A DNA stretch of 63,005 nt from positions 1 through 63,005 of the forward strand of contig JADFNI010000001.1 in the NCBI GenBank assembly GCA_022563455.1. The letters run 5' to 3'. A program made the translations under genes and the position numbers. Numbering within the stretch: the stretch's first letter is position 1; each line of letters begins with the position of its first letter. Source of the DNA: Nanobdellota archaeon. GTDB lineage: Archaea; Nanobdellota; Nanobdellia; Pacearchaeales; GW2011-AR1. The notes beneath the pieces are model-generated. The model ran no database searches. It was given only the letters and a program-made list of their open reading frames with translations, and had not been told where the DNA came from. This document shows, one piece after another, positions 1 through 63,005 of the stretch.

Positions 1-193
1 TTCCATCAAGATCTTCGTCTAGGCCTTTTGGTAGCATTTCGTGTCCGACTGATAAGATGAAAGGTTTTAGATCTTTTAAATCTAGATTCGCCTCTTTTGC
101 AATGGACTCCACATTTGTATCGAAGATTTCATCTGTACCTGTGATTTTTCCAGTGAACTCTAGCTCTATAAAATCGTTTTTATTAACTGTCAT
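1..193 (-). CDS. FKBP-type peptidyl-prolyl cis-trans isomerase, N-terminal part (gene runs off the window edge)
   Basis: Reverse-strand translation from the ATG at 193-191 gives MTVNKNDFIELEFTGKITGTDEIFDTNVESIAKEANLDLKDLKPFILSVGHEMLPKGLDEDLDG. The ..Y/FTG+..G..FDT...PF.L.VG....LP.GL.E pattern matches SlyD/FKBP-type PPIases. It is absent from the ORF track because it is open at the edge. Confidence 0.6.
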   Translation of the reverse strand, partial: MTVNKNDFIELEFTGKITGTDEIFDTNVESIAKEANLDLKDLKPFILSVGHEMLPKGLDEDLDG

Positions 194-212
194 AAAAGAT
201 GTTTGAGAGGAC

Positions 213-230
213 GGTTTTTAAGGGTTTTGG
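213..230 (-). promoter_or_regulatory. Putative BRE/TATA promoter of the FKBP gene (minus strand CCAAAACCCTTAAAAACC)
   Basis: An A/T box CTTAAAAAC lies about 20-30 nt upstream of the ATG at 193. A near-identical 18-mer sits at the same spacing upstream of the minus-strand gene starting at 9392. Confidence 0.4.
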
Positions 231-258
231 GAGATAGAATAAAATAACCACACACAAG

Positions 259-267
259 TTTTATAAA
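259..267 (+). promoter_or_regulatory. Putative TATA box (TTTTATAAA) for the mini-ORF/aIF5A transcript
   Basis: An archaeal-type TATA element lies about 24-30 nt upstream of the ATG at 291. This predicts a leaderless or near-leaderless mRNA beginning at the mini-ORF. Confidence 0.4.
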
Positions 268-290
268 CGAAGTTTTTTTTCAATATAATT

Positions 291-377
291 ATGGTACAAA
301 AAGTAATTGATGTAATAAATTTTAGATTATGCAATGAGGAAGTCCTTGCGGATCAAAAACTTGGGAGTTTTTGCTGA
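291..377 (+). other. Leader element / mini-ORF copy A (28 codons, MVQKVIDVINFRLCNEEVLADQKLGSFC)
   Basis: The ORF runs from ATG 291 to TGA 375-377, and the stop overlaps the aIF5A ATG at 377 (cTGATGg). The 3' ~55 nt are near-identical to copies at 11900-11986 and 16883-16966. A CAAAAAC(354-360)/GTTTTTG(367-373) stem holds a GGGAG Shine-Dalgarno in or beside the loop. Confidence 0.55.
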
Positions 378-772
378 TGGTACAAAAAGTAATTGATTCA
401 ACTGAAATGCGTGTTGGAACTTATATAATGATAGAAGGATCTGCTTATCAAGTTAAGAAGATGGATGTTTCGAAGACTGGAAAGCATGGACATGCAAAGG
501 TTAGGTATGAGGCTGTATCAGTCATGACTGGAAAGAAAAAAGTTAGTGTTGTTCCTGGACATGATAAATTTGAAGTTCCTATGATTGATAAGAGGACTGC
601 TCAAGTTTTATCGATTTCTAACAATACTGCTAGTTTGATGGACTCCGAATCCTTTGAAAATTTAGATTTACCAATAGCTGAAGAATTCCGAGATTCTCTT
701 AATGAAGGAGATAGTGTAGAATATTGGGACCTTGAAGGTGAAAAATTAATTAAGAAAATATTACAACAATAA
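377..772 (+). CDS. eif5a: Translation initiation factor 5A (aIF5A)
   Basis: Contains the hypusine-loop motif SKTGKHGHAK. The N-terminus MVQKVIDSTEMRVGTYIMIEG is typical of aIF5A. The track ORF 371..772 was trimmed to the ATG at 377. Confidence 0.93.
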   Translation: MVQKVIDSTEMRVGTYIMIEGSAYQVKKMDVSKTGKHGHAKVRYEAVSVMTGKKKVSVVPGHDKFEVPMIDKRTAQVLSISNNTASLMDSESFENLDLPIAEEFRDSLNEGDSVEYWDLEGEKLIKKILQQ

Positions 773-936
773 TGGCTACAAAAATACTCGCGGCACAAAA
801 TAGACTTTTTAAGAATGCATTTGTTTGTAAGGTTTGCAAGCATAAGATGAGGGTTGAGCCCCTAAAGATTATTGGTGGAAAGGTTCGATGTAGGAAATGT
901 AAGGGAACTGATTTTAGACCTATTCGGAAGAAGTAG
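772..936 (+). CDS. rpl40e: 50S ribosomal protein L40e
   Basis: A 54-aa ORF below the track cut-off: MATKILAAQNRLFKNAFVCKVCKHKMRVEPLKIIGGKVRCRKCKGTDFRPIRKK. It has a CxxC...CxxC zinc ribbon and a basic C-terminus (.RP.RKK) as in archaeal L40e. Its ATG overlaps the aIF5A TAA (TAATG). Confidence 0.75.
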   Translation: MATKILAAQNRLFKNAFVCKVCKHKMRVEPLKIIGGKVRCRKCKGTDFRPIRKK

Positions 937-966
937 GTTTTTAAACTGTTTAATTTTAGTATAAAG

Positions 967-2397
967 ATGGTAGATTTTTGGGTGTATGATGTTGCTTTTA
1001 TGATATTGTTTAGCGTTGGAGTTGCATGGTTTTTGTCTACTCGGAAAAAAGATTTGTCTCGTGAAGGTTTGATGTTTTTATATAGAACTCAGGCAGGAAT
1101 TAAGTTCATTAATTATGTTGGAGATACATACAAGAAAACTCTTTCACGTCTTCGTTATGTTATTATTGGTGTAGGGCTTGTTTTGATGGCTTCGATGATT
1201 TGGATGCTTGGCCAAACCCTTTGGATTTATATTAAATTTCCAGGGATCACGGATATTATTAAAGCACCACCTATAGCACCTTTAATTCCTTATTTTCCAA
1301 AACTATTTGGAATGGAGTCTTTCTTCCCGCCATTTTATTTTACTTATTTTATTGTAGCTCTTGCTATCGTTGCTGTTGTTCATGAGGGAAGTCATGGAAT
1401 TTTTATGAGAAGATTTAAAGTTCCAATAAAATCTACAGGATTGGTGTTTTTGGGCCCAATCTTGGGAGCCTTTGTTGAAGAGGAAAAAAGGGGATTTGAA
1501 AAAAAGAAAACAGTGGAGCAGATGACCATTCTTGGAGCAGGAGTGTTTGCTAACCTTGTTTTTGCAATGATATTTTATCTACTTTATGTTGCATTCTTCT
1601 TTTCTAGTTTTGCTGCTTCTGGATATATTTTTACCAGCTATGCTTATGTTTCTACACCAATAGATTCGATTGATTCTTTTGGAAGAGATATTGGAGAAAG
1701 AGAAATTATTATAAATGGTGGAACGACTATTATGAATTTTACAGAGGTTATCGTCGGCGAAGAGACTTATTTAATGAGTACCAATAACAGAAGATTGATC
1801 TTGGAGGGGACGGATTTTACTGGACAAAACGTTTTGTTGTTCCCACAAAATCCTGCGATAAAAACTGGACTTAAGGGGATTATAGTTGAAATTGATGATC
1901 AAAAAATACGTAACCATTACAGTCTTAGTTCATTTTTGAATACTAAGAAACCCGGAGATTTGGTTACTATAATTACAGAGAATGAAAATGGAAGAAGTAA
2001 TTATGAAATTGTTTTAGCCGAACATCCTGATGATTCTAATAGGGCCTATATTGGAATTGCACATACAAATCCTCAAAGAAGAGGATTTATTGGAAAATTA
2101 ATATCTTTGTTTATGGGATTTAAGGAATCTTCAACCTACTACCAGCCAACATGGGATGGAGAACTTGTAGAATTTATATTCTATTTACTTTGGTGGGTTA
2201 TGGTGATCAATCTTCTTGTAGCTCTATTTAATATGATGCCTCTTGGAATGCTTGACGGTGGACGATTCTTTTATTTATCCGTTTTATCTGTTACAGGTTC
2301 TTCGAAGTTTGCTTCGATGGCATTTAAATTCGCTACCTATGCTATAATATTTGTATTTGCATTCTTAATGTTTATTTGGGCTGTTAGGGTGTTTTAG
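967..2397 (+). CDS. Site-2 protease family (M50) intramembrane metalloprotease with internal PDZ-like segment
   Basis: Has HEGSHG (HExxH) inside a hydrophobic segment. The second M50 motif NMMPLGMLDGG (NxxPxxxLDG) is present, along with multiple TM helices. Confidence 0.8.
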   Translation: MVDFWVYDVAFMILFSVGVAWFLSTRKKDLSREGLMFLYRTQAGIKFINYVGDTYKKTLSRLRYVIIGVGLVLMASMIWMLGQTLWIYIKFPGITDIIKAPPIAPLIPYFPKLFGMESFFPPFYFTYFIVALAIVAVVHEGSHGIFMRRFKVPIKSTGLVFLGPILGAFVEEEKRGFEKKKTVEQMTILGAGVFANLVFAMIFYLLYVAFFFSSFAASGYIFTSYAYVSTPIDSIDSFGRDIGEREIIINGGTTIMNFTEVIVGEETYLMSTNNRRLILEGTDFTGQNVLLFPQNPAIKTGLKGIIVEIDDQKIRNHYSLSSFLNTKKPGDLVTIITENENGRSNYEIVLAEHPDDSNRAYIGIAHTNPQRRGFIGKLISLFMGFKESSTYYQPTWDGELVEFIFYLLWWVMVINLLVALFNMMPLGMLDGGRFFYLSVLSVTGSSKFASMAFKFATYAIIFVFAFLMFIWAVRVF

Positions 2398-2399
2398 AA

Positions 2400-2753
2400 T
2401 TATAACATTACTACACCGTCTTTTGTAAGTGCTGTGAATCTTATTCCTACTGGAAGAGAAAGAAGAGCTGATTGAAGAGCCATATGTTCTTTTCCGTTTC
2501 CTGAGGCAATTGATAAAGCGATCTCTAAACCTTGGAACTTTCCTTCTAGTTTTTTTTCTAGATCTTTTTTTAGAGGAATTAAAGATTTGTCTGCATCAAA
2601 TTCTATGAAATCAAAGGGTATATCTTTTACTTGAAACTCTTTTGCGAAGCTTGGACCTACAAGAATGATTTTTTCCCATTCGCCCTTTTGCATTAAACCT
2701 GCTATTTGTCCCCAAGTTCCTTTTCCTGTTGAGAGTAATGCTACTAGTTCCAT
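2400..2753 (-). CDS. Hypothetical protein (117 aa)
   Basis: Clean ORF filling the gap between convergent neighbours. No family was recognised from MELVALLSTGKGTWGQIAGLMQKGEWEKIILVGPSF... Confidence 0.5.
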   Translation of the reverse strand: MELVALLSTGKGTWGQIAGLMQKGEWEKIILVGPSFAKEFQVKDIPFDFIEFDADKSLIPLKKDLEKKLEGKFQGLEIALSIASGNGKEHMALQSALLSLPVGIRFTALTKDGVVML

Positions 2754-2868
2754 GTTTTTTGATACTTGGTTTGGTATTTAAGGATTTATGTGAAGGAGTT
2801 AAATATTTGAGTTAGTTTTAATAAAAACTTATGAAAAGTATTTTTTATTGAGATATTATTACAATAAC

Positions 2869-2876
2869 TTTATAAA
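2869..2876 (+). promoter_or_regulatory. Putative TATA box (TTTATAAA) of the L1-P0-P1 operon
   Basis: Archaeal TATA consensus about 25-30 nt upstream of position ~2900, where the structured leader begins. Confidence 0.4.
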
Positions 2877-2900
2877 CTAAAAATTCTCAAGGATTATACT

Positions 2901-2946
2901 ACTGTTGGTAGGAGGTCAATGACCGAACCTAAATAATTCTAACAGT
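2901..2946 (+). promoter_or_regulatory. Structured 5' leader of the L1 operon, candidate L1 autoregulatory binding site
   Basis: A closing helix ACTGTT(2901-2906)/AACAGT(2941-2946) encloses GGUAGGAGGUC-AAU-GACCGAACC, with an inner GGTC/GACC hairpin. This resembles the GGAGG...hairpin...GA..CC asymmetric-loop architecture of the Methanococcus L1 mRNA operator that mimics the 23S L1 site. It ends 9 nt before the L1 ATG. Confidence 0.35.
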
Positions 2947-2955
2947 TAATATAAT

Positions 2956-3588
2956 ATGGAAACAAAAGTTGCACTTGCAGAACTTAGAAAAGAAAAGAAA
3001 AGAAAGTTTGTACAAACCGTAGACTTAATTGTAAATTTAAAGAATTTTGATGTTCGAAAAGAGGCTCTTAATACTTTTATTGATATTCCTCATCCTACGA
3101 ATAAAAAAGTTGGAGCTTTCTTGACCAAGAGATCTAAACTTATTGAATCGATTACTGAAGAAGATTTTGTGAAGTACAAAGATATTAAGGACATAAAGAA
3201 GCTTGCTAAGTCTTATGATTCGTTTATTGCTGCGGCTCCAATGATGGGAAAGATAGCTACTAAATTTGGACGAGTTTTTGGTCCTATGAATAAAATGCCT
3301 AGTCCTCAGGCTGGGATTATTGCTAAAGAAGACGATGCTACAATTTCTGCCATGATTGAAAAGATGAAGCATGTTGCTAGGATTAAAAATAAAGAGGCTT
3401 CGATTAAGCTCGTCTGTGGAAAAGAAGATATGTCAGACGAAGATATTACTGAAAATATTGTTTCAATGCTTAAAAGTTTGGAAGGAAAACTTCCTAGGGG
3501 AAGAGATAACATTAGAGAGGTTTTGATTAAATTTACTATGACTAAATCTCTAAAGATAATGGAGGACATGTATGGAAGCAAAAATTAA
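2956..3588 (+). CDS. rpl1: 50S ribosomal protein L1
   Basis: METKVALAELRKEKKRKFVQTVDLIVNLKNFD... is a typical L1 N-terminus. The gene sits first in the L1-P0-P1 order. Confidence 0.92.
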   Translation: METKVALAELRKEKKRKFVQTVDLIVNLKNFDVRKEALNTFIDIPHPTNKKVGAFLTKRSKLIESITEEDFVKYKDIKDIKKLAKSYDSFIAAAPMMGKIATKFGRVFGPMNKMPSPQAGIIAKEDDATISAMIEKMKHVARIKNKEASIKLVCGKEDMSDEDITENIVSMLKSLEGKLPRGRDNIREVLIKFTMTKSLKIMEDMYGSKN

Positions 3589-4459
3589 GACTCATGTGTC
3601 GGAAGCTAAGAAAGCAAAAGTTAAAGATCTTGCTGAAAAGATGAAGAAGAAAACTGTTATGGTTATTTCTATTAAAGGACTTCCTTCGGCGCAGTTTCAA
3701 GACATAAAGAAAAAGCTTAGAAATAAGGCGGACGTTATGGTTGTTAAGAAAAGCTTAGTTAATTTTGCGTTGGACCACTCTGGAATAAAAGAGTTGCAGG
3801 AGCTTGTTCCATTTATTAATGATTCAACTGCTGTGTTATTTAGCGACTCTGACGCGTTTGAGCTCTCAAGTATTTTATCTAAAGAGACTAGTCCTGCTAA
3901 AGCTAAAGCTGGGCAAATTGCACCAATGGATATTGAAGTGAAAGCTGGGCCAACGGAGCTTCTTCCAGGACCTGATATTTCTGCGCTCTCTTCTGTTGGG
4001 CTTGCTCCGAAAGTTGAGAATGGAAAAATTGCAATTATACAGGATAAGATTATTGTTAAAAAAGGAGATGTCATTAGTGAAGCACATGCAGCTGTTATGG
4101 CGAAGCTTGATATTATTCCCTTTGAAGTAGGGGTGGAGCCTGTCGCTGCTTATATGGATGGAATTGTATACAAGGATATAAAGATTGATAGCGAAGCTAC
4201 AATTGCAGAGCTTGAATCTGCATATGGATCTGCCTTATCATTTGCTGTTGAGATTGTTTATGTTAATTCTCTGACATTGGATTATATTTTGTCAAAGGCT
4301 GGGGCATTTGAAAATGTTATAACAAGGATTGTTACGGGGGAGCCTGAACCTGTGGCTGTAAAGGCGATAGAAGAGACAAAGACTGAAGCTAAAGAGGAAA
4401 CTAAAGCGGAGGAGCCAAAGGCTGAGGCAGCTGAGGGTTTGGCTTCATTATTTGGATAA
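3572..4459 (+). CDS. rplP0: 50S ribosomal stalk protein P0 (L10)
   Basis: Position after L1, with an acidic/Ala-rich C-terminus ending EEPKAEAAEGLASLFG shared with P1. Confidence 0.92.
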   Translation: MEAKIKTHVSEAKKAKVKDLAEKMKKKTVMVISIKGLPSAQFQDIKKKLRNKADVMVVKKSLVNFALDHSGIKELQELVPFINDSTAVLFSDSDAFELSSILSKETSPAKAKAGQIAPMDIEVKAGPTELLPGPDISALSSVGLAPKVENGKIAIIQDKIIVKKGDVISEAHAAVMAKLDIIPFEVGVEPVAAYMDGIVYKDIKIDSEATIAELESAYGSALSFAVEIVYVNSLTLDYILSKAGAFENVITRIVTGEPEPVAVKAIEETKTEAKEETKAEEPKAEAAEGLASLFG

Positions 4460-4515
4460 TGGAAATATCAAAAGATACTCAACTAAGTAAATATTTAGGA
4501 GAGAATAAATAAAAA

Positions 4516-4812
4516 ATGGAATATGTATATGCTGCACTTTTGTTGCACAAGACTGGACAGGAAGTAAGTGAAGAGAACTTGAAAAAAGTTATCGCTGCTA
4601 CCGGGGCTAGTGTTGATGAATCAAAAGTGAAGGTGCTTGTCGCGTCTCTTAAGGGAGTCGATATAGATGAAAAGCTTGCAAATGCATCTCTTGCTGCGGC
4701 ACCTGCTGCTAGCGAAAAGGATGATGCAAGACCCGAGTCTGCACCTGAAGAAAAGAAGAAAGAAGAACCAAAGGCTGAAGCAGCTGAGGGTTTGGCTTCA
4801 TTATTTGGATAA
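4516..4812 (+). CDS. rpl12: 50S ribosomal stalk protein P1 (L12)
   Basis: MEYVYAALLLHKTGQEVSEENLKKVI... has the conserved stalk tail EEPKAEAAEGLASLFG. Confidence 0.92.
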   Translation: MEYVYAALLLHKTGQEVSEENLKKVIAATGASVDESKVKVLVASLKGVDIDEKLANASLAAAPAASEKDDARPESAPEEKKKEEPKAEAAEGLASLFG

Positions 4813-4970
4813 TTGCTTAATTGTGATTTTTGGGTTTTAAAGTTGAACTTAAGTCTTGCTTTAAAACTTCGAAGATGGAGCCTCTTTAGAGGATTCTGTT
4901 TTTAAATAGGAGGTTTTTTTAGATCGGACTTTTTAAAAAGTAATTTAAATGTGAATTGATATTAAATATA

Positions 4971-6032
4971 ATGAAAAATTTTGAATTTAAAGGAAAATTA
5001 TTTGGAGCGAATATTGAGATAGCGGTATTTGGAGAAGACGAGGAATTTTCTCAAGAGGTAACTCATAAGGCTTATTGGGAAGGTGTTAGGCTTGAATCTA
5101 TTTTTAATTTTTTTGATTCAAAAAGTGACATAAGTAAGCTTAATGAATCTCGGAAAATGAAGATGCCTTCTGAATTTATTGAAGTGCTAAAGAAAGCTTT
5201 AGAGTTATGTAGAAAGACTGATGGGAAATATGATGTTACGCTTGGAAAAGATTTTAATCTTAGAAAGGAAGGTTATGTAATAACTGGTGTTGGTGGATCT
5301 TATAATGATGTTAAAATTGAAGGGAATTTGGTTGAACTTAAAAATCCAGACATAGTTCTAGACTTGGGTAGTATTGCTAAGGGATATATCACTGACATGG
5401 TTGGAGAGAAAATGAAAATGCTTGGAATAAAAGAATTTTTGATTAATTCTCGAGGAGATATTTTGATTAATGGTAAACGTGAGCATGAAATCAAGATCCA
5501 GCATCCTAGAATTTCTAATGAATCAATTGCTACTTTGAAAATAAAGAAAGGTGGGCTTGCAACTTCTGGAGATTATAAGCAATATGGAAAGGATTATTCG
5601 GAATCTCATATTTTGAATGCTCGAGCTTATGCCTCTGTTTCTGTATATGCCCCAACACTAATGGAATCGGATTTATATTCTACGGTTTTTTCTGTTATTT
5701 CTAAACCTGAAATCGAAGAAATTTTAAAAGAAAAAACAATGTCTAAATTTAAAGTTCTTGGGATTGATAAAGACTTGAAAAAAGATACGTATAATAAGTT
5801 TGAGAAGTTGATTGTAAGTTTTGGAGAAGATGCTTTGATGAGGGAAGATGTTGATGATTATCTTTCGGGAGAGGAAAATCTTGTAGGGCTAAAAAGAAGT
5901 GGAGATATTGATGAGGAGGATGAATGGGTAATTGATGAAGAATATTCGGGAACTACTGGTGGCGGGAATTTTATTTTGCCAGGTAAGGAACATGATCCTG
6001 GACATCCTGATTTTATTGGTGGGGCTAGTTAG
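4971..6032 (+). CDS. ApbE-family FAD:protein FMN transferase with acidic C-terminal extension
   Basis: Carries DLGSIAKGY and ATSGDY motifs typical of ApbE. The track ORF was trimmed from a TTG at 4956 to the ATG at 4971. The last ~70 aa are an acidic, low-complexity tail. Confidence 0.7.
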   Translation: MKNFEFKGKLFGANIEIAVFGEDEEFSQEVTHKAYWEGVRLESIFNFFDSKSDISKLNESRKMKMPSEFIEVLKKALELCRKTDGKYDVTLGKDFNLRKEGYVITGVGGSYNDVKIEGNLVELKNPDIVLDLGSIAKGYITDMVGEKMKMLGIKEFLINSRGDILINGKREHEIKIQHPRISNESIATLKIKKGGLATSGDYKQYGKDYSESHILNARAYASVSVYAPTLMESDLYSTVFSVISKPEIEEILKEKTMSKFKVLGIDKDLKKDTYNKFEKLIVSFGEDALMREDVDDYLSGEENLVGLKRSGDIDEEDEWVIDEEYSGTTGGGNFILPGKEHDPGHPDFIGGAS

Positions 6033-6034
6033 GT

Positions 6035-6142
6035 ACGCCCACACCCTATAAAAAATTGTGTCTTCAGATTTATATAATTATTGAAGACCTAATTTTTTAG
6101 AATCAAAGGTTCGATTACGGTTGGGTGCTGACGCCCACACCC
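6035..6142. repeat. 12-nt direct repeat (ACGCCCACACCC) of the tRNA-Ser 3' end, copies at 6035-6046 and 6131-6142
   Basis: Exact 12-mer, GC-rich in an AT-rich context, with a 96-nt period. The intervening 84 nt contain a GTCTTCA/TGAAGAC hairpin. Confidence 0.7.
6060..6098 (+). terminator. Hairpin plus T6 tract downstream of the ApbE gene
   Basis: GTCTTCA(6060-6066)-15 nt-TGAAGAC(6082-6088) is followed by TTTTTT (6093-6098). Oligo-T is the archaeal termination signal. Confidence 0.35.
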
Positions 6143-6211
6143 GGAATCGAACCGGGATGCCACAAGGGCCCGGTGTTCAAGACCGGTGCACTACCATTAT
6201 GCGATGTGGGC
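6132..6211 (-). tRNA. tRNA-Ser (anticodon UGA), class II with long variable arm
   Basis: Reverse complement: GCCCACATCGCATAATGGTAGTGCACCGGTCTTGAACACCGGGCCCTTGTGGCATCCCGGTTCGATTCCGGGTGTGGGCG. It has a 7-bp acceptor stem, a CCGGT/ACCGG anticodon stem with loop CTTGAAC, and a 13-nt variable arm. The T arm is CCCGG-TTCGATT-CCGGG and the discriminator is G. No CCA is encoded. Confidence 0.85.
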
Positions 6212-6277
6212 TTTTGCCATATTGCAGTCATGAAACATTTATATGTTACTTTATGCGATGTGGGCTTTTGCCATATT
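6197..6277. repeat. 27-nt direct repeat covering the tRNA-Ser 5' leader plus its first 15 nt, copies at 6197-6223 and 6251-6277
   Basis: TTATGCGATGTGGGCTTTTGCCATATT occurs twice exactly, with a 54-nt period. The 27-nt spacer carries the likely tRNA TATA box (minus strand ACATATAAATG). Confidence 0.8.
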
Positions 6278-6332
6278 TGCTTAATATTTTTTCGAAGAAT
6301 AGCTTTTTAAATATAGTTGATTGAGGTTTTTT

Positions 6333-6917
6333 ATGAAAAATATTCTAAAAAATAAGGTTGTAGCAATCTTTTTAATAGCTGTTTTGCTTTTAGCTTTTAC
6401 AATATTTACAATGGAAGTTATAAAAACCATATCTCCTAGCAAGAACGTACAAGTAAAATTAGAAACTACTATTGGAGACCTGGTAATTGAGCTTTATTCG
6501 GATTCTCCAATTACTGCTGGAAATTTTGAGAAGCTTGTTAGAGAAGGATATTATGATGGAATTATTTTTCATAGAGTTATTGAAGGATTTATGATTCAGG
6601 GAGGAGATCCTACTGGAACTGGGAATGGTGGGCCTGGATATACAATTGAGGATGAATTTATTGATGGACGAACAAATCTTCGAGGAACATTATCTATGGC
6701 GAACAGTGGGCCTCAGAGTGGCGGAAGTCAATTTTTTATTAATCTACAAGACAATACTTTTTTAGATTTTGATAAAGAGCCTCTTGCTAGCAAACATCCA
6801 GTTTTTGGCGAGGTGGTTGAGGGACTTGATGTTTTGGATAAAATTGGATCGGTTGCGACAGGTACTAATGATAAACCTCTTGAGGAAGTTAAGATAATTA
6901 AGGCTAGTGTTATTTAA
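6333..6917 (+). CDS. Cyclophilin-type peptidyl-prolyl cis-trans isomerase with N-terminal membrane anchor
   Basis: FHRVIEGFMIQGGDP...GGPGYTIEDEF...LSMANSGPQSGGSQFFI is the cyclophilin signature. The start is set at ATG 6333, after a GAGGT SD. Confidence 0.9.
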   Translation: MKNILKNKVVAIFLIAVLLLAFTIFTMEVIKTISPSKNVQVKLETTIGDLVIELYSDSPITAGNFEKLVREGYYDGIIFHRVIEGFMIQGGDPTGTGNGGPGYTIEDEFIDGRTNLRGTLSMANSGPQSGGSQFFINLQDNTFLDFDKEPLASKHPVFGEVVEGLDVLDKIGSVATGTNDKPLEEVKIIKASVI

Positions 6918-6929
6918 TAATAACTTCTA

Positions 6930-7946
6930 TTACTTCCTAAATAACTCATTCAATTTTCCTTCTTTATAGAATTCTATTATAATCAATGCGTAAGCGAAAA
7001 CTAGTGGACCTAGAATAAGCCCAGATAAACCAAAGAAATAAAGTCCTCCTATTGTTCCTACAATGCTTAAGGGGATTGGAAGGTTTGATTGTTTTGCTAA
7101 GAAGTAGGGTCTTGCAACGTTATCAATTGAAGAAACAAAAAAGACACCATAGATTATTAAGAAAATCCCTTGAAATGTGAGACCACTAGCTAAAAGATAA
7201 AATGATACCGGAAGCCAGACTAACCATGAACCTAGTATTGGGATTACAGAAATAATTGCAGCGATTCCAGTTAGTAAAAGTGCGTTTGGAACTCCTAGAA
7301 AGTAAAATGCTACACCGACTGCCAAACCTTGCATTATTCCAATCAAAACTTGACCAAAAACAATTGCATTGGTTATTCCTCTTAATTCTTTTAGAAATCT
7401 TTCTTCAGTACTTTTTGAAAATGGAGACAATTTTGCGGCATACTCTTTTAATTCTTGTGAATCTCGAACTACAAAAAAGAATGTGAATAGGAAGACTGCA
7501 AACTGGAGTATAAATGAAGGTAATTCAAAGAGAACATTTTGTATGCTACTCATTCCTCCAGAGATTACTTGACTAATCATTGTATCGAAGCTAATCGACA
7601 AAGTCCGTGCTAGTTCTGTACTTAAAAAAGTATCTAACACTTCTCCAAAATTATAATTTTGGATTAATCTTAGAGATCTTGCTGCTTGCTTAATTATTGA
7701 AGATGCAAAATAAAATAAGGGGATAGTCACTATAGCAGTAATTCCTGCCATTAATATGGCTGCTGATAGATTTTTTCTTTTTGTTGATTTATACAATTTT
7801 TTATAGATTGGATTAAAAATATATGCGAATAAACCTCCAAAAATTAGTGGGATTATTATTGGCTTTATTATAAAAAATGCGAGAATAAAAATACCTGCTA
7901 TTATGGCCCCAACTAATCCCTTCTTTACTATTGAATCTTCTGCCAT
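6930..7946 (-). CDS. AI-2E family (PerM/UPF0118) transporter
   Basis: A protein with ~8 TM helices whose size and C-terminal GGLYFFGLSGLILGPLV region are typical of the family. Confidence 0.7.
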   Translation of the reverse strand: MAEDSIVKKGLVGAIIAGIFILAFFIIKPIIIPLIFGGLFAYIFNPIYKKLYKSTKRKNLSAAILMAGITAIVTIPLFYFASSIIKQAARSLRLIQNYNFGEVLDTFLSTELARTLSISFDTMISQVISGGMSSIQNVLFELPSFILQFAVFLFTFFFVVRDSQELKEYAAKLSPFSKSTEERFLKELRGITNAIVFGQVLIGIMQGLAVGVAFYFLGVPNALLLTGIAAIISVIPILGSWLVWLPVSFYLLASGLTFQGIFLIIYGVFFVSSIDNVARPYFLAKQSNLPIPLSIVGTIGGLYFFGLSGLILGPLVFAYALIIIEFYKEGKLNELFRK

Positions 7947-8036
7947 GTTATTATAGGAATCTCCAATTTATAAATATGCCTTTAAAAGGGTAAATTTTGT
8001 AGGAGAGTTTATAAATAGAATTTGATAATATGAATA

Positions 8037-8741
8037 ATGATTATTAGAAAAATTTTTGATGGTAATATCAATGAAGAAATTCATAACGAATTTTTGAAAT
8101 TTGGTAAAGGAGATTATAAAGATAAATTTTTGATGGAGGGTAAACGACAACCTAAGAAATGGAGCGTTAAAACAGGTCCTGAATTTGTTAATTTTTTAGT
8201 TCGGCGATCTCTCGATAAAGTTGGAAGGAGTGTTCAAGTTAAGGGAATAATCGTGTCCACAATAGACCTTAGAGGGGAAATTGATTTTGATATTGTTAAG
8301 GTTGGAAACTTCCAAGGAATTAGGAAGTTACAAATTGATACGGAGGTTGAGGTTGCAAAGATATTTGAATTGATGGATAAATATCCTCGAGCTTTTTTTG
8401 CATTGTCCTTTACTGGAGATGGTTTTGTTTTGAAGGTTAAAGCAAAAGCACCTAAAAGTGGAAAACCTGGGAAGTCTAGCGAAGAAGGGCCTAAGGTGGA
8501 TTTTTGCACCCTTAAAACTGATGACTCAACTTTGATTGATGAATTATTCTGGGAAAATATTGGATTTACTGAGATAAAAATTGCTCATGATATAAATGTT
8601 ACAGATATTGTTTATCCATCCAATATGGATGACTTAAAGCCTAGTGAAATTCGAGAACAAAGCAAAAGAAAGGGAATTCTTACTAGAAGGATTATATGTG
8701 ATGGCAAGAAAACCTCTAGTAAAGTTGAATTTGTTATTTGA
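8037..8741 (+). CDS. Hypothetical protein (234 aa)
   Basis: Long clean ORF with non-repetitive composition. No family was recognised. Confidence 0.5.
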   Translation: MIIRKIFDGNINEEIHNEFLKFGKGDYKDKFLMEGKRQPKKWSVKTGPEFVNFLVRRSLDKVGRSVQVKGIIVSTIDLRGEIDFDIVKVGNFQGIRKLQIDTEVEVAKIFELMDKYPRAFFALSFTGDGFVLKVKAKAPKSGKPGKSSEEGPKVDFCTLKTDDSTLIDELFWENIGFTEIKIAHDINVTDIVYPSNMDDLKPSEIREQSKRKGILTRRIICDGKKTSSKVEFVI

Positions 8742-9392
8742 TTAATAAATAATTCCTTTCTTTTTTACACATGAAGCACAAATTAATGCAGTATCTTTAA
8801 GTGACATGTAATACCTGTTTCCTTCTTCTAAGATGTCGTTGAATTTTTCCCATCCGTCTTCGAGTGTCATTTTTCCCTTGACTACTAGTTCTGGAACTTT
8901 TGATGCGTCCTCTAAAAGTTTTGCCCTTCTTTTCCACATTTTTGGATGATATAGATTTGGTTGGGCAGCTTTTGATATTTTTTTATTGCAGCTAAAACAA
9001 TTTTTTTGAGTCATTAAAAGTTCTTGCTCTCTGATTGCCCATTTTAATTGAAAATCTGCATCCTGAATTAAATGCTTATAGTTTCCAATTCCTCCAAGCC
9101 TGTTAAATGTTAATTCTATTTCTTCTTCAGAGGTATCTTTGTTTGTCACTAAAATTTCTCCGATTTTCCTAGAATATCTCCATACAGGATATTTTCTTCC
9201 CCCTCTTGGATTTGTGGTTGGCTTTCCAATTCTATATCCTTTAGATCCTGTTTTTATCTTTCCAATTTTAGAACCGCTTTTTCTAATGACTGCCCTATCT
9301 TTTTTTTCTTTTAGCTTTGTTCCTTTAGTTCGTTCTTTCTTTGAAATGTAACCTTTCTCTCCTGGAAGAATGTCTGGGGTTTTTATGACCAT
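8742..9392 (-). CDS. Hypothetical protein (216 aa) with basic N-terminus and CxxC...CxxC pair
   Basis: Long ORF. The N-terminal third is Lys/Gly/Arg-rich, and CFSC and CASC pairs suggest a zinc ribbon. No family was recognised. Confidence 0.5.
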   Translation of the reverse strand: MVIKTPDILPGEKGYISKKERTKGTKLKEKKDRAVIRKSGSKIGKIKTGSKGYRIGKPTTNPRGGRKYPVWRYSRKIGEILVTNKDTSEEEIELTFNRLGGIGNYKHLIQDADFQLKWAIREQELLMTQKNCFSCNKKISKAAQPNLYHPKMWKRRAKLLEDASKVPELVVKGKMTLEDGWEKFNDILEEGNRYYMSLKDTALICASCVKKKGIIY

Positions 9393-9412
9393 AATACTAA
9401 AGTATGAAAATG

Positions 9413-9430
9413 GGTTTTTAAGGGATTTGG
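9413..9430 (-). promoter_or_regulatory. Putative BRE/TATA promoter (minus strand CCAAATCCCTTAAAAACC) of the 216-aa orphan
   Basis: 17/18 identical to the element at 213-230 and placed at the same ~20-nt distance from its ATG. Confidence 0.4.
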
Positions 9431-9457
9431 TTTAGTGAAGATCAATATATAGTTAGG

Positions 9458-9466
9458 TTTATATAT
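9458..9466 (+). promoter_or_regulatory. Putative TATA box (TTTATATAT) of the L3 r-protein operon
   Basis: Lies about 25-30 nt upstream of ~9490. This predicts a ~115-nt leader that begins at the 9494-9518 hairpin. Confidence 0.35.
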
Positions 9467-9607
9467 GCAAAATTCTCAGAGTTTTTAAGGTTCCATCCAA
9501 AACTTAAATGTTTGGATGAGGAGAATTTTGTGATTGGTTGGTCACGTTAAGAGCGATTGTGCTATGTTGCTTTAAACAGAATAGTTAGACTGTTCAGGAA
9601 ATGTAAT

Positions 9608-10570
9608 ATGACAGACGAGAATGGAAGTAGATCAGGAAGTTTGCAATTTTACCCAAGGGTAAGAGCAAAGAAAGTTATTCCTAGTGTAAACTGGAGACCT
9701 GTTAAAAAAACGAGTGTTGGACTTTTAGGATTTGTGGGCTATAAGGTTGGAATGATTTCCGTTTTTGTTAAGGATGATACTGAGGCGAGTCTTACTAAAG
9801 GGAAAAGAATAACAGTACCTGCTACGATCGTTGAATGTCCTTCAATGAAAATTTATTCTGTTAGGTTTTACAAAGGGAGTAAGGTTCTAAAAGATGTTGT
9901 TGTAACTAAGGATAAAGATTTGAAGAAAAAAATTAAGCTTTCTTCTGAAATTAAAAATTTTGAAGAGGCTATTAAAGATTTGAAGGATTTGAATTTTGAG
10001 GATGTTCGAGTTTTACTTTATACAAATGTTAAGATAACTACAGTGGGCAAAAAGAAACCTGATATGATTGAGGTTGGGCTTAGCGGGTCTAATGAGGAGA
10101 AATTGATATTTATTAAAGAAAGAATTGGAAAGGATATTTTGGTTAGTGAAGTTTTTAGTGATGGATTAATTGATGTTCGTGGAGTTACTAAAGGATTTGG
10201 CACTCAAGGACCTGTTAAAAGATTTGGAATTTCGTTGAAATCTCATAAATCTGAAAAGGGGAGACGAAGACCTGGATCTCTTGCCCCTTGGCATCCTGCA
10301 AGGGTTACATTTAGAGCTCCTCAGGCAGGACAAACAGGATATCATAATAGAATTACTTACAATAATGTTATTTTAAAAATTGGAAACATTAATGAGAATG
10401 ATATTAATAAGAAAGGTGGATTTGAACACTATGGGGTTATCAGGGGAGAGTATATTGTTCTTAGGGGTTCAATTCCTGGTCCTTCGAAAAGGGGAATTGT
10501 TATGACTTTGGCAATACGTCCAAGTAAATATTTAGCAAAGAAAAAGTTGGAGGTTCTTGAGATACGATGA
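9608..10570 (+). CDS. rpl3: 50S ribosomal protein L3
   Basis: SRSGSLQFYPRVRAKK matches the archaeal L3 N-terminus (..RRGSL.F.PRKRA). The track ORF 9557 was trimmed to ATG 9608. Confidence 0.92.
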   Translation: MTDENGSRSGSLQFYPRVRAKKVIPSVNWRPVKKTSVGLLGFVGYKVGMISVFVKDDTEASLTKGKRITVPATIVECPSMKIYSVRFYKGSKVLKDVVVTKDKDLKKKIKLSSEIKNFEEAIKDLKDLNFEDVRVLLYTNVKITTVGKKKPDMIEVGLSGSNEEKLIFIKERIGKDILVSEVFSDGLIDVRGVTKGFGTQGPVKRFGISLKSHKSEKGRRRPGSLAPWHPARVTFRAPQAGQTGYHNRITYNNVILKIGNINENDINKKGGFEHYGVIRGEYIVLRGSIPGPSKRGIVMTLAIRPSKYLAKKKLEVLEIR

Positions 10571-10851
10571 ATGACGAAATAGAAAGTTGTGGAAATCAAG
10601 CGTCTTGTGAATATGCGTTTGGCTATCCTCGTCTGTACACTAAACTAGGTCCTGAAGATGCGTTATGCCTCGGGAAGTTAAGTTATGATACTAGAGAGGG
10701 AAGTTATCATGCAACCCTAACACCTATGCCAGGATTTAAGAGTTTCGAGAGGCGAATTCAGTGCGCTCCTGCAGTAATGCTTACATCTCAAAGAAAGGTT
10801 GAAGGGATGCTTGGAAAATTACTTGAAGCAATGGAGGCAACTGGAAAATGA
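10567..10851 (+). CDS. Orphan 94-aa protein inserted between L3 and L4
   Basis: An open frame of 285 nt in an AT-rich genome. There are ATGA overlaps at both ends (L3 stop/ORF start at 10567-10570, ORF stop/L4 start at 10848-10851). It is Lys-poor and has 5 Cys, unlike the neighbouring r-proteins. Confidence 0.55.
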   Translation: MNDEIESCGNQASCEYAFGYPRLYTKLGPEDALCLGKLSYDTREGSYHATLTPMPGFKSFERRIQCAPAVMLTSQRKVEGMLGKLLEAMEATGK

Positions 10852-11636
10852 AAGCAAAATTAATGGATAAAACTGGAAAGGAAAAAGGAACAGTAGAACT
10901 TCCAAAGAACTTTAGCGTAAGAATCAGAGAAGATATTTTGTCTAAGGTTTATGAAACTTTGAAGGGAATTTATGCGCAACCTTATGGTGCGATGGAAGGA
11001 GCTGGGGCTGGATATTCTGCTTCAGGGATTATAAAGAAAAAAAGGCATGATTGGAAGGGATCTTACGGGAAAGGAATTTCTAGAATTCCTAGGAAGATTA
11101 TGTCTAGACATGGATCTAGTTTTAATTGGATTGGGGCAACAGTTGCCAGTACTCGAGGAGGTAGAAAACCTCATGCTCCTAGATCTGCAATGAACCCTTT
11201 CAAAAAAATTAATAAGAAGGAACTAAGAATCGCATTTAATTCTGCACTTGCAGGAACTGTTAATTTAAAATTTTTGGAGAAAAAATACGGTAAACCAATA
11301 AAATCTGGTTTTGTTTTTTCAAGCGATATTTTGGACTTGAAAACTAAGAATTTTATAACGAGCATGAAAACGGCATTTGGTGAAGACAATATTAAAAGTG
11401 TAATGAAGACTAAAAAAATTAGATCTGGAGTTGGAAAGATGAGAGGAAGAAAGTATAAGTCTAATGCTGGACTTTTGTTTGTTCTTGGAAACGCTGAATC
11501 TATGAAGAGGTCTGGAATTGATGTTGTTAATGTAAGGGATTTAAGGATCAAAGATTTATCTCCAAATGGAGAGCCTGGAAGACTTGTATGTTATACTAAA
11601 GATGCAATTAAAGAAATAGAAGAGAGGTTTAAATAA
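10848..11636 (+). CDS. rpl4: 50S ribosomal protein L4
   Basis: Operon position, plus MKAKLMDKTGKEKGTVELPKNF... and the GRKPHAPR region typical of archaeal L4. Confidence 0.92.
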   Translation: MKAKLMDKTGKEKGTVELPKNFSVRIREDILSKVYETLKGIYAQPYGAMEGAGAGYSASGIIKKKRHDWKGSYGKGISRIPRKIMSRHGSSFNWIGATVASTRGGRKPHAPRSAMNPFKKINKKELRIAFNSALAGTVNLKFLEKKYGKPIKSGFVFSSDILDLKTKNFITSMKTAFGEDNIKSVMKTKKIRSGVGKMRGRKYKSNAGLLFVLGNAESMKRSGIDVVNVRDLRIKDLSPNGEPGRLVCYTKDAIKEIEERFK

Positions 11637-11637
11637 G

Positions 11638-11895
11638 ATGGCAGGAGTGATTATACTTGAAAAAATTAAATCTACAGAAAAGATGGTTAGGCAAATTGAA
11701 ATTGATAATGTTTTGGTTTTTGTTGTGGATCGCGCTGTTAATAAACGAGAGATTAAGGAAGAAGTTGAAAAATTATTTGATGTGAAAGTTGCTAAGGTTC
11801 GGACTCATACATTGAAAAATAAGAAACATGCTTTTGTTAAATTTAAACCGGAATATCCTGCAGTTGATATTGCGACGAAGTTGGGGTTAATGTAA
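11638..11895 (+). CDS. rpl23: 50S ribosomal protein L23
   Basis: An 85-aa protein between L4 and L2, with the ..VFVVDRAVNKREIKEEVEKLFDVKV.KV.T pattern. Confidence 0.9.
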   Translation: MAGVIILEKIKSTEKMVRQIEIDNVLVFVVDRAVNKREIKEEVEKLFDVKVAKVRTHTLKNKKHAFVKFKPEYPAVDIATKLGLM

Positions 11896-11899
11896 AAAT

Positions 11900-11986
11900 A
11901 TGGGTAATGAAAATATTGGAACAATAAGGATAAAATTATGCAATGACAAAGTCCTTGCGGATCAAAAACTTGGAGGTTTTTGCTAA
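11900..11986 (+). other. Leader element / mini-ORF copy B (28 codons, MGNENIGTIRIKLCNDKVLADQKLGGFC)
   Basis: The ORF runs from ATG 11900 to TAA 11984-11986, and the stop overlaps the L2 ATG at 11986 (cTAATGg). A CAAAAAC(11963-11969)/GTTTTTG(11976-11982) stem flanks the GGAGG SD. It fills the whole L23-L2 spacer. Confidence 0.55.
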
Positions 11987-12684
11987 TGGGTAAAAGGATA
12001 ATTCAACAGCGAAGAGGAAAGGGAAGTCATACTTATAAGACTAGAAATAAGGCGTCAATTGTTAGGCCTGGATATACGGCAAATTTAGAAGGAGAATATA
12101 AGGTCATTAAGTTAATTTCTTCTGTTGGGCACTCGGCTCCTATTGCTAAAATGATGAATGCTAAAGGAGATTTATTTTATAATTTTGCAGCTAACTTGCT
12201 TTATGTTGGTCAGACAATTAAAATTGGTGGAAATGCAAGCGGAGATGTCACAAAAATTGGAGACTTAAAGAATGGAACTAGAATATTTAATATTGAAAAT
12301 CATCCAAAAGATGGGGGGAAATTTGTAAGAACTGGGGGAAACTCTGTAATTATAGTTAGTAAAGAAGGAGGACTTGTAAAGGTTGCTATGCCTTCAAAGA
12401 AAGAGAAAAAATTTAATCCAGACTGCAGGGTTACTTTAGGTGTTGCTGCAGGGGATGGAAAATTGGATAAACCAGTTATGAAAGCTGGAACGAAGTTTTA
12501 TATAATGAAATCAAAGTCTAAATTATGGCCTAGAACTTCTGCTGTTGCAATGAATGCGATTGACCATCCTTTTGGTAGTGGACGAGGGAAAAGGATTAAG
12601 AGTAAGATTGCTAAGCGAAATGCTCCCCCTGGTAAGAAAGTTGGTTTGATTAGGCCTAGTAGAACAGGGAGGAAAAAACGATAA
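11986..12684 (+). CDS. rpl2: 50S ribosomal protein L2
   Basis: MGKRIIQQRRGKGSHTYKTR... and NAIDHPFGSGRG are L2 hallmarks. Confidence 0.95.
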   Translation: MGKRIIQQRRGKGSHTYKTRNKASIVRPGYTANLEGEYKVIKLISSVGHSAPIAKMMNAKGDLFYNFAANLLYVGQTIKIGGNASGDVTKIGDLKNGTRIFNIENHPKDGGKFVRTGGNSVIIVSKEGGLVKVAMPSKKEKKFNPDCRVTLGVAAGDGKLDKPVMKAGTKFYIMKSKSKLWPRTSAVAMNAIDHPFGSGRGKRIKSKIAKRNAPPGKKVGLIRPSRTGRKKR

Positions 12685-12689
12685 TTAAG

Positions 12690-13100
12690 ATGGTAGAAGA
12701 AACAATACAACAGAGGAGTAAGGATAAGTTTTATCGAGGAAGAAACATCGAGGAACTAAGGACTGTGGATACTCGAGAGTTTGCTAAGCTTGTAAAAGCT
12801 AGACCTAGAAGGGCACTTCTAAGAAATTATGATGTTATTGAGGCTTTTGTTGCTAAATGTAATGCATGCGACTCAAAAGGTAAAGCGATAAAAACCCATG
12901 ATAGAGCTCTTGTTATTGTTCCTGCATTGATTGGACGAACTATTGGAGTTTACAATGGAAAAGAATACATTAAGGTGGTAATCGTATCTGAAATGCTTGG
13001 GCACAGACTTGGAGAGTTTTCACCTACTAGAAAACCAACTAAACATGGGGCTGCAGGAATTGGAGCAACTAAATCTAGCGCTTCGAGGTCGGTGAAATAA
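12690..13100 (+). CDS. rps19: 30S ribosomal protein S19
   Basis: Operon position and the GRTIGVYNGKEYIKVVI..EMLGHRLGEF motif. Confidence 0.93.
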   Translation: MVEETIQQRSKDKFYRGRNIEELRTVDTREFAKLVKARPRRALLRNYDVIEAFVAKCNACDSKGKAIKTHDRALVIVPALIGRTIGVYNGKEYIKVVIVSEMLGHRLGEFSPTRKPTKHGAAGIGATKSSASRSVK

Positions 13101-13643
13101 ATGGCAGAAGAAATTAAGGACAAAAAGATAGATGCTGTAAAAGTTGAAGAAAAGGAAACTAAGGAGAAAACTGAGACTAAAGACATTAAGGTTGAAGAAA
13201 AGAAAGTTGAGAAAAAGAAGGAAGAAGTTAAAGTTAAGGATGTTGCAATTGCTAATGCTTATTCACTTAAGATCTCCGCAAAGTATTCGGTTTATATTTG
13301 TAAAGTTATAAAACATAAAACTCCTGAAAACGCGATTAAGCGACTTATGGAAGCTGCAACTGGTAAAAGGGCTATTCCTATGAGTGGCAGAGAAGTTGCT
13401 CACCAGAAAGGAAAAGGTATTAGTGGGGGAAAGTTTCCAAAAAATGCTTGTAATGATATCGCGACTGTTATTAAACAACTAAAGGCTAATGCGGACAATT
13501 TGGGAATTGAAAACCCTGTGATTACAATCGCTCAAGCGAATAAAGCTTCAATGCCATTTAGAAGTGGTGGGCGAAGAGGAAAAAGGACACACATACATTT
13601 AGAGGCAAGGGATAAAAGTAAATTGATGGAACCAAAAAAATAA
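13101..13643 (+). CDS. rpl22: 50S ribosomal protein L22 with ~45-aa K/E-rich N-terminal extension
   Basis: Operon position. The core begins around ANAYSLKISAKYSVYICKVIKHK, preceded by a low-complexity KE-rich tail. Confidence 0.9.
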   Translation: MAEEIKDKKIDAVKVEEKETKEKTETKDIKVEEKKVEKKKEEVKVKDVAIANAYSLKISAKYSVYICKVIKHKTPENAIKRLMEAATGKRAIPMSGREVAHQKGKGISGGKFPKNACNDIATVIKQLKANADNLGIENPVITIAQANKASMPFRSGGRRGKRTHIHLEARDKSKLMEPKK

Positions 13644-14428
13644 TGGAAGAAAAGAAATTTATAGAAGTTAGGAAGGACGAATATAACATTAAGCAATTTG
13701 TTAAGAGAATGTTTGGTAAGGGAAAGATTTCAAAAGTTAGAATTGAATATACGCCTGTTGGGGAAAAAATAATTATTTCGACTCATAAGCCTGGATGGAT
13801 TATTGGGAAGAGGGGGGAGAAAATTGCAGAATTAACTGAAATATTGAAGAAGAAATTTAAGATGGAAAACCCTCATGTAGATATTGAAGAGATCTTGCAT
13901 CCAGAATTTGATGCTCAATTGGTAGCAGATGACATTGCGCTTACGCTTGAAAGATTTGGAGCTATGAAGTATAAGGCTTCTAGTTATAGAATGCTTGGAA
14001 AGATAAAGAAGGGTGGTGCTCTTGGAGCAGAGTTAAGAGTTTCTGGAAAGCTTCCAAGTGATAGAGCTCGTAGCTGGAGATTTGCATTTGGATATTTAAA
14101 GAAAACTGGAGATGCTGCAAAGGTAGTTGACAGAGCCGAGTCTGTTGCCCAGACTAAGCAAGGAGTTGTTGGAATAAAGGTAGCTATTCTTGCTCCAGGG
14201 GTCATTGTGCACGATCAGATTACTGTAGATGAAGAATTTATGAAACAAGTTATTTCAAATGCTAGTATCGAAGAAGTTGAGGAGACTGTTAAAATAGTTA
14301 AGAAAAAAAGGAAAGTTGCACCTAAAAAAAAGGTATCTAAAAAGGAAGTACTAGTTGAAAAAGAAAAGAAAGTTGAGAAAGTTGAAGAGATTGAGAAAAT
14401 TGAGAAAATAAAGGAGACTAAGAAATAA
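13643..14428 (+). CDS. rps3: 30S ribosomal protein S3 with K/E-rich C-terminal extension
   Basis: A KH-domain region (PGWIIGKRGEKIAELTEILKKKF) plus operon position. Confidence 0.93.
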   Translation: MEEKKFIEVRKDEYNIKQFVKRMFGKGKISKVRIEYTPVGEKIIISTHKPGWIIGKRGEKIAELTEILKKKFKMENPHVDIEEILHPEFDAQLVADDIALTLERFGAMKYKASSYRMLGKIKKGGALGAELRVSGKLPSDRARSWRFAFGYLKKTGDAAKVVDRAESVAQTKQGVVGIKVAILAPGVIVHDQITVDEEFMKQVISNASIEEVEETVKIVKKKRKVAPKKKVSKKEVLVEKEKKVEKVEEIEKIEKIKETKK

Positions 14429-14430
14429 TA

Positions 14431-14637
14431 ATGGCAGATAAAAAAATATTGACAAATAAGGAAATTGAGACAAGAATCATAGATTTAAAAATTGAGCTTC
14501 TAAAACAACCACTTAAAAGGAAAAGCATTAAAAAGGAAATTGCGAGGCTTATTACCATGAGAACTATGAAAACCATGAGGACTATGAATGATTCAACTAA
14601 ACTAATTGAAGAAAAATCTTCAATGGAGGGTAAATAA
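14431..14637 (+). CDS. rpl29: 50S ribosomal protein L29
   Basis: Position after S3, with the LTNKEIETRIIDLKIELLK helix typical of L29. Confidence 0.85.
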   Translation: MADKKILTNKEIETRIIDLKIELLKQPLKRKSIKKEIARLITMRTMKTMRTMNDSTKLIEEKSSMEGK

Positions 14638-14638
14638 A

Positions 14639-14938
14639 GTGGATATTTGTCCGAAATGTGCATTGCCTCTTCCGGCTTGTGTCTGTAGCGAAATTGCTAA
14701 AACGCAACAGAATATAAACGTCAAGACGGAAAAACGAAGATTCGGAAAAGTGTCTACAATGATTGAAGGATTTGATGATGGCATTGATATCAAGGACATC
14801 GCAAAAAAGCTCAAGGCAAAACGAGCTTGCGGTGGAACTGTTAAAAATAAAGTTATTGAACTTCAAGGAAATCATAAGGGTCACATAAAACCAATTTTGG
14901 TAGAACTTGGATTTAGTGAGGATCAGATAAAAGATTAA
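14639..14938 (+). CDS. sui1: Translation initiation factor SUI1/aIF1
   Basis: (M)DICPKCALPLPACVCSEIAKTQQNINVKTEKRRFGKVSTMIEGFD... matches the archaeal aIF1 N-terminus (.ICP.CGLP...C.C). A GTG start at 14639 is preferred to the in-frame ATG at 14606, which lies inside L29. Confidence 0.85.
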   Translation: MDICPKCALPLPACVCSEIAKTQQNINVKTEKRRFGKVSTMIEGFDDGIDIKDIAKKLKAKRACGGTVKNKVIELQGNHKGHIKPILVELGFSEDQIKD

Positions 14939-14939
14939 A

Positions 14940-15323
14940 ATGGCAAAAGAAAAAGTAACCAAAAAAATAGTAAGGAAAGTAGTTTCAAAAGCGAAGAAGG
15001 CTCCAATAGGGGCAGTAAAATGCAATGATAGACTTTGTCCAAAACATGGAAGGGAAAAGATTAGGACTCGTGGGCGAACTTTTGAAGGGAATGTTATAAG
15101 GAAACATCATGGAAGAGTTACTATTGAGTTTGAAAGAATGATTAAGGTTCCAAAGTATGAGCGGTATGAAAAGAGGAAGACGAAACTCCATGCAAGACTA
15201 ACAGATTGTATGGCTGAAAAAGTGAAAATTGGAGATCTTATTCAAATTGCAGAAACTAGACCAATTAGTAAAATGATTCATTTTATTGTTGTTGGTGTTA
15301 AGGATCAGGAGGCATCAATATGA
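14940..15323 (+). CDS. rps17: 30S ribosomal protein S17
   Basis: CNDRLCPKHG...GRTFEGNVI....GRVTIEFER...VPKYERYEKR..K.HA is the archaeal S17 pattern. Confidence 0.92.
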   Translation: MAKEKVTKKIVRKVVSKAKKAPIGAVKCNDRLCPKHGREKIRTRGRTFEGNVIRKHHGRVTIEFERMIKVPKYERYEKRKTKLHARLTDCMAEKVKIGDLIQIAETRPISKMIHFIVVGVKDQEASI

Positions 15324-15721
15324 AATCTGTAAGTGCAAAGCCTACAAGGGGTCTCAATATTGGAAGCATAGTTGATGCATGTGATAATAGCGGAGCTAGA
15401 ATTGTAAGAATAGTTTCTATTAAACATGGGAAAACTAGAAAGGGAAGACAAGGATATGCAAAGATTGCAGACTGGGTTAAAGTTTCAGTTAGAAAGGGAG
15501 ATCCAAAAATGAAAGGCGAAGTATTTGATGCTATTGTTGTTAGACAAAAAAAGCCTTGGAGAAGAAACACTGGAGAGAGAATTTGTTTTTCAGATAATGC
15601 TGTTGCACTTTTAAAAGATGAGAAGGGGAATCCCAAAGGGACACAGATCAAAGGACCAATTGCTAGAGAAATTCAAGAAAGATGGAAGGAGGTTGCTAGA
15701 ATTGCTAGTATTGTATATTAA
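15320..15721 (+). CDS. rpl14: 50S ribosomal protein L14
   Basis: DNSGARIVRIVSIK... is the L14 signature. ATGA overlap with S17. Confidence 0.94.
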   Translation: MKSVSAKPTRGLNIGSIVDACDNSGARIVRIVSIKHGKTRKGRQGYAKIADWVKVSVRKGDPKMKGEVFDAIVVRQKKPWRRNTGERICFSDNAVALLKDEKGNPKGTQIKGPIAREIQERWKEVARIASIVY

Positions 15722-15724
15722 AAT

Positions 15725-16222
15725 ATGAAATCAAAATTTAATAAAACATGGAATTCCAGTAAGCAACCTCGAAAGCAGGTTAAATTTAGAGCTAATGCGC
15801 CTAACCATATTAGAAGGAAATTTATGGGGGCTAATCTTGATAAGGCGCTTCGGACAAAGTATGGTATTCGAACTATTCAAGTTAGAAAGGGTGATGAGGT
15901 TAAGGTTATGAGGGGAAAATTTAGGGGAAAGCTTGGAAAAGTTGGAGATGTTGATTTAAAAAATACTCGGCTTCAAATTGAGGGGCTTCAAAGAGAAAAG
16001 AAGGGTGGAGAAAAACTAGTGACTTGGTTTAATCCATCTAATGTTAAAATAATCTCTCTTGAAGGAAATGACAGTAGACGGTTTAAACGAGGTAAGGTTA
16101 AGGCTGAATCCCCTAAGAAAGTAGAGGATAAGAAGCTAAAAACTTCTGTTAAGCCATTACCAAAAATGGATAACAAGGAAGTTGAAAAGATTGAAGCTAA
16201 AAGTAAGGAGGCTAAGAAATAA
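15725..16222 (+). CDS. rpl24: 50S ribosomal protein L24 with K/E-rich C-terminal extension
   Basis: Contains the KOW motif VRKGDEVKVMRGKFRGKLGKV. Operon position fits. Confidence 0.9.
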   Translation: MKSKFNKTWNSSKQPRKQVKFRANAPNHIRRKFMGANLDKALRTKYGIRTIQVRKGDEVKVMRGKFRGKLGKVGDVDLKNTRLQIEGLQREKKGGEKLVTWFNPSNVKIISLEGNDSRRFKRGKVKAESPKKVEDKKLKTSVKPLPKMDNKEVEKIEAKSKEAKK

Positions 16223-16223
16223 A

Positions 16224-16880
16224 ATGCACATAAAGAAAAGTTTAATGCCTAGAACGTGGCCAGTACCTAGAAAGGCTCAAGGAAAGAAGTATATTTCTGT
16301 TCCTAGCCATGCGACTAGAAAAGGGATTAGTTTATTGTTTATACTTAGAGATATTTTGAAGATTGCGAATACTAAGAAAGAAGTTAGGTTTATGACTCTA
16401 AACAGCCTTGTTAAGGTCAATAATAAGATTAGGTGTGATGAGAATTTTCCTGTTCAAGTTTTTGATACAATCAATCTAGAAAAGGCTGGAAAGAATTATA
16501 GACTTGAGATAGTTAACCGTAAATTTAGCTTGAAGGAAGTGAGTGATAAGGAATCTATGGAGAAAATTGTAAAGATTACTGGTAAAAAACTTTTAACTGG
16601 AAACAAGATTCAGATGAATTTAGATGATGGGCATAATATCCTTGTGAAAGAGAAGTTTTCTGTTGGAGATTCTGCTTTGATTGATAACATTAATCAGAAA
16701 GTTTTGAAGATTCTTCCATTAAGTGAAGGAGCAAACATTGAAGTTGTCTTGGGAAAACATGCAGGAGAAAAAGGTAAACTTGTTGCTATTGAAAATCTTG
16801 TTCGTGGAAGAAATTATAAAATTAAACTGGAGGGAGGAATGGTTAGTCTTCCATTTAAGACTATCCTAGTGATTAAATAA
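16224..16880 (+). CDS. rps4e: 30S ribosomal protein S4e
   Basis: MHIKKSLMPRTWPVPRKAQGKKYIS matches the S4e N-terminus (.HLKR...P..WP..RK). The track ORF was trimmed to ATG 16224. Confidence 0.9.
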   Translation: MHIKKSLMPRTWPVPRKAQGKKYISVPSHATRKGISLLFILRDILKIANTKKEVRFMTLNSLVKVNNKIRCDENFPVQVFDTINLEKAGKNYRLEIVNRKFSLKEVSDKESMEKIVKITGKKLLTGNKIQMNLDDGHNILVKEKFSVGDSALIDNINQKVLKILPLSEGANIEVVLGKHAGEKGKLVAIENLVRGRNYKIKLEGGMVSLPFKTILVIK

Positions 16881-16882
16881 CA

Positions 16883-16966
16883 ATGGGTAAAAATATTGAA
16901 ACAATAAAGATTGAATTATACAATGGCAAAGCCCTTGTGGATCAAAAATCTGGAGGTTTTTGCTAA
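16883..16966 (+). other. Leader element / mini-ORF copy C (27 codons, MGKNIETIKIELYNGKALVDQKSGGFC)
   Basis: The ORF runs from ATG 16883 to TAA 16964-16966, and the stop overlaps the L5 ATG at 16966. The CAAAAAT(16943-16949)/GTTTTTG(16956-16962) stem is kept via a G-U pair. It differs from copy B by one in-frame 3-nt indel. Confidence 0.55.
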
Positions 16967-17496
16967 TGGCAGAGAATATTATGAAAACTATAAAGCTTGA
17001 GAAAGTTATTTTGAATATTGGTGGGGTTGGCGATAAGCTTGATAAAGGAGTAATTTTACTTGAAACTGTTAGTGGAAGAAAAGCTGTACGAGTTAAAGCT
17101 ACAAAAAGAATTCCTACATGGAGTATTCGACCTGGACTTGAAGTTGGAACAAAGGTAACTCTTCGAGGAAGCGCAGCACTGGAGATTATTAAAAAACTTC
17201 TTCCAGCAATTGACAATACTTTGAAGGAAAAACAAGTTCAGAATAATTTCTTTTCTTTTGGAATACATGAATATATTGAAATTCCTGGGATTGAATACAT
17301 TAGAGAGGTTGGAATTATGGGGTTCGAAGTTACTGTTGTGTTTTCTAGAGCTGGAAAATCTGTTGAAAAGAAAAAAGTTAAAAGGGGAAAACCTAAGAGA
17401 ATTGGTGTCTCTAAAGAAGATATTATAGAATATTTAGTAACTAAATTTAATACTCAGATTCTTCGAAAGAAGAAGACTCACGAGTTGGACGAATAA
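16966..17496 (+). CDS. rpl5: 50S ribosomal protein L5
   Basis: MAENIMKTIKLEKVILNIGGVG matches the archaeal L5 N-terminus. Operon position fits. Confidence 0.93.
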   Translation: MAENIMKTIKLEKVILNIGGVGDKLDKGVILLETVSGRKAVRVKATKRIPTWSIRPGLEVGTKVTLRGSAALEIIKKLLPAIDNTLKEKQVQNNFFSFGIHEYIEIPGIEYIREVGIMGFEVTVVFSRAGKSVEKKKVKRGKPKRIGVSKEDIIEYLVTKFNTQILRKKKTHELDE

Positions 17497-17497
17497 G

Positions 17498-17728
17498 ATG
17501 ACTGCAAGTGACTGGAGGAAAATAACTAGGCAGCTTCGAGGAAAACCTGTTATTTTGAAGAAATTTTTGAAGCATAACAAACCAAAGCCTAGAAAATTTG
17601 GAGTTGCTGCTCAAAAATGTGAGGTTTGTGGAAGACACGGAGCCCATATTTCATCTTACAATCTAAATATCTGTAGGCACTGCTTTAGAGAACTTGCAGT
17701 TGAACTTGGGTTTAAGAAATATAGTTAA
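17498..17728 (+). CDS. rps14: 30S ribosomal protein S14 (zinc-ribbon type, N-terminally extended)
   Basis: The C-terminus is CEVCGRHGAHISSYNLNICRHCFRELAVELGFKKYS. Confidence 0.9.
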   Translation: MTASDWRKITRQLRGKPVILKKFLKHNKPKPRKFGVAAQKCEVCGRHGAHISSYNLNICRHCFRELAVELGFKKYS

Positions 17729-17764
17729 AATGGAAATTAAAAAAATAAATAACGGAGATAGAAT

Positions 17765-18142
17765 ATGAGTCAAGACGTAGTTTCAGATGGACTGAATCAA
17801 ATCATGAATGCTAGACGAGTCGAGAAAAAAGAACTCACAATTAATTTGTATTCTAAGGTTTTACTAAATATATTTGAAATGATGAAAGAAAAAGGCCATA
17901 TTGATTATACTGTTAATGAGGAAGAGCGTAGCGTTACTGTTCAAATAATTAAACTTAATAAATGTAAATCTGTAAAGCCAAGGTATTATGCTAGTATTGC
18001 TGATATCGATAAATATGCTAGACGATTTTTACCTTCTAGAAATTTTGGAAGTTTGATTATTTCTACTAATAAAGGTTTGAAGACTCATGATGTTTGTATT
18101 AAAGAAAAATTTGGAGGAAGCGTTATCGCTTATTTTTATTAA
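17765..18142 (+). CDS. rps8: 30S ribosomal protein S8
   Basis: MSQDVVSDGLNQIMNARRVEKKE... and the C-terminal GGSVIAYFY fit S8. Confidence 0.92.
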   Translation: MSQDVVSDGLNQIMNARRVEKKELTINLYSKVLLNIFEMMKEKGHIDYTVNEEERSVTVQIIKLNKCKSVKPRYYASIADIDKYARRFLPSRNFGSLIISTNKGLKTHDVCIKEKFGGSVIAYFY

Positions 18143-18143
18143 A

Positions 18144-18686
18144 ATGAATAAAGATTTGTCACGAGTTGTTGAAATTCCAGAAGGAGTAACTGTAACACTT
18201 GAAGGAAATAAGATAACTGTTAAAGGGAATGAAAAGGAATTATCTAAGACTATGAACTTGTATAAGATCAATTTTAAGATTGATGGTGGCCTTGTTACTA
18301 TTTCTGCAAAGGGTGCTACTCGAAGAGAATCTAAAATGATTGGAACTATCCATGCTCATTTGAAGAATATGATTAAGGGAGTTTTCGAAGATTTTATTTA
18401 TACTCTCGAAATTTGTAATGTTCATTTTCCAATGAATGTTAAGGTAAATGGAAATAAAGTTATTATAAAATCATTTTTGGGAGAAACAACTGAGAGGACT
18501 TCTAAGATTCTTGACAATGTTAAGGTGGATATTAATGGAAGTAAAATCATTGTTAGTTCTTTAAACATTGAGGCTGCTGGACAAACTGCGGCAAACTTAG
18601 AGAAAGCTACGAAACTTACTGGACGAGACAGGCGAATTTTTCAGGATGGAATTTTTATTACAAATAAATGTGGGAGAGCTATATAA
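18144..18686 (+). CDS. rpl6: 50S ribosomal protein L6
   Basis: The start is set at ATG 18144 (MNKDLSRVVEIPEGVTVTLEGNKITVKG), directly after the S8 stop. Confidence 0.92.
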   Translation: MNKDLSRVVEIPEGVTVTLEGNKITVKGNEKELSKTMNLYKINFKIDGGLVTISAKGATRRESKMIGTIHAHLKNMIKGVFEDFIYTLEICNVHFPMNVKVNGNKVIIKSFLGETTERTSKILDNVKVDINGSKIIVSSLNIEAAGQTAANLEKATKLTGRDRRIFQDGIFITNKCGRAI

Positions 18687-19102
18687 TGGTTGAAGGTATA
18701 AAAGTGATTAGAAAGAAACCAACATTTCTAAGATCTGATTGGCACAAAAAAATAAAGCTTGGAAGTACTGTGAAGAAAAACAGAAAATGGAAGGGTGCTA
18801 AGGGACGACATAATAAAATTAGACTTAATAGAAAAGGGCATTCTGGGAGGCCAAGGATTGGTTGGGGATCTGTTGTTAAAGAGAGGAATATGATTAAAGG
18901 GTTTAATGTTGTAATGGTTTTGAATCTTAAAGATTTTGAAGGTTTGAAAAAAACTGATGGAATTATAATTGGAAAAGTTGGAGCAAAGAAAAGAGAATCT
19001 TTGATTTCTAAAGCAAAGGAGCTGAAAATTGAAATATTAAATAGATATAGGGCACCGCTCGGTGTACCCCAAAAGGCTAAAAAAGGGGGCAAAACAGAAT
19101 AA
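18686..19102 (+). CDS. rpl32e: 50S ribosomal protein L32e
   Basis: FLRSDWHKKIKLG..WKGAKGRHNK.R....G is the L32e pattern. The ATG at 18686 overlaps the L6 TAA (TAATG). Confidence 0.9.
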   Translation: MVEGIKVIRKKPTFLRSDWHKKIKLGSTVKKNRKWKGAKGRHNKIRLNRKGHSGRPRIGWGSVVKERNMIKGFNVVMVLNLKDFEGLKKTDGIIIGKVGAKKRESLISKAKELKIEILNRYRAPLGVPQKAKKGGKTE

Positions 19103-19503
19103 TGCAACTTGCAAAGAAAAAAGAACTGGCGGCTAAGGTCTTAAAGGTTGGGAAGAATAGAATTTTGTTTATGGAGGGGCACTTAAGTGAGATTAAGGAG
19201 GCGATTACTAGACAAGATATAAGGGATATTGTGGAGAGTGGTGCTATTCAAATAAAGGATGTTAATGGTAGACGAAAAATTGTTAAGAGAAAACACCGAA
19301 GAAGAACTGGAAAAGTTAAGAACAAAGTTAATAACAGAAAGCAAGAGTATGTGATAATTACTAGAAAGCTAAGGGCATTTACTAGGGGACTTATTAGAAC
19401 TGGAGCAATTGATAAAGATAAGAATAAAAATATTAGGCGGATGATTCGCGCTAGAAAATTCAGAAGTAAAAGACATTTAAAGGAGAGTTTGGAGGAATTA
19501 TAA
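19102..19503 (+). CDS. rpl19e: 50S ribosomal protein L19e
   Basis: MQLAKKKELAAKVLKVGKNRI... plus the basic RRKIVKRKHRRRTGK segment. Confidence 0.92.
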   Translation: MQLAKKKELAAKVLKVGKNRILFMEGHLSEIKEAITRQDIRDIVESGAIQIKDVNGRRKIVKRKHRRRTGKVKNKVNNRKQEYVIITRKLRAFTRGLIRTGAIDKDKNKNIRRMIRARKFRSKRHLKESLEEL

Positions 19504-19595
19504 TAATATGGAAATTTTAAAAACTAAAATTGGAGGAAAGATTGTGAAGTGAGCATCGCTGATGCTTGCTTACTTAAAATCTAAAACTTTTTCAA

Positions 19596-20084
19596 ATGAG
19601 ATTAAGAACAATGAAGCGTAGAAGACTGGAAGGTAAAACTGATTATAAGCTTAGACGAGGGCTTTTGTCCTCAGGAGTTTTAAGAATTGTTGTTAGAAGG
19701 ACTAATAAATATTTTATTGTTCAAGTAGTGGAGAGCCACGAGGCACAAGATAAGGTGATAGCTAGTGTTACTTCAAAAGACTTACTAAGTAAGGGATGGG
19801 ATCTTAAAAAAGGTGGAAGTTTGAAATCAATTCCTGCTGGATATTTAACTGGACTTCTTCTTGCGAAAAAGATTGGTAAGGGAAAATTTATTATGGATCT
19901 TGGAATGTCTAGGACGATTAGAGGATCTAGAATATTCTCTGTCGTTAAAGGTCTTGTTGATGGTGGGCTTAATATAAATGCGGATTCGAAAATTTTTCCA
20001 ACAGATGAGAGGATATCTGGAGAACATTTAAAGGAAGATGTTAAGGAAATGATTGTTAAAGTTAAGGGGGGAATTGTAAACTAA
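19596..20084 (+). CDS. rpl18: 50S ribosomal protein L18
   Basis: RRRLEGKTDYKLRRGLL...RIVVRRTNKYFIVQV is the L18 signature. Confidence 0.9.
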   Translation: MRLRTMKRRRLEGKTDYKLRRGLLSSGVLRIVVRRTNKYFIVQVVESHEAQDKVIASVTSKDLLSKGWDLKKGGSLKSIPAGYLTGLLLAKKIGKGKFIMDLGMSRTIRGSRIFSVVKGLVDGGLNINADSKIFPTDERISGEHLKEDVKEMIVKVKGGIVN

Positions 20085-20986
20085 TGGCAGATTCAAATAT
20101 AGATAAGAAAGAAGCTCAGGCGGAGGAACTGAGGGAAAGAGAAATGGAAAAAGATATTCAAGAACCAAAGGAAGCTAATGCTGAAGAAAATCTAAAAGAG
20201 GTTGTTAAAATTGTTGAAGAGAAAGAGAAGAAGGAAGAAGAGAAAATATCTAAGGAGGCTGAAAAGAATTTTAAGGTTGAAGAGGGCCGAGGAGAATATA
20301 AGAGAGAGAGTAGGGAAGACCGATTCGCTAGAGAAGCTCAGGAAAAATTGGATGCTTGGGTTCCTAAGACGGACTTGGGGAGAAAAGTTAGATCAAATAA
20401 GGTTAAAGATATTGATGAAGTTTTAGAATCTGGACTTAAGATAATGGAGCCCGAGATAACTGATATTTTAATGCCTGGACTGAAAGTAGATACATTATTT
20501 ATCGGACAGGCTAAGGGTAAGTTTGGTGGTGGAAAGAGACGAGCATTTAGACAAACACAGAAGAAGACAAAGGAAGGAAACGTTTTGACTTTTGGTGTTA
20601 TGGCGGTTGTAGGAGATGGTAAGGGTCATATTGGGATTGGATATGGAAGGGCTGCTGAAACACTTCCTGCAAAAGAGAAGGCTATTCGAAAAGCTAAGAT
20701 GAACATGGTTAAGATTAAGCGAGGATGTGCCTCATTTGATTGTTCTTGTAGTGAACCTCACAGTGTCCCATTATCTGTTAAAGGGAAATGTTCTTCAGTA
20801 GTTATTGAATTGATTCCGGCACCTCAAGGGACTGGACTTGTGGTAAACGATGAAATAAAAAAGATATTAAGAGCCGTTGGGATAAGAGATATATATAGTA
20901 AAACTTCTGGTAAAACAAGAACTACATTTAATATGGCAAAAGCTTGTATGGCAGCACTAAATAAAATAGGAGATATACAATACTAG
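20084..20986 (+). CDS. rps5: 30S ribosomal protein S5 with ~95-aa acidic/K-E-rich N-terminal extension
   Basis: The core begins around WVPKTDLGRKV. FRQTQKKTKEGNVLTFGVMAVVGDGKGHIGIGYG is typical of S5. Confidence 0.92.
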   Translation: MADSNIDKKEAQAEELREREMEKDIQEPKEANAEENLKEVVKIVEEKEKKEEEKISKEAEKNFKVEEGRGEYKRESREDRFAREAQEKLDAWVPKTDLGRKVRSNKVKDIDEVLESGLKIMEPEITDILMPGLKVDTLFIGQAKGKFGGGKRRAFRQTQKKTKEGNVLTFGVMAVVGDGKGHIGIGYGRAAETLPAKEKAIRKAKMNMVKIKRGCASFDCSCSEPHSVPLSVKGKCSSVVIELIPAPQGTGLVVNDEIKKILRAVGIRDIYSKTSGKTRTTFNMAKACMAALNKIGDIQY

Positions 20987-20990
20987 AAAC

Positions 20991-21338
20991 ATGGAAAAAA
21001 TATTAGTTATAAGAATTGCTGGGAGAGTTAAGAATAAGATTAAAGATAACGAAACTCTTAGTCGGTTGAAACTTAGAAGGAAATTTACTTCAATCATAGT
21101 GAACAGTGACGACAAGATTAGAATGGGAATGGTTAATGCTGTCTCTTATATGGTTGCTTATGGAGTTGTAGATGATAAGTTTGTTAAGGAGCTTAATAGT
21201 AAGAGACCTGCAAAGGAAGGTGTTTATTTCTTACATCCACCTGTTGGAGGTTTTAAGAAGAGCTCTAAGGTTGCAGCACCGAAGGGAATCTTGGGGAAAA
21301 ATGAAGATATTACTAAACTTGCAGGGAGGATGTTGTAG
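20991..21338 (+). CDS. rpl30: 50S ribosomal protein L30
   Basis: MEKILVIRIAGRVKNKIKDNETLSRLKLRRKF, with operon position after S5. Confidence 0.88.
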   Translation: MEKILVIRIAGRVKNKIKDNETLSRLKLRRKFTSIIVNSDDKIRMGMVNAVSYMVAYGVVDDKFVKELNSKRPAKEGVYFLHPPVGGFKKSSKVAAPKGILGKNEDITKLAGRML

Positions 21339-21339
21339 G

Positions 21340-21666
21340 ATGGGAATTAGTGAGAGAAATATGGTTGCGTGTGAAGTTTATGATTTGGCAAATAGTCCTG
21401 ATTTGAGACTTGCTAGGCATGGAGATTTTATTAAATATGGAAAATGTAGAGCATTTGTATTAGGATCAAATCCTGAAGAAGGCGGCCTTGGTGAATTAGT
21501 TGTTATTAAAAGAGGCAATCATAGGAATTTTATAGGGAATTCTTTATATTTTAATCAAAACTCTGGAATGGTTGTTAGATCTGACGAAATAATGGAGTTT
21601 CATCATTTTAGTGATCCAGATTTATATAGGGAATGTGACTTAATGTTTCAAGAGGTAGATCGATAA
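21340..21666 (+). CDS. Orphan 108-aa protein inserted between L30 and L15
   Basis: ATG 21340 lies 1 nt after the L30 TAG and is preceded by a GGGAGGA SD. Its TAA overlaps the L15 ATG (TAATG at 21664-21668). It has only 3 Lys in 108 aa, so it is not r-protein-like. It corresponds to the 3' two-thirds of track ORF 21172..21666. Confidence 0.5.
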   Translation: MGISERNMVACEVYDLANSPDLRLARHGDFIKYGKCRAFVLGSNPEEGGLGELVVIKRGNHRNFIGNSLYFNQNSGMVVRSDEIMEFHHFSDPDLYRECDLMFQEVDR

Positions 21667-22211
21667 TGGTAAAAGTACATAAGAGAACAAAGAATTCTAG
21701 ACTTCGAGGGTCTAGAACTGCTGGATGGGGATTTAGGCAGTCACATAAGGGACATGGAAGTAGAGGGGGATTTGGTATGGCTGGAACTGGAAAACGTGCA
21801 GACCATAAAAAGCAGAAGGCGTTAATGTCAGATAAGAAGAAAAAATATTTTGGTAAACAGGGAGCAACTTCTAGAGGGACTGCTCGCAAAAAAAATGTTA
21901 GTATTAATTTATATGATATTAAGGATAATATTTTTAAAAAGGAAGGGACAACGCTCAGTGTACCCTCTGAAAGAATGAATAAGGGGGCAAAGATTAATCT
22001 TTCTAAATATAAGATTTTGGGGAGTGGGGAGGGATTTAAGGCAGAGATTACTGCTAGAGCTGCGACTGCACTTGCTATTGAAAAGATGACTAAGGCTGGA
22101 GGATCAATTATCATTGTTGGAGCTGGAAAAAAAGATGTTAAGCAGTATGTTAAAGCGGAAAAAGAAGGGAATGATGAAGAATCAAGTGCAAGTGAAGAAG
22201 CAAATAATTAA
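21666..22211 (+). CDS. rpl15: 50S ribosomal protein L15
   Basis: RLRGSRTAGWGFRQSHKGHGSRGGFGMAGTGKR is the L15 signature. Confidence 0.92.
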   Translation: MVKVHKRTKNSRLRGSRTAGWGFRQSHKGHGSRGGFGMAGTGKRADHKKQKALMSDKKKKYFGKQGATSRGTARKKNVSINLYDIKDNIFKKEGTTLSVPSERMNKGAKINLSKYKILGSGEGFKAEITARAATALAIEKMTKAGGSIIIVGAGKKDVKQYVKAEKEGNDEESSASEEANN

Positions 22212-22256
22212 TATTTTCTCACAAAACTTTATAAAACAAATTCTTGTCTATGGAAT

Positions 22257-23624
22257 ATGGCTCTTAGAGATTTATTAAAGAACTTGCCTGAAGTAAGAGG
22301 TCCTACTGAAAAGAAAGTTAGTTTTAATGTTAAATTAAAATGGACATTGATTATTCTTGTTGCTTATTTTGTCTTGTCTAATATTCCTCTTTTTGGCATT
22401 AGTGAAGGCTCACTTTCTCGTTTTGAATATTTGGCAATTTTACTTGGAACTTCATTTGGCTCAATTATTACGCTTGGGATTGGTCCTATTGTTATGTCGT
22501 CTATTATCTTGCAACTTTTAAAAGGTGCTCAAATTTTGAATGTTGATACCAATACTTTGGAAGGAAAACGATTTTTTCAAGGGTTGCAGAAACTTTTGGC
22601 ATTTGCATTTGTTGTTTTTGAATCGATTGTTTATGTTCTTATGAATGGGATTGCCGCACTAGAAGGGTTTGCCGGACTTGTTATTTTTCAACTTATTCTA
22701 GGAGGGATCTTGATTTTATTAATGGATGAAGTTATTCAGAAATGGGGCTTTGGTAGTGGAGTATCTCTATTCATTGCTGCAGGAATTGGATGGAGACTTT
22801 TCGCCCAGTTATTTCAGTTTATTGGACCTGAAGGAACTCTTGCCCCAATTGGGAAAGTTCTTGCATTTGTAGCCTCAGTTATAGTTGCTGATGGACGAGG
22901 GGCTATGGCCGCATTGTTTCCAATAATTGTTACGGCCCTTTTGTTTTTGGCTGTTGTTTTTGCACAGAGTTTGAAGGTAGAAATTCCACTAGCGTTTGAT
23001 CGAGTCCGAGGACATTCAGTTAAATGGCCATTGCAATTCTTTTATGCAGGAGTTATTCCAGTTATTTTAGTTTCTGCACTTACGGCCAACTTGCAGTTGT
23101 TTGCGTCTCTTATTCAAAATTGGGCTGGAGGGGCAACGTTTCTTGGAGGATTTAGCAGTGGTGGACTGGCCATATCCGGACTAGCATTTTGGATTGGTTC
23201 AACTCCAATATTGGATGCTGCAATTAACGGAACATTTAGGTTGATTTATATTCCTCAATCATTTTTTCATATAATATTTTATGTATTCTTCTCAGTTTTA
23301 TTTTCTTTCTTTTGGGTGAATACGTCAGGAATGGACGCTAGAAGTCAAGCAAATAAGATTGTTAATAGTGGTATGAGTATGCCTGGATTTAGAAAGGATG
23401 AAAGAGTTTTGGAATCTATTTTGAAGAGATATGTTGGACCTTTGACTGTCATGGGTGGTGCTGCTATTGGACTGCTCGCGTCAGTTGCAGATTTACTTGG
23501 AGCACTTGTGGGTGGAACTGCAATTCTTTTAGCGATTATGATATTGTATCAGTTATATCAAAACATTGCACAACAGCATGCAGTTGATATGAATCCTGCA
23601 CTTAAGGGATTTTTCGGTGCATAA
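22257..23624 (+). CDS. secY: Preprotein translocase subunit SecY
   Basis: A 10-TM protein at the canonical position after L15. The N-terminus has the ..LPEV..P..KVSF..KL.WT pattern. Confidence 0.95.
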   Translation: MALRDLLKNLPEVRGPTEKKVSFNVKLKWTLIILVAYFVLSNIPLFGISEGSLSRFEYLAILLGTSFGSIITLGIGPIVMSSIILQLLKGAQILNVDTNTLEGKRFFQGLQKLLAFAFVVFESIVYVLMNGIAALEGFAGLVIFQLILGGILILLMDEVIQKWGFGSGVSLFIAAGIGWRLFAQLFQFIGPEGTLAPIGKVLAFVASVIVADGRGAMAALFPIIVTALLFLAVVFAQSLKVEIPLAFDRVRGHSVKWPLQFFYAGVIPVILVSALTANLQLFASLIQNWAGGATFLGGFSSGGLAISGLAFWIGSTPILDAAINGTFRLIYIPQSFFHIIFYVFFSVLFSFFWVNTSGMDARSQANKIVNSGMSMPGFRKDERVLESILKRYVGPLTVMGGAAIGLLASVADLLGALVGGTAILLAIMILYQLYQNIAQQHAVDMNPALKGFFGA

Positions 23625-23722
23625 AATCCCATGAATAAAGTCATAAAGACTTTCTAAAGGGATTTTTCGGTGCATAAAATCCCATGAATAAAGTCATAAA
23701 GACTTTCTAAAGGGATTCTTTG
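23604..23722. repeat. 53-nt tandem repeat, ~2.2 copies, starting inside the last 7 codons of secY
   Basis: AAGGGATTTTTCGGTGCATAAAATCCCATGAATAAAGTCATAAAGACTTTCTA occurs exactly at 23604 and 23657. A diverged partial third copy starts at 23710. Each unit contains the hairpins GGGATTTT/AAAATCCC and AAAGTC/GACTTT. Confidence 0.85.
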
Positions 23723-23760
23723 GGGCGAAGTATTAAAAAGGATGTTTTGTTATTTGCTTA

Positions 23761-24156
23761 ATGGGAGTTGTTGAATTAATTAATTTATATCCGCTGTATT
23801 CTCTTGCTGGTATTTCAGTTATAGTTACTCTTATCTCTACTATTCTTCAAAAGAAGCTTACTGATCAGGAGCATTTAAAACATTTGAAGCAAAGGCAGAA
23901 AGAGATTCAAAAAGAACTTAAGAATTGTAAGGATGATTGTTTGATGAAAGAACTTAATTCTGAGCTCCTTAGCCTTACTGGACTTATGTTTAAGTCTTCG
24001 ATGAAACCAATTTTTGTTACGATTGTTCCATTTATTCTTTTATTTACCTGGCTTAGGGGAATTTATACACCTATTATTAGTGGGTGGATTTGGTGGTATT
24101 TAGGATTTAGTATGGGATCTAGCATTGCTCTTAGAAAAATTTTTAATGTGGCTTAG
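23761..24156 (+). CDS. DUF106/EMC3-like membrane protein (archaeal YidC/Oxa1-like insertase)
   Basis: The topology is TM, a charged coiled segment (KKLTDQEHLKHLKQRQKEIQKELK), MFKSSMKP, then 2 TM. The location downstream of secY matches Methanocaldococcus MJ0480-type genes. Confidence 0.65.
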   Translation: MGVVELINLYPLYSLAGISVIVTLISTILQKKLTDQEHLKHLKQRQKEIQKELKNCKDDCLMKELNSELLSLTGLMFKSSMKPIFVTIVPFILLFTWLRGIYTPIISGWIWWYLGFSMGSSIALRKIFNVA

Positions 24157-24209
24157 AAGACTCCCCAAGATTTAAAAATATGTATTTGTATAGTTGCTGA
24201 GGAGATAAA

Positions 24210-25064
24210 ATGATTGAACTATTTATAAAGGCAAAAAGGGCTGAGAGACATCCTTGGGAACTGTTTTTTATTGGTGCTTTTTGGGCCTCGGTTGCTCTTC
24301 TTCTTGTAACTTTTTTCTTTGGAAATGATTCTATTTTGAAAGAGGGTAGCGGACTTTTAGTTGTAATATTCACTGTGATTTCTTGCCTCCCTTTTATGTA
24401 TTATATTATAAAACTTGAAGAAGGAAAGGACGTCGAGATTGATGACTCTGGGAGGCTCATTAAAGAACACTCTAAGGCAATTCATGCTTTGATATGGATG
24501 TTTTTAGGATTCGTAGTCGCATTTTCTTTTTGGTATATGGTTTTACCTGAACAAGCTGCACAAAATTTCAATTTTCAAATAAAAACTTTTTGTGCAATTA
24601 ACAGTCCATCAAATTACAACTATTGTTTGGATCAGCATGGAATTCCAATAACGACTGGGGCAGTTACTGGAACCAATGCAGTGTTCGCAATTTTTGCAAA
24701 TAATATATCTGTCCTTATTTTTACTATTGTATTTTCTTTGGTTTTTGGCGCGGGTGCTATTTTCATTTTAGTTTGGAATGCGTCAGTTATTGCTGCAGCT
24801 ATTGGAATTTTTGCTAAAGGAGAACTTGTGGATCTTCCACTTGGGCTCCTTAGATATATGTTTCACGGGATACCGGAGATTGGGGCCTATTTTATAGGAG
24901 CTCTTGCTGGAGGAATAATATCTGTAGCAGTTATTAGAAAGGATCTTCGAGGAGAAGGAGCTTGGAAGATACTGCAAGATTCACTCACATTAATGATCAT
25001 CGCTATTGTTGTTTTGATGGTCGCAGCTTTGATGGAAGTTTATCTTACTCCCTTGATGTTTTAG
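24210..25064 (+). CDS. SpoIIM/DUF95-family integral membrane protein
   Basis: The IFANNISVLIF..., VWNASVIAAAIG and HGIPEIGAYFIGALAG motifs are typical of DUF95. Confidence 0.65.
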   Translation: MIELFIKAKRAERHPWELFFIGAFWASVALLLVTFFFGNDSILKEGSGLLVVIFTVISCLPFMYYIIKLEEGKDVEIDDSGRLIKEHSKAIHALIWMFLGFVVAFSFWYMVLPEQAAQNFNFQIKTFCAINSPSNYNYCLDQHGIPITTGAVTGTNAVFAIFANNISVLIFTIVFSLVFGAGAIFILVWNASVIAAAIGIFAKGELVDLPLGLLRYMFHGIPEIGAYFIGALAGGIISVAVIRKDLRGEGAWKILQDSLTLMIIAIVVLMVAALMEVYLTPLMF

Positions 25065-25158
25065 TTAGTTTCCTGATTCGATCAAAGATCTCATGTAAAA
25101 AAAATCTTGAGATTTTTTCTGATGGAAGTTTATCTTACTCCTTTGATGTTTTAGTTAG
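25030..25158. repeat. 39-nt direct repeat of the DUF95 gene 3' end (25030-25068 and 25120-25158, 1 mismatch) flanking a 51-nt insert
   Basis: TGATGGAAGTTTATCTTACTCC(C/T)TTGATGTTTTAGTTAG occurs twice with a 90-nt period. The insert carries an AAAAAATC-TTGA-GATTTTTT hairpin followed by CTGATGG. Confidence 0.85.
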
Positions 25159-25188
25159 ATTTTTAAGTGAGAAAAATTAGAATAGATT

Positions 25189-26181
25189 ATGCACTATTTA
25201 TTGTTGATCTCTGTAGTTGTTAGTTTTGTTTTGGCAGCAGGAACTCTTCCATATTGGATTCGTAAATGCCAAAGTATTGGCCTTCTTTGGGAAGATATGA
25301 ATAAGAAAGGACATCCTAAAAATGTTGCGGCTAGTGGAGGAATTGTGGTTGTCATGGCGTTTATCCTTGGTGTTTTTACATATGTTGCTCTTAAAACTTT
25401 TCTTTTTGGAGGAACTGTTCGTGCTCTTGAAATATTTTCTCTTTTAAGTATGGTTTTAATTATTGGGTTAATTGGTCTTGTAGATGATTTACTTGGGTGG
25501 AGAAATGGCGGACTTTCAAATAGATTTAGGCTTCTTTTAGCACTCATTGCTTCAATTCCTTTAGTTGTTATTAATGCGGGGGTCCATACAATTGCGCTTC
25601 CTTTTTTTGGAGCTATTAATTTTGGAATACTTTATCCTCTTTTTTTAATTCCGATTGGTGTTGCTGGAGCAGCTACAACTTATAATTTTTTAGCAGGATA
25701 TAATGGTCTTGAAGCTGGACAAGGAATTTTAATTTTATCTTTTTTATCTTTTGTCGCATATTCTACTGGTTCACCTTGGCTTGCAATAATTAGTTTATGT
25801 ATGGTTGCTTCTCTTCTTGCATTTTATATATACAATAAATATCCTGCAAAAGTTTTTCCAGGAGACTCCCTAACTTATTCAATTGGAGCTTTAATTGCGG
25901 GTATGGCAATCCTTGGAAATTTTGAAAGAATCGCAATTGTTGTATTTATTCCTTATATTCTAGAAGTTATTTTAAAAGTCAGAGGCAAATTGAAAAAACA
26001 TTCTTTCGCAAAAATAGACTCTAAGGGAAATTTGAAGATGCCTTATCCAAAAGTATATGGACTTGAACATTTAGCTATTGGTGTTTTAAATAAGTTTGGA
26101 AAAGCTACCGAAAAGGGAGTTGTTTACCTTATTTATTTAATTCAGATAGTTTTCATATTGGTTGGATTTTCTATGTTGTAA
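25189..26181 (+). CDS. aglH: UDP-GlcNAc:dolichyl-phosphate GlcNAc-1-phosphate transferase (GT4/MraY-WecA superfamily, AglH-like)
   Basis: A polytopic protein with VDDLLGWRNG and NFLAGYNGLEAGQG motifs. It is adjacent to AglB. Confidence 0.75.
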   Translation: MHYLLLISVVVSFVLAAGTLPYWIRKCQSIGLLWEDMNKKGHPKNVAASGGIVVVMAFILGVFTYVALKTFLFGGTVRALEIFSLLSMVLIIGLIGLVDDLLGWRNGGLSNRFRLLLALIASIPLVVINAGVHTIALPFFGAINFGILYPLFLIPIGVAGAATTYNFLAGYNGLEAGQGILILSFLSFVAYSTGSPWLAIISLCMVASLLAFYIYNKYPAKVFPGDSLTYSIGALIAGMAILGNFERIAIVVFIPYILEVILKVRGKLKKHSFAKIDSKGNLKMPYPKVYGLEHLAIGVLNKFGKATEKGVVYLIYLIQIVFILVGFSML

Positions 26182-26269
26182 GATTAATTATTAATTGTGG
26201 TGTGGATGTTTTGAATGAAGTTTGGAAACAAGGCCAAGTTTTTTAAATAGACTCAAATTATAGATTCTA

Positions 26270-28954
26270 ATGGGAGAAGATAGCATAGATATTGATTATG
26301 GAGAGATTAAGAAGCAAACTTTAAAGATTGTCAAAGATAGAAGATTTCAATGGGCCGCCACGATTGTGATTCTTTTTGCAGTATTGTTTATTAGTTCTTC
26401 AATTAGACTTTCTAATTTAGACTTACTAAAAGATCCAACGACTGGAGAAAATATTCCTCTTGCCTTGGATCCTTATTATTTTTTAAGGGTTAGTGAAACT
26501 TATGTAGATAATGATGGTGTTTTGCCGAAGATTGATCCATTAAGAAGCCCATCTATGAATATTCCTTGGCATCCAGAGATCCTTCCGAAGGTAGTGTATT
26601 TTATGTACAAAGGTGTCAGTATGTTTAATCCAGATATTACAATTCAATATATTGTGGTTATATCTCCTGTGATATTTTTTGTTATGGGTTTGTTGATGTT
26701 CTTTTTAATGTCGTATGTGCTATCTAAGAGAAAGAGTGTTGCATTAATTGCAACAACAATACTTGCATTTACTCCTGCGTATCTATACCGAACTATGGCC
26801 GGTTTTTCGGACCATGAAGCTATTGGTATGGTTGCTGTTTTCTCGTTTTTTTTGGTTTATGCCATTTCATTAAAATACTTTGAAAAAAACTGGAGATATG
26901 TAGTTGGTTGTGGATTACTTTCTGGATTTATGATTGCCCTCGTTTTAGCTACTTGGGGAGGTGCTGTTACTTTTATTATTACTACATTACCTTTATCTTT
27001 TTTAATGTATTGGGCAATTATAAGGAAAGATGATTTGAAAGCTATTTCATTTTATGGGTTATTAATTTTATCTTCAGTTTTTTCACCCCTAATCTTTGGA
27101 TTTACATGGACAAATATGTTGAATAGGTTTAGTGGATCATATGGTTTGCTTCTTCCATTTGTACTAGGTTATATTTTAATTGATTTTGGATTGTCAAGAT
27201 TAATTAAACTTGGTAAATATAAAGATGCAAAATTAAAGGAGCGTAAAGCATTTTATGGAGTTGGAATTACTGGAATTTTGGGTATTGTTGGCTTGAAAGT
27301 CCTTGGAATGAGTGTTCTTGGAGTCCTTAGAGATATATGGGTAAAGTTGATTAATCCTTTTGGAAATCTTGGTGGTGGGCGGCTTGGATCTACTGTTGCT
27401 GAAAATTCACAACCCTACCTTATTGATTGGATGAATCAAACTGGAAAGATTGTCTTTTGGTTATTTATTATTGGAGTTATATTTATTGGAGTGGATTTTA
27501 TTAGAAAAATAGAAAATAAAAGGCATAAATTACTTTTTATTTCTTCATGGGTTATTGTTGTTTCTGGCATCCTATTTAGTAGAGTCTCATCGGTTTCATT
27601 GTTTAATGGAACAAGTTTTATTAGTCAAACGTTTTATTTCTTGAGTCTTATATTTTTTGGAGCTTCGTTCTTGGTTATTTTGAATAAAGGCAAGTTTAAA
27701 GTTGATTCTAGAATTGTTATTATTCTTTCCATTTTGTTCTTTACATTGATAAATGGGAGAAGTGCTGTTAGAGTTTTCTTCTTAATTGCTCCATTTGTTT
27801 CCTTTGCTGCAGCATATTCTATTGGAAAGTTTTATTATTATGCTAAAGATTCTAGGGAGAATACTTATAGGATGATCTTTAAGATGTTGCTTGTAATTTC
27901 TGTAGTTCTTTTAGGGTATTCTGTGTATACTTCTTACGAGACTATTAAAAATCAAGCTCCAAATACCGGTCCAATTAATCCCCAGTGGATCACTGCAATG
28001 GAATGGGTTAGAGAAAATACTCCTGAAGGAGATATTTTTGTTCATTGGTGGGATTATGGATATTGGATTCAGACACTCGGAGAAAGACCGACAGTTACTG
28101 ATGGAGGGCATTCTGGGCAAGATCAAGCAGACCACTATATTGGAAGATATGTGTTGACTACTCCAAATCCTGCGAGTGCGCTAAGCTTTATGAAAACTTG
28201 GAATGTATCATATTTATTAATTGATCCGACAGACCTTGGTAAATATACGGCCTATAGTCAAATTGGGGGTGGAAGTGAGGATCCTCGAGATAGATTTGCA
28301 GCTATACCTGTTATGGTTTTAGATCCTAAACAAACAAGAGAAACATCTAATGGGACTTCGATGGTTTATAATGCTGGAAGTGTTTTATTTGAGGATATTA
28401 TTTATAGGGATAACGGAACTGAAATATTTCTTCCATCTGGAAAATCTTTTCTTGCAGGGGTGGTTGTTAATACTGGAATAAAAGATGGAAATCTTTTTTT
28501 AACTCAGCCAATTGGAGTTTATGTACTTAATAATCAACAGGTAAGAATACCAATTAGATATATTTATGCCGAAGGAAAGTTAGTTGATTATGGAAGTGGA
28601 ATAGACGCAGTTATTGATATTATTCCCTCATTAGAGGGTCAAGGGATTAATCCTTTAGGATCTGCAATCTATTTGTCTTCGAAAGTTTCTAAAGGGTTAT
28701 TTGCACAGTTGTACCTTTTAGATGATGCGTTTGGAAATTATCCTACTGTGAAGATAGCCCATGAGGAGTCAAACAGTGTTATAAAATCTATAAGATCTTC
28801 TGGATACTCTGGTGGGGAATTTATTTATTATCAGGGACTTCGAGGGCCAATTAAGATTTGGGAGGTGGATTATCCATCCGAAACAGAAATTATCGAAGAG
28901 TTTAAAGAAGTATTGGATGGTGTTTATGCTAGGTTTGACGAGAGGTTTTATTAA
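26270..28954 (+). CDS. aglB: Oligosaccharyltransferase AglB (STT3 family)
   Basis: An N-terminal multi-TM domain followed by the catalytic WWDYGYW (WWDYG) motif. 894 aa. Confidence 0.92.
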   Translation: MGEDSIDIDYGEIKKQTLKIVKDRRFQWAATIVILFAVLFISSSIRLSNLDLLKDPTTGENIPLALDPYYFLRVSETYVDNDGVLPKIDPLRSPSMNIPWHPEILPKVVYFMYKGVSMFNPDITIQYIVVISPVIFFVMGLLMFFLMSYVLSKRKSVALIATTILAFTPAYLYRTMAGFSDHEAIGMVAVFSFFLVYAISLKYFEKNWRYVVGCGLLSGFMIALVLATWGGAVTFIITTLPLSFLMYWAIIRKDDLKAISFYGLLILSSVFSPLIFGFTWTNMLNRFSGSYGLLLPFVLGYILIDFGLSRLIKLGKYKDAKLKERKAFYGVGITGILGIVGLKVLGMSVLGVLRDIWVKLINPFGNLGGGRLGSTVAENSQPYLIDWMNQTGKIVFWLFIIGVIFIGVDFIRKIENKRHKLLFISSWVIVVSGILFSRVSSVSLFNGTSFISQTFYFLSLIFFGASFLVILNKGKFKVDSRIVIILSILFFTLINGRSAVRVFFLIAPFVSFAAAYSIGKFYYYAKDSRENTYRMIFKMLLVISVVLLGYSVYTSYETIKNQAPNTGPINPQWITAMEWVRENTPEGDIFVHWWDYGYWIQTLGERPTVTDGGHSGQDQADHYIGRYVLTTPNPASALSFMKTWNVSYLLIDPTDLGKYTAYSQIGGGSEDPRDRFAAIPVMVLDPKQTRETSNGTSMVYNAGSVLFEDIIYRDNGTEIFLPSGKSFLAGVVVNTGIKDGNLFLTQPIGVYVLNNQQVRIPIRYIYAEGKLVDYGSGIDAVIDIIPSLEGQGINPLGSAIYLSSKVSKGLFAQLYLLDDAFGNYPTVKIAHEESNSVIKSIRSSGYSGGEFIYYQGLRGPIKIWEVDYPSETEIIEEFKEVLDGVYARFDERFY

Positions 28955-28956
28955 AA

Positions 28957-29481
28957 ATGAAGAAATTGCATTTAGGCTGTGGACTTGATAAAAGAAAGGG
29001 TTATATTAATTGTGATTTATCATCAAAAGTAAACCCTGATAAAATAGTCGACTTGGAAAAAAAACTCCCATTTAAGAATAACAGTATCGATGAAATCTTG
29101 GCAAACCATGTGCTTGAACATGTAGTTAATTTCATACCCTTGATGCATGAGATACGAAGGATCTGTAAAAAAGGAGCTTTGATCAAAATAAAAGTTCCTT
29201 TTTATTCTGCTTGGGGACAGTTTAATGACCCTACCCATGTGAGGTTTTTTTCTCCAAAGACGTTTGATTATTTTAAGAAAGGAACATATTCTCATGAGGT
29301 GGGTTTAGAAGAAGATATGTTTGATATAAAACATGTTAAGATTAATTTTGCTATTGGAAGGGCTAAAAAGCTTAATTGGATCATGAATCCGATTATTAAT
29401 TTTCATAAGGATTTTTATTGTAGATTTTTTGCATGGACTGTACCCTCTAGCGAGATAGAATATATATTGAAGGTTAAATAA
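28957..29481 (+). CDS. Class I SAM-dependent methyltransferase (174 aa)
   Basis: MKKLHLGCGLDKRKGYINCD (motif I LGCG) and ANHVLEHV. It is a paralog of the gene at 53349-53846. Confidence 0.75.
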   Translation: MKKLHLGCGLDKRKGYINCDLSSKVNPDKIVDLEKKLPFKNNSIDEILANHVLEHVVNFIPLMHEIRRICKKGALIKIKVPFYSAWGQFNDPTHVRFFSPKTFDYFKKGTYSHEVGLEEDMFDIKHVKINFAIGRAKKLNWIMNPIINFHKDFYCRFFAWTVPSSEIEYILKVK

Positions 29482-29531
29482 AGATAGCTTAATGCAGAGA
29501 TATTTATAAATGAGATTGTGGAATTAATGAG

Positions 29532-30125
29532 ATGAGTATAAAACTAAATCTTGGTTGTGGATGGAGAGATTTTGGAAGTGATTGGGTCCATATAGATGGT
29601 GGCAATTATCCACATGTTAAGTCTCATGATATCACTAAACTTGATTATGAAGATAGAAGTGTTGATTTAATTTATGCTTCTCATGTTTTTGAATATTTTG
29701 ATAGGGAAGAAGGATTAAATGTTTTAAGGGAGTGGTTTAGAGTATTAAAGAGTGGAGGAATATTAAGAATAGCTGTTCCTGATTTTGAGATGATGGGAAG
29801 GCTTTATACTGAAGGGAAATTTCCTTTGAAGAATTTTTTGGGACCAATGTATGGAAAAATGGAAAGGGGGATGAAGGGTGGAGAAACTGGAAAGATAATA
29901 TATCATAAGACAGTCTATGATTTTGATGATTTAAAAGAATCTTTGGAGAATGTAGGATTTGAAAAGATAGAAAAATATGACTGGAAAACTACGCCCCCTC
30001 ATGATAAGATTGATGACCACTCTCAAGCATATCTACCTAGTGAAAATTTTGTCCCAACAGAAGAGAAACGTTTTGATAAGGAGGGTGGCTATCTTGTAAG
30101 TTTAAATGTTGAAGCGACAAAATAA
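29532..30125 (+). CDS. Class I SAM-dependent methyltransferase (197 aa)
   Basis: LNLGCGWRDFG, IYASHVFEYF and GGILRIAVPD motifs. Confidence 0.75.
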   Translation: MSIKLNLGCGWRDFGSDWVHIDGGNYPHVKSHDITKLDYEDRSVDLIYASHVFEYFDREEGLNVLREWFRVLKSGGILRIAVPDFEMMGRLYTEGKFPLKNFLGPMYGKMERGMKGGETGKIIYHKTVYDFDDLKESLENVGFEKIEKYDWKTTPPHDKIDDHSQAYLPSENFVPTEEKRFDKEGGYLVSLNVEATK

Positions 30126-30173
30126 TGTAAGGATTGAAAAAATAGATTTTGAAGAAAAAATTAATAAAAAAAT

Positions 30174-30371
30174 TTGAGAGAAAAGAACTTACCAAAGATA
30201 AGAAAAGAGAACGCTGATAAGAAAATAGTATTTTGTATAGAATGTTATGATATATTGCATTCAGGGCATGTTAGATTTTTTAATAATTGTAAATTCTATG
30301 GAGATATATTAGTTGTTGGATTTGGAGAAGGTTCAATAACTAGGAACACCACTAATCAAAATTCTTCATAA
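30174..30371 (+). pseudogene. Truncated cytidylyltransferase-family remnant (N-terminal ~50 aa only)
   Basis: KKIVFCIECYDILHSGHVRFFNNCKFYGDILVVGF aligns to the (G.FD.lH.GH)...GD.L.VG nucleotidyltransferase core, but the GxFD is degenerate. The ORF stops after 65 aa and starts at a TTG. Confidence 0.5.
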
Positions 30372-30432
30372 AGGCTATCTTATTCAACTCCCTTACAATA
30401 ATCTTTAAATAGAGACTTTTTCTGTGCAAATA

Positions 30433-31554
30433 ATGGAAAATTGGCATTGGAATGGAAAAGTTGCATTGATCACTGGAATTGGCGGTCAGGATGGAAGTTA
30501 TTTAGCTGAATTTTTACTTTCTAAGGGATATAAGGTCCGAGGGATTGTAAGAAGAGCTAGTTTTCCGAATACAAAAAGAATTGATCACTTAGATATTTAT
30601 GATGATAAATATGGAAAAACTGATGAATCTCCATTTTATCTTTTATATGCAGATTTGTCCGATGGTATAAGTTTAAAAAATATTTTAAATAAAATTAGAC
30701 CTGATGAGATATATAATCTTGGGGCACAAAGTCATGTTGGAATAAGTTTTCAGTGTCCAGAATCTACAATAAACTATAATACCTTAGGGCCTTTAAGAAT
30801 ATTAGAATCCATTAAAGATCTTAAATTAGATGCAAAATATTATCAAGCTTCTTCAAGTGAAATGTTTGGGAAAAGCCCCCCTCCACAAAATGAGGAGACA
30901 CGAATGATTCCCCAAAGCCCATATGGTGTATCCAAATTGGCTGCATTTCATTTAACAAGACTTTATCGTGAAGCCTATGGGTTGAAGACATATAATGGGA
31001 TATTATTTAATCATGAAAGTCCAAGAAGAGGACTCAACTTTGTGACTAAGAAAATAACTGCAAGTATTGCAAGCATCCTTGTTGGAACTAAGGATAAAAT
31101 AACTCTTGGAAATCTTGATGCAAAAAGAGACTGGGGTTTTGCAAAGGAATATGTTGAAGGTATGTGGCATATAATGCAACATGAAACTCCTGATGACTTT
31201 GTGATTGCAACAAAGGAGACACATACAGTGAGAGAATTTTTGGAGGAAGCCTTTAATTTATTTGATTTAAATTGGAAAGATTTTGTAAAGATAGATGATA
31301 AATTTAAGCGCCCTGCAGAAGTTCCAGCACTTTTAGGAGATGGAGAAAAAACTCTTCGACTTTTAAATTGGGAACCTAAAACAAAATTTAAAGCTCTTGT
31401 TAGAATGATGATAATTGAAGACTTAAAAGAGAAGTTAAATGAGAAAGGGCTTGTTAATATAAATGACAATAATTCTGATGAATATTATATTAATATTGGA
31501 AAAGAAATTGCAAGAAAGATTTGTGAAAAAAGAAATATCACTCAAAAATTTTAA
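30433..31554 (+). CDS. gmd: GDP-mannose 4,6-dehydratase
   Basis: KVALITGIGGQDGSYLAEFLLSKGYKVRGIVRRASFPNTKRIDHL...YQASSSEMFG...SPYGVSK is the classic Gmd pattern. The start is set at ATG 30433. Confidence 0.92.
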   Translation: MENWHWNGKVALITGIGGQDGSYLAEFLLSKGYKVRGIVRRASFPNTKRIDHLDIYDDKYGKTDESPFYLLYADLSDGISLKNILNKIRPDEIYNLGAQSHVGISFQCPESTINYNTLGPLRILESIKDLKLDAKYYQASSSEMFGKSPPPQNEETRMIPQSPYGVSKLAAFHLTRLYREAYGLKTYNGILFNHESPRRGLNFVTKKITASIASILVGTKDKITLGNLDAKRDWGFAKEYVEGMWHIMQHETPDDFVIATKETHTVREFLEEAFNLFDLNWKDFVKIDDKFKRPAEVPALLGDGEKTLRLLNWEPKTKFKALVRMMIIEDLKEKLNEKGLVNINDNNSDEYYINIGKEIARKICEKRNITQKF

Positions 31555-31606
31555 TTAATATATTCTAGATAATTAAATTTAAAAAGATTGATGGACAAAT
31601 AGAGCT

Positions 31607-32701
31607 ATGGCAAGAATAAACTGGAATGAACCTTTGTTTGGGGAGGAAGAAGTTGAAAGTGTTTCTGAGGTTATAAGGGCTGCTTATGTTAATGAAGGAC
31701 CAAAGACTAAAGAATTTGAAGAATTACTTAAGGAATATCTTGGGGTAAAATATATAATTTTTACAACGAATGCAACTGCTGCATTATACCTCTCTATAAA
31801 AGCTGAGGCAAAATTAAGAGATGCTAGCAAATTTGATGTAATAATTCCTGGAATGACGATGATTGCATCAGCAACATCTATAGGATGGGCAGGAGGACGA
31901 CCAAATCTTGTGGACATTGAAAGTGATAGATTAACAATTAATGCAGATAAAATAGAAGAGAAAATAACTCCAGATACAATTGCAATAATGCCTGTCCACA
32001 CTATTGGAAGAGCTTGCGATATGAATAAGATTATTAAAATTGCAAAAAAACATGGGCTTGCAGTTATTGAGGATGCTGCTGGAGCCCTTGGTTCTAAATT
32101 AAATGGAAAATATTTGGGAACTTTTGGAAAAGTTGGATGCTTTAGTCTTCAAGCAAATAAAATTATTAGTTCTGGACAAGGAGGTATAATTGCGACTAAT
32201 GATGAGAAGTTATATATAAAAATTAGGAGGCTAAGGGATTTTGGAAGATTTTCAAATAAGGAATTGTATCACGAGGAAGAGGGATATAATTTAAAGTTTA
32301 ATGATCTTTCAGCGGCCTTGGGACTTGAACAATTTAAAAAAATAGATAAGAGAAAAGAATTACTTTTATCTCAAAGAAAAAAATATTTGGAGGAATTAAA
32401 GAATCAAAAAGAGATAATCTTTCCAAGGTATACCTCTGAAGAAATTCCCCTTTGGATTGATGTTTATTCTAAAGGAAGAGATGAACTTATCAAATATTTG
32501 AATAGCTTTGAAATTTATCCAAGACCTTGTTGGCCAGCAATACATCAAAATCCTCCCTATAAGTATCTCGGAACTGATGAAGACCTTCCAAATTCAGTTA
32601 GAGCTGCAAAAGATATAATCTGGCTTCCAAATGGACCTGCAATAACTGATGAAAATATTGAATTTGTTTGCTCAAAAATAAAAGAATTTTATTTGAAATA
32701 A
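31607..32701 (+). CDS. DegT/DnrJ/EryC1-family PLP sugar aminotransferase (GDP-perosamine synthase-like)
   Basis: The catalytic-Lys motif FSLQANKIISSGQGG is present. The position directly after gmd suggests a GDP-4-keto-6-deoxymannose substrate (inference). Confidence 0.75.
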   Translation: MARINWNEPLFGEEEVESVSEVIRAAYVNEGPKTKEFEELLKEYLGVKYIIFTTNATAALYLSIKAEAKLRDASKFDVIIPGMTMIASATSIGWAGGRPNLVDIESDRLTINADKIEEKITPDTIAIMPVHTIGRACDMNKIIKIAKKHGLAVIEDAAGALGSKLNGKYLGTFGKVGCFSLQANKIISSGQGGIIATNDEKLYIKIRRLRDFGRFSNKELYHEEEGYNLKFNDLSAALGLEQFKKIDKRKELLLSQRKKYLEELKNQKEIIFPRYTSEEIPLWIDVYSKGRDELIKYLNSFEIYPRPCWPAIHQNPPYKYLGTDEDLPNSVRAAKDIIWLPNGPAITDENIEFVCSKIKEFYLK

Positions 32702-32751
32702 AATTAATTTGATATAATAATATTTATAAACAGATACCTTATCAATTTTAT

Positions 32752-33273
32752 ATGATATATAAGGAATATAGAATTGGAAATGATGGGATTGATTTGTGTT
32801 CCTTAAAAGCTTCTCGAATGGAACTAGAAGACTATAGAGTTGCTCATCAAAATCTTCCAATTCTATGTCATGATGTTTTTATAGAATTTGATGAGGGAAT
32901 AATCTTTGGAAAAAGGAATAATGAGCCTGCAAAAGGAATGTTTTGGCCAATAGGTGGGCGACTTGAAAGAGGTATTCCAATGGAAGAATCTTTAAGAAAT
33001 AATGCTAGAAAAGAATCTGGGTTGGAACTTGAGAACTTGGAGATTTTAGCACTCACAAGATATTACTATCCTACCGATCCCTTTGATCATGGAAAAGGTA
33101 CTGATACCCCTACACTTGTTTATTTTGCAAATGGGGTTGGAAGTATGAAGAGAGATAGTCAACATGAAACCCTCATTACAATTTCAAGAGAGGAATATCT
33201 TAGAGGAAATTATAAATTAGACCAGTTTAATACAGATATGATGGATGAAATAATTCGAAGAGGATTAATTTAA
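32752..33273 (+). CDS. Nudix-family hydrolase (possibly GDP-mannose mannosyl hydrolase-like)
   Basis: GGRLERGIPMEESLRNNARKESGL is a loose Nudix box (GG..E.G......a.RE..E.G). The context is next to gmd. Confidence 0.5.
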   Translation: MIYKEYRIGNDGIDLCSLKASRMELEDYRVAHQNLPILCHDVFIEFDEGIIFGKRNNEPAKGMFWPIGGRLERGIPMEESLRNNARKESGLELENLEILALTRYYYPTDPFDHGKGTDTPTLVYFANGVGSMKRDSQHETLITISREEYLRGNYKLDQFNTDMMDEIIRRGLI

Positions 33274-33308
33274 CAAAGATATTTAAAGTTTGATTTTTAG
33301 AATATAAT

Positions 33309-33692
33309 ATGGATTTAAAAAAAATATTTGAAGATGAAAGGGGTTATATTTATTTAGTTGAAGATTTGTTTGAGAGTGGACGAGAATTTACTTTTTTGGA
33401 AATTAAAAATGGATTTGCAAGAGGTGGATGCTTACATTCGAAAGACGAACAGATGGTAGTCCTTAAGGGAAAGATAACTTTTATTTGTGGAGATATTGAA
33501 GAAACATTGGTTAAGGGAGATTCTAGAAAAATTCCTGCTGAAGAACCTCACGCATTTATTGGATTAGAAGACTCTATTGTTAGTGAATGGGGAATAACAA
33601 GTGAGGATAAAAAGATGGATAGAAAAAATCCTGAACTTAGAGCAAGAGTGGATAAGATTAATGAAAATCGAAAAGAAGAATTAAAAGAATAA
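33309..33692 (+). CDS. Cupin-fold sugar epimerase/ketoisomerase-like protein (RmlC/FdtA/WxcM-like)
   Basis: FEDERGYIY...GFARGGCLHS...GD....PAEEPHAF is a cupin pattern. 127 aa. Confidence 0.5.
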   Translation: MDLKKIFEDERGYIYLVEDLFESGREFTFLEIKNGFARGGCLHSKDEQMVVLKGKITFICGDIEETLVKGDSRKIPAEEPHAFIGLEDSIVSEWGITSEDKKMDRKNPELRARVDKINENRKEELKE

Positions 33693-33721
33693 TATATAAA
33701 CAGCCTTGTTTTTTTTTATAT

Positions 33722-34831
33722 ATGAAAAATATTAAGGTATATCTTCAGCGCCCTTGGAAGTTTGCTGATTCTCCTTATTATCAATATTTACTTGGTAATC
33801 CTCCTAAAGGAATTACATATATTGGGCAAAATCAAAAAAAAGGTACATATAGTAATCGGTGGAAGTTTATTTTTTTGAGAGAAACTAAATTTTTGATTAG
33901 GAGAATCTTTAGAATTGTTCCAATTCCATTTCCTAATGCTCACCTAACAAAGTCTAAGGAAAAATATGATTTAATTCACTGTGCACACTGTTTGAGTCTT
34001 AATAATCGACCGTGGATTACAGATACTGAATGGGTTGGACAGTTCTGGCTTGCTGCGAATCATGAAAAACATCCAAATAGGAGAATTGTTAAGAAGATTC
34101 TTATGAATGACAATTGTAAGAAGATTCTTGCTTGGACTGAATGGTCAAAAAAAGGAATTCTAAAGGAATTTCCTGAAGTTAAAGATAAGGTGGAACTTAT
34201 TTATCCAGGGATTCCAGTACAAAAAATGAAGAAAAATAAAACTGATAAAGTTAGGCTTTTATTCGGTTCTAGAGCTTTTTATTTTAAGGGGGGACTCTAC
34301 GCATTGGAAGTAATTGACAGAATGACTAAAAAGTATGATAATGTTGAGGGCATTATTATTTCTGATGTTCCGGCAAAGGTGGTGAAAAAATATTCAAAAA
34401 ATAAAAAAATAAAATTTCATAATTTAATTCCTCAGAAAAAGTTTTTCAAAGAAATTTATCCAAATACTGATATCCTAATTTATCCTTCATTTACGGATAC
34501 TTTTGGATTTCATATGACTGAAGCTATGTCTTTTGGGATTCCTGTTGTAACTGCTAGTGGAACCTCTAGAAAAGAGATTGTAAGGAATGGTAAGACTGGA
34601 TTTGTTATTGAGTCTGGAATTGGTGAATCACTTCCAAAAGGCTTTTTGGAAAATTTGGAAAGGTATGGAAAAATTATAGATAGGATGTGTTTGAAAGTTT
34701 CTAAATTGATTGAGGATAAAGACCTAAGAGAGCGAATGTCAAAGGCAGCCTATGAAGAAATAAGCATTGGGAGATTTTCTATTAAGAAAATGCAGGAAAA
34801 ACTTATAAAGGTTTATAGAGAATCTATATGA
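33722..34831 (+). CDS. Glycosyltransferase family 4 (GT-B, group 1)
   Basis: The C-terminal motif is YPSFTDTFGFHMTEAMSFGIPVVTASGTSRKEIVRNGKTGFVIE (E..7E). Confidence 0.8.
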   Translation: MKNIKVYLQRPWKFADSPYYQYLLGNPPKGITYIGQNQKKGTYSNRWKFIFLRETKFLIRRIFRIVPIPFPNAHLTKSKEKYDLIHCAHCLSLNNRPWITDTEWVGQFWLAANHEKHPNRRIVKKILMNDNCKKILAWTEWSKKGILKEFPEVKDKVELIYPGIPVQKMKKNKTDKVRLLFGSRAFYFKGGLYALEVIDRMTKKYDNVEGIIISDVPAKVVKKYSKNKKIKFHNLIPQKKFFKEIYPNTDILIYPSFTDTFGFHMTEAMSFGIPVVTASGTSRKEIVRNGKTGFVIESGIGESLPKGFLENLERYGKIIDRMCLKVSKLIEDKDLRERMSKAAYEEISIGRFSIKKMQEKLIKVYRESI

Positions 34832-34845
34832 GACCCTAGTTTAAG

Positions 34846-35433
34846 ATGGATAAGATAGAAATTGCAGAAAAATGTTGGAAAAGTGCTATTCAGAGGAAGA
34901 GCTCATACTACAAATCGCTTTACAGGGATTTGAAATTTAAAATTGAATATCCTGTGCTTGAAATTGGGGGCGGTGCCGGAACATTTCTTAGATACAATGA
35001 TATAAAAGAGGCTACAATTTTAGATGTTGCAGGAGGGACGAGTTTGGCAGGAGATTATAAATTTATAAAAACAGATATTACTCAAAGATTTCCAAAATTA
35101 AATAAGAAATTTAAAACAATCTTTGCAATGGAAGTTCTAGAACATATAAAAAATCCACTCTATATTATGTCTCAGGTTTATGATTTGTTAGAGGGCGGCG
35201 GGAGGGGATATATTGCAATCCCATATACCCCCTTAGATCCCAAAAGGATTGGTAACGAAAATCCTTTTGATTGTCACGTTTGTAGATGGACAAAAAATGA
35301 AATAATTGACCAAATGCAAAAAATCGGATTTAAGGTAAGAGTTATCCAACAAAGGAGGAGATTTAAGAATACTGCTTTTTATCTTCCGCACTGTTGGTTA
35401 GTCTTGGAATTAAAAAAGAGAATGGAGCACTAA
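34846..35433 (+). CDS. Class I SAM-dependent methyltransferase (195 aa)
   Basis: VLEIGGGAGTF (motif I) and IFAMEVLEHIKNP. Confidence 0.75.
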   Translation: MDKIEIAEKCWKSAIQRKSSYYKSLYRDLKFKIEYPVLEIGGGAGTFLRYNDIKEATILDVAGGTSLAGDYKFIKTDITQRFPKLNKKFKTIFAMEVLEHIKNPLYIMSQVYDLLEGGGRGYIAIPYTPLDPKRIGNENPFDCHVCRWTKNEIIDQMQKIGFKVRVIQQRRRFKNTAFYLPHCWLVLELKKRMEH

Positions 35434-35434
35434 G

Positions 35435-36304
35435 GTGATAATTGTTGAAGTTGGAAGAGGTCTTGGAAATTCTATGTATGTTTATGCGGCTGGAAGATCT
35501 CTTGCCGAACACTATAAAACAGATTTTAGAATTGACACATCCTATTTGGATGCATGGCCTAGACCAAACTATAAGTATGGTGGTTCGTGGGATGTTGTTA
35601 TTGAAAAGTTCAATATTTCTGCTAAAAGGGCTAACAGAAAAGAATATGGTAGATTTCTTTTTAGAACTGGAATAAGATATATTGATAGATTTTTGTACAA
35701 ATTTAAACTGCTTGAAAAAAATGTGGTTAGATTTCCGACTAGTGGAAAAATTGAAGATTTTTATAAAATTCCCAAGGATACTTACCTTATAATATATGGG
35801 GGTGAAGATAAATTCTTTAAAAAGATTAAGAAAATTATTCAGAAAGAATTTACATTGAAAGAAAAATTTAAGAAGAATATATCTGAAGACTTAAAGAGGA
35901 TTTCTATGGAAAATTCTGTTAGTATACATGTTAGACACGGAGATGTTTTGGAGATAAAGAATGCAAACGTAATAGGACTTGAATTTTATAAACCTGCAAT
36001 TGAAATGATAAATAAAAAGGTAAAGAATCCTGTATTTTATGTTTTTTCAGATGACATTGATTGGTGTAAAAAGAATTTTAAAAAGTTGGGAGTTAAGATA
36101 AAATTTATGGAAGGGAATAAAGATTATGAAGATTTAGAACTTATGAAAGCTTGTAAACATAATATTATTACTAACAGTGCCCTTAGCTGGTGGGCGGGAT
36201 ATCTTAATACTAATACTCAAAAAATGGTTATTGCACCTAAGAATTTTACGCATTTCAAGGGAGCTAAGAGTACCATTTTGCCAAGAGAATGGATTAGGAT
36301 TTAG
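35435..36304 (+). CDS. Alpha-1,2-fucosyltransferase (glycosyltransferase family 11)
   Basis: (M)IIVEVGRGLGNSMYVYAAG, HVRHGD, YVFSDDIDWCKKNF and ITNSALSWWAGYL correspond to GT11 motifs I-IV. GTG start. Confidence 0.8.
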   Translation: MIIVEVGRGLGNSMYVYAAGRSLAEHYKTDFRIDTSYLDAWPRPNYKYGGSWDVVIEKFNISAKRANRKEYGRFLFRTGIRYIDRFLYKFKLLEKNVVRFPTSGKIEDFYKIPKDTYLIIYGGEDKFFKKIKKIIQKEFTLKEKFKKNISEDLKRISMENSVSIHVRHGDVLEIKNANVIGLEFYKPAIEMINKKVKNPVFYVFSDDIDWCKKNFKKLGVKIKFMEGNKDYEDLELMKACKHNIITNSALSWWAGYLNTNTQKMVIAPKNFTHFKGAKSTILPREWIRI

Positions 36305-36355
36305 AATAGGGTCTACGGGATAAGTATTTAAATACCTGTAAAATTACTTTTTTTG

Positions 36356-38566
36356 ATGGAAAATATAGTAATTGTTGGAACTGGAGACCATTATCATAGG
36401 TTTTTGGCCCCTTGTTTTGATACACTACAGCAGCAAAGAATATCAAATTTAGTTGCTACTGTAAGTATTAGTAATAAGGAATTTGATGATATATTTGAAG
36501 ATGTTAAAAATATTGTAAGAAATAAGGAAGACTTACTTAGTGATACTCTTAATGATATTAGGGATTTAGATCCAATTGTTATACTGGGACATGCCAATGA
36601 TTTTCATTTTAGAGATTTAAAAGACTTGGTGGAAAATGGTTTTAGAGTTATGGTTGAAAAGCCTTATGCTATAAATTTTGAAGAGTTTGATGGATTAAAG
36701 AAATTACTCAATGAATATCCTAAGAAAATATTTTTGCTTGATTCTTATCTTCTTAGAAAGTATGCCCCATTATGGTTAATAGGAGGGCTTATTAAAAAAG
36801 ATAACTTCTATCAAAATACAGGGAGTGTTTTTCAAGACTGTGCCACCCCTATATGTGAAAAAGAATTTAATTTAAATAAATTAAGAGAGATTGTTGGGGA
36901 GCCAACAGGAGTCTTTATATCTCTTTTAGAGGGGGAATTTGTTTCTTCAAATTTAAATCACCGTGGACCTCATCTTTTTGATAAAAGAAGAGGTGGGGGG
37001 ATGATTCAAGACTTATTTTTACATATGGTTTCTCCACTCTTTGTCTTTGAGGATTATTTAGGAAAAACGGATTCCTCGTTCTTGAATGGAGAATTGAAAG
37101 TTAGGAGGTGTAAGGAATTTGTTGATTTAGCCTATAAAAATCATGGAATTTCTAGGGAAAATGTAGCTGAGACTGCAATTAGTGCTAAGATTGTTACTTC
37201 TAGTGGGGTTCAGGTAAAGATAAGTGTTGGTAAATATATCTCTAAAGAGAATGAAAAGAGAATTGTGATTAAGGGCGAAAAGGGAAAAATTGATCTTGAT
37301 ATGGAAACTAATATTTTGTCTATTTATTCAGGAGATCGGTTGGTTGAAGAAATAAGACTTAATAATCAAAAGGACTTTAGGTATTATCCAGTTATAAGAT
37401 CTGGTTTGGAGTTTTTTGAGGGGAATAAACTATTTAATTTTGATATGGGGCAGGTATTGCTTGACTCACAAGAATTTTCCTTAAATGTGATTAAGAAATC
37501 TTTGGATTTAGAAGATCTTCAGAAATATGATTCTGGAGAGGAATATTCTGAAATCTTTGGGGAGAAACTAGATTATTTAAGTTTGGGAAAGATCACTTCA
37601 AGAAATTACTTTAATGAAAAGTTGTCCGTTTCTTCAAATAGCTTTTCCAAAAATATATCTCTGGTCTCTAATGCCAGTGAATTATTTCCAAATATGAATA
37701 TTAACAAACTTGATAGGAAATATACTAATGAGGAATTTATTGAGAACTTTAAGGATGCCGAAGTTGGAATTGTAGGCTTGGAACCTGTTGATGAGGAATT
37801 TTTGAAGGCCTGTAAGAAATTGAAGGCTATATCAAAGTATGGTGTTGGACTAAATAATATTGATTTTGGGGCTTGTAAAAAATATGGTGTTGAAGTTTTG
37901 TGGACGCCTGGAACTAATAGACTTTCAGTTGCTGAATTGACACTTTGCTTTATGATCTCTTCAATTAGAAATGTCAACAAAACATCAACTCAATTAAAAA
38001 GGGGACTTTGGAATAAAGCAGGAGGGGCTAATTTGAGTGAGAAGACTATTGGAATAATAGGAGTTGGGCATGTTGGAAAAAGATTAATTGAGTTGTTGAA
38101 ACCGTTTAATTGTAAAATTCTTATCAATGATGTTATTGATCTTGGAGATTATCCTGAAGAGAATAATGTTGAACTTGTTTCAAAAGAGAGAATATTTAGA
38201 GAATCTGACATCATAACTACACATACCTCATTAACAGATATTACAAGAAACTTAATCAATAAAGAAACTCTTTCTTTGATGAAGCCTTCTTCATTTATTA
38301 TTAATACTTCCAGAGGTGAAATAGTTAATGAGGAAGATCTATTTGATGCTTTAAAAAATGAGAAGATTGCAGGGGCAGCATTGGATGTTTATCAAACTGA
38401 GCCACCAAATGAGGATTGGTTGATTAGTTTGGATAATGTTATTTGTACACCTCACATTGGTGGAAATTCTAAAGAATCTATATTGGCTATGGGATTTTCA
38501 GCCATAGATAATTTACAGGAGTTTTTGGAAAATGAATCTAAAGGAAGAACTGAACTTAGCAATTGA
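36356..38566 (+). CDS. Fusion protein: Gfo/Idh/MocA-like oxidoreductase (N) + D-isomer-specific 2-hydroxyacid dehydrogenase (C)
   Basis: The N-terminus has IVIVGTGDHY...VMVEKPYA (EKP motif). The C-terminus has GIIGVGHVGKRL (NAD fold), INTSRGEIV and CTPHIGGNS. Confidence 0.7.
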   Translation: MENIVIVGTGDHYHRFLAPCFDTLQQQRISNLVATVSISNKEFDDIFEDVKNIVRNKEDLLSDTLNDIRDLDPIVILGHANDFHFRDLKDLVENGFRVMVEKPYAINFEEFDGLKKLLNEYPKKIFLLDSYLLRKYAPLWLIGGLIKKDNFYQNTGSVFQDCATPICEKEFNLNKLREIVGEPTGVFISLLEGEFVSSNLNHRGPHLFDKRRGGGMIQDLFLHMVSPLFVFEDYLGKTDSSFLNGELKVRRCKEFVDLAYKNHGISRENVAETAISAKIVTSSGVQVKISVGKYISKENEKRIVIKGEKGKIDLDMETNILSIYSGDRLVEEIRLNNQKDFRYYPVIRSGLEFFEGNKLFNFDMGQVLLDSQEFSLNVIKKSLDLEDLQKYDSGEEYSEIFGEKLDYLSLGKITSRNYFNEKLSVSSNSFSKNISLVSNASELFPNMNINKLDRKYTNEEFIENFKDAEVGIVGLEPVDEEFLKACKKLKAISKYGVGLNNIDFGACKKYGVEVLWTPGTNRLSVAELTLCFMISSIRNVNKTSTQLKRGLWNKAGGANLSEKTIGIIGVGHVGKRLIELLKPFNCKILINDVIDLGDYPEENNVELVSKERIFRESDIITTHTSLTDITRNLINKETLSLMKPSSFIINTSRGEIVNEEDLFDALKNEKIAGAALDVYQTEPPNEDWLISLDNVICTPHIGGNSKESILAMGFSAIDNLQEFLENESKGRTELSN

Positions 38567-39260
38567 GGCTGCAAGAAAAGCAGGAGAATATCTTAGAGAT
38601 CTTAAATTAAAAGATATTGAAGTATTAAGTAATTTAGATAATGATATTAAATTAGATGTTGATAAAAAAGCAGAGGGAATAATTTTAAATCAGCTTAAAG
38701 ATTCTATTCATGGGATTCTTTCTGAAGAATCAGGGAATGTTAGGGAATCTAAGACGGGCCTTAAGTGGGTGATTGATCCACTTGATGGAAGTCTTAACTT
38801 TTTTAAGGGCTTGCCACAAAATGTTGTTTCAATAGGCCTTTTTAAAGACTTAAAGCCAATAGCCGGAGTTGTTTATGATTATAATCAGGATGAGATGTAT
38901 ACGGGAATTGTAGGAAGTGGTGCATGGTTAAATGGCCAAAATATTAAGGTTAGCGATATAAGTCCTGCTGACAAATCAATTATGGCCATAGGATTTCCTT
39001 CGAAATTAGAAATTACTGAAGAACACTTATTAGATTTTGTTAAAAAAATTCAGACATATAAAAAAATAAGATATTTTGGGAGTGCTGCTCTTTCCCTTGT
39101 ATATGTTGCTTCTGGAAAACTTGAAGCATACACTCAAGAAGGAATTAAGTTTTGGGATTTTGCAGGGGGTTTGGCCATAGCTGTGGCGGCAGGGGCAAAA
39201 ACTAAAATAGAAAAATTAGGAGGAGATAATAACTTTAAGATAGAAGTGTTTAATATTTAA
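38532..39260 (+). CDS. Inositol monophosphatase-family phosphatase
   Basis: ILSEESG, WVIDPLDGSLNF and WDFAGG motifs. Confidence 0.85.
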   Translation: MNLKEELNLAIEAARKAGEYLRDLKLKDIEVLSNLDNDIKLDVDKKAEGIILNQLKDSIHGILSEESGNVRESKTGLKWVIDPLDGSLNFFKGLPQNVVSIGLFKDLKPIAGVVYDYNQDEMYTGIVGSGAWLNGQNIKVSDISPADKSIMAIGFPSKLEITEEHLLDFVKKIQTYKKIRYFGSAALSLVYVASGKLEAYTQEGIKFWDFAGGLAIAVAAGAKTKIEKLGGDNNFKIEVFNI

Positions 39261-39942
39261 TTCTGGTTAACTTTTCAATGTTTTCAATGTTTTCAATAAT
39301 TAATTTGGCCATTAAAAAATCTAGCTCTACATCTATATCAATTCCCTCTATTTCGTCAATCTCTAATAAGTAGGGTTTATCTCCAACTCGCCTCTTTAAA
39401 TTCATTAGGGGTTGATTTTTTATGGCATATAATCCAGTAGTTTCAATTATCAATGGGATGGCGTCCTGACTTCTAGATAAATTTCCAGGAGTGTAAGTTA
39501 TGGGATTCCCGTCATACCATGCCCAGTCATGCCTTTTATTAACTGTAAAAACCGAATCGTATTCTTGCCTTTTTTCAAGAATATCAATCGCCTTATTTAT
39601 AGTCTCTACTCTTAAAAATGGGGCTGTGGCAAATAATTGAATATAAATATCTGATTCAATTTTCTCCGCAGATTTAAGGAGCATATTATCTCCAGTGCTT
39701 TTAACACCGTAATATTCCGGAGGTTGATCTAATATTCTAACTTTTTTATCCCCCTTCGAGTTAATTTCTTCAATTGCTTCTTTACTGTCAGTAGTTATAA
39801 ATATAATATCTAAATTACTCTTTCTTGCAGTTTCAACTATTCTTTCATAAAGCTTCATTCCACCCAACTCTCTAAAATTCTTTCTAGGTACTCTCTGACT
39901 ATTTTCCTTAAATGCAATAAACCCTACGGAGTGATATTTCAT
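39250..39942 (-). CDS. Acylneuraminate/CMP-sugar cytidylyltransferase family protein (NeuA/KdsB-like)
   Basis: IAFKENSQRVPRKNFRELGGMKLYERIVETA...IFITTDS is the CTP_transf_3 pattern. Confidence 0.7.
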   Translation of the reverse strand: MKYHSVGFIAFKENSQRVPRKNFRELGGMKLYERIVETARKSNLDIIFITTDSKEAIEEINSKGDKKVRILDQPPEYYGVKSTGDNMLLKSAEKIESDIYIQLFATAPFLRVETINKAIDILEKRQEYDSVFTVNKRHDWAWYDGNPITYTPGNLSRSQDAIPLIIETTGLYAIKNQPLMNLKRRVGDKPYLLEIDEIEGIDIDVELDFLMAKLIIENIENIEKLTRIKY

Positions 39943-39976
39943 AAATTTTTTAAGATCTGCCCTTTTTTATATCTTG

Positions 39977-41308
39977 TCATAGATTATTTTTACTAATTAT
40001 ATTCATCACTTCCCTATAATAATTCTGGGGAACTGTTCCCCTTGAAGGGATAAAAAAGTTTTTCTTAAACTCTTTTTCATAGAGGTCTATCCATCTTTTA
40101 TGGGTTTTGGAATTTTCTATATTTTTTATTAGCATTTCTAATTCTTTAGAACTCCCAAAAGTGTCATTATTTTTCCAAAGACTTACAAGTGCATCATCTT
40201 TGAATCTAAAAATTGGTTTATGATGGCCTAGAGCCTCTATAGCAACAGTACTATTATGGAGAATCATGAAATCATGAGAGGATAAAATATCCTTTATTGA
40301 TACTCCATTTTTGATAAAGGATATGTTTTTTGAAGTGATTAGTTTTTCATAATTTTTAGGATCATCAAAAGGGTGTAATGAAATTTCAAGTTTAATTTTT
40401 GGATTTTTGTGAGCAAATTCATTTATTAGATTGCATATTTTTGGACTACTACTATCTGGACCTATTACCGGCAAAAATACTACACCTTTTTTTGAACGAG
40501 ATATTCTTTTTGATTTTTTTTCCATTGATGAAATTTTAGGGTTACCTGCAACCAATATTGATTTTTTATTAGTATATTCTTTTAGAACATCTGCTGTTTT
40601 TTCACCCCATATGAGATTATAATCAGATACTATATTTTCTTGAAGTATTGATGCTGCATGGAAGCGGGGATATTCTATTATAAAACCATGCTGCAAGGTA
40701 AATGTTGGAACATTATTATTTTTGCAAATTAATGTTAGAATAGCCTCTTCTGGAAAAGCCTGAGAGCAAAATGAGATATATGCTTTTGGAGTATATTCCT
40801 CGTAAATTTTTTGAAATTGTTCTATTTGTTTATATCTAAAGTATGTTCTTGCAATAAAGAAGAAATATTTATCTTCTAGTACTTCTTTCATATTTGATTT
40901 TTTAAATTTCTTCCAGATTTTGTATAATAGAAAGATATTTGGTATTTTATAAGAAACTTTGAATGGAGAGTTACTTTTTTTATATTCATATGCATCTAGC
41001 ATTGTTATGTCTTTTTTAGGAAATTTCTCTAATGCCTTCTTTACTAAATTATGATGATCCTTTCTAGCCATGATATATGAAGCTAAAATGTTTCCTTTTT
41101 TTCCTTTTATATTAAATTTATCTTTTGTAAATAAACACTTTAAGATCATTGCAATTTTTCTCCAAGGTACTTTTTCAGGACTTTTGTAATATACATATAC
41201 CTCAGGAGCCATGATCGGCCATAGGGAGATTCCTTTGTATGAAATTTTTGAATAAAATTTCTTTGATTCTTTTATGAAAAGTATTTTTTGATCCCAAGGG
41301 GTTACCAT
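39977..41308 (-). CDS. Hypothetical protein, possible GT-B-like glycosyl/capsule-polysaccharide transferase (443 aa)
   Basis: A long ORF co-directional with the NeuA-like gene. No confident motif, so the functional guess rests on context only. Confidence 0.35.
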   Translation of the reverse strand: MVTPWDQKILFIKESKKFYSKISYKGISLWPIMAPEVYVYYKSPEKVPWRKIAMILKCLFTKDKFNIKGKKGNILASYIMARKDHHNLVKKALEKFPKKDITMLDAYEYKKSNSPFKVSYKIPNIFLLYKIWKKFKKSNMKEVLEDKYFFFIARTYFRYKQIEQFQKIYEEYTPKAYISFCSQAFPEEAILTLICKNNNVPTFTLQHGFIIEYPRFHAASILQENIVSDYNLIWGEKTADVLKEYTNKKSILVAGNPKISSMEKKSKRISRSKKGVVFLPVIGPDSSSPKICNLINEFAHKNPKIKLEISLHPFDDPKNYEKLITSKNISFIKNGVSIKDILSSHDFMILHNSTVAIEALGHHKPIFRFKDDALVSLWKNNDTFGSSKELEMLIKNIENSKTHKRWIDLYEKEFKKNFFIPSRGTVPQNYYREVMNIISKNNL

Positions 41309-41383
41309 TAATTTTTTAAAAAAACTTGTTTTATATAATTATGTTTTAAGTAGATTTAAAAAAGAGATAGAATTAATTATTTT

Positions 41384-42310
41384 ATGGTAAAAAAATCCTA
41401 TGATGTTCCAATCTTATATATGATCTTTAATAGGCCTGCTGAAACAAGAAGATCGTTTGAAGCAATTAGAAATATCAAGCCAAGAAAACTTTTTATTTCT
41501 TCAGATGCTCCAAGGAGGAATAATAAAAAAGATAAGATATATAATGATGAAGTTAAAAGAATTGTATCAAAAATAGATTGGCCTTGTAAGGTTAAAAGGC
41601 TTTATAGATCTAAAAATCTTGGATGTAAGTTGTGTTGCACATCTGCTGTTACTTGGTTTTTTAAAAATGTTGAGAAAGGAATAATAATTGAAGATGATTG
41701 TTTAGTTTCTGAAGACTTTTTTAGATATATGAAAGAAATTCTAGAAAAATATAGAAATGATGAAAGGGTGATGCATGTTGCAGGAGATAATTTCTTAAAT
41801 GGTTGGAGAAGAGATGAATATTCTTATTATTTTTCTAAATATCCTTTCATGTGGGGGTGGGGAACATGGAGACGAGCTTGGGCAAAATATGATATAAATA
41901 CTAAACTTTATCCGGAAATAAAGAGAAAAGGATATTTTAAAGATCTTTATAGAAATTGGAGAGATATTAAAACCATTACTTCAAATTTAGACTTAACCTA
42001 TTATAAGAATTTCGATACATGGGATTATCAGTGGGTTTTTTCTATAATGATTAATAACGCACTCGTAGTAGTTCCAAATAAAAACCTTGTACAAAATATT
42101 GGGTTTGAAAATACTGCAACGCATACAAAGTATTCGCTAGATAATGAATTTCACCTTCCTCTTGAAAAAATAAAATTTCCACTAAAACATCCACCTTATG
42201 TGATAAGAGATCATGAATCCGATAGGAGATATTCTAAATGGTTATGGAAAATTAAGCTTAGAAATTTCTTTTTAAAAAAGTCTGGTTTATTGAATTTGTA
42301 TAAGGCTTAA
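41384..42310 (+). CDS. GT-A fold glycosyltransferase (GNT-I/HlpA-like)
   Basis: PILYMIFNRPAETRRSFEAI...IIIEDDCLVSEDFF carries the EDD motif of the GNT-I-like family. Confidence 0.5.
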   Translation: MVKKSYDVPILYMIFNRPAETRRSFEAIRNIKPRKLFISSDAPRRNNKKDKIYNDEVKRIVSKIDWPCKVKRLYRSKNLGCKLCCTSAVTWFFKNVEKGIIIEDDCLVSEDFFRYMKEILEKYRNDERVMHVAGDNFLNGWRRDEYSYYFSKYPFMWGWGTWRRAWAKYDINTKLYPEIKRKGYFKDLYRNWRDIKTITSNLDLTYYKNFDTWDYQWVFSIMINNALVVVPNKNLVQNIGFENTATHTKYSLDNEFHLPLEKIKFPLKHPPYVIRDHESDRRYSKWLWKIKLRNFFLKKSGLLNLYKA

Positions 42311-42329
42311 ATTTATTTTGATCCTTGAA

Positions 42330-44813
42330 TTATCTAAGAGTTATAAAATTAACCCCCTTGTCCACTAATTCTTGATTATTCTTTTTAATTTCTTCTGCAA
42401 AATTCCATGCAAGAATTAGTATGTTATCAGGAATATCTTCAGAGAAATTTTTTGGTCTTATAGGAATATTAACTATTGGAATAAACTTTCCATGTTTTAA
42501 TTTATTATCTTCTATTATATAGTCTATTTTTGAATCATCTATTCCAAAATAGTTTAAAACTGTTGTTGCTTTTGCTGGAGCACCATAACCTACAATTGAA
42601 CCTTTTAGACTAGAGATGTCTTCTGAGGCTTTCTTCTTTAAAGCTTCAACTCTTCTAGCAAATAATTTATACGTGTGGTAATTTTTTAGACCAAATTCTT
42701 CTTCTTCTTTCATAAATTTTATTACAGATTCCTCAGCTTCACCACTCCTTTTAATATATACTCTGATGGACCCTCCATGGGTATCAATGTGTTCTACATT
42801 AATTATTTTCATGTTTTGTCTCTCAAAAAAATTATTAAGTGAGGTAACTGACCAATAAGAGACATGTTCATGATAAATATTATCAAAAGTTAAATCTCTT
42901 AAGGTATCTAAAAGGTATTGTACTTCTATTATAAACGTTCCATCCTCTTTTAATAATTTTTTAACTGTATCTGTAATTGTCTTTATTTTATCCGTATGTG
43001 CAAAAACATTAAATGCAGTTATGATATCTGCCTTTTTATCAGTTTTGTTTACAACTGATTCGTCAAAATAGGAATTAAGGGTTCTTATTCCATTTTCATT
43101 TGCTAATTCTGAGATATTTTTAGCAGGCTCTATTCCTAAAATTTCTACATTTTTCTCTTTTAATGGTTTTAAGAAAATTCCGTCATTGCTTCCAACATCA
43201 ATTACAAATCCAGGATTATATTTCTCTACAATTTGTTCTGATAATTTTCTAAAATGATCCCTAAATGATTTAGTTGTTGAAGAAACATAAAGATAATTAT
43301 CAAATAGCTTCTCTGGAGGTACTGTGTAGGAAAGTTGACAGTAATGACATTTATCACAATAATTCATTTCTAATGGAAATGTTTCAGCCTTTGTTTTCGA
43401 ATCTAATAAATTATTAGCTAAGGGGGAATTTCCCAAGGATATGACTTTTTTCAGATTAGTGTTGTCACATATTCTGCAACTAATTTTGTAGTTGTTAAAA
43501 AGGTTTTCTCTTTCCTCTTCACTTACTAATTGATATGGAATCGTATGTTTCCCAAAATTCTCATGTTCTCTTTCTCCATTAACTAAATTTAAGAATAATG
43601 AATCTTCTAAGAATACCATTGTATGTGCAACATTAGGGGTAGTTACGACTACATCTCCTGCCTGAACAAGGTGAGTTTGTACGATTGAATTTTTTTCTTT
43701 TAAATCCTTAAATACGCTTATAAATTTTCCACTAATTAAGAGTACTTTTTGTTCCTGTATTGGATGATAATGATTTGCCCTCATAGTTCCTGCCTTGGAA
43801 GTAATCCACCCTATCCAGTTAATATGTCCTGGTAATTCATAATTTTTTATTATTCCCCTATCATCCTCAAATCCTTTGTCACTTTTAATAATATATTCTA
43901 ATTCCGTTTTATTTTTCCATTTATTTATTATAGATTTTAATTCTTCTTCTATTTTATACTTAAATTTAAATCCAGTGTCCAATAATTTTTTATTGGATAA
44001 AGTGTATCCTAAGTTTGGAATCTCATCGTCTGTTAAATTTAGTTGTATGTTTGACGCCTCCCTACATATTTCAGCAACTTCTTTCACTGTTTTGTTTTGG
44101 CTTACAATATTAAAAATTTCATTGTATATTTTGGATTCTGCAAGAAATTTTAAACATCTAGCTGTATCTTTTACACAACATAGCGGCTTATAATTTGCTC
44201 CTCCAGAAAATAATTTTAGATTCTTTCCCTGAGAGGCCATCTTTGAAAAAAGATTAGGCATTATATTTAATCTCATCGAAAGTCCATATCCATAATTTGT
44301 CGATAGTCTACAAATAATGTACTTTTTTCCACTTGCAACTAAATCTTTTTCTGTTTGTAATTTTCCAGATGAATATGTTAGAATGGGAGATGGTGAAGTT
44401 TCTTCAGTTATATTTAGTGTAGTTTTTTTTAACCCTTCAAAAATAACATGGGATGAAGGAAAGATAATTTTGCAATTGTCAGATATTGAATTTATTATAT
44501 TGATAGATCCTTCTTCCCCTATACCCTTAATTTCAAGTTCCCTTTCTTTATTTTCTTCACTAGTCAGGTGAGCTACATCAGTAACCCCAGCTAAGTGATA
44601 AACAATATCTGCACCCCTTAGAGAATTTTTTAATAAGTCTTTATTCATAATATCTCCTTCAATATAATCAATACCCCATTTTGTTAGCTCCCTTACGCAT
44701 TCAGGTATAAATCTCTTATCTAAAACTATAACCTCGTGAGTAGAATCTTTGTATAACTCGCATAATTGCATACCTATATATCCTAGTCCTCCTGTAATTA
44801 CTATTTTTACCAT
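42330..44813 (-). CDS. Tri-domain fusion: extended-SDR NAD-dependent epimerase/dehydratase + cupin (WxcM/RmlC-like) + zinc-ribbon sugar C-methyltransferase (TylCIII-like)
   Basis: The N-terminus is VITGGLGYIGMQL. The middle is FEDDRGIIKNY...RANHYHP. The C-terminus has CRICDN..L..V.SLGNSPLANNL...CDKCHYCQL followed by VIDVGSNDGIFL. Confidence 0.7.
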   Translation of the reverse strand: MVKIVITGGLGYIGMQLCELYKDSTHEVIVLDKRFIPECVRELTKWGIDYIEGDIMNKDLLKNSLRGADIVYHLAGVTDVAHLTSEENKERELEIKGIGEEGSINIINSISDNCKIIFPSSHVIFEGLKKTTLNITEETSPSPILTYSSGKLQTEKDLVASGKKYIICRLSTNYGYGLSMRLNIMPNLFSKMASQGKNLKLFSGGANYKPLCCVKDTARCLKFLAESKIYNEIFNIVSQNKTVKEVAEICREASNIQLNLTDDEIPNLGYTLSNKKLLDTGFKFKYKIEEELKSIINKWKNKTELEYIIKSDKGFEDDRGIIKNYELPGHINWIGWITSKAGTMRANHYHPIQEQKVLLISGKFISVFKDLKEKNSIVQTHLVQAGDVVVTTPNVAHTMVFLEDSLFLNLVNGEREHENFGKHTIPYQLVSEEERENLFNNYKISCRICDNTNLKKVISLGNSPLANNLLDSKTKAETFPLEMNYCDKCHYCQLSYTVPPEKLFDNYLYVSSTTKSFRDHFRKLSEQIVEKYNPGFVIDVGSNDGIFLKPLKEKNVEILGIEPAKNISELANENGIRTLNSYFDESVVNKTDKKADIITAFNVFAHTDKIKTITDTVKKLLKEDGTFIIEVQYLLDTLRDLTFDNIYHEHVSYWSVTSLNNFFERQNMKIINVEHIDTHGGSIRVYIKRSGEAEESVIKFMKEEEEFGLKNYHTYKLFARRVEALKKKASEDISSLKGSIVGYGAPAKATTVLNYFGIDDSKIDYIIEDNKLKHGKFIPIVNIPIRPKNFSEDIPDNILILAWNFAEEIKKNNQELVDKGVNFITLR

Positions 44814-44891
44814 TTGTTAAATTATTTTTATTATGTGAGTGGTTCTATTCTTCTATTTAAATAGATTACTATGTTAAAAGTTTAATTAGAA

Positions 44892-45629
44892 CTATGATTT
44901 TTTCAAGATTGTAACTCTTTCTAATCCTTCTTTTATTCCACTCTCGGGTCCCTTGGGTTTAAATTCATCAGGTCTTCCATCAAGGAATATTCCTTCAATT
45001 TTGGGATCCTGAAAGCTTTTGAATATTTTTTCTGCTACTTCTTTTCCATCCATCCCATAAGTTCCATCATCTAGCCTAATCTTTGTTGGATATACATCCA
45101 TAACCCTAATTCCGTGTTGCTTTCCTTCTGCTCTTAGAACGTCTGAAAAACCCCTTAGGCCCCACTTAGATGCTGAATAAGGAATGCTTCCCCCCTTTGT
45201 TTCTAAACTAAATACAGAGTTCATATTTATTACTGATCCACTACCCCTTCTTAAAAAAAGATCGTAAACCCCTCTTGTTATTAGTATTGGTGCAATTAAA
45301 TTAGTCTGCAGATTCCCCTGAATTTCTGTGTACGCCCATTCTTCAAATGAGATTCCTGCACGCGAGTCCGCTGCATTATTTATTAATACTGAAATATCCA
45401 TATCACTTGCTTTTTCAACAAGATCCTTTATTGTTTTATCCTCTTTTAAATCTCCTAAGACATATGAAACTCCATACCCATATGCTATTACCTCACTCAT
45501 CGTTTCTTCTAATCGACCCTTATTTCTTCCATGAAGTATAACACCATAACCATTTCTTGCAAACTCATTAGCAAGTAGCCTTCCAAGACCTTTACTTGAA
45601 CCAGTTATTAGGACGTATTCTTGACTCAT
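44892..45629 (-). CDS. Classical short-chain dehydrogenase/reductase (SDR)
   Basis: LITGSSKGLGRLLA (TGxxxGxG), NNAA and YSASKWG (YxxxK). Confidence 0.85.
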   Translation of the reverse strand: MSQEYVLITGSSKGLGRLLANEFARNGYGVILHGRNKGRLEETMSEVIAYGYGVSYVLGDLKEDKTIKDLVEKASDMDISVLINNAADSRAGISFEEWAYTEIQGNLQTNLIAPILITRGVYDLFLRRGSGSVINMNSVFSLETKGGSIPYSASKWGLRGFSDVLRAEGKQHGIRVMDVYPTKIRLDDGTYGMDGKEVAEKIFKSFQDPKIEGIFLDGRPDEFKPKGPESGIKEGLERVTILKKS

Positions 45630-45732
45630 CTAAGTTTATAAAATTGGGCGTTTTTAAATATTATGTAGATCTTTGGAGGTGTTTACTTAATTATCTAAAT
45701 CCTTATATAACTCAAATTTGCCCTTGAAGAGT

Positions 45733-46881
45733 ATGGCAAGACAAGATTATAGAATTAGTTTTGGAGATTTGAAAGTAAGTGAAAGAGCTAAAGAATATGT
45801 TAAGGATGCACTTGATACTAATTATGTTTCTGGAGGTCCTAGAGTTAGGGAATTTGAAGATGGTTGGGGAATATTATTTGGACATAAATACAGTGTTGCA
45901 ATGAGTAACGGTACTGCTGCAAATACTGCGGCATGTATGGCATTATATGATTTTGGGGCGACTAGAGGGGATGAGATAATTGCTCCTGCTTTAGCTTTTG
46001 CAGCGGTTGGAAATTCAATAATGCAGGCAGGATTTGAGCCAGCTTTTGTTGATATAAGAAGAGATACTATGAATATTGATTCTGACTTAATTGAAAGAAG
46101 AATTAATAATAAAACTAGAGCGATAATAGCTGTACATACTATGGGTAAACCCTGTGATATGGAGAGAATTATGGAAATAGCGAAGGAATATGATCTGAAG
46201 GTAATTGAAGATTGTTGTGAAGCTTATGGTGGAACTTATAGCGGAAGATATAATGGAACTATTGGAGATTTGTCTACTTCAAGCTTTTATGTTGCCCATA
46301 TTATTTCTTGTGGAGATGGGGGGATGGTTTCTACAAGTGACCCAGAAATAGAATCAGTTCTTAGATCAATAAAAGACCATGGAAGAAGGCCAGGATCTAT
46401 GTATTTTGATCATGAGAGACATGGAGCAAATTTTAGGATGAATGCGTTAACAGCCTAAGTTGGTCTTCCAGAGATAGATACTTTTTGGCAAACTTTTGGG
46501 AAAAGAGTAAAAAATTTTAGAGATTTAAGTGAAATGACTAGGGATCTGGAGGATAGGGCATATTTTGTAAAATCATCTAAGAGAGAGGGTTTGGCCCCCC
46601 ATGCCTTTAGTTTAACCTTAAAAGATCCTAGCCTAGATTATGGGAAATTTTATGATTTCTTGGATAAGAGAGGAATAGAATGTAAGAGAAATTTTGGAAG
46701 TATGCCAACTCAACATGGCGCATTTAAACATCTTGGACATAAATTAGGAGAATTTCCTGAAGCCGAATTTGTTGGAGATAATGGACTTCATTTTGGAATT
46801 CACCAATTTTTAAGCAAAGATGATATGTCATATGCTTCAGAGGTTATACATGAGTATTTTAGTAAAAAAATAATGATCTGA
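45733..46881 (+). pseudogene. ColD/RfbH-like PMP-dependent sugar 3-dehydratase (DegT family, His in place of catalytic Lys) interrupted by one in-frame TAA at 46456-46458
   Basis: Track ORFs 45718..46458 and 46534..46881 are in the same frame, and translation continues ...NFRMNALTA*VGLPEIDTFW... The motif SSFYVAHIISCGDGG has His where aminotransferases have Lys (SF...K....GEGG). Confidence 0.6.
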
Positions 46882-48927
46882 TTATTTATATGTATTCCAG
46901 GTTTTAGCTCCCTTTGATTCAAAATTAAAATTCATTATTTCCCCACCACCATTTCTGAGAGCATCCCTTATTTTATTTGTTAACTTTGGTGGATGGATAA
47001 ATAGGAGGTATCCCCCACCCCCAGACCCTAGTAATTTTCCTCCATAACAACCCTCCTGAATACCTACTCCATATAAACCATCTATTTTTTCATTAGAAAC
47101 ATCTAGAGATAAAAGTCTTTTGTCTTCCCAAGACCTTCCTATAATATTTCCAAGCTCTCTAAAATTTGGTTGTGTAGAAAATAGATTTCTTCTAAATTTT
47201 TCAGCAGAAACTTTTATCCTATTTAGTCTTTCTATATTGTCATGGAAATTATTTGTATATGCTCTTTGTTGGGCTTCATGTTGAGATCCTGAATCATGAG
47301 AACTTCCAGTGTAACATAAAGTTATATGACTTAGAAATTCGTGTCGAGATTCGTCTCCGAGGCCTAGAGGATTCATAGTGATATCATCCCTTTCAAACTC
47401 CATCCAATTAAATCCCCCATAAACGGCGGCGTATTGATCTTGTTGTCCACCTTTTATCCCCAATTCGCTTACTTCAGCTTCATAAGCAATTTCAGCAATT
47501 TTTTTTTTAGCAAATCCTAACCCTCCAAGTTCTCCTAACGTCTTAACTACTAGTGTAGCCAAACTTGCGGAGGAGCCAAGTCCTCTTCCGGGGGGAATGT
47601 CATTTCTAAGAAAAAAATCTACACCGAATCCTGGATTAACTAAGGTGTATGCAGCCTTCACAATATCAAATTCTCCATTATACTCGAGATTTGCCCCTTC
47701 CAAAATGACAGGGTCGGAATTATTATCTGATACGATTGTTAGAATTTTATCTGCCCTTCTACTTGCAATTAGATGAACATACTTATCGATGGTTGTAGAG
47801 ATTACTTCACCCCCATGATCTTTAAAATGATATTCAAGGTCTGTTCCCCCTCCTGCAAAGCTAATTCTTAGGGGCGCTTTACCGCTTACTGTTGGAAAGA
47901 TTGTTTTTATGGATGCTGTATCTTTTCTGAATCTCATATCTACAACCATTCTTCCCTCATCTAATATTGGAACGATACTTGTTCCAGTTTCCAATAATCT
48001 TTGAATATCATTTTCGCTATCTGATGTAGATCCCATTACCGTTGGATCTATAACCATTGCATCACCGATGGAATGTTCGAGATCTCCTCCATCGGTTATA
48101 TACCTCATTAAGATACTTGAATTTGCAATTCCTGCAAGCACTCCGTCTTCTTCTGTCAGGTATAATATATCAGATCCGCTATTTCTAATATGCCTAAGAG
48201 CTTCTCTTACAGTGATATCTTGGCTTGCACTTAACTCCTGTATAAGGTCTTGTCTAAATTGGAAGTAGGTTTCTGGTCTTCCAATATCAATAAAATGGCC
48301 ATCGTGTGGAAATCCATAAAGTTGCCCACTCAAAGCAATTTCTGGCAGAACTGTTTCTTCAAGAGATACTTTTCCCTGTGAGGGTATCCTCTCCAAAATA
48401 CCTTTAGAAAAAATGTAGGCTCCATTATTTACCAATCCTTCTCCTTGGCTCCCCTTCTCTAAGAAATTTTCTATCCTATCTCCACTTAATAATACACCCC
48501 CATAATCTGAAACATCTGGAACTAAGACTAGAGATATACTTCCAACAGCCCCTTTTTTTGATTCATGAAATTCTAAGAGTCTAGATAAATTTAGAGTTGA
48601 AAAGGTGTCTCCATTAAGAACAAAGAAAGGTTCATCTCCTAGGTACCCCCTTGCTAATCTTATTGCTCCTGCTGTTCCTAGAGGGGCGTCTTCTTCTGAA
48701 TAAGTAATTTTCACCCCGTGACGAATACATTCTCCAAAATGAGATTTAATATCATCTGCCATATGACCAACTCCAAGGATTATATCTTCCAGACCTTGTT
48801 TTTTTAAAGAGTTTATTTGATGTTCTAGAAAGGGCCTTCCAGCAATTGAGGCCATAGGTTTTGGCCGGTCACTTACTACCTTTCTTAATCTAGTTCCTAA
48901 TCCTCCTGCAAGAATTAAAGTTTTCAT
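46882..48927 (-). CDS. Fusion: sugar-1-phosphate nucleotidyltransferase (HddC-like) + CBS pair + GHMP sugar kinase (HddA-like)
   Basis: The N-terminus is ILAGGLGTRLR...PKPM. The middle has two CBS-like segments. The C-terminus has APLRISFAGGGTDL and PPGRGLGSSASLA (GHMP motif). Confidence 0.75.
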   Translation of the reverse strand: MKTLILAGGLGTRLRKVVSDRPKPMASIAGRPFLEHQINSLKKQGLEDIILGVGHMADDIKSHFGECIRHGVKITYSEEDAPLGTAGAIRLARGYLGDEPFFVLNGDTFSTLNLSRLLEFHESKKGAVGSISLVLVPDVSDYGGVLLSGDRIENFLEKGSQGEGLVNNGAYIFSKGILERIPSQGKVSLEETVLPEIALSGQLYGFPHDGHFIDIGRPETYFQFRQDLIQELSASQDITVREALRHIRNSGSDILYLTEEDGVLAGIANSSILMRYITDGGDLEHSIGDAMVIDPTVMGSTSDSENDIQRLLETGTSIVPILDEGRMVVDMRFRKDTASIKTIFPTVSGKAPLRISFAGGGTDLEYHFKDHGGEVISTTIDKYVHLIASRRADKILTIVSDNNSDPVILEGANLEYNGEFDIVKAAYTLVNPGFGVDFFLRNDIPPGRGLGSSASLATLVVKTLGELGGLGFAKKKIAEIAYEAEVSELGIKGGQQDQYAAVYGGFNWMEFERDDITMNPLGLGDESRHEFLSHITLCYTGSSHDSGSQHEAQQRAYTNNFHDNIERLNRIKVSAEKFRRNLFSTQPNFRELGNIIGRSWEDKRLLSLDVSNEKIDGLYGVGIQEGCYGGKLLGSGGGGYLLFIHPPKLTNKIRDALRNGGGEIMNFNFESKGAKTWNTYK

Positions 48928-48928
48928 T

Positions 48929-49876
48929 TTATAAATTTGTATGGGGATTATTTCTCAAGAGAATATTATAACCTTTAATTAGTTCATCTATTCCCTCTTC
49001 AACTGTTATATTTGCTTCAAATCCTGCTCGTCTAATTTTTTCATTTAAAACAATATAATTTCTTTTGTCTGGATCAGTTCCCTCTTCAGAAGTATATACA
49101 CTAAAATTAGGAATTTTTTTCTTTACTTTTTCTGCTAATTCTAATTTAGACATGTTTCCTGAATCAATACCTACATTATAAGGTTCATTTTTCATATATT
49201 CAAAGTGATCCATGCTGTGCATAAAAGCTCTTGAAGCGTCAGAGATGTGTAAAAAGTTTCTTCTAAAATTGGACTCATATAATTTGATGCATCCTGCAGT
49301 TAAAGCCTGATAAACAAAATCATTTATAAGAAGGTCTCTTCTCATTCTAGGGCTAATCCCAAAAACTGTTGCAAGTCTTAAGGTTACTGCATCTTTATCT
49401 GAATCAAGAAGGACTTTTTCTGCATCAACTTTTGTCCTCCCATAAAGAGATATTGGATCCATAGGAGTTTCTTCAGTACAAAGATCTGCTCCAGTTTTCG
49501 TACCATATCCACTATTTGAAATTGGGCAAACTACTTTTTGATTAGGAGACCTTAATCTATCTAAACTTCTAATTGCTTCGAAATTTATAGCGGTTGACTC
49601 AGGATTTAAGTCGCATGCAGGTGCTCCTACAATTGCTGCAAGTGGAATAATTACATCACTTTTTTTAAGGAGAGTTTTTAATATCCTATCGTCTCTAACA
49701 TCTCCATATACAAAATTATAGTTTGGATTAGAAACTAATGGGAATATTGATTGTCCTTGAGAATACATTAGATTGTCCAAACAAGTAACCTTATGGCCCC
49801 TATCTAGTAAATCTCTAGATAACACATTGCCCAAATATCCTGCCCCTCCAGTAATTAAAACGCTTTCGTTGTCCAT
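48929..49876 (-). CDS. NAD-dependent sugar epimerase/dehydratase (extended SDR)
   Basis: VLITGGAGYLGNVL and YGRTK (YxxxK). Confidence 0.8.
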   Translation of the reverse strand: MDNESVLITGGAGYLGNVLSRDLLDRGHKVTCLDNLMYSQGQSIFPLVSNPNYNFVYGDVRDDRILKTLLKKSDVIIPLAAIVGAPACDLNPESTAINFEAIRSLDRLRSPNQKVVCPISNSGYGTKTGADLCTEETPMDPISLYGRTKVDAEKVLLDSDKDAVTLRLATVFGISPRMRRDLLINDFVYQALTAGCIKLYESNFRRNFLHISDASRAFMHSMDHFEYMKNEPYNVGIDSGNMSKLELAEKVKKKIPNFSVYTSEEGTDPDKRNYIVLNEKIRRAGFEANITVEEGIDELIKGYNILLRNNPHTNL

Positions 49877-49974
49877 AAAAATTATTCTAAAGACTCCTTT
49901 TAATACTTTATTGTTGCGGAATATGAGGAATTGTATATGTGAATGTTTAAAAGGAAATTTTAAATTGTTTTTTT

Positions 49975-51576
49975 ATGGATAAGTTGTTAAATAAAATAGC
50001 TGTTGTTACAGTTACAGATTATAGGGACTATCCAAGATATTTTTGGGAAGAAATTTTAAGAGAAAAGTGCGAAGAATTTCTCTGGTTTGATCTAGAAAAA
50101 GAGTATTTTAATAATGGGAAGAAGAAAACTCAAGAAAAATTACTTAATTTTTTAGAAAAAGAGAAACCGGACTATGTTTTTATGTTTGATAGTCTTTTTT
50201 ATGATCTTGATTTGTTGTCCATATTTACGAAAATGAAGGAAATTTCTCCAAAAACTAAGACAGTTTGTTTTGCAGGGGACGATGACTTTACTTTTGATGC
50301 TTCAAGATATTTAGCATTATTTTTTGATTATTATTTAGTTGCTCAAAACGATTTTATTCCGCTTTATGAAAAAGATGGCTTAAGTAATTCTTTTTTCATT
50401 ACGCAGATCACTCCTTGCAATATTAATAAAAATGCTAAGAAAATTTATGACGTTTCGTTTATTGGTGCTCCAAAATCTGATAGAAAGGAGATTATAGAAT
50501 ATCTGATGAATAGGGGAATAGATATTTCCCTTTTTGGGGCTCCAGGATGGAATAAACATCATGAAATAAAGAATATCTATAAGGGGCCCCTTTCTTCAGA
50601 GGATTTGCCTATAACAGTTGATAAAACTAAAATTAATATATGCCTCTCTACAAATATGGCTGGAGTCCCCCATATGAAGGGAAGATTCTTAGAATATTTA
50701 GAATGCAAAGCATTTTCTCTAGTAGAATATAGTCCCCAAATGGCTGAGCTTTTTAAGGAAAATAAAGAAGTTGTTTTTTTTAGAGGCAAGGAGGATTTAG
50801 TTAAGAAAATAAAATATTATCTAAAAAATCCAAAAGAGAGAGAGAAGATAATTGATGCAGGGTATAAAAAGCTAAAGTCGAAATTTGATTTTAGAAAAGA
50901 GTTAGATAAATTTATTAAAAAAACTAAAAACGAATCAAAAAGAGATTCCTTGCCTAAATTAGATGCTACAATAATTAATCTTGATGAAGGAAGTATGAGG
51001 CTCTCTAAGAAGGACTTACTCGAAAAAATTGGAAATGACGAATATATCTCTTTTTCTAAGGGAGATGTATTAAAATCAAAGTTTAAGGATTATTTGCAAA
51101 TTTACTCATTGATAAAGAATAATAAAGATATAAGTTGTTGTGATTATTTTATCTCTTCAAAATCAATGGGAGATATTGGAAGATTTAGATATTGTCCTTT
51201 TGGAAAACTTGATGGGGCGAAGTATAATATCTTTTTAGATATAAATCAAGTAGTTGTATCTAGGAAATATTTTATTAAGAACTTTAATGTATTAAAAAAG
51301 TCTTATATAACTAATGAGGTGAGGTTTATTAATAATGATAACACTGCTTTTGTATCGGTTCCCCTTTTGAAAATAATAAAATTTAGAAAAGGTTTTTTCA
51401 ATAATCCTGAATTCTTAAATGATCTAGGGTTGTTTCTTTTTTCATTTCATAGAGAACTTTATTCCAGAAGAAAAAGGCCATTAAAAATGTTTATTTACTC
51501 TTTCTTTCTCTTTAAGGAAATATTTTTTGGAAAAACATTTATTTTTAAATATCTAATAAAAAATCTAAGAAGATAA
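49975..51576 (+). CDS. CgeB-family/Glyco_trans_1_2-like putative glycosyltransferase (533 aa)
   Basis: The middle region ..RFLEYLECKAFSLVEY...VVFFRGKEDLVKKIKYYLKNPKEREKIIDAGYKK resembles the DUF3880/CgeB family. Confidence 0.45.
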   Translation: MDKLLNKIAVVTVTDYRDYPRYFWEEILREKCEEFLWFDLEKEYFNNGKKKTQEKLLNFLEKEKPDYVFMFDSLFYDLDLLSIFTKMKEISPKTKTVCFAGDDDFTFDASRYLALFFDYYLVAQNDFIPLYEKDGLSNSFFITQITPCNINKNAKKIYDVSFIGAPKSDRKEIIEYLMNRGIDISLFGAPGWNKHHEIKNIYKGPLSSEDLPITVDKTKINICLSTNMAGVPHMKGRFLEYLECKAFSLVEYSPQMAELFKENKEVVFFRGKEDLVKKIKYYLKNPKEREKIIDAGYKKLKSKFDFRKELDKFIKKTKNESKRDSLPKLDATIINLDEGSMRLSKKDLLEKIGNDEYISFSKGDVLKSKFKDYLQIYSLIKNNKDISCCDYFISSKSMGDIGRFRYCPFGKLDGAKYNIFLDINQVVVSRKYFIKNFNVLKKSYITNEVRFINNDNTAFVSVPLLKIIKFRKGFFNNPEFLNDLGLFLFSFHRELYSRRKRPLKMFIYSFFLFKEIFFGKTFIFKYLIKNLRR

Positions 51577-52506
51577 TATTCTTTGGACTTCAGATCCATC
51601 ATTAAGTATCTTGCTTAAACCTTCTTTGAATCGCATTGGTTTGAATCCAGGATAAATTTCAAGAAATCTTGAATTGTCTGTTAATTTCTGATAGGTTCCA
51701 TCGGGTTTTGAAGTGTCCCAGTTTATTCTTCCTGTAAAACCAATTTCTTCCCCTATCGTTTCCGCGAATTCTTTTATTGAATAATCCCTCCCCATCCCTA
51801 CGTTAACTAAGTCGTTTGAGGAGGAATTCATTAGATGAATTAGGGAGTTAGCACAGTCCTCTGAATATAGAGCTTCTCTTCTTGGTTTTCCAGATCCCCA
51901 GAGGATAATGTCATCTCCACTTTTTTTAGCTTCTAGGAATCTTTTTATTAGTCCTGCAATTTGGTGACCTTCTTCAAGATTATAATTATCTCCAAGGCCA
52001 TAAAGTGATGTCGGCATAGCACATACTGTATCAAGACCATGTTGCTCATTATACTTTTGAAATCCTATAATCCCTAATATTTTTGCAGCTGCATATCCAA
52101 TGCTTGTTTCTTCAAGCTTACCTGAAAGAAAACTTTCTTCTTTTATTGGTTGGGGACAATTTTTTGGATATACACATGTTGCTCCAGTATAAAGAAGCCT
52201 GCTGTTCGGCACTTCGGTACGTGATGATTCAAGTAAATTTAATGCCATCATAGAATTATCATATAGGAAGTTTGCTTGGTGAGCCCTATTTCTTTGAATT
52301 CCTCCTACGAGTCCAGCTACCATAAATATATTATCAGGCTTTGCATCTGCAAGGTAATCTATTACCACATCTCGTTGTAATAAATCAACTTCATCATGTG
52401 ATGGTGAGGAGATATTAGAATATCCTTGTTGGTCTAAAACTTTGCATATTGCTCTTCCGAGTAATCCGCTACCCCCAAATACTGCAATTTTTGAATCTTG
52501 ATCCAT
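51565..52506 (-). CDS. fcl: GDP-L-fucose synthase (GDP-4-keto-6-deoxymannose 3,5-epimerase/4-reductase)
   Basis: IAVFGGSGLLGRAI, EVDLLQRD, KPDNIFMVAGLVGGIQRNRAHQANFLYDN and YAAAK fit the Fcl/WcaG pattern. A ColC-type reductase cannot be excluded. Confidence 0.75.
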   Translation of the reverse strand: MDQDSKIAVFGGSGLLGRAICKVLDQQGYSNISSPSHDEVDLLQRDVVIDYLADAKPDNIFMVAGLVGGIQRNRAHQANFLYDNSMMALNLLESSRTEVPNSRLLYTGATCVYPKNCPQPIKEESFLSGKLEETSIGYAAAKILGIIGFQKYNEQHGLDTVCAMPTSLYGLGDNYNLEEGHQIAGLIKRFLEAKKSGDDIILWGSGKPRREALYSEDCANSLIHLMNSSSNDLVNVGMGRDYSIKEFAETIGEEIGFTGRINWDTSKPDGTYQKLTDNSRFLEIYPGFKPMRFKEGLSKILNDGSEVQRILSS

Positions 52507-52545
52507 AATTAGCCTGATAGTTGGGGATTTATAAGTATTTATGTT

Positions 52546-53352
52546 CTATTTTCTCTTTTGTAATATATAAAATACTGATTGTGGTCTTAATTTTTGAAAG
52601 AAATTCTTTGCATGATACTTGTTATTCCATGAGAATAGTTTACTTAGTACTGCATCAAGCCAAACAAGAATCATTGAATTTCCCCCGCTATGTTCCCATA
52701 GGTTTAATCTAATTAATAAGGGAAAGAGAATTTTTTCTTCAGAGAGTATATTTAGTTTATTTTCTTTGATTATTTTTCTGAATATATTTATTGGAATGCC
52801 CCTTTCTCTTTTTGTAAGACCTTTTCTTGGTTTTCTCCAATCTCCCATTGAGACTATTGGCTCTCTTATTAATAGATGGCCTTCTTTTGTTAGAACTCTT
52901 GTTAATTCTTTTATTATTGCACTAACATTTGGAATATGGTGGAGGACTCCAAAACATACAATTAAATCAAAAGTGTTATCATTGAAGTCTAGTTTTCCAT
53001 TCGGTTTTGGTGATATATATTTAACCTTTTTTCCACCAATATCTTTGGAAATTAATTCGCTTGAAGGTTCAACTATGGTAATCTTATCTGCTTTATTGAT
53101 TATTGGAAGAAGGTCATCCCCAAGAGCACTTCCAAAACCTAGAACGTTTGAAAATTTTTTAATTTTTTTTAACTTTCGGTAACCATGATATATATTTATT
53201 GCATGATCTCCATATTTATGATATCTTGGGAAAATTAATCCAGAATACCCTTCTTTTTCATCCTTAAACCATTCTTTTATCTCTTTATCATTAAAATCAT
53301 CTCCATATAATTTCTTGCCCATTAAAAAATCTTTGAAATTATTGTCTTTCAT
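52546..53352 (-). CDS. Class I SAM-dependent methyltransferase (268 aa)
   Basis: VLGFGSALGDD (motif I) and LIVCFGVLHHIPN. Confidence 0.7.
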   Translation of the reverse strand: MKDNNFKDFLMGKKLYGDDFNDKEIKEWFKDEKEGYSGLIFPRYHKYGDHAINIYHGYRKLKKIKKFSNVLGFGSALGDDLLPIINKADKITIVEPSSELISKDIGGKKVKYISPKPNGKLDFNDNTFDLIVCFGVLHHIPNVSAIIKELTRVLTKEGHLLIREPIVSMGDWRKPRKGLTKRERGIPINIFRKIIKENKLNILSEEKILFPLLIRLNLWEHSGGNSMILVWLDAVLSKLFSWNNKYHAKNFFQKLRPQSVFYILQKRK

Positions 53353-53846
53353 TTTACAACTTTTACCCTTACTCTAAGTTCTACAATAATGTTTCCCAAA
53401 AATCTTTTTAAGATGTTCAAAATTAATTTTGGAATAAATCTAAGAAATCTTTGAGGAACTGAATTTAGTTCTAGAATTTCAAATTTTTCTTTTTGATTTG
53501 AATGGCTATATTCTACTTTTCCAAGAGTCTGTTCCATTGAAGTTTCGTTGAAATAATTCACATGAGTTGGATCTGCATAAGCATAATAGCTATTATAATA
53601 TGGAACTATGATCCTTACAATTGCTGATTTTTTACATATTCTCCATATTTCCCTCATAATTCTCCAAGGATTCTCAAGATGTTCTAATACATTATCTATT
53701 AGAACTTCGTCAAATGAATTAGCTTTGAATGGGTATGGATACTTGTAAAAATTAAATGTCTTATCTATTCCCTTTCCTTTTTGCATGTCTACATTAATAT
53801 AACCTTTCTTGATTATAGTTCCACATCCAAAATTTAGTTTTTTCAT
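53349..53846 (-). CDS. Class I SAM-dependent methyltransferase (165 aa)
   Basis: MKKLNFGCGTIIKKGYINVD, IDNVLEHLENP and ADPTHVNYF. It is a paralog of 28957-29481. Confidence 0.75.
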   Translation of the reverse strand: MKKLNFGCGTIIKKGYINVDMQKGKGIDKTFNFYKYPYPFKANSFDEVLIDNVLEHLENPWRIMREIWRICKKSAIVRIIVPYYNSYYAYADPTHVNYFNETSMEQTLGKVEYSHSNQKEKFEILELNSVPQRFLRFIPKLILNILKRFLGNIIVELRVRVKVVK

Positions 53847-54982
53847 TTTAATTCTTTCAATATTATTTTATTTAAGGCTACTTCTGATTTATCTGCTGTA
53901 TAATTATCTTTAAAATACTTTCTTATTTTTTTTCTATTAACTTTGTTTTTAATCTTTAGAAAATTATCTACTAGATCTTCTGGAGTTTTTTTAGATGAAA
54001 CATATCCTAAGAAATCTTTGATTATTATATCTTTGATTGCACCTGTATCATATGATAAAACAGGGATTCCATACATTAGGGCTTCTAAAATAACTAAGGG
54101 GTAACATTCCATCTTATATTTTGTTGGAAATATTAAAAAATCTGTATTTGCGATTATTTTATTTTTTTCTTTACCATATTTAGGACCAAGGTAGAAACAA
54201 TTCCTCTCAAGTCTTAACTTTTTTAGTTCTTTATTCCATATTTTCTCAAAGGTTGGATCTAGAGAAACCCCTACAAAAAAGCAATTAAAATTAATTTTTT
54301 TCTTCTTTATTATGTTGCAAAATTTTAATACATCCAGGGCACCTTTTTCTTCGATCATATTTGATAAGAAAAGAAAATTGGTCTTTTTTTCTTTTTTTCT
54401 TTTTGAGATTATTCTTTCTAATTCATGGGTTGAAGTTTCATCTTTTATACCGTTTGGAAGAATATATGTGTCTTTAGTTTTAAATAAAGCTTTAACTTCT
54501 GGAAATAATAATTCTGAAAGAATTATCATTTTTGTTTTTCTAAATATGAAGTTGTAATATTTTGAATCTTTGTTATTTTTTGAGCTAAGGCCCCTTGAAT
54601 GACTTGCAAATATTATCTTTCTTCTGAATAATTTACATAGAAGAACATATGTGCTATCTTTGAAAAGGGCAATGCCACTTGGAGCTATTTCGAAATAAAT
54701 TATATTTGGACGAAAAAATGTTAGAAGAAATATTGTTTTTATTAGGCCCACTACTTGGAAAAATATAGTATTTAAGTTTAATTTACCCATATCTTCTAAG
54801 GAATTATAGGAATTTAATTTAATTTTTTTGACATTAAACTTTTTACCCAATGAATTAAAATAAATTTCATTCATTACAGAAGCCCCATGAATTGGAGGAA
54901 CAAATCTTCCAAGGAAAAGAATTTTATTTTTCACTTTAGTTTTATCCCTCCCAGATAGCTTAAAGATATAAGACTTCTCCAA
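53843..54982 (-). CDS. Glycosyltransferase family 4 (GT-B)
   Basis: The C-terminus FPTKYKMECYPLVILEALMYGIPVLSYDTGAIKDII is an E..7E-type motif. The start is uncertain because the ORF overlaps the upstream gene by 52 nt. Confidence 0.7.
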   Translation of the reverse strand: MEKSYIFKLSGRDKTKVKNKILFLGRFVPPIHGASVMNEIYFNSLGKKFNVKKIKLNSYNSLEDMGKLNLNTIFFQVVGLIKTIFLLTFFRPNIIYFEIAPSGIALFKDSTYVLLCKLFRRKIIFASHSRGLSSKNNKDSKYYNFIFRKTKMIILSELLFPEVKALFKTKDTYILPNGIKDETSTHELERIISKRKKEKKTNFLFLSNMIEEKGALDVLKFCNIIKKKKINFNCFFVGVSLDPTFEKIWNKELKKLRLERNCFYLGPKYGKEKNKIIANTDFLIFPTKYKMECYPLVILEALMYGIPVLSYDTGAIKDIIIKDFLGYVSSKKTPEDLVDNFLKIKNKVNRKKIRKYFKDNYTADKSEVALNKIILKELK

Positions 54983-55647
54983 ACTTTTTTCCTTGCATTT
55001 TTAAAATCTGTTAAGAGTCTATAAAGCCATTCAAGACCTAGAAATCTTATAAATTCTGGAGCTTCCCTTTTTTTGCCCAATAGGAAATCTATTGCTGCAC
55101 CTACATTAAAAAAGTACTTTGCATTTGATTTTTCATATAGTTCTTTAGACAATATATTTTGTTTTGGACTCCCTATTCCTATCCAGACATAACATATATT
55201 CTTAGAATTAATTAAATTAATAATTTTTTTTATTTCTTCTTTTTTAAATTTTGGTCCACTTATGAATGGAAGATTGTAGTTTATTGGATTTTTTAAATGA
55301 GGATATAATTTTTTTAGATCTTTTAGACCATTATTGTTAAGTCCTAAAAATAAATGTTTTTTTTCTTTTGAAAGAAGAGAACTTGATAAATATCTTTTTG
55401 TAAATTTAGGACCACTTAATCTTGAAACTTTTCTAAAACTAGTTAAGGAAAGATATATGGATGGAATAAATCCATCTATAAAAGATATGTTTGAAGCCTT
55501 ATCAAAGGTTCTTCTAAAATCCTTATTGTTTTTGAATTGATATAAATCATGTAGATTTAAAAAATTTATAATTTTTCGTGAACTATTTGATTCTAAAAAA
55601 TTCTCTAATTCTTTTTCTGTTTTTGTTTCAAATTCTAGTTTTCCCAT
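54931..55647 (-). CDS. WecB/TagA/CpsF-family glycosyltransferase (GT26)
   Basis: IGIGSPKQNILSKEL...NVGAAIDFLLGKKREAPEFIRFLGLEWLYRLL is the GT26 signature. Confidence 0.8.
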   Translation of the reverse strand: MGKLEFETKTEKELENFLESNSSRKIINFLNLHDLYQFKNNKDFRRTFDKASNISFIDGFIPSIYLSLTSFRKVSRLSGPKFTKRYLSSSLLSKEKKHLFLGLNNNGLKDLKKLYPHLKNPINYNLPFISGPKFKKEEIKKIINLINSKNICYVWIGIGSPKQNILSKELYEKSNAKYFFNVGAAIDFLLGKKREAPEFIRFLGLEWLYRLLTDFKNARKKVWRSLISLSYLGGIKLK

Positions 55648-55692
55648 TTAAAAATTGTGTGGCTAAGAGTTTTTAAGATTTTTGAGAAAAAT

Positions 55693-56673
55693 TTAACCTT
55701 GGCCCTTATTCTTTTCTACTTGCTCTGCAATCCATTTGTAAGTTTTTTTCATTCCTTCTTTTAGTGGATAGCTAGGTGCCCAGTCTAATTTTTCAAGTAT
55801 TAATGAATTTTCAGATGTTCTCCCACGAACTCCTAAAGGCCCTTCAATATGCTTTAGACTTATACTTTTTCCAGCTATTTCTGCAGCCATTTCTGCTAGA
55901 GCATTTATTGAAATAATCTCCTCTGAACCAATGTTTACAGGCTCCATAAAATCTGAATCCATTAATCTTCTTATTCCTTCCAAACATTCATCAATATATA
56001 AAAATGATCTTGTTTGTTCCCCATCCCCCCAAATCTCAATTTCTCCACCATCAGAACATTCTGCTACTTTTCTACACATTGCTGCAGGAGCTTTTTCTTT
56101 TCCACCAGTCCAAGTCCCCTCTGGACCAAAAATATTATGAAACCTTGCAATCCTTACTTCAGACCCAACATTCCTATTTAATGCTGCATATAATCTTTCA
56201 CTGAATAACTTTTCCCATCCATATTCTGAATCTGGGTTTGCAGGATATGCATCTCCCTCCTTTAATCCTTTGTTATCAGTATCTAACTGAATTTCTTCTG
56301 GATAAATGCATGCGGAAGAAGAGTAAAATATTTTCTTATATCTACCGTTCAAATTTGTAAAGTTCAAATTTACTGATGCAGAATTATGCATAACGTTAAA
56401 ATCATTTTCTCCAGTAAATATATAGCCTGCACCCCCCATATCTGCTGCTAATTGATAAACTTCATCAAATTTATCTCCTGATTCTAAAGATAATGCTTTC
56501 TTGCAGATCTCCTCATTCACTAGATCACCAATGATAAAATCATCGGCAACAGTTTTTGAGAATTGGTGTTCCTTTAAGTCTGCTCCTCTAACCCAATAAC
56601 CTTCACTTTTTAGTCTTTTCACAAGATGGCCTCCAATAAAACCTCCTGCACCACATACTAGCGCTGTTTTCAT
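55693..56673 (-). CDS. GDP-mannose 3,5-epimerase-like NAD-dependent epimerase
   Basis: CGAGGFIGGHLVKRLKSEGYWVRGAD, LAADMGGAGYI, YSSSACIYPEE, YGWEKL and RFHNIFGPEGTWTGGKEKAPAAMCRK closely follow the plant/bacterial GME pattern. Confidence 0.75.
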   Translation of the reverse strand: MKTALVCGAGGFIGGHLVKRLKSEGYWVRGADLKEHQFSKTVADDFIIGDLVNEEICKKALSLESGDKFDEVYQLAADMGGAGYIFTGENDFNVMHNSASVNLNFTNLNGRYKKIFYSSSACIYPEEIQLDTDNKGLKEGDAYPANPDSEYGWEKLFSERLYAALNRNVGSEVRIARFHNIFGPEGTWTGGKEKAPAAMCRKVAECSDGGEIEIWGDGEQTRSFLYIDECLEGIRRLMDSDFMEPVNIGSEEIISINALAEMAAEIAGKSISLKHIEGPLGVRGRTSENSLILEKLDWAPSYPLKEGMKKTYKWIAEQVEKNKGQG

Positions 56674-58073
56674 TTTTCTTGAAAGTTGAAGCTATTTTTA
56701 AACTTTATCATACTAAATTGTCTCTTCCTAAAGAACATCAAAGTTCCTAAATATATTATTCTACTAATTACTGTTGCTACTCCTGCCCCCATTACTGCTG
56801 CAAACATTCCCCTAGGTAAAAGAGAGACTATTAAGACATAGTTTAGAACTATGTTTATTATTGTTGATAGGATCAGAAGGGCCGCATATTCCTTAGTTTT
56901 TTTCTGAGAAATATAATAGGTACTATAAAGGGCTATTATTGGTGCAGTGATTACTATAATTGAGAAAAGCTTTAGTAAAGGGACTGCAATTTGATAATCC
57001 TGCCCATAGGCAAGTATTATAATCTCTGCAAATAAATAGGTGAATATTCCCGCAGATAATGTAATTAGTAATGTAATTGACATTGCTTTTTTGAATCCTC
57101 TTTCGAGTTGATTGCCTTTTAGTCCACTTAATATTGGAAGAAGTGCTGTCGCAGAAAATGCAAGTATTGCCGAAGCTGCAATTGCAAGACTGAAGGCTGC
57201 TAGATAATATCCCAGGAATTCTGTAAGTGGGATATAATGACCAAGCATCATCATATCTATACTCCCAAAGAATGAACCTGAAAGAGCCGTTACTGATAGG
57301 GGTAATACAAATCTTTTTAACTCTAATTTTTCCCTTGAATTTATTTTTTCCTTAACTGACTTCAAAATACGAGAACCTTTTAATTTAAAAGAAACATATA
57401 GAGTAGTTAATAAATATGAAAACGTCAATATTAAAATAATTGATGCAATTAGTAATTGATCGTTCACATTTCCTAAAAGAAGAATAATTACTAATGGGAC
57501 TAAGATGAGTCTTAGAAATTGAAAAATTGTTTCTTTAATCAACCCTATCTTGAAATTGTTCATTGAAATAAAAACTTCGGTAAAAAAGCCAGTCAATCCT
57601 ATTAAGGGAATATAAATTATTCCTGCAAGAAGTGCATAAAAAAGGGGTTTGTTATAAAAAATATTTGAGATGTAATAACTTGAAGCCAATAATGCAAGAG
57701 AAATTAATAATAATAATAATAATTTATATTTTAAGAGATATTCTAAATATCCTCTTGCTTTAGAATCTTTATTTTCTGATAAATTATTTGATATAAATGT
57801 TATTGCTGTAATTCCAATACCTAGGTCTGAAAAAGATGCAAAAATGAGTATTGTTGAAAGCGCTAACCCATATAATCCAAATAATTCTGGTTGAAGCAGT
57901 CTTGCTATAATAATTGTAAAAGCTAATGCACTTACCTTTGAAACTATTGTAATTCCTATTTGATATGTTGAATTCTTTACCGCTTGACCAGTGTTTCCTC
58001 TGAAATCTCTATTAATAATTCTGTTGCCTAAGCCTTTTAATTCATTAAAACTGTTTACTACTCTTCTTCTCAT
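56670..58073 (-). CDS. Wzx-type oligosaccharide flippase (MOP/polysaccharide biosynthesis protein family)
   Basis: 467 aa with ~12-14 TM helices, and a position at the end of the glycan cluster. Confidence 0.7.
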   Translation of the reverse strand: MRRRVVNSFNELKGLGNRIINRDFRGNTGQAVKNSTYQIGITIVSKVSALAFTIIIARLLQPELFGLYGLALSTILIFASFSDLGIGITAITFISNNLSENKDSKARGYLEYLLKYKLLLLLLISLALLASSYYISNIFYNKPLFYALLAGIIYIPLIGLTGFFTEVFISMNNFKIGLIKETIFQFLRLILVPLVIILLLGNVNDQLLIASIILILTFSYLLTTLYVSFKLKGSRILKSVKEKINSREKLELKRFVLPLSVTALSGSFFGSIDMMMLGHYIPLTEFLGYYLAAFSLAIAASAILAFSATALLPILSGLKGNQLERGFKKAMSITLLITLSAGIFTYLFAEIIILAYGQDYQIAVPLLKLFSIIVITAPIIALYSTYYISQKKTKEYAALLILSTIINIVLNYVLIVSLLPRGMFAAVMGAGVATVISRIIYLGTLMFFRKRQFSMIKFKNSFNFQEK

Positions 58074-58531
58074 AAGTCTGTAATCCTTTTCTTGTTTTTA
58101 TTTCTTTTTAGAACGTAACCCAGTGAAATTTTTTGAAGTATGCTTTCGTCTATCTTTTTTAGAACTACCAAATCTGGAATTATATGAATCACAAACCCAA
58201 CGAGGGTGTAAAAAAATATTTGGTTTAAAAATCCTAAAGCCAACAATATACTCCAACAAATCCAGTTATGGAAAATGAATACTCCTTTTGTATATTCTTT
58301 CCTTTTCTTAGAGGGCATTTTTTTTATTTTTGGAGAGGACCTGATATACCAACTAATTGCATTAAATGGATTTAGGTCCTTTGATTCTGCTGCATACCAA
58401 AAATAATGATCAATATCTATTAGAACTGATGCAAGACTAATCGTTACTGCAGCAAGTATTGGTATGTCAAAGTAGAAATATAAAAACCCTGGTACTAAAA
58501 TTCCTGTTAATACATGATATTTAAATTCCAT
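58070..58531 (-). CDS. Predicted membrane protein (153 aa), possibly DUF457/YdjM-like
   Basis: 4-5 hydrophobic segments with His residues near helix ends. The family call is weak. Confidence 0.4.
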   Translation of the reverse strand: MEFKYHVLTGILVPGFLYFYFDIPILAAVTISLASVLIDIDHYFWYAAESKDLNPFNAISWYIRSSPKIKKMPSKKRKEYTKGVFIFHNWICWSILLALGFLNQIFFYTLVGFVIHIIPDLVVLKKIDESILQKISLGYVLKRNKNKKRITDL

Positions 58532-58532
58532 A

Positions 58533-60083
58533 TTATTCTTCTAATTGTCTTGCTATATCTGCAAACGCTGGCCTAGATACTAAAACTCCTGTTGTAATTC
58601 CGATTATTGTAGTTATTGCGAAACCCTTTAGAAGGCCTGCTGATGCTGCACCGATTCCCATGAATCCTAGAAGGCCTGTTAAAGGAATCATTGCAACTGT
58701 TGTTGTTGCGAACGCTGTCACGATTATGAAAAGCGCTTTTTTAATTCGTGCCTTTGCTGAGTCTCGTTTGTCTCGTGCCTCATCTAAGATAATTATTTGT
58801 GAATCTATACCCGTACCTATTGCAGCAATTATTCCGGCAATTGAAGGAAGGTCTAAATTCCACCCGATAAGCGATGCAACACCCAATATTATTAAAACTT
58901 CAGATAATGAAACTGTGACTAATGCTGCAGAGATTTTTAATTTTCGATATCTTACAAAAACAATTATTGAAACTGCGATAATTGCAAATATTCCTCCGAG
59001 CATTATTTGTCTTGTAAATTCCCCCCCTAATTTTGGAGAGATTTTGTCAAGCTTTACTATGTCTAATTTATATGGAAGAGATCCGGTTATGAGAATTGTT
59101 TGAAGTCTTTTCATTTCTTCATTTGCATTAGCTATTGCATCTTGTCTTGTTAAACCTGAGCCTGAGCCTGAAATTGATATTTGGGTTGCGACTACTCCTT
59201 TTAAGCTAATACCTATATTTAGAGAAGATATTAATTGGTCGTCGATAAAAAAGTCTAGTTGCTTGCTTAAATAAGAGCCATTGACTTTTAAATCTCCAGT
59301 TACATCTGCATGATGCTTCGCTGCTTCCTCACTTAAATAAATTGTAAATTGGAATGTACAAATATCTCCTGAAGATCCTCTAGATCTCTGACAGTTTGTT
59401 ATTAGTGCTTCAGTACCTGATCTTGCTACTCTTGTTATGTCTTTATCTCCCCCAATAAATACCGTTTCGTTTCCGATTTTTGCTTCAAACTTTCCTTGCT
59501 CCGAAATTAATTCTTCTAAATCTTTTGGAGTTGAGCCTGCAATTTCTACACCCATTAATCGATCTCCAGAGGAAGTTAAAACCTTAAAGAATTTTACATC
59601 AGAAAAACCATAGACATTTAATCTTTGCTCAGATACTGCTATAAGATCCTCTAATTCTTCTTCTGTTAATCTTTGATCTGCTTTGACTAAAGCACGCGAG
59701 CCTCCTTGTAAATCTAATCCGCTTTTTATTCTAGTATTGGGTATTTCTTTTACAGAGATTTGATCTGCTAAAGAACTTGAATATAGATTTATTATTTCTG
59801 GGTTGTTTGTTATTGTTATTATTACTTTTTCTGTTGTATTCTTTGGAATGTTTCTTATTTTTTCTATTTGGGATCTATAATCTTCAAGATTTGTTATTGA
59901 AACTCCATTTATTCCTGTGATGGTCATGCCTTCCCTAAGGCCATCTTCTCTAATTGTTGTGTTTCTCTCTACAGAATCTACGAGAACCCCTTCGCTTAAG
60001 AAAATTGGGGGAATCGAAAAAATTGAAATTAAGGATAAAATTACTGCTATTATTAATATCCAAATTCTGAAAGTTATTTTCAT
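58533..60083 (-). CDS. secD: Protein-export membrane protein SecD
   Basis: A large periplasmic-type loop followed by 5 C-terminal TM helices (..GIDSQIIILDE..). The start is set at the ATG (60083-60081) that forms an ATGA overlap with the SecF stop. The track ORF extends to 60101. Confidence 0.85.
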   Translation of the reverse strand: MKITFRIWILIIAVILSLISIFSIPPIFLSEGVLVDSVERNTTIREDGLREGMTITGINGVSITNLEDYRSQIEKIRNIPKNTTEKVIITITNNPEIINLYSSSLADQISVKEIPNTRIKSGLDLQGGSRALVKADQRLTEEELEDLIAVSEQRLNVYGFSDVKFFKVLTSSGDRLMGVEIAGSTPKDLEELISEQGKFEAKIGNETVFIGGDKDITRVARSGTEALITNCQRSRGSSGDICTFQFTIYLSEEAAKHHADVTGDLKVNGSYLSKQLDFFIDDQLISSLNIGISLKGVVATQISISGSGSGLTRQDAIANANEEMKRLQTILITGSLPYKLDIVKLDKISPKLGGEFTRQIMLGGIFAIIAVSIIVFVRYRKLKISAALVTVSLSEVLIILGVASLIGWNLDLPSIAGIIAAIGTGIDSQIIILDEARDKRDSAKARIKKALFIIVTAFATTTVAMIPLTGLLGFMGIGAASAGLLKGFAITTIIGITTGVLVSRPAFADIARQLEE

Positions 60084-61093
60084 TGTTGTTCCATGTGCCA
60101 TTTAAGAATTGAAGCATTAGTTACCCATGTGTTGAATAGATCGATTGTAAGCCCTATTAGAAGGATTATAAAAATTTGATTTAGAACTGAGCCGAAAGAA
60201 TAGACTACAATTAATGCAGTTGTTACGGCGGTGATTGAGGTTAATGTCATCGTTGTTCCTGTTTTGAAGGCTCCAAGAAGTGCTTCATTTATACTTTCTC
60301 TTTTTCGAAGAAGTCTTGTTGTTAGAAGGATATCTGTGTCAACCGAGTAACCTATGAGCATTAAGAACGCTACGATTCCTGCAGTGGACAATTTCATGCC
60401 GATGATATTTACTACTGCCAAAGTCATAGTAATCCCTGCGAAGGCTGAAAGCATTACTGCAAAAGCTGGAACCGAATTTTTGATATAGAGATAAATTAAA
60501 TATGAAATAAATGCTATGAAAATAATTCCTGAAATTATTGGATTAATGGATAAGAAAAATTTTCCCATGAAAAAGCCAAAGAGGATATTTATGAAAATTA
60601 CTTTTGCCTTTAGCTTTTTGCCTTTAGCAAAAATTACAAACACTACTGCTGCCATCCAGAAAAACGCTAGAAGAACTGCAACTATTAGTTGTTTGTAAAA
60701 ATCATTTGATAATGAGGCGCTTGTTGTTTCTATTGAAGAATTTTCCTCACTTAATTCTTCACCTAAAATTTCTTCTAAAGACGACTTTAGAGTTTCGGTG
60801 TTTTCTTCAGGAGTCGTTATTACTAATTGTAGTTGCCTTCCTGAATTATCTGAAATTGTTTTTATTTCGAAGTCGCTAAGATTATTTAATAGAAGATCTT
60901 CAAGCTCTGTTGACGACATGCTTGTGAATATACTTATTGAAGTTCCTCCAGTTAAAGATACGTCTTTTAAGATAACGTCGCCAGTTTGGAAATAAAAAAC
61001 GGATAGGAATATGAATGAAGCTAAAAGTAAAACTATTGGAGCGATTAGCATTTTCTTGTAATTGTTGTCGTACCACTTTTCGAAATCTTTCAT
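60080..61093 (-). CDS. secF: Protein-export membrane protein SecF
   Basis: Shows the archaeal secF-secD gene order. The C-terminal TM bundle has GYSVDTDILLTTR. Confidence 0.85.
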   Translation of the reverse strand: MKDFEKWYDNNYKKMLIAPIVLLLASFIFLSVFYFQTGDVILKDVSLTGGTSISIFTSMSSTELEDLLLNNLSDFEIKTISDNSGRQLQLVITTPEENTETLKSSLEEILGEELSEENSSIETTSASLSNDFYKQLIVAVLLAFFWMAAVVFVIFAKGKKLKAKVIFINILFGFFMGKFFLSINPIISGIIFIAFISYLIYLYIKNSVPAFAVMLSAFAGITMTLAVVNIIGMKLSTAGIVAFLMLIGYSVDTDILLTTRLLRKRESINEALLGAFKTGTTMTLTSITAVTTALIVVYSFGSVLNQIFIILLIGLTIDLFNTWVTNASILKWHMEQQ

Positions 61094-61206
61094 TGTAATA
61101 AATAGATAAATATGAGATTTTAAATGTTTGGTGTTTTTTGGCTTCGTGGAAAGGTTTATGTAATGTAAATGTTTAGATAATCTAGGTATTAAAAGGAGGT
61201 TGATTG

Positions 61207-61473
61207 ATGGAAGGAAATGTTTGTAAAACTTGTGGCGGAAATTGTATGTTCTGTAAAGTTACTCTAGTCGTTGGTTCTTTAGTGATTGTCGCACTTGCTT
61301 GGACGCTATCTCTATGGTGGGATATTCTTTATAGTAAGATTGCAATAACTGTTGTTGCTTTAGTTGTATCTATGACAATGTTTTGCCCTTGTAAAAATGA
61401 GGGAGGAGCTAACGCAATGAAAGCGCCAGCCGCTGTGGTTGCAAAGCCTGCTGCTAAAGCAGCTGTTGTTTAA
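61207..61473 (+). CDS. Small Cys-rich membrane protein (88 aa), hypothetical
   Basis: A GGAGGT SD lies 7 nt before ATG 61207. The N-terminus is CKTCGGNCMFC, followed by two TM helices, FCPC and an Ala/Lys-rich tail. Confidence 0.5.
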   Translation: MEGNVCKTCGGNCMFCKVTLVVGSLVIVALAWTLSLWWDILYSKIAITVVALVVSMTMFCPCKNEGGANAMKAPAAVVAKPAAKAAVV

Positions 61474-61483
61474 ACAATATAAA

Positions 61484-61502
61484 TTTTATTTTTATTTTTT
61501 TT
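61484..61502 (+). terminator. Oligo-T tract downstream of the 88-aa ORF
   Basis: TTTTATTTTTATTTTTTTT lies 10 nt after the stop codon. Archaeal termination occurs at T-runs. Confidence 0.4.
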
Positions 61503-61511
61503 AGAATTGAT

Positions 61512-61654
61512 TTTCGGACTCGAAGGTTCGATTCCATTATTTGCTTAGATGCGCGGACTGCTCAAGATCATCTCTTTGTTTATGTTTATTTTATCAAAGA
61601 GTTAATCTTTCGGACTCGAAGGTTCGATTCCATTATTTGCTTAGATGCGCGGAC
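61512..61654. repeat. 47-nt direct repeat (61512-61558 and 61608-61654) covering the tRNA-Gly 3' end plus 38 nt of trailer
   Basis: TTTCGGACTCGAAGGTTCGATTCCATTATTTGCTTAGATGCGCGGAC occurs twice exactly with a 96-nt period. The 49-nt spacer holds the CTCTTTG(61572-61578)/CAAAGAG(61595-61601) hairpin. Confidence 0.85.
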
Positions 61655-61736
61655 GGGGACTCGAACCCCGGTCAATTGGTTTCTTCAAACTTAAAATATT
61701 TGGAAGCCAATTATTCTGCCACTAAACTATCCACGC
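61646..61736 (-). tRNA. tRNA-Gly (anticodon UCC) with a 20-nt intron after position 37 (about 61681-61700)
   Basis: Reverse complement: GCGTGGATAGTTTAGTGGCAGAATAATTGGCTTCCA[AATATTTTAAGTTTGAAGAA]ACCAATTGACCGGGGTTCGAGTCCCCGTCCGCGCA. The acceptor stem is GCGTGGA/TCCGCGC. The intron pairs with the anticodon region (CAAA/TTTG, CTT/AAG) in a BHB-like fashion. Confidence 0.8.
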
Positions 61737-61789
61737 ATTAAAGGTAATATCCTTAAGAGGGTTTTAAAGTTTATCGTTGTATATTGCAA

Positions 61790-61865
61790 CGCTCACGGCA
61801 GGATTTGAACCTGCGACTTCTTCCTTAGGAGGGAAGCACTCTAATCCAGGCTGAGTTACGCGAGC
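61790..61865 (-). tRNA. tRNA-Arg (anticodon CCU)
   Basis: Reverse complement: GCTCGCGTAACTCAGCCTGGATTAGAGTGCTTCCCTCCTAAGGAAGAAGTCGCAGGTTCAAATCCTGCCGTGAGCG. The cloverleaf is complete, with anticodon loop CTCCTAA. Confidence 0.88.
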
Positions 61866-61984
61866 ATGAGGGAAGGAGGATTCTGCTCACATTTACGTCT
61901 TGAGATTTTTATAATTGTTCAAAACCTAAACGATCGCCCCCGTAACGGGTGTTCTCATTCTTTCTCATGAGGGAAGGAGGATTC
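61865..61984. repeat. 19-nt direct repeat (61865-61883 and 61966-61984) of the tRNA-Leu 3' end, the distal copy abutting the tRNA-Arg 5' end
   Basis: CATGAGGGAAGGAGGATTC occurs twice exactly with a 101-nt period. Confidence 0.8.
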
Positions 61985-62050
61985 GAACCCCCGTAGGCAT
62001 AAGCCAACAGATCTTGAGTCTGCCCCGTTTGACCGCTCCGGCATTCCCTC
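61968..62050 (-). tRNA. tRNA-Leu (anticodon CAA), class II
   Basis: Reverse complement: GAGGGAATGCCGGAGCGGTCAAACGGGGCAGACTCAAGATCTGTTGGCTTATGCCTACGGGGGTTCGAATCCTCCTTCCCTCA. It has a long variable arm and discriminator A. Confidence 0.88.
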
Positions 62051-62142
62051 TGGATCTAAATTTAGTGGGAGAGATTGATATAAAAAGGTGTTGCTAACTC
62101 GAGAATATGAATTCTTTTATACACCTTGATATTAAATAACTA

Positions 62143-62625
62143 ATGGAGAAGAAGCGAGTTTTAATGACCTTAGTGTTATACCATGATTCTAAAAACAGTA
62201 GAATTCTTTTGGGTCAACATAAAAGAGGGCCAGGAAAAGGAAAATGGAATGGATTTGGGGGTAAAGTTGAAGATGGTGAGACACTTACTAGATCTGCAAG
62301 ACGCGAACTTTTTGAAGAGGCAAACATAATAGCAGGAGATATGGAGAAAGTCGGAGTTTTAGAATTTGAAGATGTAAATTTTAAAAAAGAAATATGGGAA
62401 GTCCATTTTTTTAGGATCATGAAGATTTATGGAGATCCTCGAGAGAGTGAAGAAATGAGGCCCCGATGGTTTGGGGTAGACTTTATTCCTTATAAGGAAA
62501 TGTGGGACGATGATAAATATTGGATGCCTTTGTTTTTAGAAGGAAAGAATTTTTCTGGAAAGTTTTTATTTGATACAGAAGGTTCTATGATTAGTCATGA
62601 AATTAATATTAATAAAAAGCTTTAA
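62143..62625 (+). CDS. MutT/NUDT1-type Nudix hydrolase
   Basis: GKWNGFGGKVEDGETLTRSARRELFEEANI is a canonical Nudix box (G.5E.7REL.EE). Confidence 0.85.
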   Translation: MEKKRVLMTLVLYHDSKNSRILLGQHKRGPGKGKWNGFGGKVEDGETLTRSARRELFEEANIIAGDMEKVGVLEFEDVNFKKEIWEVHFFRIMKIYGDPRESEEMRPRWFGVDFIPYKEMWDDDKYWMPLFLEGKNFSGKFLFDTEGSMISHEININKKL

Positions 62626-62628
62626 AAA
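62621..62628 (+). promoter_or_regulatory. Putative TATA box (TTTAAAAA) of the 5S rRNA gene
   Basis: Lies ~25-30 nt upstream of the predicted 5S 5' end and overlaps the Nudix stop codon. Confidence 0.4.
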
Positions 62629-62650
62629 CCGATAATCTCTAGGAATATTA

Positions 62651-62762
62651 GACGGCCATAGTGGTTTGGTCACACCTGATCCCATTCCGAACTCAGAAGT
62701 TAAGCAAGCCTCCGTTTCTAGCTGTACTGTACTTTGTACGGGAAACTAGGAAAGCTGTCCAC
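62651..62762 (+). rRNA. rrf: 5S ribosomal RNA (ends +/- 5 nt)
   Basis: GACGGCCATAGTGGTTTGGTCACACCTGATCCCATTCCGAACTCAGAAGTTAAGC... matches the universal 5S core (CCATAG...CAC..GATCCCAT.CCGAACTC.GAAGTTAAGC). The terminal helix is GACGGC/GCTGTC, followed by a T-run. Confidence 0.9.
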
Positions 62763-62830
62763 CTTTTCTTATTCAACTTTGATTTTTATTAGGGTAAGGT
62801 TTTTAAATGGATTTCTATTTTCGCAGTAAT

Positions 62831-63005
62831 ATGAAAATATCGGTTATAGGTACAGGGTATGTAGGACTGGCTACAGCAACAGTATTTGCAGAACTGGGAA
62901 ATGATGTAATTGCTGCTGATATTGATAAGGATAAGATTGAAAAACTGAATAAAGGAATAATGCCTATTTTTGAGCCTGGTCTGAAAGAATTAGTAAAGAG
63001 AAATA
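62831..63005 (+). CDS. UDP-glucose/GDP-mannose 6-dehydrogenase family, N-terminal part (runs off window)
   Basis: [55 protein letters not shown] is the classic Ugd N-terminal Rossmann fold plus the PI.EPGL motif. Confidence 0.85.

Follow-up and report, generated by a model that had tools for sequence, protein, structure and literature searches.

The window, a stretch of 63,005 nt analysed at its full length, raises the question of why the ends of its genes are so often duplicated around short inserts. Seven such structures (A-B-A) had been described in the original prediction, each with an intact gene, a partial copy of its terminus (A) 54-101 nt away, and a segment (B) in between, in most cases hairpin-bearing, so that they are not plain tandem duplications. 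All seven repeats were found again and the described layout proved accurate (Table 1).

Table 1. Positions of the A-B-A structures and of two further cassettes in the window.
Locus	Feature	Position	Strand	Description
aIF5A	A copies	291-311 / 377-397		21 nt, spacing 86
aIF5A	A1	291-311	+	copies aIF5A codons 1-7; directly 3' of native TATA/promoter
aIF5A	B	312-376	+	start-codon cassette: hairpin 1, GGATC, hairpin 2 with GGAG-like loop, T-run
aIF5A	A2	377-397	+	functional gene start; CDS 377-772
tRNA-Ser 3'	A copies	6035-6046 / 6131-6142		12 nt, spacing 96
tRNA-Ser 3'	relic	6035-6046	-	GGGTGTGGGCGT; 2 nt from converging ApbE stop, against native flank
tRNA-Ser 3'	B	6047-6130	-	84-nt double-hairpin element: motif GTAATCGAACCTTTGATTC and long AT-loop hairpin between A/T runs
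tRNA-Ser	functional tRNA-Ser(UGA)	6131-6211	-	tRNA 6132-6211; own 3'-end A copy 6131-6142
tRNA-Ser 5'	A copies	6197-6223 / 6251-6277		27 nt, spacing 54
tRNA-Ser 5'	A-B-A	6197-6277	-	A = 12-nt leader + first 15 nt of tRNA
uL23/uL2	intact start-codon cassette	11900-11985	+	28-codon uORF, stop overlaps uL2 ATG; 87.7 bits (R1)
eS4/uL5	intact start-codon cassette	16883-16965	+	27-codon uORF; 82.3 bits (R1)
secY	repeat	23601-23717		53-nt unit, 2.2 copies
secY	3' end	23601-23730	+	old A-B-A; A1 = AAGGGATTTTTCGGTGCATAA with stop codon; B = 32 nt, small hairpin
DUF95/SpoIIM	A copies	25030-25071 / 25120-25161		42 nt, 95% identity, spacing 90
DUF95/SpoIIM	A1	25030-25071	+	functional gene end: last 11 codons + stop + 7 nt; CDS 24210-25064
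DUF95/SpoIIM	B	25072-25119	+	degenerate start-codon cassette; hairpin 2 and right end TTTTTTCTG intact, hairpin 1 eroded
DUF95/SpoIIM	A2	25120-25161	+	relic of original gene end, 2 mismatches vs A1; then native spacer to GT4 gene
tRNA-Gly	A copies	61512-61558 / 61608-61654		47 nt, spacing 96
tRNA-Gly	distal repeat	61512-61558	-	relic tRNA 3' end (about 10-11 nt) + first 36 nt of second, partial double-hairpin element
tRNA-Gly	double-hairpin element	61559-61643	-	complete, ~85 nt: GGAATCGAACCTTCGAGTCC hairpin, long AT-loop hairpin, right end TTGAGCA
tRNA-Gly	functional tRNA-Gly(UCC)	61644-61737	-	intron-containing
tRNA-Leu 3'	A copies	61865-61883 / 61966-61984		19 nt, spacing 101
tRNA-Leu 3'	relic	61865-61883	-	T-loop G57 to 3' end + 2 nt; abuts tRNA-Arg, overlaps Arg first base
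tRNA-Leu/tRNA-Arg	B	61884-61965	-	82-nt double-hairpin element: left GAGAACACCCGTTACGGGGGCGA, long hairpin with TATA-like loop, right end TGTGAGCA
tRNA-Leu	functional tRNA-Leu(CAA)	61966-62050	-	tRNA 61968-62050; own 3'-end A copy 61966-61984

Repeats were counted as exact, non-overlapping matches within 200 nt. Six repeats of at least 16 nt were seen, vs 0.03-0.05 expected from Markov-1/3/5 shuffles. For 12-13-mers the excess over the shuffles is only 8 vs about 3-4, so that the 12-mer at the tRNA-Ser 3' end, judged simply as a repeat, carries little weight. However, it is rich in GC whereas the window has 33% G + C, it lies exactly on the tRNA 3' end, and a hand calculation from the base frequencies puts its recurrence within 200 nt at about 2e-7. 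Each of the seven repeats overlaps a gene end, for which random placement gives 6.5-19% each and about 4e-7 jointly. Enrichment at termini in the 63-kb window is thus strong, but part of it reflects survivorship, and on its own it is no proof of targeting. The A-B-A pattern in this tiny DPANN (Pacearchaeota-like) genome is confirmed as real and non-random.

An assembly artefact was considered by comparison with independent assemblies of the same species (two from ENA, and Logan). The structures at aIF5A, DUF95, Leu/Arg and both tRNA-Ser ends match base for base; the tRNA-Ser 5' A-B-A is present in the ENA and the Logan assemblies, and the tRNA-Leu/Arg insert is identical in Logan contig L117. 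At the longest repeats, secY (53 nt) and tRNA-Gly (47 nt), the ENA scaffold contains 100-N gaps that lie within the repeat. The Logan contig at secY stops within the first unit, and those at tRNA-Gly stop 30 nt into each A copy, so that the A to B and B to A junctions there are real. For these two loci the junctions are confirmed and the copy number is that of the window assembly alone.

Every locus has empty sites in relatives, and B together with one A copy is thus inserted DNA. Empty sites were found at the SpoIIM 3' end (L009, L013, L022, L034, L012), the secY 3' end (L015, L020), both ends of the orthologous tRNA-Ser (L106), and tRNA-Leu/Arg and tRNA-Gly (L129/L130); in L129 only 11 nt lie between Leu and Arg. 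The aIF5A cassette is absent from L122-L124, and in the empty L123 and L124 the same promoter lies immediately 5' of the ATG. The polarity could also be determined. In empty relatives, the native spacer matches the sequence 3' of A2 (L029 vs L022, window vs L009, L027 vs L015), and the native promoter lies 5' of A1 at aIF5A and tRNA-Ser. The A copy against the native flank is hence the relic. In filled termini of relatives, A1 equals A2 within a genome, with A differing between genomes.

The original prediction would have been refuted by B segments that resemble each other in composition alone. They are related beyond this: there are at least two families, a dispersed start-codon cassette and a double-hairpin element of ~82-86 nt specific to tRNA 3' ends. 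These families have a conserved structure and are found again at matching termini of related species. An exact 13-mer (TCTTGAGATTTTT) reported as shared by the DUF95 insert and the Leu/Arg spacer is present, though not significant alone (E about 0.3-0.6).

The start-codon cassette measures ~60-85 nt, can be read as a uORF of 21-28 codons and has two covarying hairpins with GGAG in a loop. Its right end is always ...TTTTTGCT(A/G)|ATG, the stop overlapping the next ATG. In the structure 98.6% of cells are paired, four pairs have compensatory changes, and none of 500 shuffles equals the observed value. The pattern occurs three times in the window (0 expected) and 37 times in 32 metagenome stretches, and 42 copies were collected in total. 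At aIF5A, A1 is the start of a 28-codon uORF (291-377); the B segment ends with GCTG, so that the TGA stop of the uORF and the ATG of aIF5A overlap. In relatives the native N-terminus is MV[SAQ]KVI[DE]. This B segment scores 78.3 bits with the covariance model R1, and a 50-nt part of it shows 92% identity to the copy at 11935-11984. The original prediction had overlooked that this insert is repeated, with two further copies in the window.

The uORF start of the uL23/uL2 cassette has 8 nt in common with the uL2 start. Signals of mobility are seen at this junction, which is empty in L085 as an overlapped TAATG and cleanly filled in the window, L092 and L110; in the first 10 nt of the uL5 cassette, identical by inspection to the uL2 gene start; and in tandem arrays in L098 and L088. 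A further signal comes from the DUF95 insert, whose right half differs from a sister strain's aIF5A cassette at only 1 of 27 nt. Over 25068-25124, R1 detects this insert with 22.8 bits (E about 1e-4), and intact cassettes occupy the same position in L029 and L039. The SpoIIM 3' end is filled in L029 (A1/A2 32/32), L039, L010, L014 and L026, with A1/A2 divergence from 0 to about 25%; the SpoIIM 5' end is filled in L029 and L030.

The three tRNA-3' inserts (82-86 nt) have a common two-hairpin layout and common sequence blocks, and their fold z-scores range from -3.0 to -4.8 (tRNA-Ser -3.15, tRNA-Gly -4.82, tRNA-Leu -3.04). The left arm of the tRNA-Ser element matches the Gly element in 16/19 positions by inspection, and its hairpin 2 matches the Leu element in 28/33 with a compensatory C/G swap. 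For tRNA-Gly, A = 47 and B = 49 nt had been given. The repeat exists, but 36 of the 47 nt belong to the first part of a second, partial insert, which leaves about 10-11 nt as the actual duplicate of the gene end and gives an insert of about 85 nt. The equal 96-nt spacing at tRNA-Ser 3' and tRNA-Gly 3' was confirmed and is explained by the same size of their inserts. In L126, tRNA-Gly is followed by a homologous insert whose A is 10 nt long, whereas L129 has no insert. The tRNA-Leu 3' end is filled in L125 and L126 (A copies 18/18), and both ends of the insert are homologous to these same-site inserts. Relic and gene are identical (18-19/18-19) in two lineages, although the insert interiors are unalignable. 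Neutral decay of one old scar is therefore insufficient, and repeated insertion, conversion or selection is needed.

At the tRNA-Ser 5' end, the functional A is 6197-6223 and the relic A (6251-6277) lies beside the native promoter. Its 27-nt B segment (6224-6250) provides a new TATA-like box, ACATATAAATG, about 26 nt upstream of the tRNA. This insert and the 32-nt secY insert (fold z-score -2.8) could not be assigned to the B families. At secY, A1 and B form an exact 53-nt tandem duplication (23601-23653 and 23654-23706), and the site is filled in L027 and L018. The decayed original gene end, AAGGGATTCTTTGGGGCGAAG, is located at 23710-23730 next to the native spacer; this identity of the distal sequence had been missed in the original prediction.

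Three explanations had been offered for the whole pattern. Slippage accounts only for the recent 53-nt step at secY, which is an old event of the A-B-A kind followed by a slippage duplication between two AAGGGATT copies. Footprints of integrative elements, left at att sites where the target terminus is regenerated, are possible for the three tRNA-3' loci. They do not fit aIF5A and DUF95, as the same cassette is found elsewhere at gene starts sharing only the 3-4 nt of the start codon. The best fit is the third, a miniature non-autonomous element that makes long target duplications, given the empty sites in relatives and the 42 dispersed copies of one B family. With moderate confidence, the A-B-A structures are thus read as scars of small non-autonomous hairpin cassettes that were copied into gene boundaries, here those of essential genes and tRNAs, with duplication of the target. 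On this best reading, the cassettes are non-coding, measure about 30-155 nt and belong to DPANN (Pacearchaeota/Woesearchaeota-like) archaea. The inserts are not accounted for by any described mobile element.

Such a cassette would land in the last or first 10-45 nt of a gene or tRNA, and the target between both junctions, 10-47 nt of the gene end, would be directly duplicated. This would restore a full gene copy, with a short terminal relic remaining beside the old flank. The window is 92.7% coding and its genes abut or overlap (native spacers of 1-2 nt, or overlapped TAATG), so that insertions would be tolerated only when the duplication spans the gene end. Surviving inserts supply the signal that the separated gene requires: a TATA box, a hairpin followed by its T-run, or a Shine-Dalgarno sequence together with overlapping stop and start codons.

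In 23 of 28 distinct cassette loci, the homology to the downstream gene is limited to ATG or ATGG. Long duplication is thus no inherent part of inserting a cassette, which makes one common mechanism with a fixed stagger unlikely. Short homologies mark the junctions (ATGG at start codons, the stop-codon context, the tRNA 3' end), which favours homology-guided copy-in with staggered junctions over a classical fixed-stagger transposase. This could proceed by template switching or by recombination of an excised A+B unit. Terminal inverted repeats are lacking from the inserts, whose ends do not pair in the predicted folds. A scan of 30 ORFs of the window detected no recombinase, transposase or reverse transcriptase; the mobilising enzyme would act in trans and be encoded outside the window. 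A precedent for long and variable target duplications, of 8-514 bp, is given by IS1634/IS1549 (PMC2266710).

The window (33% GC, 92.7% coding) carries aIF5A, a ribosomal-protein/SecY cluster, SecD/F, four tRNA genes and one 5S rRNA gene. For seven gene ends in it, an A-B-A structure had been predicted, in which a copy of the gene terminus (A) is followed by an insert (B) and a second A. These are the 5′ ends of aIF5A and tRNA-Ser and the 3′ ends of tRNA-Ser, secY, the DUF95/SpoIIM gene, tRNA-Gly and tRNA-Leu, and all seven repeats were found where they had been placed. Six exact non-overlapping local repeats of at least 16 nt were observed, while 0.03-0.05 are expected from Markov shuffles. 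The 12-nt repeat at the tRNA-Ser 3′ end is unexceptional as a generic 12-mer (8 repeats of 12-13 nt observed, 3-4 expected) and is a GC-rich word placed exactly on the tRNA end. The claimed concentration at gene ends is borne out: each of the seven repeats overlaps a gene terminus, for which random placement gives 6.5-19% per repeat and a joint probability of about 4e-7. The 13-mer shared by the DUF95 insert and the Leu/Arg spacer, listed by the original prediction among the common properties, is not significant on its own.

Sequences of the same species (99.4-100% identity) were fetched by exact-protein look-up and comprise two ENA assemblies and Logan contigs of SRR12886461. The structures at aIF5A, DUF95, tRNA-Ser (both ends) and tRNA-Leu/Arg are base-for-base the same in the other assemblies. 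At the two longest repeats, secY and tRNA-Gly, the ENA scaffold is interrupted by gaps of 100 N. In the Logan data, the secY contig stops within the first unit, and the contigs around tRNA-Gly stop exactly 30 nt into each repeat copy. Since a k=31 graph ends in this way at a true repeat, the junctions from the first A copy (A1, in gene direction) to B and from B to the second (A2) are real at tRNA-Gly; the copy number at secY and tRNA-Gly comes from the window assembly alone. It is extremely improbable that a mixture of strains in the metagenome yielded false local duplications. This would fit the coincidence of the two longest repeats with scaffold gaps or contig ends in other assemblies, and one Logan contig that begins exactly at the tRNA-Ser 3′ end. 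Against it, four loci are identical across up to three independent assemblies made with different software, the ENA scaffold has both tRNA-Gly repeat junctions, and analogous structures occur in unrelated MAGs and in JGI metagenomes of other studies, two of them in pairs of independent origin (L029 matching L108, and L039 matching L090). Four loci are free of assembly artefact, and at the other two such an artefact is unlikely.

The closest matches in the species collection carry the labels Pacearchaeota, Woesearchaeota or Nanoarchaeota; they are MAGs with ≤83% amino-acid identity on the DUF95/SpoIIM protein. Stretches from related genomes, metagenomes or other assemblies (L-numbers) were compared with the window as empty sites, i.e., orthologous loci without B, or as filled sites. 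Relatives whose aIF5A protein is 78-81% identical have kept the neighbours (FtsZ, FKBP / aIF5A, M50 protease), and at the empty site in L123/L124 the ATG is preceded, at a distance of about 24 nt, by a TATA-like box only. In the window, the same promoter stands directly before A1. Since the N-terminus is MV[SAQ]KVI[DE]ATEMRVG in 120 homologues, A is native gene sequence, and the insertion consists of the 65-nt B and a 21-nt duplication after codon 7. A derivation of this A from the cassette family described below, whose 5′ end it resembles (16/21 nt in L103), was rejected in view of the native MV.KVI[DE] in 120 relatives and of the empty sites with the promoter directly before the native start.

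In five empty relatives, the DUF95/SpoIIM stop codon is followed by a spacer of 35-50 nt and the start of a glycosyltransferase gene; at the filled sites, the sequence 3′ of A2 is the same native spacer. The secY 3′ end has no insert in L015 and L020; L027 carries one with a 17-nt repeat, and in L018 the repeat has decayed. In the window, a decayed secY end (AAGGGATTCTTTGGGGCGAAG) that has lost its stop codon is followed by the native spacer. On account of this decayed end, the locus is read as an old A-B-A structure (A 21 nt, B 32 nt) with a recent exact 53-nt tandem duplication of A1 plus B. At every locus, the A copy that adjoins the old flank is the relic, and the insert plus duplicate is always positioned within the first or last 10-45 nt of the gene.

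L106 has an orthologue of tRNA-Ser(UGA) whose promoter and 3′ flank are both plain. The window has its native promoter upstream of the 5′ relic; about 26 nt ahead of the functional tRNA lies a new TATA-like box that came with the 27-nt insert, and the 3′ relic is 2 nt from the converging ApbE stop codon. L129/L130, with gene order and strand as in the window, have a Leu-Arg gap of 11 nt and a plain Gly flank; between Leu and Arg, an additional 101 bases are present in the window, corresponding to B (82) plus A (19). The inserts 3′ of tRNA-Ser (84 nt), tRNA-Gly (85 nt) and tRNA-Leu (82 nt) have a common layout, here called the double-hairpin element: in the predicted folds, about 13 unpaired nt are followed by a short hairpin, a long extended hairpin with a 15-16-nt AT loop and a short right arm (fold z-scores -3.0 to -4.8). 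GKAATCGAACCTTYGAKTC is common to the Ser and Gly inserts, 28/33 nt of the long hairpin are the same in the Ser and Leu inserts, including a compensatory C/G swap, and the Gly and Leu inserts both end in TGAGCA. The exact 96-nt spacing noted at the tRNA-Ser and tRNA-Gly 3′ ends is accounted for by a 10-12-nt repeat plus an 84-86-nt element, and the 47-nt "A" of the Gly locus combines about 10-11 nt from the tRNA end with the 36 nt that begin a second, partial element.

Homologous inserts are found at the tRNA-Leu 3′ end of L125 and L126 (left GGAGAACACCCGT..ACGGGGGCGA, right TTTGAGTA; A 18 nt, both copies identical) and at the tRNA-Gly 3′ end of L126 (A 10 nt). Across lineages, both ends of the tRNA-Leu inserts are conserved and the interior lengths differ (82, 90, 155 nt). 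The GGTTCGATT motif 3′ of tRNA-Ser and tRNA-Gly was also considered as an inverted tRNA half or split tRNA and rejected, the flanking stems being unpaired and no tRNA model matching; in the modelled folds, it corresponds to hairpin 1 of the double-hairpin element. A bulge-helix-bulge splicing signal and a primer-binding site would be further conceivable readings of the tRNA-end copies, which were set aside. The 27-nt insert at the tRNA-Ser 5′ end and the 32-nt secY insert could be assigned neither to this element nor to the cassette family.

Several further observations concern the tRNA genes. The intron-containing tRNA-Gly(UCC) of the window has an orthologue without intron in L129 (73 nt); the L125 and L126 orthologues, with different introns, are miscalled by ARAGORN. 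Compared with the window and L129, the Gly-Leu-Arg tRNA cluster of L125 and L126 is inverted relative to SecF and NUDIX, and tRNA-Gly has its place upstream of Leu instead of downstream of Arg; the double-hairpin inserts are carried by the genomes rearranged in this way. A tandem of tRNA-Ser(UGA) and tRNA-Ser(CGA) in L083 is followed by a third tRNA-Ser-like unit without 5′ acceptor strand and with an insertion of about 25 nt after the T-loop, and then by a 12-nt minisatellite (ATGACGCAGTAA).

The core of the aIF5A insert, TTATGCAATGnnnAAGnCCTTGCGGATCA, has two more copies in the window (uL23/uL2 and eS4/uL5), with 0 expected by chance. It also occurs in the SpoIIM 3′ insert of L029 and L039, and a metagenome scan with the core pattern gave 37 copies in 32 stretches. 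Each copy of this start-codon cassette lies directly upstream of a gene start, is co-oriented with the gene and ends in ...TTTTTGCT(A/G) at the ATG. The cassette can be read as an ORF of 21-28 codons (27-28 in the uORFs at uL2 and uL5), typically MIYKILCNDKVLADQKLGGFC and a stop codon that overlaps the next ATG, with GGAG 8-10 nt upstream of this ATG. The genes that follow, called from their N-termini by reading, encode uL2, eS4, uL18, uS9, an NrdR-like protein, a GTPase and a HIT protein. Only ATG or ATGG is shared with the downstream gene at 23/28 distinct cassette loci; three independent loci share 8, 9 and 21 nt (null mean 0.4), and the SpoIIM duplication comprises 32-42 nt.

An alignment of 26 cassette sequences gave two hairpins with 98.6% of the cells paired and four compensatory pairs, a value reached by 0/500 shuffles; the conserved element has a 59-nt core with 14 base pairs, 4 of them covarying. 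Hairpin 2 has GGAG in its loop, between an A-run and a T-run. Codon variation affects positions 1 and 2 and is compensatory in a stem, and third positions are invariant. Since variation avoids third codon positions, it is the structure of the nucleic acid that is conserved and not the peptide, and the reading of the uORF as a conserved small protein was set aside. With the covariance model, the three intact window cassettes score 78-88 bits, and the DUF95 insert is recovered as a degenerate full-length copy (22.8 bits, E ~1e-4). The model has a further weak match in the window over the start of a minus-strand gene, which may be a decayed copy or chance. Each B was also searched by BLAST against the window and about 850 kb of related loci, and the only non-trivial matches were aIF5A-B/uL2 and Ser-B/Leu-B. 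The secY inserts of L027 and L018 have the general layout of the cassette (hairpin / (A/C)TCAAAAA / hairpin / T-run). Rfam at the gathering threshold identified only tRNAs and 5S rRNA in the whole window, and permissive scans of the cassette and the Gly/Leu region gave sub-threshold chance matches only.

Coordinates of cassettes, relics and further features in the window and in related stretches (L-numbers)
Sequence	Coordinates	Strand	Feature	Details
Window	27-110		Mismatch cluster	11 mismatches in 84 nt, inside minus-strand FKBP-type gene
Window	312-376		Start-codon cassette	aIF5A insert
Window	8046-8062 / 8120-8136		Near-repeat	17 nt, 16/17 (94%), 74 nt apart; inside ORF 8037-8741 without Pfam match
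Window	11900-11985		Additional start-codon cassette	Stop overlaps uL2 start codon; within ribosomal-protein operon; not listed in the original prediction
Window	16883-16965		Additional start-codon cassette	Stop overlaps uL5 start codon; within ribosomal-protein operon; not listed in the original prediction
Window	23710-23730		Decayed secY end	Followed by native spacer
Window	25200-58100		Gene cluster	~33 kb, ~30 gene boundaries
Window	41269-41320	-	Weak cassette model match	13.8 bits, E ~0.14; over start of gene 39977-41308
Window	61644-61737		tRNA-Gly(UCC)	94 nt, ~21-nt intron after anticodon
Window	62648-62763		5S rRNA gene	
L083	506-800		tRNA-Ser tandem and third unit	= L109 4150-4570
L088	550-698		Cassette array	Two units, head-to-tail
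L098	2268-2481		Cassette array	Three units, head-to-tail
L132	1-51		Start-codon cassette	Sister strain, before aIF5A; contig begins inside cassette

Filled SpoIIM 3′ ends occur in the window, L029, L039, L010, L014 and L026, with a divergence between A1 and A2 of 0 to ~25%. The junction of B and A2 is always just ahead of an internal ATGGAAG, and A varies across species, yet A1 equals A2 within each species. The structures in L010 and L014 look nested, and in L029 and L030 the SpoIIM 5′ end is duplicated. The regions around SpoIIM in 79 species, about 600 kb, have repeats of at least 16 nt within 250 nt about once per 30 kb, compared with 1 per 10 kb in the window, and many of those in the relatives are again located at gene ends. 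The sister strain L132 (aIF5A 98% identical) has a cassette of a different subtype before aIF5A, whose right half differs from the window DUF95 insert at 1/27 positions. By inspection, the first 10 nt of the uL5 cassette equal the uL2 gene start. These two matches and the cassette arrays in L098 and L088 are signs of ongoing mobility or exchange. The internal junctions of the arrays (GCTATCGAGATAAAAGTAGA) leave the frame open, and the predicted product of the uORF is a repeated peptide.

Insertion of small structured cassettes has taken place at gene boundaries, with direct target duplication and regeneration of the gene. A purely local origin, with slippage or unequal crossing-over across gene boundaries and inserts that are duplicated or diverged native spacer, is highly unlikely. 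It would suit the exact 53-nt secY duplication, which is bounded by an 8-11-nt repeat, the Gly locus, formally 1.5 copies of a 96-nt unit, and the tandem arrays in L098 and L088. At six of the seven loci, however, it is contradicted by the empty-site comparison, in which B, or anything alignable to B, is absent from the relatives; the native spacer and not B comes after A2, and B has homologues at other loci and in other genomes. Pure slippage accounts only for the recent secY step, the one place where a simple tandem duplication was found. It is also unlikely that the structures are a selected design, with regulatory hairpins and with a duplicate of the gene end retained for its use at the RNA or DNA level, for instance as the leaderless start of a uORF that imitates the main ORF, as a decoy acceptor strand or leader during the processing of pre-tRNA, or as a recombination site at which tRNA cassettes are shuffled. 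A function could be read from the tRNA-Leu relic, fully conserved in two lineages whose insert interiors are unalignable, from aIF5A, where A1 places an AUG at the position at which the native promoter would begin a leaderless transcript and the uORF stop overlaps the real start, and from the covarying cassette hairpins that spare third codon positions. Relics nevertheless decay freely, as in L010, L014 and L026 (~25% diverged) and at the window secY gene with its lost stop codon, many close relatives are entirely without these structures, and no RNA family matches them.

A small but appreciable chance is left to remnants of att sites. Viruses or plasmids encoding an integrase would have entered the ends of tRNA and conserved protein genes site-specifically, their attP being a copy of the gene end, the repeats would be attL and attR, and the interior would have been deleted or the arms would persist as cis-mobilisable units. 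Three loci are at tRNA 3′ ends, where the repeat spans the T-loop/acceptor stem to 1-2 nt beyond the tRNA end, and this placement is usual for the att sites of tyrosine integrases. Furthermore, one target was used in different lineages, with conserved insert ends and interiors of 82, 90 and 155 nt, and L125 and L126 have an inverted and reordered tRNA cluster; archaeal integrases are known for rearrangements of this kind at tRNA genes. Identical segments outside att sites are also recombined by the pTN3 integrase (PMC5495485). The tRNA-3′ inserts of the window, however, are uniformly 82-86 nt long with one two-hairpin layout, whereas random deletion remnants would vary in length. A larger version or an integrase fragment was seen at none of the filled sites examined, no integrase is encoded among the 30 window ORFs scanned, and the aIF5A/DUF95 cassette occurs elsewhere at dozens of unrelated gene starts without a repeat of att length. 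Exact-pattern scans of a viral contig collection gave no match to the Leu attR-like junction or the cassette, and for the Gly motif one chance match inside a coding region only. The att model fits the tRNA 3′ loci in position, repeat length, target reuse, conserved ends and rearrangements, and is unable to explain the cassette loci.

The finding was filed under non-autonomous miniature insertion elements with target duplication. Like MITEs and IS elements, the inserts are short, non-coding and multi-copy, they are dispersed, and filled and empty sites with flanking target duplication are found among relatives. The duplication is long and variable, as in IS1634/IS1549, for which direct repeats of 8-514 bp are described (PMC2266710). 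In contrast to MITEs and IS elements, the inserts measure only 27-155 nt and have no terminal inverted repeats, no transposase was seen among the 30 window ORFs scanned, the duplication ranges from 3-4 nt (most cassettes) to 47 nt, and one junction is fixed at ATGG or the tRNA 3′ end. In the predicted folds of the tRNA-3′ inserts, the outer 12-16 nt (left) and 2-5 nt (right) are unpaired and the hairpins are internal; the cassette ends inspected have no end-to-end complementarity. The length of the target duplication is fixed in neither family, with 3-4 nt at 23/28 cassette loci and otherwise 8, 9, 21 or 32-42 nt, and with 10, 12 or 18-19 nt at tRNA 3′ ends. With the att sites of integrative elements at tRNA 3′ ends and at either end of conserved protein genes, integrase-less cis-mobilisable derivatives included, the structures share direct repeats of which one overlaps and completes the target gene end, the position from the T-loop to the 3′ end of tRNAs, and the reuse of one gene end together with tRNA rearrangements. 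Unlike them, the "element" is a geneless two-hairpin unit of 50-155 nt, the family is also found without att-length repeats, and the inserts (27-155 nt) encode no integrase. Some defining features of MITE-type and att-type elements were not found, namely inverted termini, a fixed duplication length, a recombinase among the window ORFs scanned, and a gene-bearing form at the filled sites examined or in the viral contigs. By analogy, the behaviour resembles MITE-type insertion with target duplication and att duplication.

IS200/IS605 PATEs are likewise small and non-autonomous, with subterminal hairpins at both ends, a fixed motif on one side and a single orientation. They differ in that they insert without target duplication and need Y1 TnpA, which was not found in the window; here, the start codon of the gene that follows serves as the fixed motif, and the element always has the orientation of this gene. 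A CRISPR-like repeat-spacer-repeat arrangement was rejected, as the repeats differ per locus, each being its own gene end, and the "spacers" are interrelated. The same applies to a diversity-generating retroelement with its adenine-variable repeats of about 100 nt, since the repeats here have 10-47 nt, are identical or randomly diverged and occur also at tRNAs and 5′ ends; no reverse transcriptase is encoded by the 30 window ORFs scanned. Translational-coupling leader ORFs (TAATG/TGATG) are similar to the cassette in its 21-28-codon ORF, the stop over the next ATG and the upstream GGAG; unlike them, the cassette is dispersed before many unrelated genes in many genomes and is conserved at the level of nucleotides and structure, not of the peptide. 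The hairpin elements of organelles (fungal mtDNA double-hairpin elements, sponge mtDNA hairpin elements, yeast mitochondrial GC clusters) are tiny, enzyme-less and spread mainly at gene boundaries of a compact genome. The architecture of the present elements may be said to recall the double-hairpin and hairpin elements among these, which belong to another domain of life and are unrelated in sequence. To our knowledge, neither duplications of 10-47 nt nor a stop/start-overlapping uORF are characteristic of organelle hairpin elements, and we know of no regeneration of gene termini by them.

Native boundaries are extremely tight: an inferred gap of about 1 nt separates Leu from Arg, ApbE and tRNA-Ser are 2 nt apart, and uL23 and uL2 overlap in TAATG. 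The data in part indicate that only insertions whose duplication spans a terminus would survive, and that surviving inserts would give the displaced gene the signal it needs. This signal may be a Shine-Dalgarno sequence with stop/start overlap at aIF5A, a TATA-like box at tRNA-Ser and before tRNA-Arg, and a hairpin with T-run between convergent or tandem genes. The variable duplication length (3-4, 8, 9, 21, 32-42 nt) makes a fixed-stagger transposase unlikely. In all cases, a short homology at the gene boundary (ATGG, or the tRNA 3′ end with 1-2 further nt) marks one junction, while the distance to the other varies, and for this reason a homology-guided copy-in is favoured. It could proceed by template switching from a donor locus with stop, cassette and ATGG to the target, or by recombination of an excised A+B unit; either way, the target between the two staggered junctions would be duplicated. 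Use of the normal stop/start junction would result in a clean insertion, and use of an ATGG upstream of the stop, such as the internal Met codon of SpoIIM, in a duplicated gene end as seen. Recombinase, transposase or reverse transcriptase genes were not detected among the 30 window ORFs scanned, which have glycosylation, sugar-nucleotide and housekeeping functions.

It is possible, and proposed here tentatively, that these are a distinct class of enzyme-less double-hairpin "gene-boundary cassettes" of 60-90 nt, including a mobile uORF, that enter start codons and tRNA 3′ ends by homology-guided copy-in. No description of such cassettes was found in the literature searched. If this holds, the cassettes regenerate the terminus that they interrupt and bring expression signals, i.e., a leaderless uORF and Shine-Dalgarno sequence with stop/start coupling, a TATA box or a bidirectional terminator, and the start-codon cassette is itself a mobile uORF. 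Ultra-compact DPANN genomes, in which genes abut or overlap, could thereby gain and swap promoters, ribosome-binding sites and terminators, a concrete route to regulatory signals where intergenic DNA is almost absent. The insertion would be lineage-wide and still active at the ends of essential genes (aIF5A, SecY, ribosomal proteins, tRNAs), sparing the genes, and would represent a new mode of non-autonomous DNA mobility, without inverted repeats, with long variable duplication and with a junction fixed at a start codon or tRNA end. Cassettes and relic ends create uORFs, pseudo-termini and repeats of 47-53 nt at which assemblies break, and in DPANN MAGs they can misguide start-codon and tRNA annotation.

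All seven A-B-A structures are confined to the translation and tRNA parts of the window. The large cluster between these parts, which encodes glycosyltransferases, sugar-nucleotide epimerases/dehydratases, aminotransferases, methyltransferases and a flippase-like protein, has no A-B-A structures. One near-repeat elsewhere in the window was considered as a further case and rejected, as it is intragenic, lies away from a gene terminus and is probably due to chance. At the left edge of the window, a cluster of mismatches to three other same-species assemblies is followed by 2 kb with only 2-6 mismatches to the same assemblies; it resembles a tract of recombination or a segment variable among strains. 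At the other end, the Logan contig L117 equals the window up to position 62705, in the middle of the 5S rRNA gene, and is fully divergent from its position 1082 onwards, which suggests a second 5S context or a strain rearrangement within the gene.

Follow-up and report, generated by a model that had tools for sequence, protein, structure and literature searches.

A four-cysteine small gene wedged between the L3 and L4 ribosomal protein genes of a DPANN archaeon as a probable translational relay

Few gene orders in cellular life are as conserved as that of the L3-L4-L23-L2 array, and an extra gene within it raises the question of what that gene encodes, how it came to be there and how translation passes from one of its neighbors to the other. 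We addressed this question for a 285-nt open reading frame (ORF) located between the L3 and L4 genes in a stretch of archaeal DNA of 63,005 nucleotides, hereafter called the window, i.e., the whole stretch that was analyzed. An earlier note had described this ORF as an orphan wedged between the two genes with an ATGA overlap on each side, and both the coordinates and the translation that it gave were found to be correct (Table 1). At the upstream overlap (ATGA, 10567-10570), the ATG of the small ORF (10567-10569) overlaps the stop codon of L3, and at the downstream overlap (ATGA, 10848-10851), its own TGA (10849-10851) overlaps the ATG of L4 (10848-10850). The two flanking genes are both full length compared to those of relatives, with an L3 C terminus (KKKLEVLEIR, followed by the stop) and an L4 N terminus (MKAKLMDKTG) that agree with the L3 ends and L4 starts found in these genomes. 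The TTGGAGGT motif, which forms the SD-like site at the end of L3, is kept in relatives whose junctions are filled and in those whose junctions are empty alike, and in insert-free genomes its GGAGGT acts as the SD-like site for L4. A promoter and terminator scan returned nothing inside the small ORF, with models of bacterial type that are uninformative for archaea. An 18-nt in-frame repeat is shared between the 3' end of the small ORF (10830-10847) and codons 5 to 10 of L4 (10862-10879) with 83% identity, and it does not stand above other chance repeats in the region. No description of L3/L4 junction ORFs was found in the literature searched.

Table 1. Position of the small ORF, its neighbors and its sequence signals in the window
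Feature	Coordinates	Strand	Remarks
L3 (uL3) gene	9608..10570	+	Pfam PF00297, E 4e-57; stop TGA at 10568-10570
GGAGGT, SD-like	10549..10554	+	Within the final L3 codons (L-E-V), 12 nt 5' of the small-ORF ATG
Small ORF, 94 aa	10567..10851	+	Putative divergent member of the four-Cys junction family "CYS4" (label coined here)
Codons C8 (10588-10590) and C14 (10606-10608)	10588..10608	+	First Cys pair, C-x5-C; invariant columns in alignments A1 and A2
Codons C34-L35-G36	10666..10674	+	Invariant C-x-G, start of a predicted beta-hairpin (residues 34-53); invariant in A1, A2 and A5
Codon C66	10762..10764	+	Fourth invariant Cys of the family alignments
GGAGG, SD-like site for L4	10833..10837	+	Within the final small-ORF codons (M-E-A), 10 nt 5' of the L4 ATG
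L4 (uL4) gene	10848..11636	+	Pfam PF00573, E 9e-15; ATG overlaps the small-ORF stop
aIF1/SUI1 gene, same operon	14606..14938		PF01253, E 1e-19

The small ORF is most likely a real coding gene and not a chance open frame. When its own bases were shuffled, the frame remained open in 0.1% of the shuffles (P = 0.001), and the remaining five frames of the same segment contain between 5 and 9 stops each. The G+C content decreases from the first (GC1, 0.52) to the second (GC2, 0.46) and third (GC3, 0.28) codon positions, the last value being close to the native one (0.23 for the genome). As already judged by eye in the earlier note, the small ORF is richer in G+C than its neighbors (0.421 versus 0.335 +/- 0.040 for 285-nt coding windows, which places it in the top 1.7%). 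Since this excess is located at codon positions 1 and 2, it reflects amino acid composition. The encoded protein does contain 6 lysines, as counted previously; its cysteines number four (C8, C14, C34, and C66) instead of the five first reported. Its pI of 5.8, compared to about 10 for L3, L4, and L23 (9.7 to 10.3), agrees with the impression that it does not resemble a ribosomal protein.

Searched alone, the small ORF protein appeared isolated. A word-indexed search of 5.8 billion proteins returned only the query itself, and phmmer, run exhaustively over 1.84 billion representatives, returned the query and two repeat-inflated matches, neither of which was retained as a homologue. The first, P0002, is an apparent translated tandem tRNA array, as read from its motif, that scores about 5.6 bits per repeat, and the second, P0003, is a triple repeat scoring about 13 bits for each unit. 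That both matches are translated repeats, one of them tRNA-like, and that the segment is G+C-richer than its AT-rich surroundings could be taken to mean that it is not a protein gene at all, being instead a structured RNA or a chance open frame. We give this explanation almost no credence, as the scores of both matches are driven by their repeats and the open frame is itself improbable by chance. In addition, Rfam gave no match for the segment at gathering score and only noise at E values up to 10, ARAGORN predicted no tRNA in it, and its folding energy was slightly weaker than the shuffle mean (z +1.07, about one SD). The conserved folded RNA that the earlier note had envisaged thus left no signal in any of these three analyses. 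Inserts of different genomes did not align at the DNA level.

The source of the window is a DPANN archaeon near the Pacearchaeota/Woesearchaeota, and its best L3 identity is 74%. The junction was compared across relatives by means of an L3 probe, with 160 loci from species-representative genomes and metagenomes, and 79 distinct L3+L4 haplotypes having an L3 identity of 47% or more. As expected from the earlier note, according to which L3 and L4 are normally adjacent, 54 of these 79 junctions are without an insert and show mostly a 4-nt ATGA overlap, the remainder having a gap of at most 16 nt. The more distant archaea sampled have L3/L4 gaps of 77 nt or less, with no gap ORF of 30 aa or more. 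An inserted plus-strand ORF, ranging between 27 and 160 aa, is found at 25 of the 79 junctions. Thirteen of these ORFs, including that of the window, form the group that we called CYS4, in which the reading frame is conserved where the insert is present, and in 12 additional genomes this place is taken by ORFs that appear unrelated. With few exceptions, the inserted ORFs share 4 nt with the L3 stop and terminate between -4 and +3 nt from the L4 ATG. Inserts are not confined to this junction: counted per locus and not de-duplicated, they are present at L3/L4 in 47 of 131 loci, and inserts of over 100 nt are present at L4/L23 in 19 of 113, at L23/L2 in 23 of 110 and at L2/S19 in 6 of 96. The ORFs at these other junctions are also tightly packed and on the plus strand, and they fall into junction-specific families. 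The junction ORF of locus L149 encodes an RNase T-type exonuclease (PF00929, E 2e-12). Within the window itself, a second wedge ORF, which is built in the same way and matched no family, is located at the L30/L15 junction (21340..21666).

The 13 CYS4 ORFs, each from a distinct genome, share the pattern C-x5-7-C … C-x-G … C, in which four cysteines and one glycine (C8, C14, C34, G36, and C66 in window numbering) are invariant at an identity to the window ORF of about 15 to 30%. Shuffled sequences aligned in the same way gave at most 3 invariant columns, the fixed Met being counted. The predicted proteins are 66 to 94 aa long and mostly neutral to mildly acidic. The four cysteines of the window ORF correspond exactly to the invariant positions, and it contains no further Cys. 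Pairwise searches join the CYS4 subgroups (L001 with L015, E 4e-6; L001 with L009, E 1e-3), and the CYS4 HMM matched P0011, a protein outside its training set, with an E value of 7e-12. The same HMM also matched a 79-aa ORF at the L4/L23 junction (L019/L121; E 0.005), in which all four Cys and the Gly align. Every member whose context was checked lies between L3 and L4, and the window ORF occupies the same position, on the same strand and with 4-nt overlaps with both genes. In a leave-one-out HMM search, it ranked first of about 6,400 non-member ORFs with a weak score of 10.5 bits (E 0.19 for 6,410 ORFs, equivalent to about 3e-5 for a single ORF at the L3/L4 position). Because this score is weak, the assignment of the window ORF to CYS4 rests on its position and Cys pattern. 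No other member diverges as much: about 11 residues are added between C14 and C34, and the loop that precedes C66 is longer.

When the 5.8-billion-sequence collection was searched with profiles, P0005, P0010, and P0011 were the only additions. The contigs that encode the exact window protein all belong to the same genome and differ by 1 to 2 SNPs, none of them inside the ORF, so that they provide no population signal; for another member, P0006, the identical sequence is present on at least 24 contigs that come from many samples. None of the 13 CYS4 members matched Pfam or NCBIfam, and no CYS4 match was obtained in PADLOC or PHROGs. The earlier statement that the ORF belongs to no recognized family therefore stands for these four resources as well as for the PDB and the viral collections. 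The term orphan no longer applies, since at least 12 other distinct genomes have divergent homologues at this junction and a similar ORF is present at L4/L23. CYS4 is an undescribed, lineage-restricted, and fast-evolving family of small four-Cys proteins. Four invariant cysteines in a cytoplasmic protein suggest a single metal site, which would probably hold zinc.

Structure-based comparisons gave little further indication of identity. A profile search of the PDB with CYS4 returned weak matches to eIF1 (E 0.66 to 1.1) and no ribosomal chain. A SUI1/aIF1 identity was rejected, as hhalign comparison of alignment A1 (CYS4) with A3 (the aIF1 of the clade) gave a probability of 1.1% and Pfam SUI1 was not matched. 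AlphaFold2, run with an input of nine sequences, produced models with a pLDDT of 44.4 for the window ORF and 41.6 for P0006, in which neither a credible fold nor a metal site was seen. In the window ORF model, the hairpin following C-x-G scored best, with a pLDDT of only 52 to 58, and a C-terminal helix was hinted at. A Foldseek search of this model against the PDB found nothing credible (best E, 2.3).

The evolution of CYS4 is several-fold faster than that of L3+L4. For instance, the L3+L4 proteins of L125 and L131 differ at 7% of sites, compared to 39% for their CYS4 proteins. Distances among CYS4 members correlate with those of their hosts (Mantel rho 0.37, p 0.005), a finding in favor of vertical inheritance. 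On a neighbor-joining tree of L3+L4, which is crude, the 13 carriers are found within a clade of 43 tips with 11 state changes, CYS4 being missing at L3/L4 in 30 of the 43 tips. The sister genomes of the carriers show a plain ATGA junction and no scar. The simplest history appears to be one old gain of CYS4 followed by repeated exact loss, about ten times. The two copies of the ATGA overlap bracket the gene as a 4-nt direct repeat (ATGA…ATGA), which could mediate such clean loss.

The alternative of a recent foreign or mobile insertion, i.e., a cassette, a virus-derived gene, or a transposon remnant, would agree with the G+C content of the small ORF being above that of its neighbors and with the different ORFs that fill the L3/L4 junction in different genomes. 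We consider it very improbable, since GC3 is native-like with the G+C excess confined to codon positions 1 and 2, and the divergence of CYS4 tracks that of the hosts. Moreover, no terminal or inverted repeats beyond chance were found, neither the window nor any of 170 related loci contains a second copy of the DNA, and searches of viral contigs, phage records, PHROGs, and PADLOC revealed no relatives. Nor did any near-identical copy turn up elsewhere, be it in an unrelated genome or in a different genomic context. The "selfish insertion" proposed earlier, if understood as a recent or mobile element, is consequently not upheld. A tandem duplication across L3/L4 was also rejected as the origin of the insert. 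When inserts were aligned by Smith-Waterman to the L3 and L4 that flank them and scored against shuffles, no signal was obtained for the window (z -1.0 and 2.4), and elsewhere only isolated outliers were seen (L020, z 6.6; L134, z 4.1).

How translation could proceed across the junction is suggested by its anatomy, from which we infer that the small ORF is translated and coupled to its neighbors. Ribosomes terminating L3 at its TGA would restart on the overlapping ATG of the small ORF, aided by the GGAGGT at the end of L3, and ribosomes terminating the small ORF would in turn restart on the overlapping ATG of L4, aided by the GGAGG of the ORF itself. Based on the ATGA overlaps and SD-like sites present at both ends, the most likely function of the small ORF at the level of translation is thus that of a relay carrying ribosomes from L3 into L4. 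In reporter assays performed in Haloferax volcanii and E. coli, 13 of 14 gene pairs with 4-nt or 1-nt overlaps were strictly coupled (PMC6728339), and coupling was nearly lost at a spacing of about 20 nt (PMC10666635). SD-like runs of at least 5 nt precede L4 in 10 of the 25 inserted ORFs, compared to 6% of within-insert control windows. The similarity seen at the C termini of inserted ORFs (LEKMG, ISGGS, and MEATGK) is therefore largely accounted for by the L4 SD site, a constraint acting at the DNA level. The frame would be held open both by the Cys scaffold of the protein and by the need to carry translation into L4, and a relay role implies that it would stay open even if the protein itself were only weakly selected. 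The suggestion of the earlier note that the insert is tolerated because coupling is preserved fits well with the tight packing of the inserts and the SD-like runs before L4.

This last consideration leads to the main rival explanation, in which the small ORF is a near-neutral passenger, derived from DNA that entered the junction at some time in the past, whose peptide is useless and whose frame is kept only since its interruption would uncouple L4 from L3. The dN/dS values of inserted-ORF pairs, which lie between 0.45 and 0.8 with few sites and are not clearly below 1, are consistent with such weak selection, as are the patchy distribution and the scarless losses. The 12 genomes with apparently unrelated ORFs at L3/L4, together with tight ones at L4/L23, L23/L2, and L2/S19, also speak for it, and the SD site explains the C-terminal similarity. 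Neutral drift would, however, be expected to lose the four Cys and one Gly that are invariant at such low identity. The presence of a CYS4-like ORF at a second junction and the recurrence of one member, without any change, in at least 24 contigs obtained from many samples also argue against a useless peptide. On balance, we regard a pure passenger as unlikely, though deserving of serious attention. We favor, with some confidence, a genuine translated small-protein gene whose product has four Cys and probably holds zinc, which is vertically inherited, fast-evolving, and often cleanly lost, and which serves as a relay from L3 to L4. Our best guess for the product is a dispensable accessory protein made alongside ribosomal proteins.

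A closer tie to the ribosome was considered in two forms. CYS4 could be a clade-specific stoichiometric ribosomal protein, or else a dedicated assembly factor or chaperone for L3/L4, as would befit a gene located inside the most conserved ribosomal protein array and coupled to both L3 and L4. Subunits of one complex are indeed enriched among overlapping gene pairs (PMC10666635). Against this, the window protein has an acidic pI in a family that is mostly neutral to acidic, the gene is missing from most close relatives and evolves several-fold faster than L3+L4, and no ribosomal protein match was obtained in Pfam or among PDB ribosome chains. We therefore hold this reading to be improbable. The "ribosome-associated or assembly factor" put forward in the earlier note is plausible but somewhat weakened by the patchy occurrence of CYS4 (13 of 43 tips), the dN/dS range, and the mostly neutral or mildly acidic character of its members. 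In a broader form, the ribosomal protein operon of Pacearchaeota/Woesearchaeota-like DPANN archaea would hold a set of fast-evolving, junction-specific small proteins, among which CYS4 would be a zinc-binding factor acting on either the ribosome or newly synthesized L3/L4, perhaps as a minimal dedicated chaperone. This proposal is speculative, and we attach a low probability to it. If it were true, ultra-small archaea would be adding lineage-specific parts to translation, and a CYS4 acting on the ribosome would mean that organisms with very small genomes have extended their translation machinery in a lineage-specific way.

Whichever role the protein plays, about a third of the distinct genomes in one DPANN clade carry a tightly coupled small gene at L3/L4, and the locus offers a natural test case of a gene entering, and cleanly leaving, a translationally coupled operon. 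It also adds an undescribed four-Cys family that is probably co-produced with ribosomal proteins. Several junction ORFs are missing from the protein collection searched, which calls for caution in annotation.

CYS4 can be set beside several known kinds of genes and proteins. Lineage-specific ORFan genes added to existing operons are a general idea of operon evolution, and the small ORF resembles them as a young or fast-evolving dispensable gene of unassigned function that rides on a native operon. It differs in being located inside a top-conserved array instead of at an operon end, in keeping both coupling signals exactly, and in that the same anatomy recurs at several operon junctions across the whole clade. 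Archaea possess small cysteine-rich proteins of the zinc-finger type as well as zinc-ribbon ribosomal proteins, such as eL37, eL43, eS27, uS14, and others. At 66 to 94 aa, and with four conserved Cys suggesting one tetrahedral metal site, CYS4 is similar to them, but it is without CxxC or CPxCG knuckles, its Cys being spaced as C-x5-7-C … C-x-G … C, and it is mostly neutral to acidic, patchy, and unmatched in Pfam, NCBIfam, and the PDB. The aIF1 gene of the same operon provides another example of a non-ribosomal gene within the archaeal ribosomal protein array. A weak likeness to eukaryotic eIF1 is found in the "C-x-G-x-I … C" stretch of CYS4 (the PDB hmmsearch matches described above), whereas the protein is too short for a SUI1 fold and the profile-profile probability is 1%. 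Among eukaryotic dedicated chaperones, Rrb1 (for uL3) and Acl4 (for uL4) have a role comparable to the one proposed for CYS4 as a possible L3/L4 chaperone. A parallel in terms of anatomy is found with the termination-reinitiation gene pairs of Huber et al. (2019, PMC6728339; 2023, PMC10666635), with which the locus shares ATGA overlaps, here at both ends of the small ORF, SD-like motifs within the 3' end of the upstream gene, and a spacing in the working range. The arrangement differs from those pairs in that a small extra gene would act as an intermediate link joining L3 to L4, two essential ribosomal protein genes that overlap directly in most relatives.

The window contains a second wedge ORF, i.e., an extra ORF packed tightly between neighboring ribosomal protein (r-protein) genes, which begins MGISERNMVACEVYD…. 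A 1-nt spacer separates it from the L30 stop, its last nucleotide is shared with the L15 ATG (TAATG), and Shine-Dalgarno-like runs precede both its own start and that of L15. This ORF has no Pfam match and does not resemble CYS4, the four-cysteine family (C-x5-7-C … C-x-G … C) of the L3/L4 junction.

Features of the window and of related r-protein loci (three-digit L numbers)
Feature	Position	Strand	Remark
ORF, 234 aa	window 8037..8741	+	directly upstream of L3
ORF, 216 aa	window 8742..9392	-	directly upstream of L3
L22	window 13101..13643		Lys/Glu-rich N-terminal extension
S3	window 13643..14428		Lys/Glu-rich C-terminal tail
S5	window 20084..20986		Lys/Glu-rich N-terminal extension, ~150 aa
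L30	window 20991..21338		5' neighbor of second wedge ORF
Second wedge ORF, 108 aa	window 21340..21666	+	between L30 and L15
L15	window 21666..22211		3' neighbor of second wedge ORF
tRNA-Gly(UCC)	window 61644..61737	-	predicted length 94 nt
5S rRNA	window 62648..62763		
CYS4-like ORF, 79 aa	L019:5733-5972; L121:4233-4472		L4/L23 junction
GIY-YIG domain ORF, 107 aa	L167, L170, L171, L172: 359-682	-	upstream of L3

In relatives, tightly packed extra plus-strand ORFs also occur at the L4/L23, L23/L2, L2/S19, and S19/L22 junctions (loci L001, L003, L009, L016, L017, L019, L022, L031, L063, L103, L141, L163, and others). The families among them are junction-specific, as illustrated by L063/L141/L163 at L4/L23 and L017/L103 at L23/L2. 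Four junctions of L001 have enlarged gaps, and ORFs were extracted at three of them. In the CYS4-like ORF of L019 and L121, all four cysteines and the glycine align with CYS4, and the L3/L4 junction is empty in the genome bearing it. A Cys-rich 60-aa ORF with the motif C-N-G-E-I is likewise found at L4/L23 in L017/L116.

In one lineage (L149), the 678-nt gap between L4 and L23 within the r-protein operon contains a gene for a 215-aa DEDD-type exonuclease (PF00929 RNase_T, E 2e-12), which the close relative L151 lacks. Among contigs of the population carrying the identical CYS4 protein P0006, the GIY-YIG ORF is called in the tabulated loci but not in L165, L166, and L168, and this pattern may reflect a mobile endonuclease polymorphism.

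At the 3' end of the small L3/L4 ORF, the final 18 nt ahead of the L4 ATG (10830-10847, AATGGAGGCAACTGGAAA) match L4 codons 5 to 10 (10862-10879, AATGGATAAAACTGGAAA) in the same frame with 83% identity. This repeat, whose strength does not exceed that of other chance repeats nearby, may be a vestige of junction duplication.

Elsewhere in the window, the low-complexity additions to S5, L22, and S3 are unusually long for core r-proteins. A three-gene tRNA cluster that includes tRNA-Gly(UCC) and tRNA-Arg(CCU) adjoins the 5S rRNA gene; the length of the former, together with the 78 nt of the latter, suggests an intron or extra arm in at least tRNA-Gly(UCC). Neither ORF upstream of L3 has a Pfam match, and in the related loci L163 and L165, L3 is likewise preceded by ORFs similar in size and orientation to this pair.

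Follow-up and report, generated by a model that had tools for sequence, protein, structure and literature searches.

A dispersed mini-cistron element at gene starts in DPANN archaea, a candidate relay for translational coupling

Why are the starts of aIF5A, L2 and L5 each preceded by a copy of the same short sequence? These three copies form the top direct-repeat family returned by a repeat search of the window, the whole 63,005-nt stretch of DNA analyzed here, and all lie on the forward strand. Copy A (positions 291–377) is a mini-ORF of 28 codons that precedes aIF5A, with its TGA (375–377) sharing a base with the aIF5A ATG (377–379). Copy B (11900–11986), also of 28 codons (MGNENIGTIRIKLCNDKVLADQKLGGFC*), occupies the junction between L23 and L2; its ATG lies 4 nt past the L23 stop (11893–11895), and its TAA (11984–11986) has one A in common with the L2 ATG (11986–11988). 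Copy C (16883–16966), of 27 codons, occupies the S4e-L5 junction, with its ATG 2 nt past the S4e stop (16878–16880) and its TAA (16964–16966) overlapping the L5 ATG (16966–16968). The coordinates, sequences and three peptides given in a first-pass annotation all agree exactly with our re-reading, as does the 3-nt length difference between copies B (87 nt) and C (84 nt).

An nhmmer search of the window recovers copies A, B and C at E = 3e-26 to 1.5e-24 and gives no other match better than E = 1. No fourth full copy is found by nhmmer or covariance models in the window, where none had been seen by eye either, or in the adjoining 10 kb on its left side; the covariance models add just one degenerate relative, at 25069–25127 (27.6–35.4 bits). 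Copy A is also present in an independent Logan assembly (L030). Locus L020 is the same scaffold as the window, with copy B N-masked.

Two covarying hairpins

The 7-bp stem CAAAAAC/GTTTTTG described previously is present, and its pairing is kept in copy C through a U-G pair. Two further features had not been recorded, namely a hairpin upstream of this stem (hairpin 1) and a 21-nt duplication of aIF5A sequence in copy A. In copy B, hairpin 1 spans 11940–11958 on the forward strand (GCAATGAC-AAA-GTCCTTGC) and comprises seven pairs and a U·C mismatch, with counterparts at 331–349 in copy A and 16920–16938 in copy C. It is predicted by RNAalifold without guidance. The U·C mismatch is invariant in all copies of alignment A4, the pairs vary in a manner that maintains the stem (G-C/A-U, C-G/U-G and A-U/G-C/G-U), and the loop is free to vary (AAA, GAA, GGA, TTC or AAT).

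Hairpin 2 contains the 7-bp stem and lies at 11963–11982 in copy B (CAAAAAC-TTGGAG-GTTTTTG), at 354–373 in copy A and at 16943–16962 in copy C, all on the forward strand. The Shine-Dalgarno (SD) sequence GGAGG of copy B (11972–11976) falls in the loop and the first stem pair of this hairpin. In other copies the stem is made from other sequence: AAAAAATC/GATTTTTT in L039 and at window position 25069, TAAAAC/GTTTTA in L035 and AATTAAAAAC/GTTTTGAATT in L010 subtype 2. Copy C carries two compensatory pairs in hairpin 1 in addition to the U-G pair in hairpin 2. A 93-nt subtype (subtype 3) has an unrelated stem in place of hairpin 1, and this stem itself covaries (GTTTTTCC/GGAAAAAC versus GTTTTCCC/GGGAAAAC).

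RNAalifold predicts both hairpins, with compensatory changes in 6 of the 15 pairs and 96.7% of cells paired. The covariation score of 0.320, compared with 0.137 for shuffles, is reached by none of 500 shuffled alignments, a control that ignores kinship among the ∼14 distinct copies from ∼7 related genomes; slid controls score 0.104 at most. Part of the copy set was found by a pattern in which hairpin 2 was fixed, but the covarying hairpin-2 variants are covariance-model matches, free of that constraint. Folded one at a time, the copies reach energies no better than their shuffled counterparts do (z = −0.73 to +0.38), and support for the hairpins comes from covariation alone, not from thermodynamics.

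Several known RNA forms were compared with this arrangement. No Rfam family matches at or above its gathering threshold, and the sub-threshold matches are solely hsp17 (20.1 versus 45) and ROSE_3 (10.8 versus 43). Like the RNA thermometers ROSE, fourU and hsp17, the element places a weak A-U-rich hairpin around an SD; in contrast to them, the SD lies mostly in the loop rather than being sequestered, and the U-run pairs with the A-run, not with the SD. A C/D-box sRNA or K-turn was rejected, as CUGAUGG is confined to copy A, window position 25069 and L039, with CUAAUGG in the remaining copies, and the boxes are not conserved. A bulge-helix-bulge intron or other excised segment, suggested by the 21-nt repeat of copy A, was also rejected: folds that include the flanks contain no such motif, and the boundaries are direct repeats rather than complementary sequences.

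Filled and empty junctions among relatives

The same core was found in other Woese-/Pacearchaeota when genome and metagenome collections were scanned with a sequence pattern and covariance-model searches were then run. The family is known from ∼14 distinct copies in ∼7 related genomes, with the fetched loci biased toward ribosomal-protein regions. Copies occupy the junctions L1-P0 (L006 and L010), L24-S4e (L009, 5827–5894), aIF5A-L40e (L010), S3-L29 and S19-ORF (both L035) and Rrp4-Rrp41 (L011), and lie upstream of aIF5A (L010 and L039) and before a T2SSE ATPase (L007). Three of these downstream genes lie outside ribosomal-protein operons: Rrp41 (exosome, RNA processing), the T2SSE ATPase and an ORF without assigned function. 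In a search of 285 kb on both strands, all strong matches have the sense orientation and directly adjoin a start codon. The element lies where contigs L021 and L039 break off.

The orthologous junctions are largely empty. The L23-L2 junction has no element in any relative examined (L022, L024, L025/26, L027/28, L009/L032 and L035–38; about six lineages), including the closest relatives available for this locus (83–85% L2 identity), and the S4e-L5 junction has none in L025/26, L027/28, L009/L032 or L035/L038 (four lineages). Among the relatives examined, both junctions are thus filled in the window genome only, and L24-S4e in L009 only. At most empty sites stop and start overlap or are separated by 0–6 nt; L23-L2 reads TAATGG in L009, TAAATGG in L022 and TAG, 6 nt and ATG in L024, and the S4e-L5 spacing in L035 is 14 nt without an element. 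The window itself has empty sites on its forward strand, one at 770–775, where TAATGG contains the overlapping aIF5A stop and L40e start at a junction that holds a subtype-1 element in L010 (2552–2619), and one at the L24-S4e junction (16220–16227, TAAAATG).

Conservation of the element is not in step with that of its surroundings. The core is identical at 54 of 54 positions among the window, L009 and L006, although their L2 genes are just 74% identical at the DNA level, and paralogs within the window differ from one another at 6–8 positions; this combination fits a spreading element. At the orthologous filled L1-P0 site the element is identical at 63 of 66 positions, compared with 83–84% for the flanking genes. 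Copies are dispersed and differ in presence and absence among relatives, and most likely constitute a duplicatively spreading family of 66–93 nt in an uneven subset of Woese-/Pacearchaeota-type DPANN. We infer the mobility of the element from the distribution of its copies only. The first-pass annotation had held that absence from the orthologous loci of close relatives, together with a lack of other copies, would indicate recent neutral duplication. The absence applies to L2 and L5, but a one-off duplication does not account for the dispersed copies in several genomes.

These data bear on the earlier proposal that the three copies are a common operator before translation cistrons, that is, a cis-regulatory RNA whose hairpins bind a trans-acting protein or RNA and so co-regulate downstream translation. 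The covarying hairpins with their invariant mismatch are what such a binding site might look like, the core is better conserved than the flanking coding sequence, and most downstream genes function in translation or RNA processing (aIF5A, L2, L5, P0, S4e, L29, L40e and Rrp41). However, this enrichment may reflect the bias of the loci toward ribosomal-protein regions, and the T2SSE ATPase and the unassigned ORF are preceded by the element as well. An operator would also be expected at orthologous loci, and the L23-L2 and S4e-L5 junctions are empty even in the closest relatives; the aIF5A site has no element in L040 or L041/42 and holds a different variant in a strain with a 98%-identical aIF5A. 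The absence of a matching Rfam family counts against it too. The archaeal L1 operator and the bacterial L10, S8 and L20 leaders are likewise structured RNAs adjoining ribosomal-protein cistron starts, but the element, in contrast to these, is not specific to a single operon, and no rRNA mimicry is detected in it. An operator role, which would be compatible with the relay considered below, is therefore unlikely in our assessment.

The boundaries of the element may bear on how copies arise. Copy A starts ∼25 nt downstream of a TATA-like box (TTTTATAAA, 259–267), and would thus be the leaderless 5′ end of the transcript. Relatives L040 and L041/42 have the aIF5A ATG immediately after the same TATA-like box, while different variants fill this site in L010 and L039, that of L039 differing from copy A despite the near-identity of the gene. 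Copy A is flanked by a 21-nt exact direct repeat (ATGGTACAAAAAGTAATTGAT; left arm 291–311, right arm 377–397, forward strand), of which the right arm is the true 5′ end of aIF5A. Since the N terminus MV(Q/A/S)KVI(D/E) of aIF5A is conserved in relatives, the arm in aIF5A is the original and the arm in copy A the duplicate.

The degenerate copy (25072–25119, forward strand) lies past the stop of a SpoIIM-like gene (24210–25064) and scores 27.6 and 35.4 bits in cmsearch. Its hairpin 2 (AAAAAATC-TTGA-GATTTTTT, followed by CTGATGG) nearly equals that of the L039 aIF5A-site copy, its SD has decayed to TTGAG and no intact mini-ORF remains. It is the sole copy that does not precede a real gene, and has lost both ORF and SD. 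A 42-nt direct repeat, 95% identical, flanks it (25030–25071 and 25120–25161, forward strand); both arms begin TGATGG, and the right arm encodes just a 10-codon duplicate of the C terminus of the upstream gene. Flanking repeats range from 3 nt (ATG; L006, L009 and L011) through 8 nt in copy B and 21 nt in copy A to 42 nt (25030/25120), and lack the constant length of the target-site duplications of a MITE (miniature inverted-repeat transposable element). The right boundary is always T(A/G)ATG, and the next base is G in 13 of 14 copies compared with 51% of window genes (p = 0.001). An inverted-repeat scan of three copies yields internal hairpins only and no terminal inverted repeats, a second difference from MITEs, whose multiple dispersed copies and uneven presence among relatives the element does share.

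Could the family be a selfish repeat at the DNA level, of the REP/PATE type, whose single-stranded hairpins are read by a tyrosine transposase (IS200/IS605 TnpA or RAYT)? The frame and the SD would then be a mere survival filter and the RNA hairpins would have no role. The patchy distribution, the near-identical copy across genomes, the lack of terminal inverted repeats combined with hairpins near the ends, the breaking of contigs L021 and L039 as at a repeat, and the one dead copy outside a gene start all accord with this. Against it, six alignment cells hold G-U pairs, which would be A·C mismatches on the opposite strand; as these are workable on the sense strand only, the hairpins point to RNA, not DNA. 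The orientation is the same as that of the downstream gene in all copies, and the flanking direct repeats are of a kind that IS200/IS605 elements do not make. On balance, we think it improbable that this describes the family.

A phage or plasmid origin was also rejected, as blastn gives nothing meaningful. A scan of viral contigs with the hairpin-2 pattern gives no matches, and with the hairpin-1 pattern a single one (L019), which is doubtful because ∼0.7 matches are expected by chance (a rough estimate, with the collection taken as ∼100 Gb) and because it lies inside an ORF on the opposite strand.

A reading frame kept without its peptide

The mini-ORFs fall into independent length classes of 66, 72, 84, 87 and 90 nt, all multiples of three and without stops, and their ATG either follows the upstream stop by 0–4 nt or forms a leaderless 5′ end. 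Of the 12 distinct copies that are readable in full and stand before a real gene, all keep the SD within a hairpin and the stop/start overlap, and 11 keep the ATG-started full-length frame. The copy that lacks the frame, at 13035 in L010, has a 22-nt insertion and nevertheless persists. A short ORF with the SD of the next gene inside it and a stop overlapping the next start is found throughout, except in L010 subtype 2, where the SD is missing and the stop falls 4 nt past the ATG.

This anatomy is difficult to reconcile with a transcription signal, either an internal archaeal promoter in which the AT-rich 5′ part (ATATATAAAATATT) acts as a TATA box or an oligo-T attenuator. Oligo-T tracts are termination signals for archaeal RNA polymerase, and a run of T5 or T6 is present in the 3′ arm of hairpin 2. 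Such tracts are common, however, in a genome of 33% G+C, no region of the element is less conserved than its AT-rich 5′ part, and a transcription signal leaves unexplained the conserved frame, the stop/start overlap and an ATG placed 0–4 nt past a stop. We consider this reading very unlikely.

The first-pass annotation had taken the open frames and conservative substitutions as evidence for coding. The open frame, with its in-frame length variation, is borne out; conservation of a peptide is not. Variable core columns number 3, 7 and 5 at codon positions 1, 2 and 3, respectively (own count, alignment A2), with no third-position or synonymous excess, and four of the amino-acid changes in copy C coincide exactly with its two compensatory stem pairs. 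Both ends of the peptide are kept in subtype 3 but its middle is wholly different, and N termini vary or are copied from the downstream gene. Although the open frame and the recurrence of LCN(D/E/G)x(V/A)LA and a C-terminal FC might suggest a paralogous functional protein of 21–30 residues, this substitution pattern and the replaced middle make it highly improbable, and we rejected it. A programmed frameshift joining the peptide to the product of the gene was set aside as well, with no canonical slippery site seen by eye. What is conserved is the anatomy of the element (ATG placement, frame, hairpins, GGAGG and stop/start overlap), not the sequence of the peptide.

A candidate relay for translational coupling

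Considered together, we favor, with somewhat better than even confidence, a model in which the family is a duplicative junction element that works, or is tolerated, as a translational-coupling relay at gene starts. The coupling device that the first-pass annotation had offered alongside an operator is the half of its interpretation that survives, given the SD within a hairpin, the stop/start overlap, a frame kept through in-frame length changes and the covarying hairpins. According to this model, the former initiation signal of the gene, either reinitiation past the stop of the upstream cistron or the 5′-terminal AUG of a leaderless mRNA, would now start a mini-cistron of 21–30 codons. Ribosomes would translate through hairpin 1 and then hairpin 2, terminate at the UAA or UGA that shares a base with the AUG of the gene, and reinitiate at that AUG, aided by the GGAGG displayed in the hairpin 2 loop. 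The element would in this way relay coupling over an otherwise untranslated gap of 66–93 nt. In Haloferax volcanii and E. coli, termination-reinitiation coupling is nearly abolished by an intergenic distance of ∼20 nt (PMC10666635; PMC6728339), which would explain the need for a relay. We infer translation of the mini-ORF and reinitiation; the family, its patchiness, the position and strand of its copies, the frame and the covariation can be read directly from the sequences. The host may benefit from an added strong SD, or the insertion may be selfish and merely tolerated.

Copying could tentatively be ascribed to copy-choice or template switching with re-annealing at the microhomology T(A/G)ATGG, which would yield direct repeats of variable length beginning at ATGG. 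A more ambitious version, which we put forward as a possibility with the odds against it, is that the family represents an undescribed class of archaeal mobile element: a self-contained relay cassette that targets start codons, template-switches at T(A/G)ATGG and moves between DPANN lineages. By carrying its own mini-cistron, hairpin-displayed SD and stop/start overlap, such a cassette would survive in essential coupled operons and at leaderless 5′ ends, and its movement between lineages would explain the identical core in genomes whose L2 genes have diverged so far.

Several bacterial intergenic repeats, including REP/BIME, ERIC, Correia/NEMIS, RUP and BOX, are co-transcribed in operons, and Rickettsia palindromic elements insert in frame and keep reading frames open. 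The element resembles these in being small, non-autonomous, hairpin-forming, dispersed, patchy and tolerated in transcription units. In contrast to them, it is archaeal, lacks terminal inverted repeats, and is always in the sense orientation and abutting a start codon; it is also a mini-cistron in its own right, and neither an untranslated palindrome nor a protein insert in frame. A literature search found no published account of such an element in DPANN.

The closest functional parallel is with bicistronic design (BCD), synthetic translation-initiation cassettes (10.1101/2023.02.09.527918; PMC5995908), and with natural leader mini-cistrons coupled by termination-reinitiation, for which coupling rules have been described (PMC6728339, PMC10666635, PMC12548453). 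In both, a short leader ORF contains the downstream SD in its 3′ part and its stop overlaps the ATG (TAATG), and a translating ribosome is expected to melt the structure and pass to the next start. Unlike BCD, the element is natural, repeated and apparently spreading, is found at many unrelated junctions, has a conserved upstream hairpin, and would itself receive ribosomes through reinitiation after the cistron before it or at a leaderless 5′ AUG.

In practical terms, the element breaks assemblies at ribosomal-protein operons (L021 and L039) and creates 80–100-nt “intergenic gaps” that gene callers leave unannotated. If the relay model is correct, the engineered bicistronic cassettes would have a natural equivalent in this element, which would also be the first dispersed one to have preserved translational coupling as its “passport” into essential operons. 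Its filled and empty junctions would provide natural before-and-after experiments on archaeal termination-reinitiation, and at aIF5A a leaderless gene would have become SD-led and uORF-fed in one step. The model would also bring a family of mobile elements to DPANN archaea, which have small genomes usually regarded as repeat-poor.

Element copies in the window and in related genomes

The top-ranked direct-repeat family recovered by a repeat search of the window (33% G+C, archaeal sequence; source scaffold of 272,662 bp from a MAG labelled 'Nanoarchaeota archaeon' by NCBI, ENA ERZ23499104) comprises three copies of the element: copy A (291–377), before aIF5A with its ATG at 377; copy B (11900–11986), between L23 and L2 with the ATG at 11986; and copy C (16883–16966), between S4e and L5 with the ATG at 16966. 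On re-reading, all three lie where the first-pass annotation had placed them, encode the peptides it gave and contain the 7-bp stem CAAAAAC/GTTTTTG that it described, with B and C differing in length by the same 3 nt. nhmmer finds the three copies with E-values of ~1e-24 to 1e-26 and no further match in the window better than E = 1. No Rfam family matches the copies at gathering thresholds, nor copy B in a permissive scan; the only hits score below threshold, at 20.1 bits for the hsp17 thermometer (threshold 45) and 10.8 for ROSE_3 (threshold 43).

Genome and metagenome collections were each scanned once for the pattern GATCAAAAANNTGGNNGTTTTTGC, and the retrieved loci (L-numbers, from related assemblies) were then searched with covariance models; part of the copy set came from a pattern in which hairpin 2 was fixed. 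The same element is present in several Woese-/Pacearchaeota assemblies: at the L1-P0 junction (L006/L041, plus a diverged relative in L010/L014), at L24-S4e (L009/L032), at Rrp4-Rrp41 of the exosome (L011), at aIF5A-L40e (L010) and before a T2SSE-family ATPase (L007). Upstream of aIF5A, L010 has a subtype without an SD, and L039, a strain with a 98%-identical aIF5A, has a different variant. A 93-nt subtype fills S3-L29 and S19-ORF in L035, which belongs to the same MAG as L006. Four copies lie in the 13.4 kb of L010. The known set amounts to about 14 distinct copies. They come from about 7 related genomes, chiefly from stretches dense in ribosomal-protein genes, and so do not establish an enrichment at translation genes.

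Filled and empty junctions and the origin of copies

Among the relatives compared, L23-L2 and S4e-L5 contain the element only in the window genome. Empty L23-L2 junctions read TAATGG (L009), TAAATGG (L022, L2 identity 85%) or TAG, 6 nt and ATG (L024, L2 identity 83%), and in L025–L028 and L035–L038, where gene calls put the two genes next to each other or make them overlap, neither covariance model finds a copy. At L24-S4e, filled in L009, the window has TAAAATG (16220–16227), and at aIF5A-L40e, filled in L010, it has TAATGG (770–775). In L040 and L041/42 the aIF5A gene is arranged as leaderless, its ATG lying about 25 nt after a TATA-like box; L039, L010 and the window have an element interposed after the position of this ATG. 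The first-pass annotation had proposed a common operator of these genes, and the pattern at orthologous junctions is unlike that of a conserved operator; it fits repeated, lineage-specific gain. A regulatory operator would be compatible with the relay of translational coupling set out below, to which we give more weight.

The core, from ATTATGC to ATG, is identical at 54 of 54 positions between copy B and the copies of L009 and L006, while L2 DNA identity among these three genomes is only 74% and the window's own copies differ from one another at 6–8 core positions. This comparison points in the same direction, to lineage-specific gain. Contigs of two independent assemblies break at the element (L021 begins at the L2 ATG, L039 inside the element), which is the usual effect of repeats on assemblies.

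An inverted-repeat scan of three copies reveals no terminal inverted repeats. Direct repeats flank the copies; they begin with the ATG of the gene and are of different lengths: ATG only (L006, L009, L011), ATGGGTAA in copy B and 21 nt in copy A (291–311 and 377–397). Because all relatives conserve MV(Q/A/S)KVI(D/E), the 21 nt duplicated at copy A correspond to the native aIF5A 5' end. A degenerate copy (25072–25119), past the stop of a SpoIIM-like gene, has lost both ORF and SD; the close match of its hairpin 2 to that of the L039 copy makes it a genuine family member. It is flanked by a 42-nt repeat (25030 and 25120) that begins at an internal TGATGG of the SpoIIM-like gene, and downstream lies only a 10-codon duplicate of that gene's C terminus. 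The base after the ATG is G in 13 of 14 copies; among window genes the share is 51% (p = 0.001). We infer, with low confidence, that copies arise by copy-choice or template switch: the right junction would form through T(A/G)ATGG microhomology, the left junction would fall at a variable point, and selection would retain only in-frame products where the copy precedes a needed gene.

Three further fragments resemble parts of the element. Directly upstream of the L007 copy, positions 2895–2926 resemble the element's 3' end (GGTGGTTTTTGCTA, then TAAATAAA, then ATG), and so does a 22-nt insertion at L010 13016–13037 (GGTGGTAAAAGTTTTTAG); both suggest insertion, nested or tandem, at the ATG junction of the element itself. 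The 38-nt aIF5A-L40e spacer of the L006 genome (L041 4917–4954, AGATTTAAAAGGAGATTTTCTTGATTATAATT) includes AAAA-GGAG-ATTTT, which may be the hairpin 2 remnant of a decayed element.

Conserved anatomy and a proposed relay of translational coupling

For ten distinct copies RNAalifold predicts two hairpins: the first, hairpin 1, is GCAAUGAC-AAA-GUCCUUGC and has a U.C mismatch that never varies; the second, hairpin 2, consists of an A-rich arm, a GGAG-containing loop and a U-rich arm. Compensatory changes occur in 6 of the 15 pairs, and pairing holds in 96.7% of cells. The covariation score of 0.320 compares with 0.137 for shuffles, which retain the relatedness effect (0/500 reach 0.320), and with at most 0.104 for slid controls. 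The hairpin-2 stem is built from at least four different sequences across copies, and in the 93-nt subtype GUUUUUCC/GGAAAAAC, covarying with GUUUUCCC/GGGAAAAC, takes the place of hairpin 1. Single-sequence folding energies of the copies are not significant, so the case for structure is carried entirely by covariation. We give lower weight to a purely DNA-level, REP/PATE-like element: six alignment cells hold G-U pairs, possible on the sense strand only, which favours RNA over DNA.

Position and frame are constrained as well. Within operons the mini-ORF, the element's own frame from ATG to stop, begins 0–4 nt past the upstream stop codon; at promoters its ATG occupies the former position of the leaderless gene's ATG. 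Distinct copies measure 66 (five copies), 72, 84, 87 (two) and 90 nt (three), every length a multiple of three with no internal stops despite several independent indels in the 5' part. The ATG-started frame is lost in the L010 copy at 13035, which carries a 22-nt insertion, and the frame is also lost in the degenerate window copy at 25069. The stop/start overlap reads TAATG or TGATG, or ATGGTAG in the SD-less subtype. In a search of 285 kb that included both strands, all strong matches lie on the sense strand and abut a start codon; an SD-like motif at the element's SD position is present in only 17 of 69 window genes.

Variable core columns fall 3/7/5 on codon positions 1/2/3 (our own count, alignment A2), four of the amino-acid changes of copy C are exactly its two compensatory stem pairs, and the 93-nt subtype peptide keeps both ends around an unrelated middle. 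Judged from these alignments, the conserved feature is the anatomy, which sequence comparison establishes together with its distribution, and the peptide itself is not conserved; a functional peptide is given lower weight, as is a promoter or attenuator.

In Haloferax volcanii and E. coli, termination-reinitiation coupling requires stop and start codons that overlap or almost adjoin, and is almost abolished by a gap of ~20 nt (PMC10666635; PMC6728339; review PMC12548453). On this basis, an untranslated 66–93-nt insert at TAATG is expected to break the coupling to the downstream cistron. The element would escape this by being a mini-cistron: ribosomes would reinitiate at its ATG or, on a leaderless transcript, start from the 5'-terminal AUG, translate across hairpins 1 and 2, terminate on the base that opens the next ATG and reinitiate there, with a strong GGAGG in the hairpin loop 9 nt upstream. 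Both translation of the mini-ORF and reinitiation at the next gene are what we infer from this arrangement. Hairpin 1 may in addition serve in protein binding, processing or RNA stability. Synthetic 'bicistronic design' cassettes have the same anatomy (10.1101/2023.02.09.527918; PMC5995908).

Other junction insertions and the novelty of the element

Junction fillers of 55–60 nt, unrelated in sequence to the element, occur in L035 at 14194–14254 (S14-S8) and 14633–14688 (S8-L6). Each opens by repeating the first 9–10 nt of the downstream gene (ATGTCAAAAG vs ATGTCACAAG; ATGAATAAA vs ATGAATAAA) and has an SD near its end, and the same 'start-duplicating' insertion process may lie behind more than one family. 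Mini-ORFs of unrelated sequence, whose stops overlap or lie just past the next start, are found before L11 (28 codons, L029 about 6870–6955, minus strand, on the window scaffold left of the window), between L2 and S19 (19 codons, L024 6313–6372) and between S5 and L30 (29 codons, L038 12145–12234, including GGGGTTTCGG repeats). In these operons, junction-bridging mini-cistrons appear to be a general trait.

Extra ORFs separate ribosomal-protein genes at window 10567–10851, L009 1136–1531, L035 8461–8592 and 9080–9577, and L038 5967–6317, with sizes of 94 aa (L3/L4), 131 aa (L4/L23), 43 aa (L2/S19) and 165 aa (S19/L22); L038 has a 116-aa ORF between S17 and L14 that is absent from L035. Two of them (window 10567–10851, L035 9080–9577) were scanned without a Pfam match, and the others have none in precomputed tables. 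On these gene layouts, the ribosomal-protein operons of this lineage are unusually receptive to insertions. A GIY-YIG domain ORF is called at L037 6579–6827, where L036, of the same population, has a different short ORF (6699–6896); from the gene calls, this may be a calling difference or real, homing-endonuclease-like presence/absence.

The window holds other repeats. Two tandem 53-nt units (23601–23706, 98% identical, CTTAAGGGATTTTTCGGTGCATAAAATCCCATGAATAAAGTCATAAAGACTTT), unrelated to the element, extend across the SecY stop (gene 22257–23624) and just beyond, each with a GGGATTTT...AAAATCCC hairpin. An exact 47-nt direct repeat (61512–61558 and 61608–61654) with a T-arm-like GGTTCGATTCC adjoins and partly overlaps a 94-nt tRNA-Gly (61644–61737, minus strand) within a tRNA cluster, and a similar fragment lies beside tRNA-Ser (6078–6116); the repeat could represent either a duplicated tRNA fragment or an integration-site trace. 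The P0 and P1 genes share a 67-nt repeat at their 3' ends (4394–4460 and 4747–4813, 85% identical), which is ordinary: it is the expected acidic C-terminal tail common to stalk proteins.

Full-text literature searches returned no account of an element of this kind from DPANN archaea. Dispersed hairpin repeats, coupled leader cistrons and SD-bearing hairpins are each already known. To our knowledge their combination has not been described: a dispersed repeat, always located at start codons, that conserves exactly the features needed to relay translational coupling. The chance is substantial that the element exemplifies a new, start-codon-associated class of mobile element.
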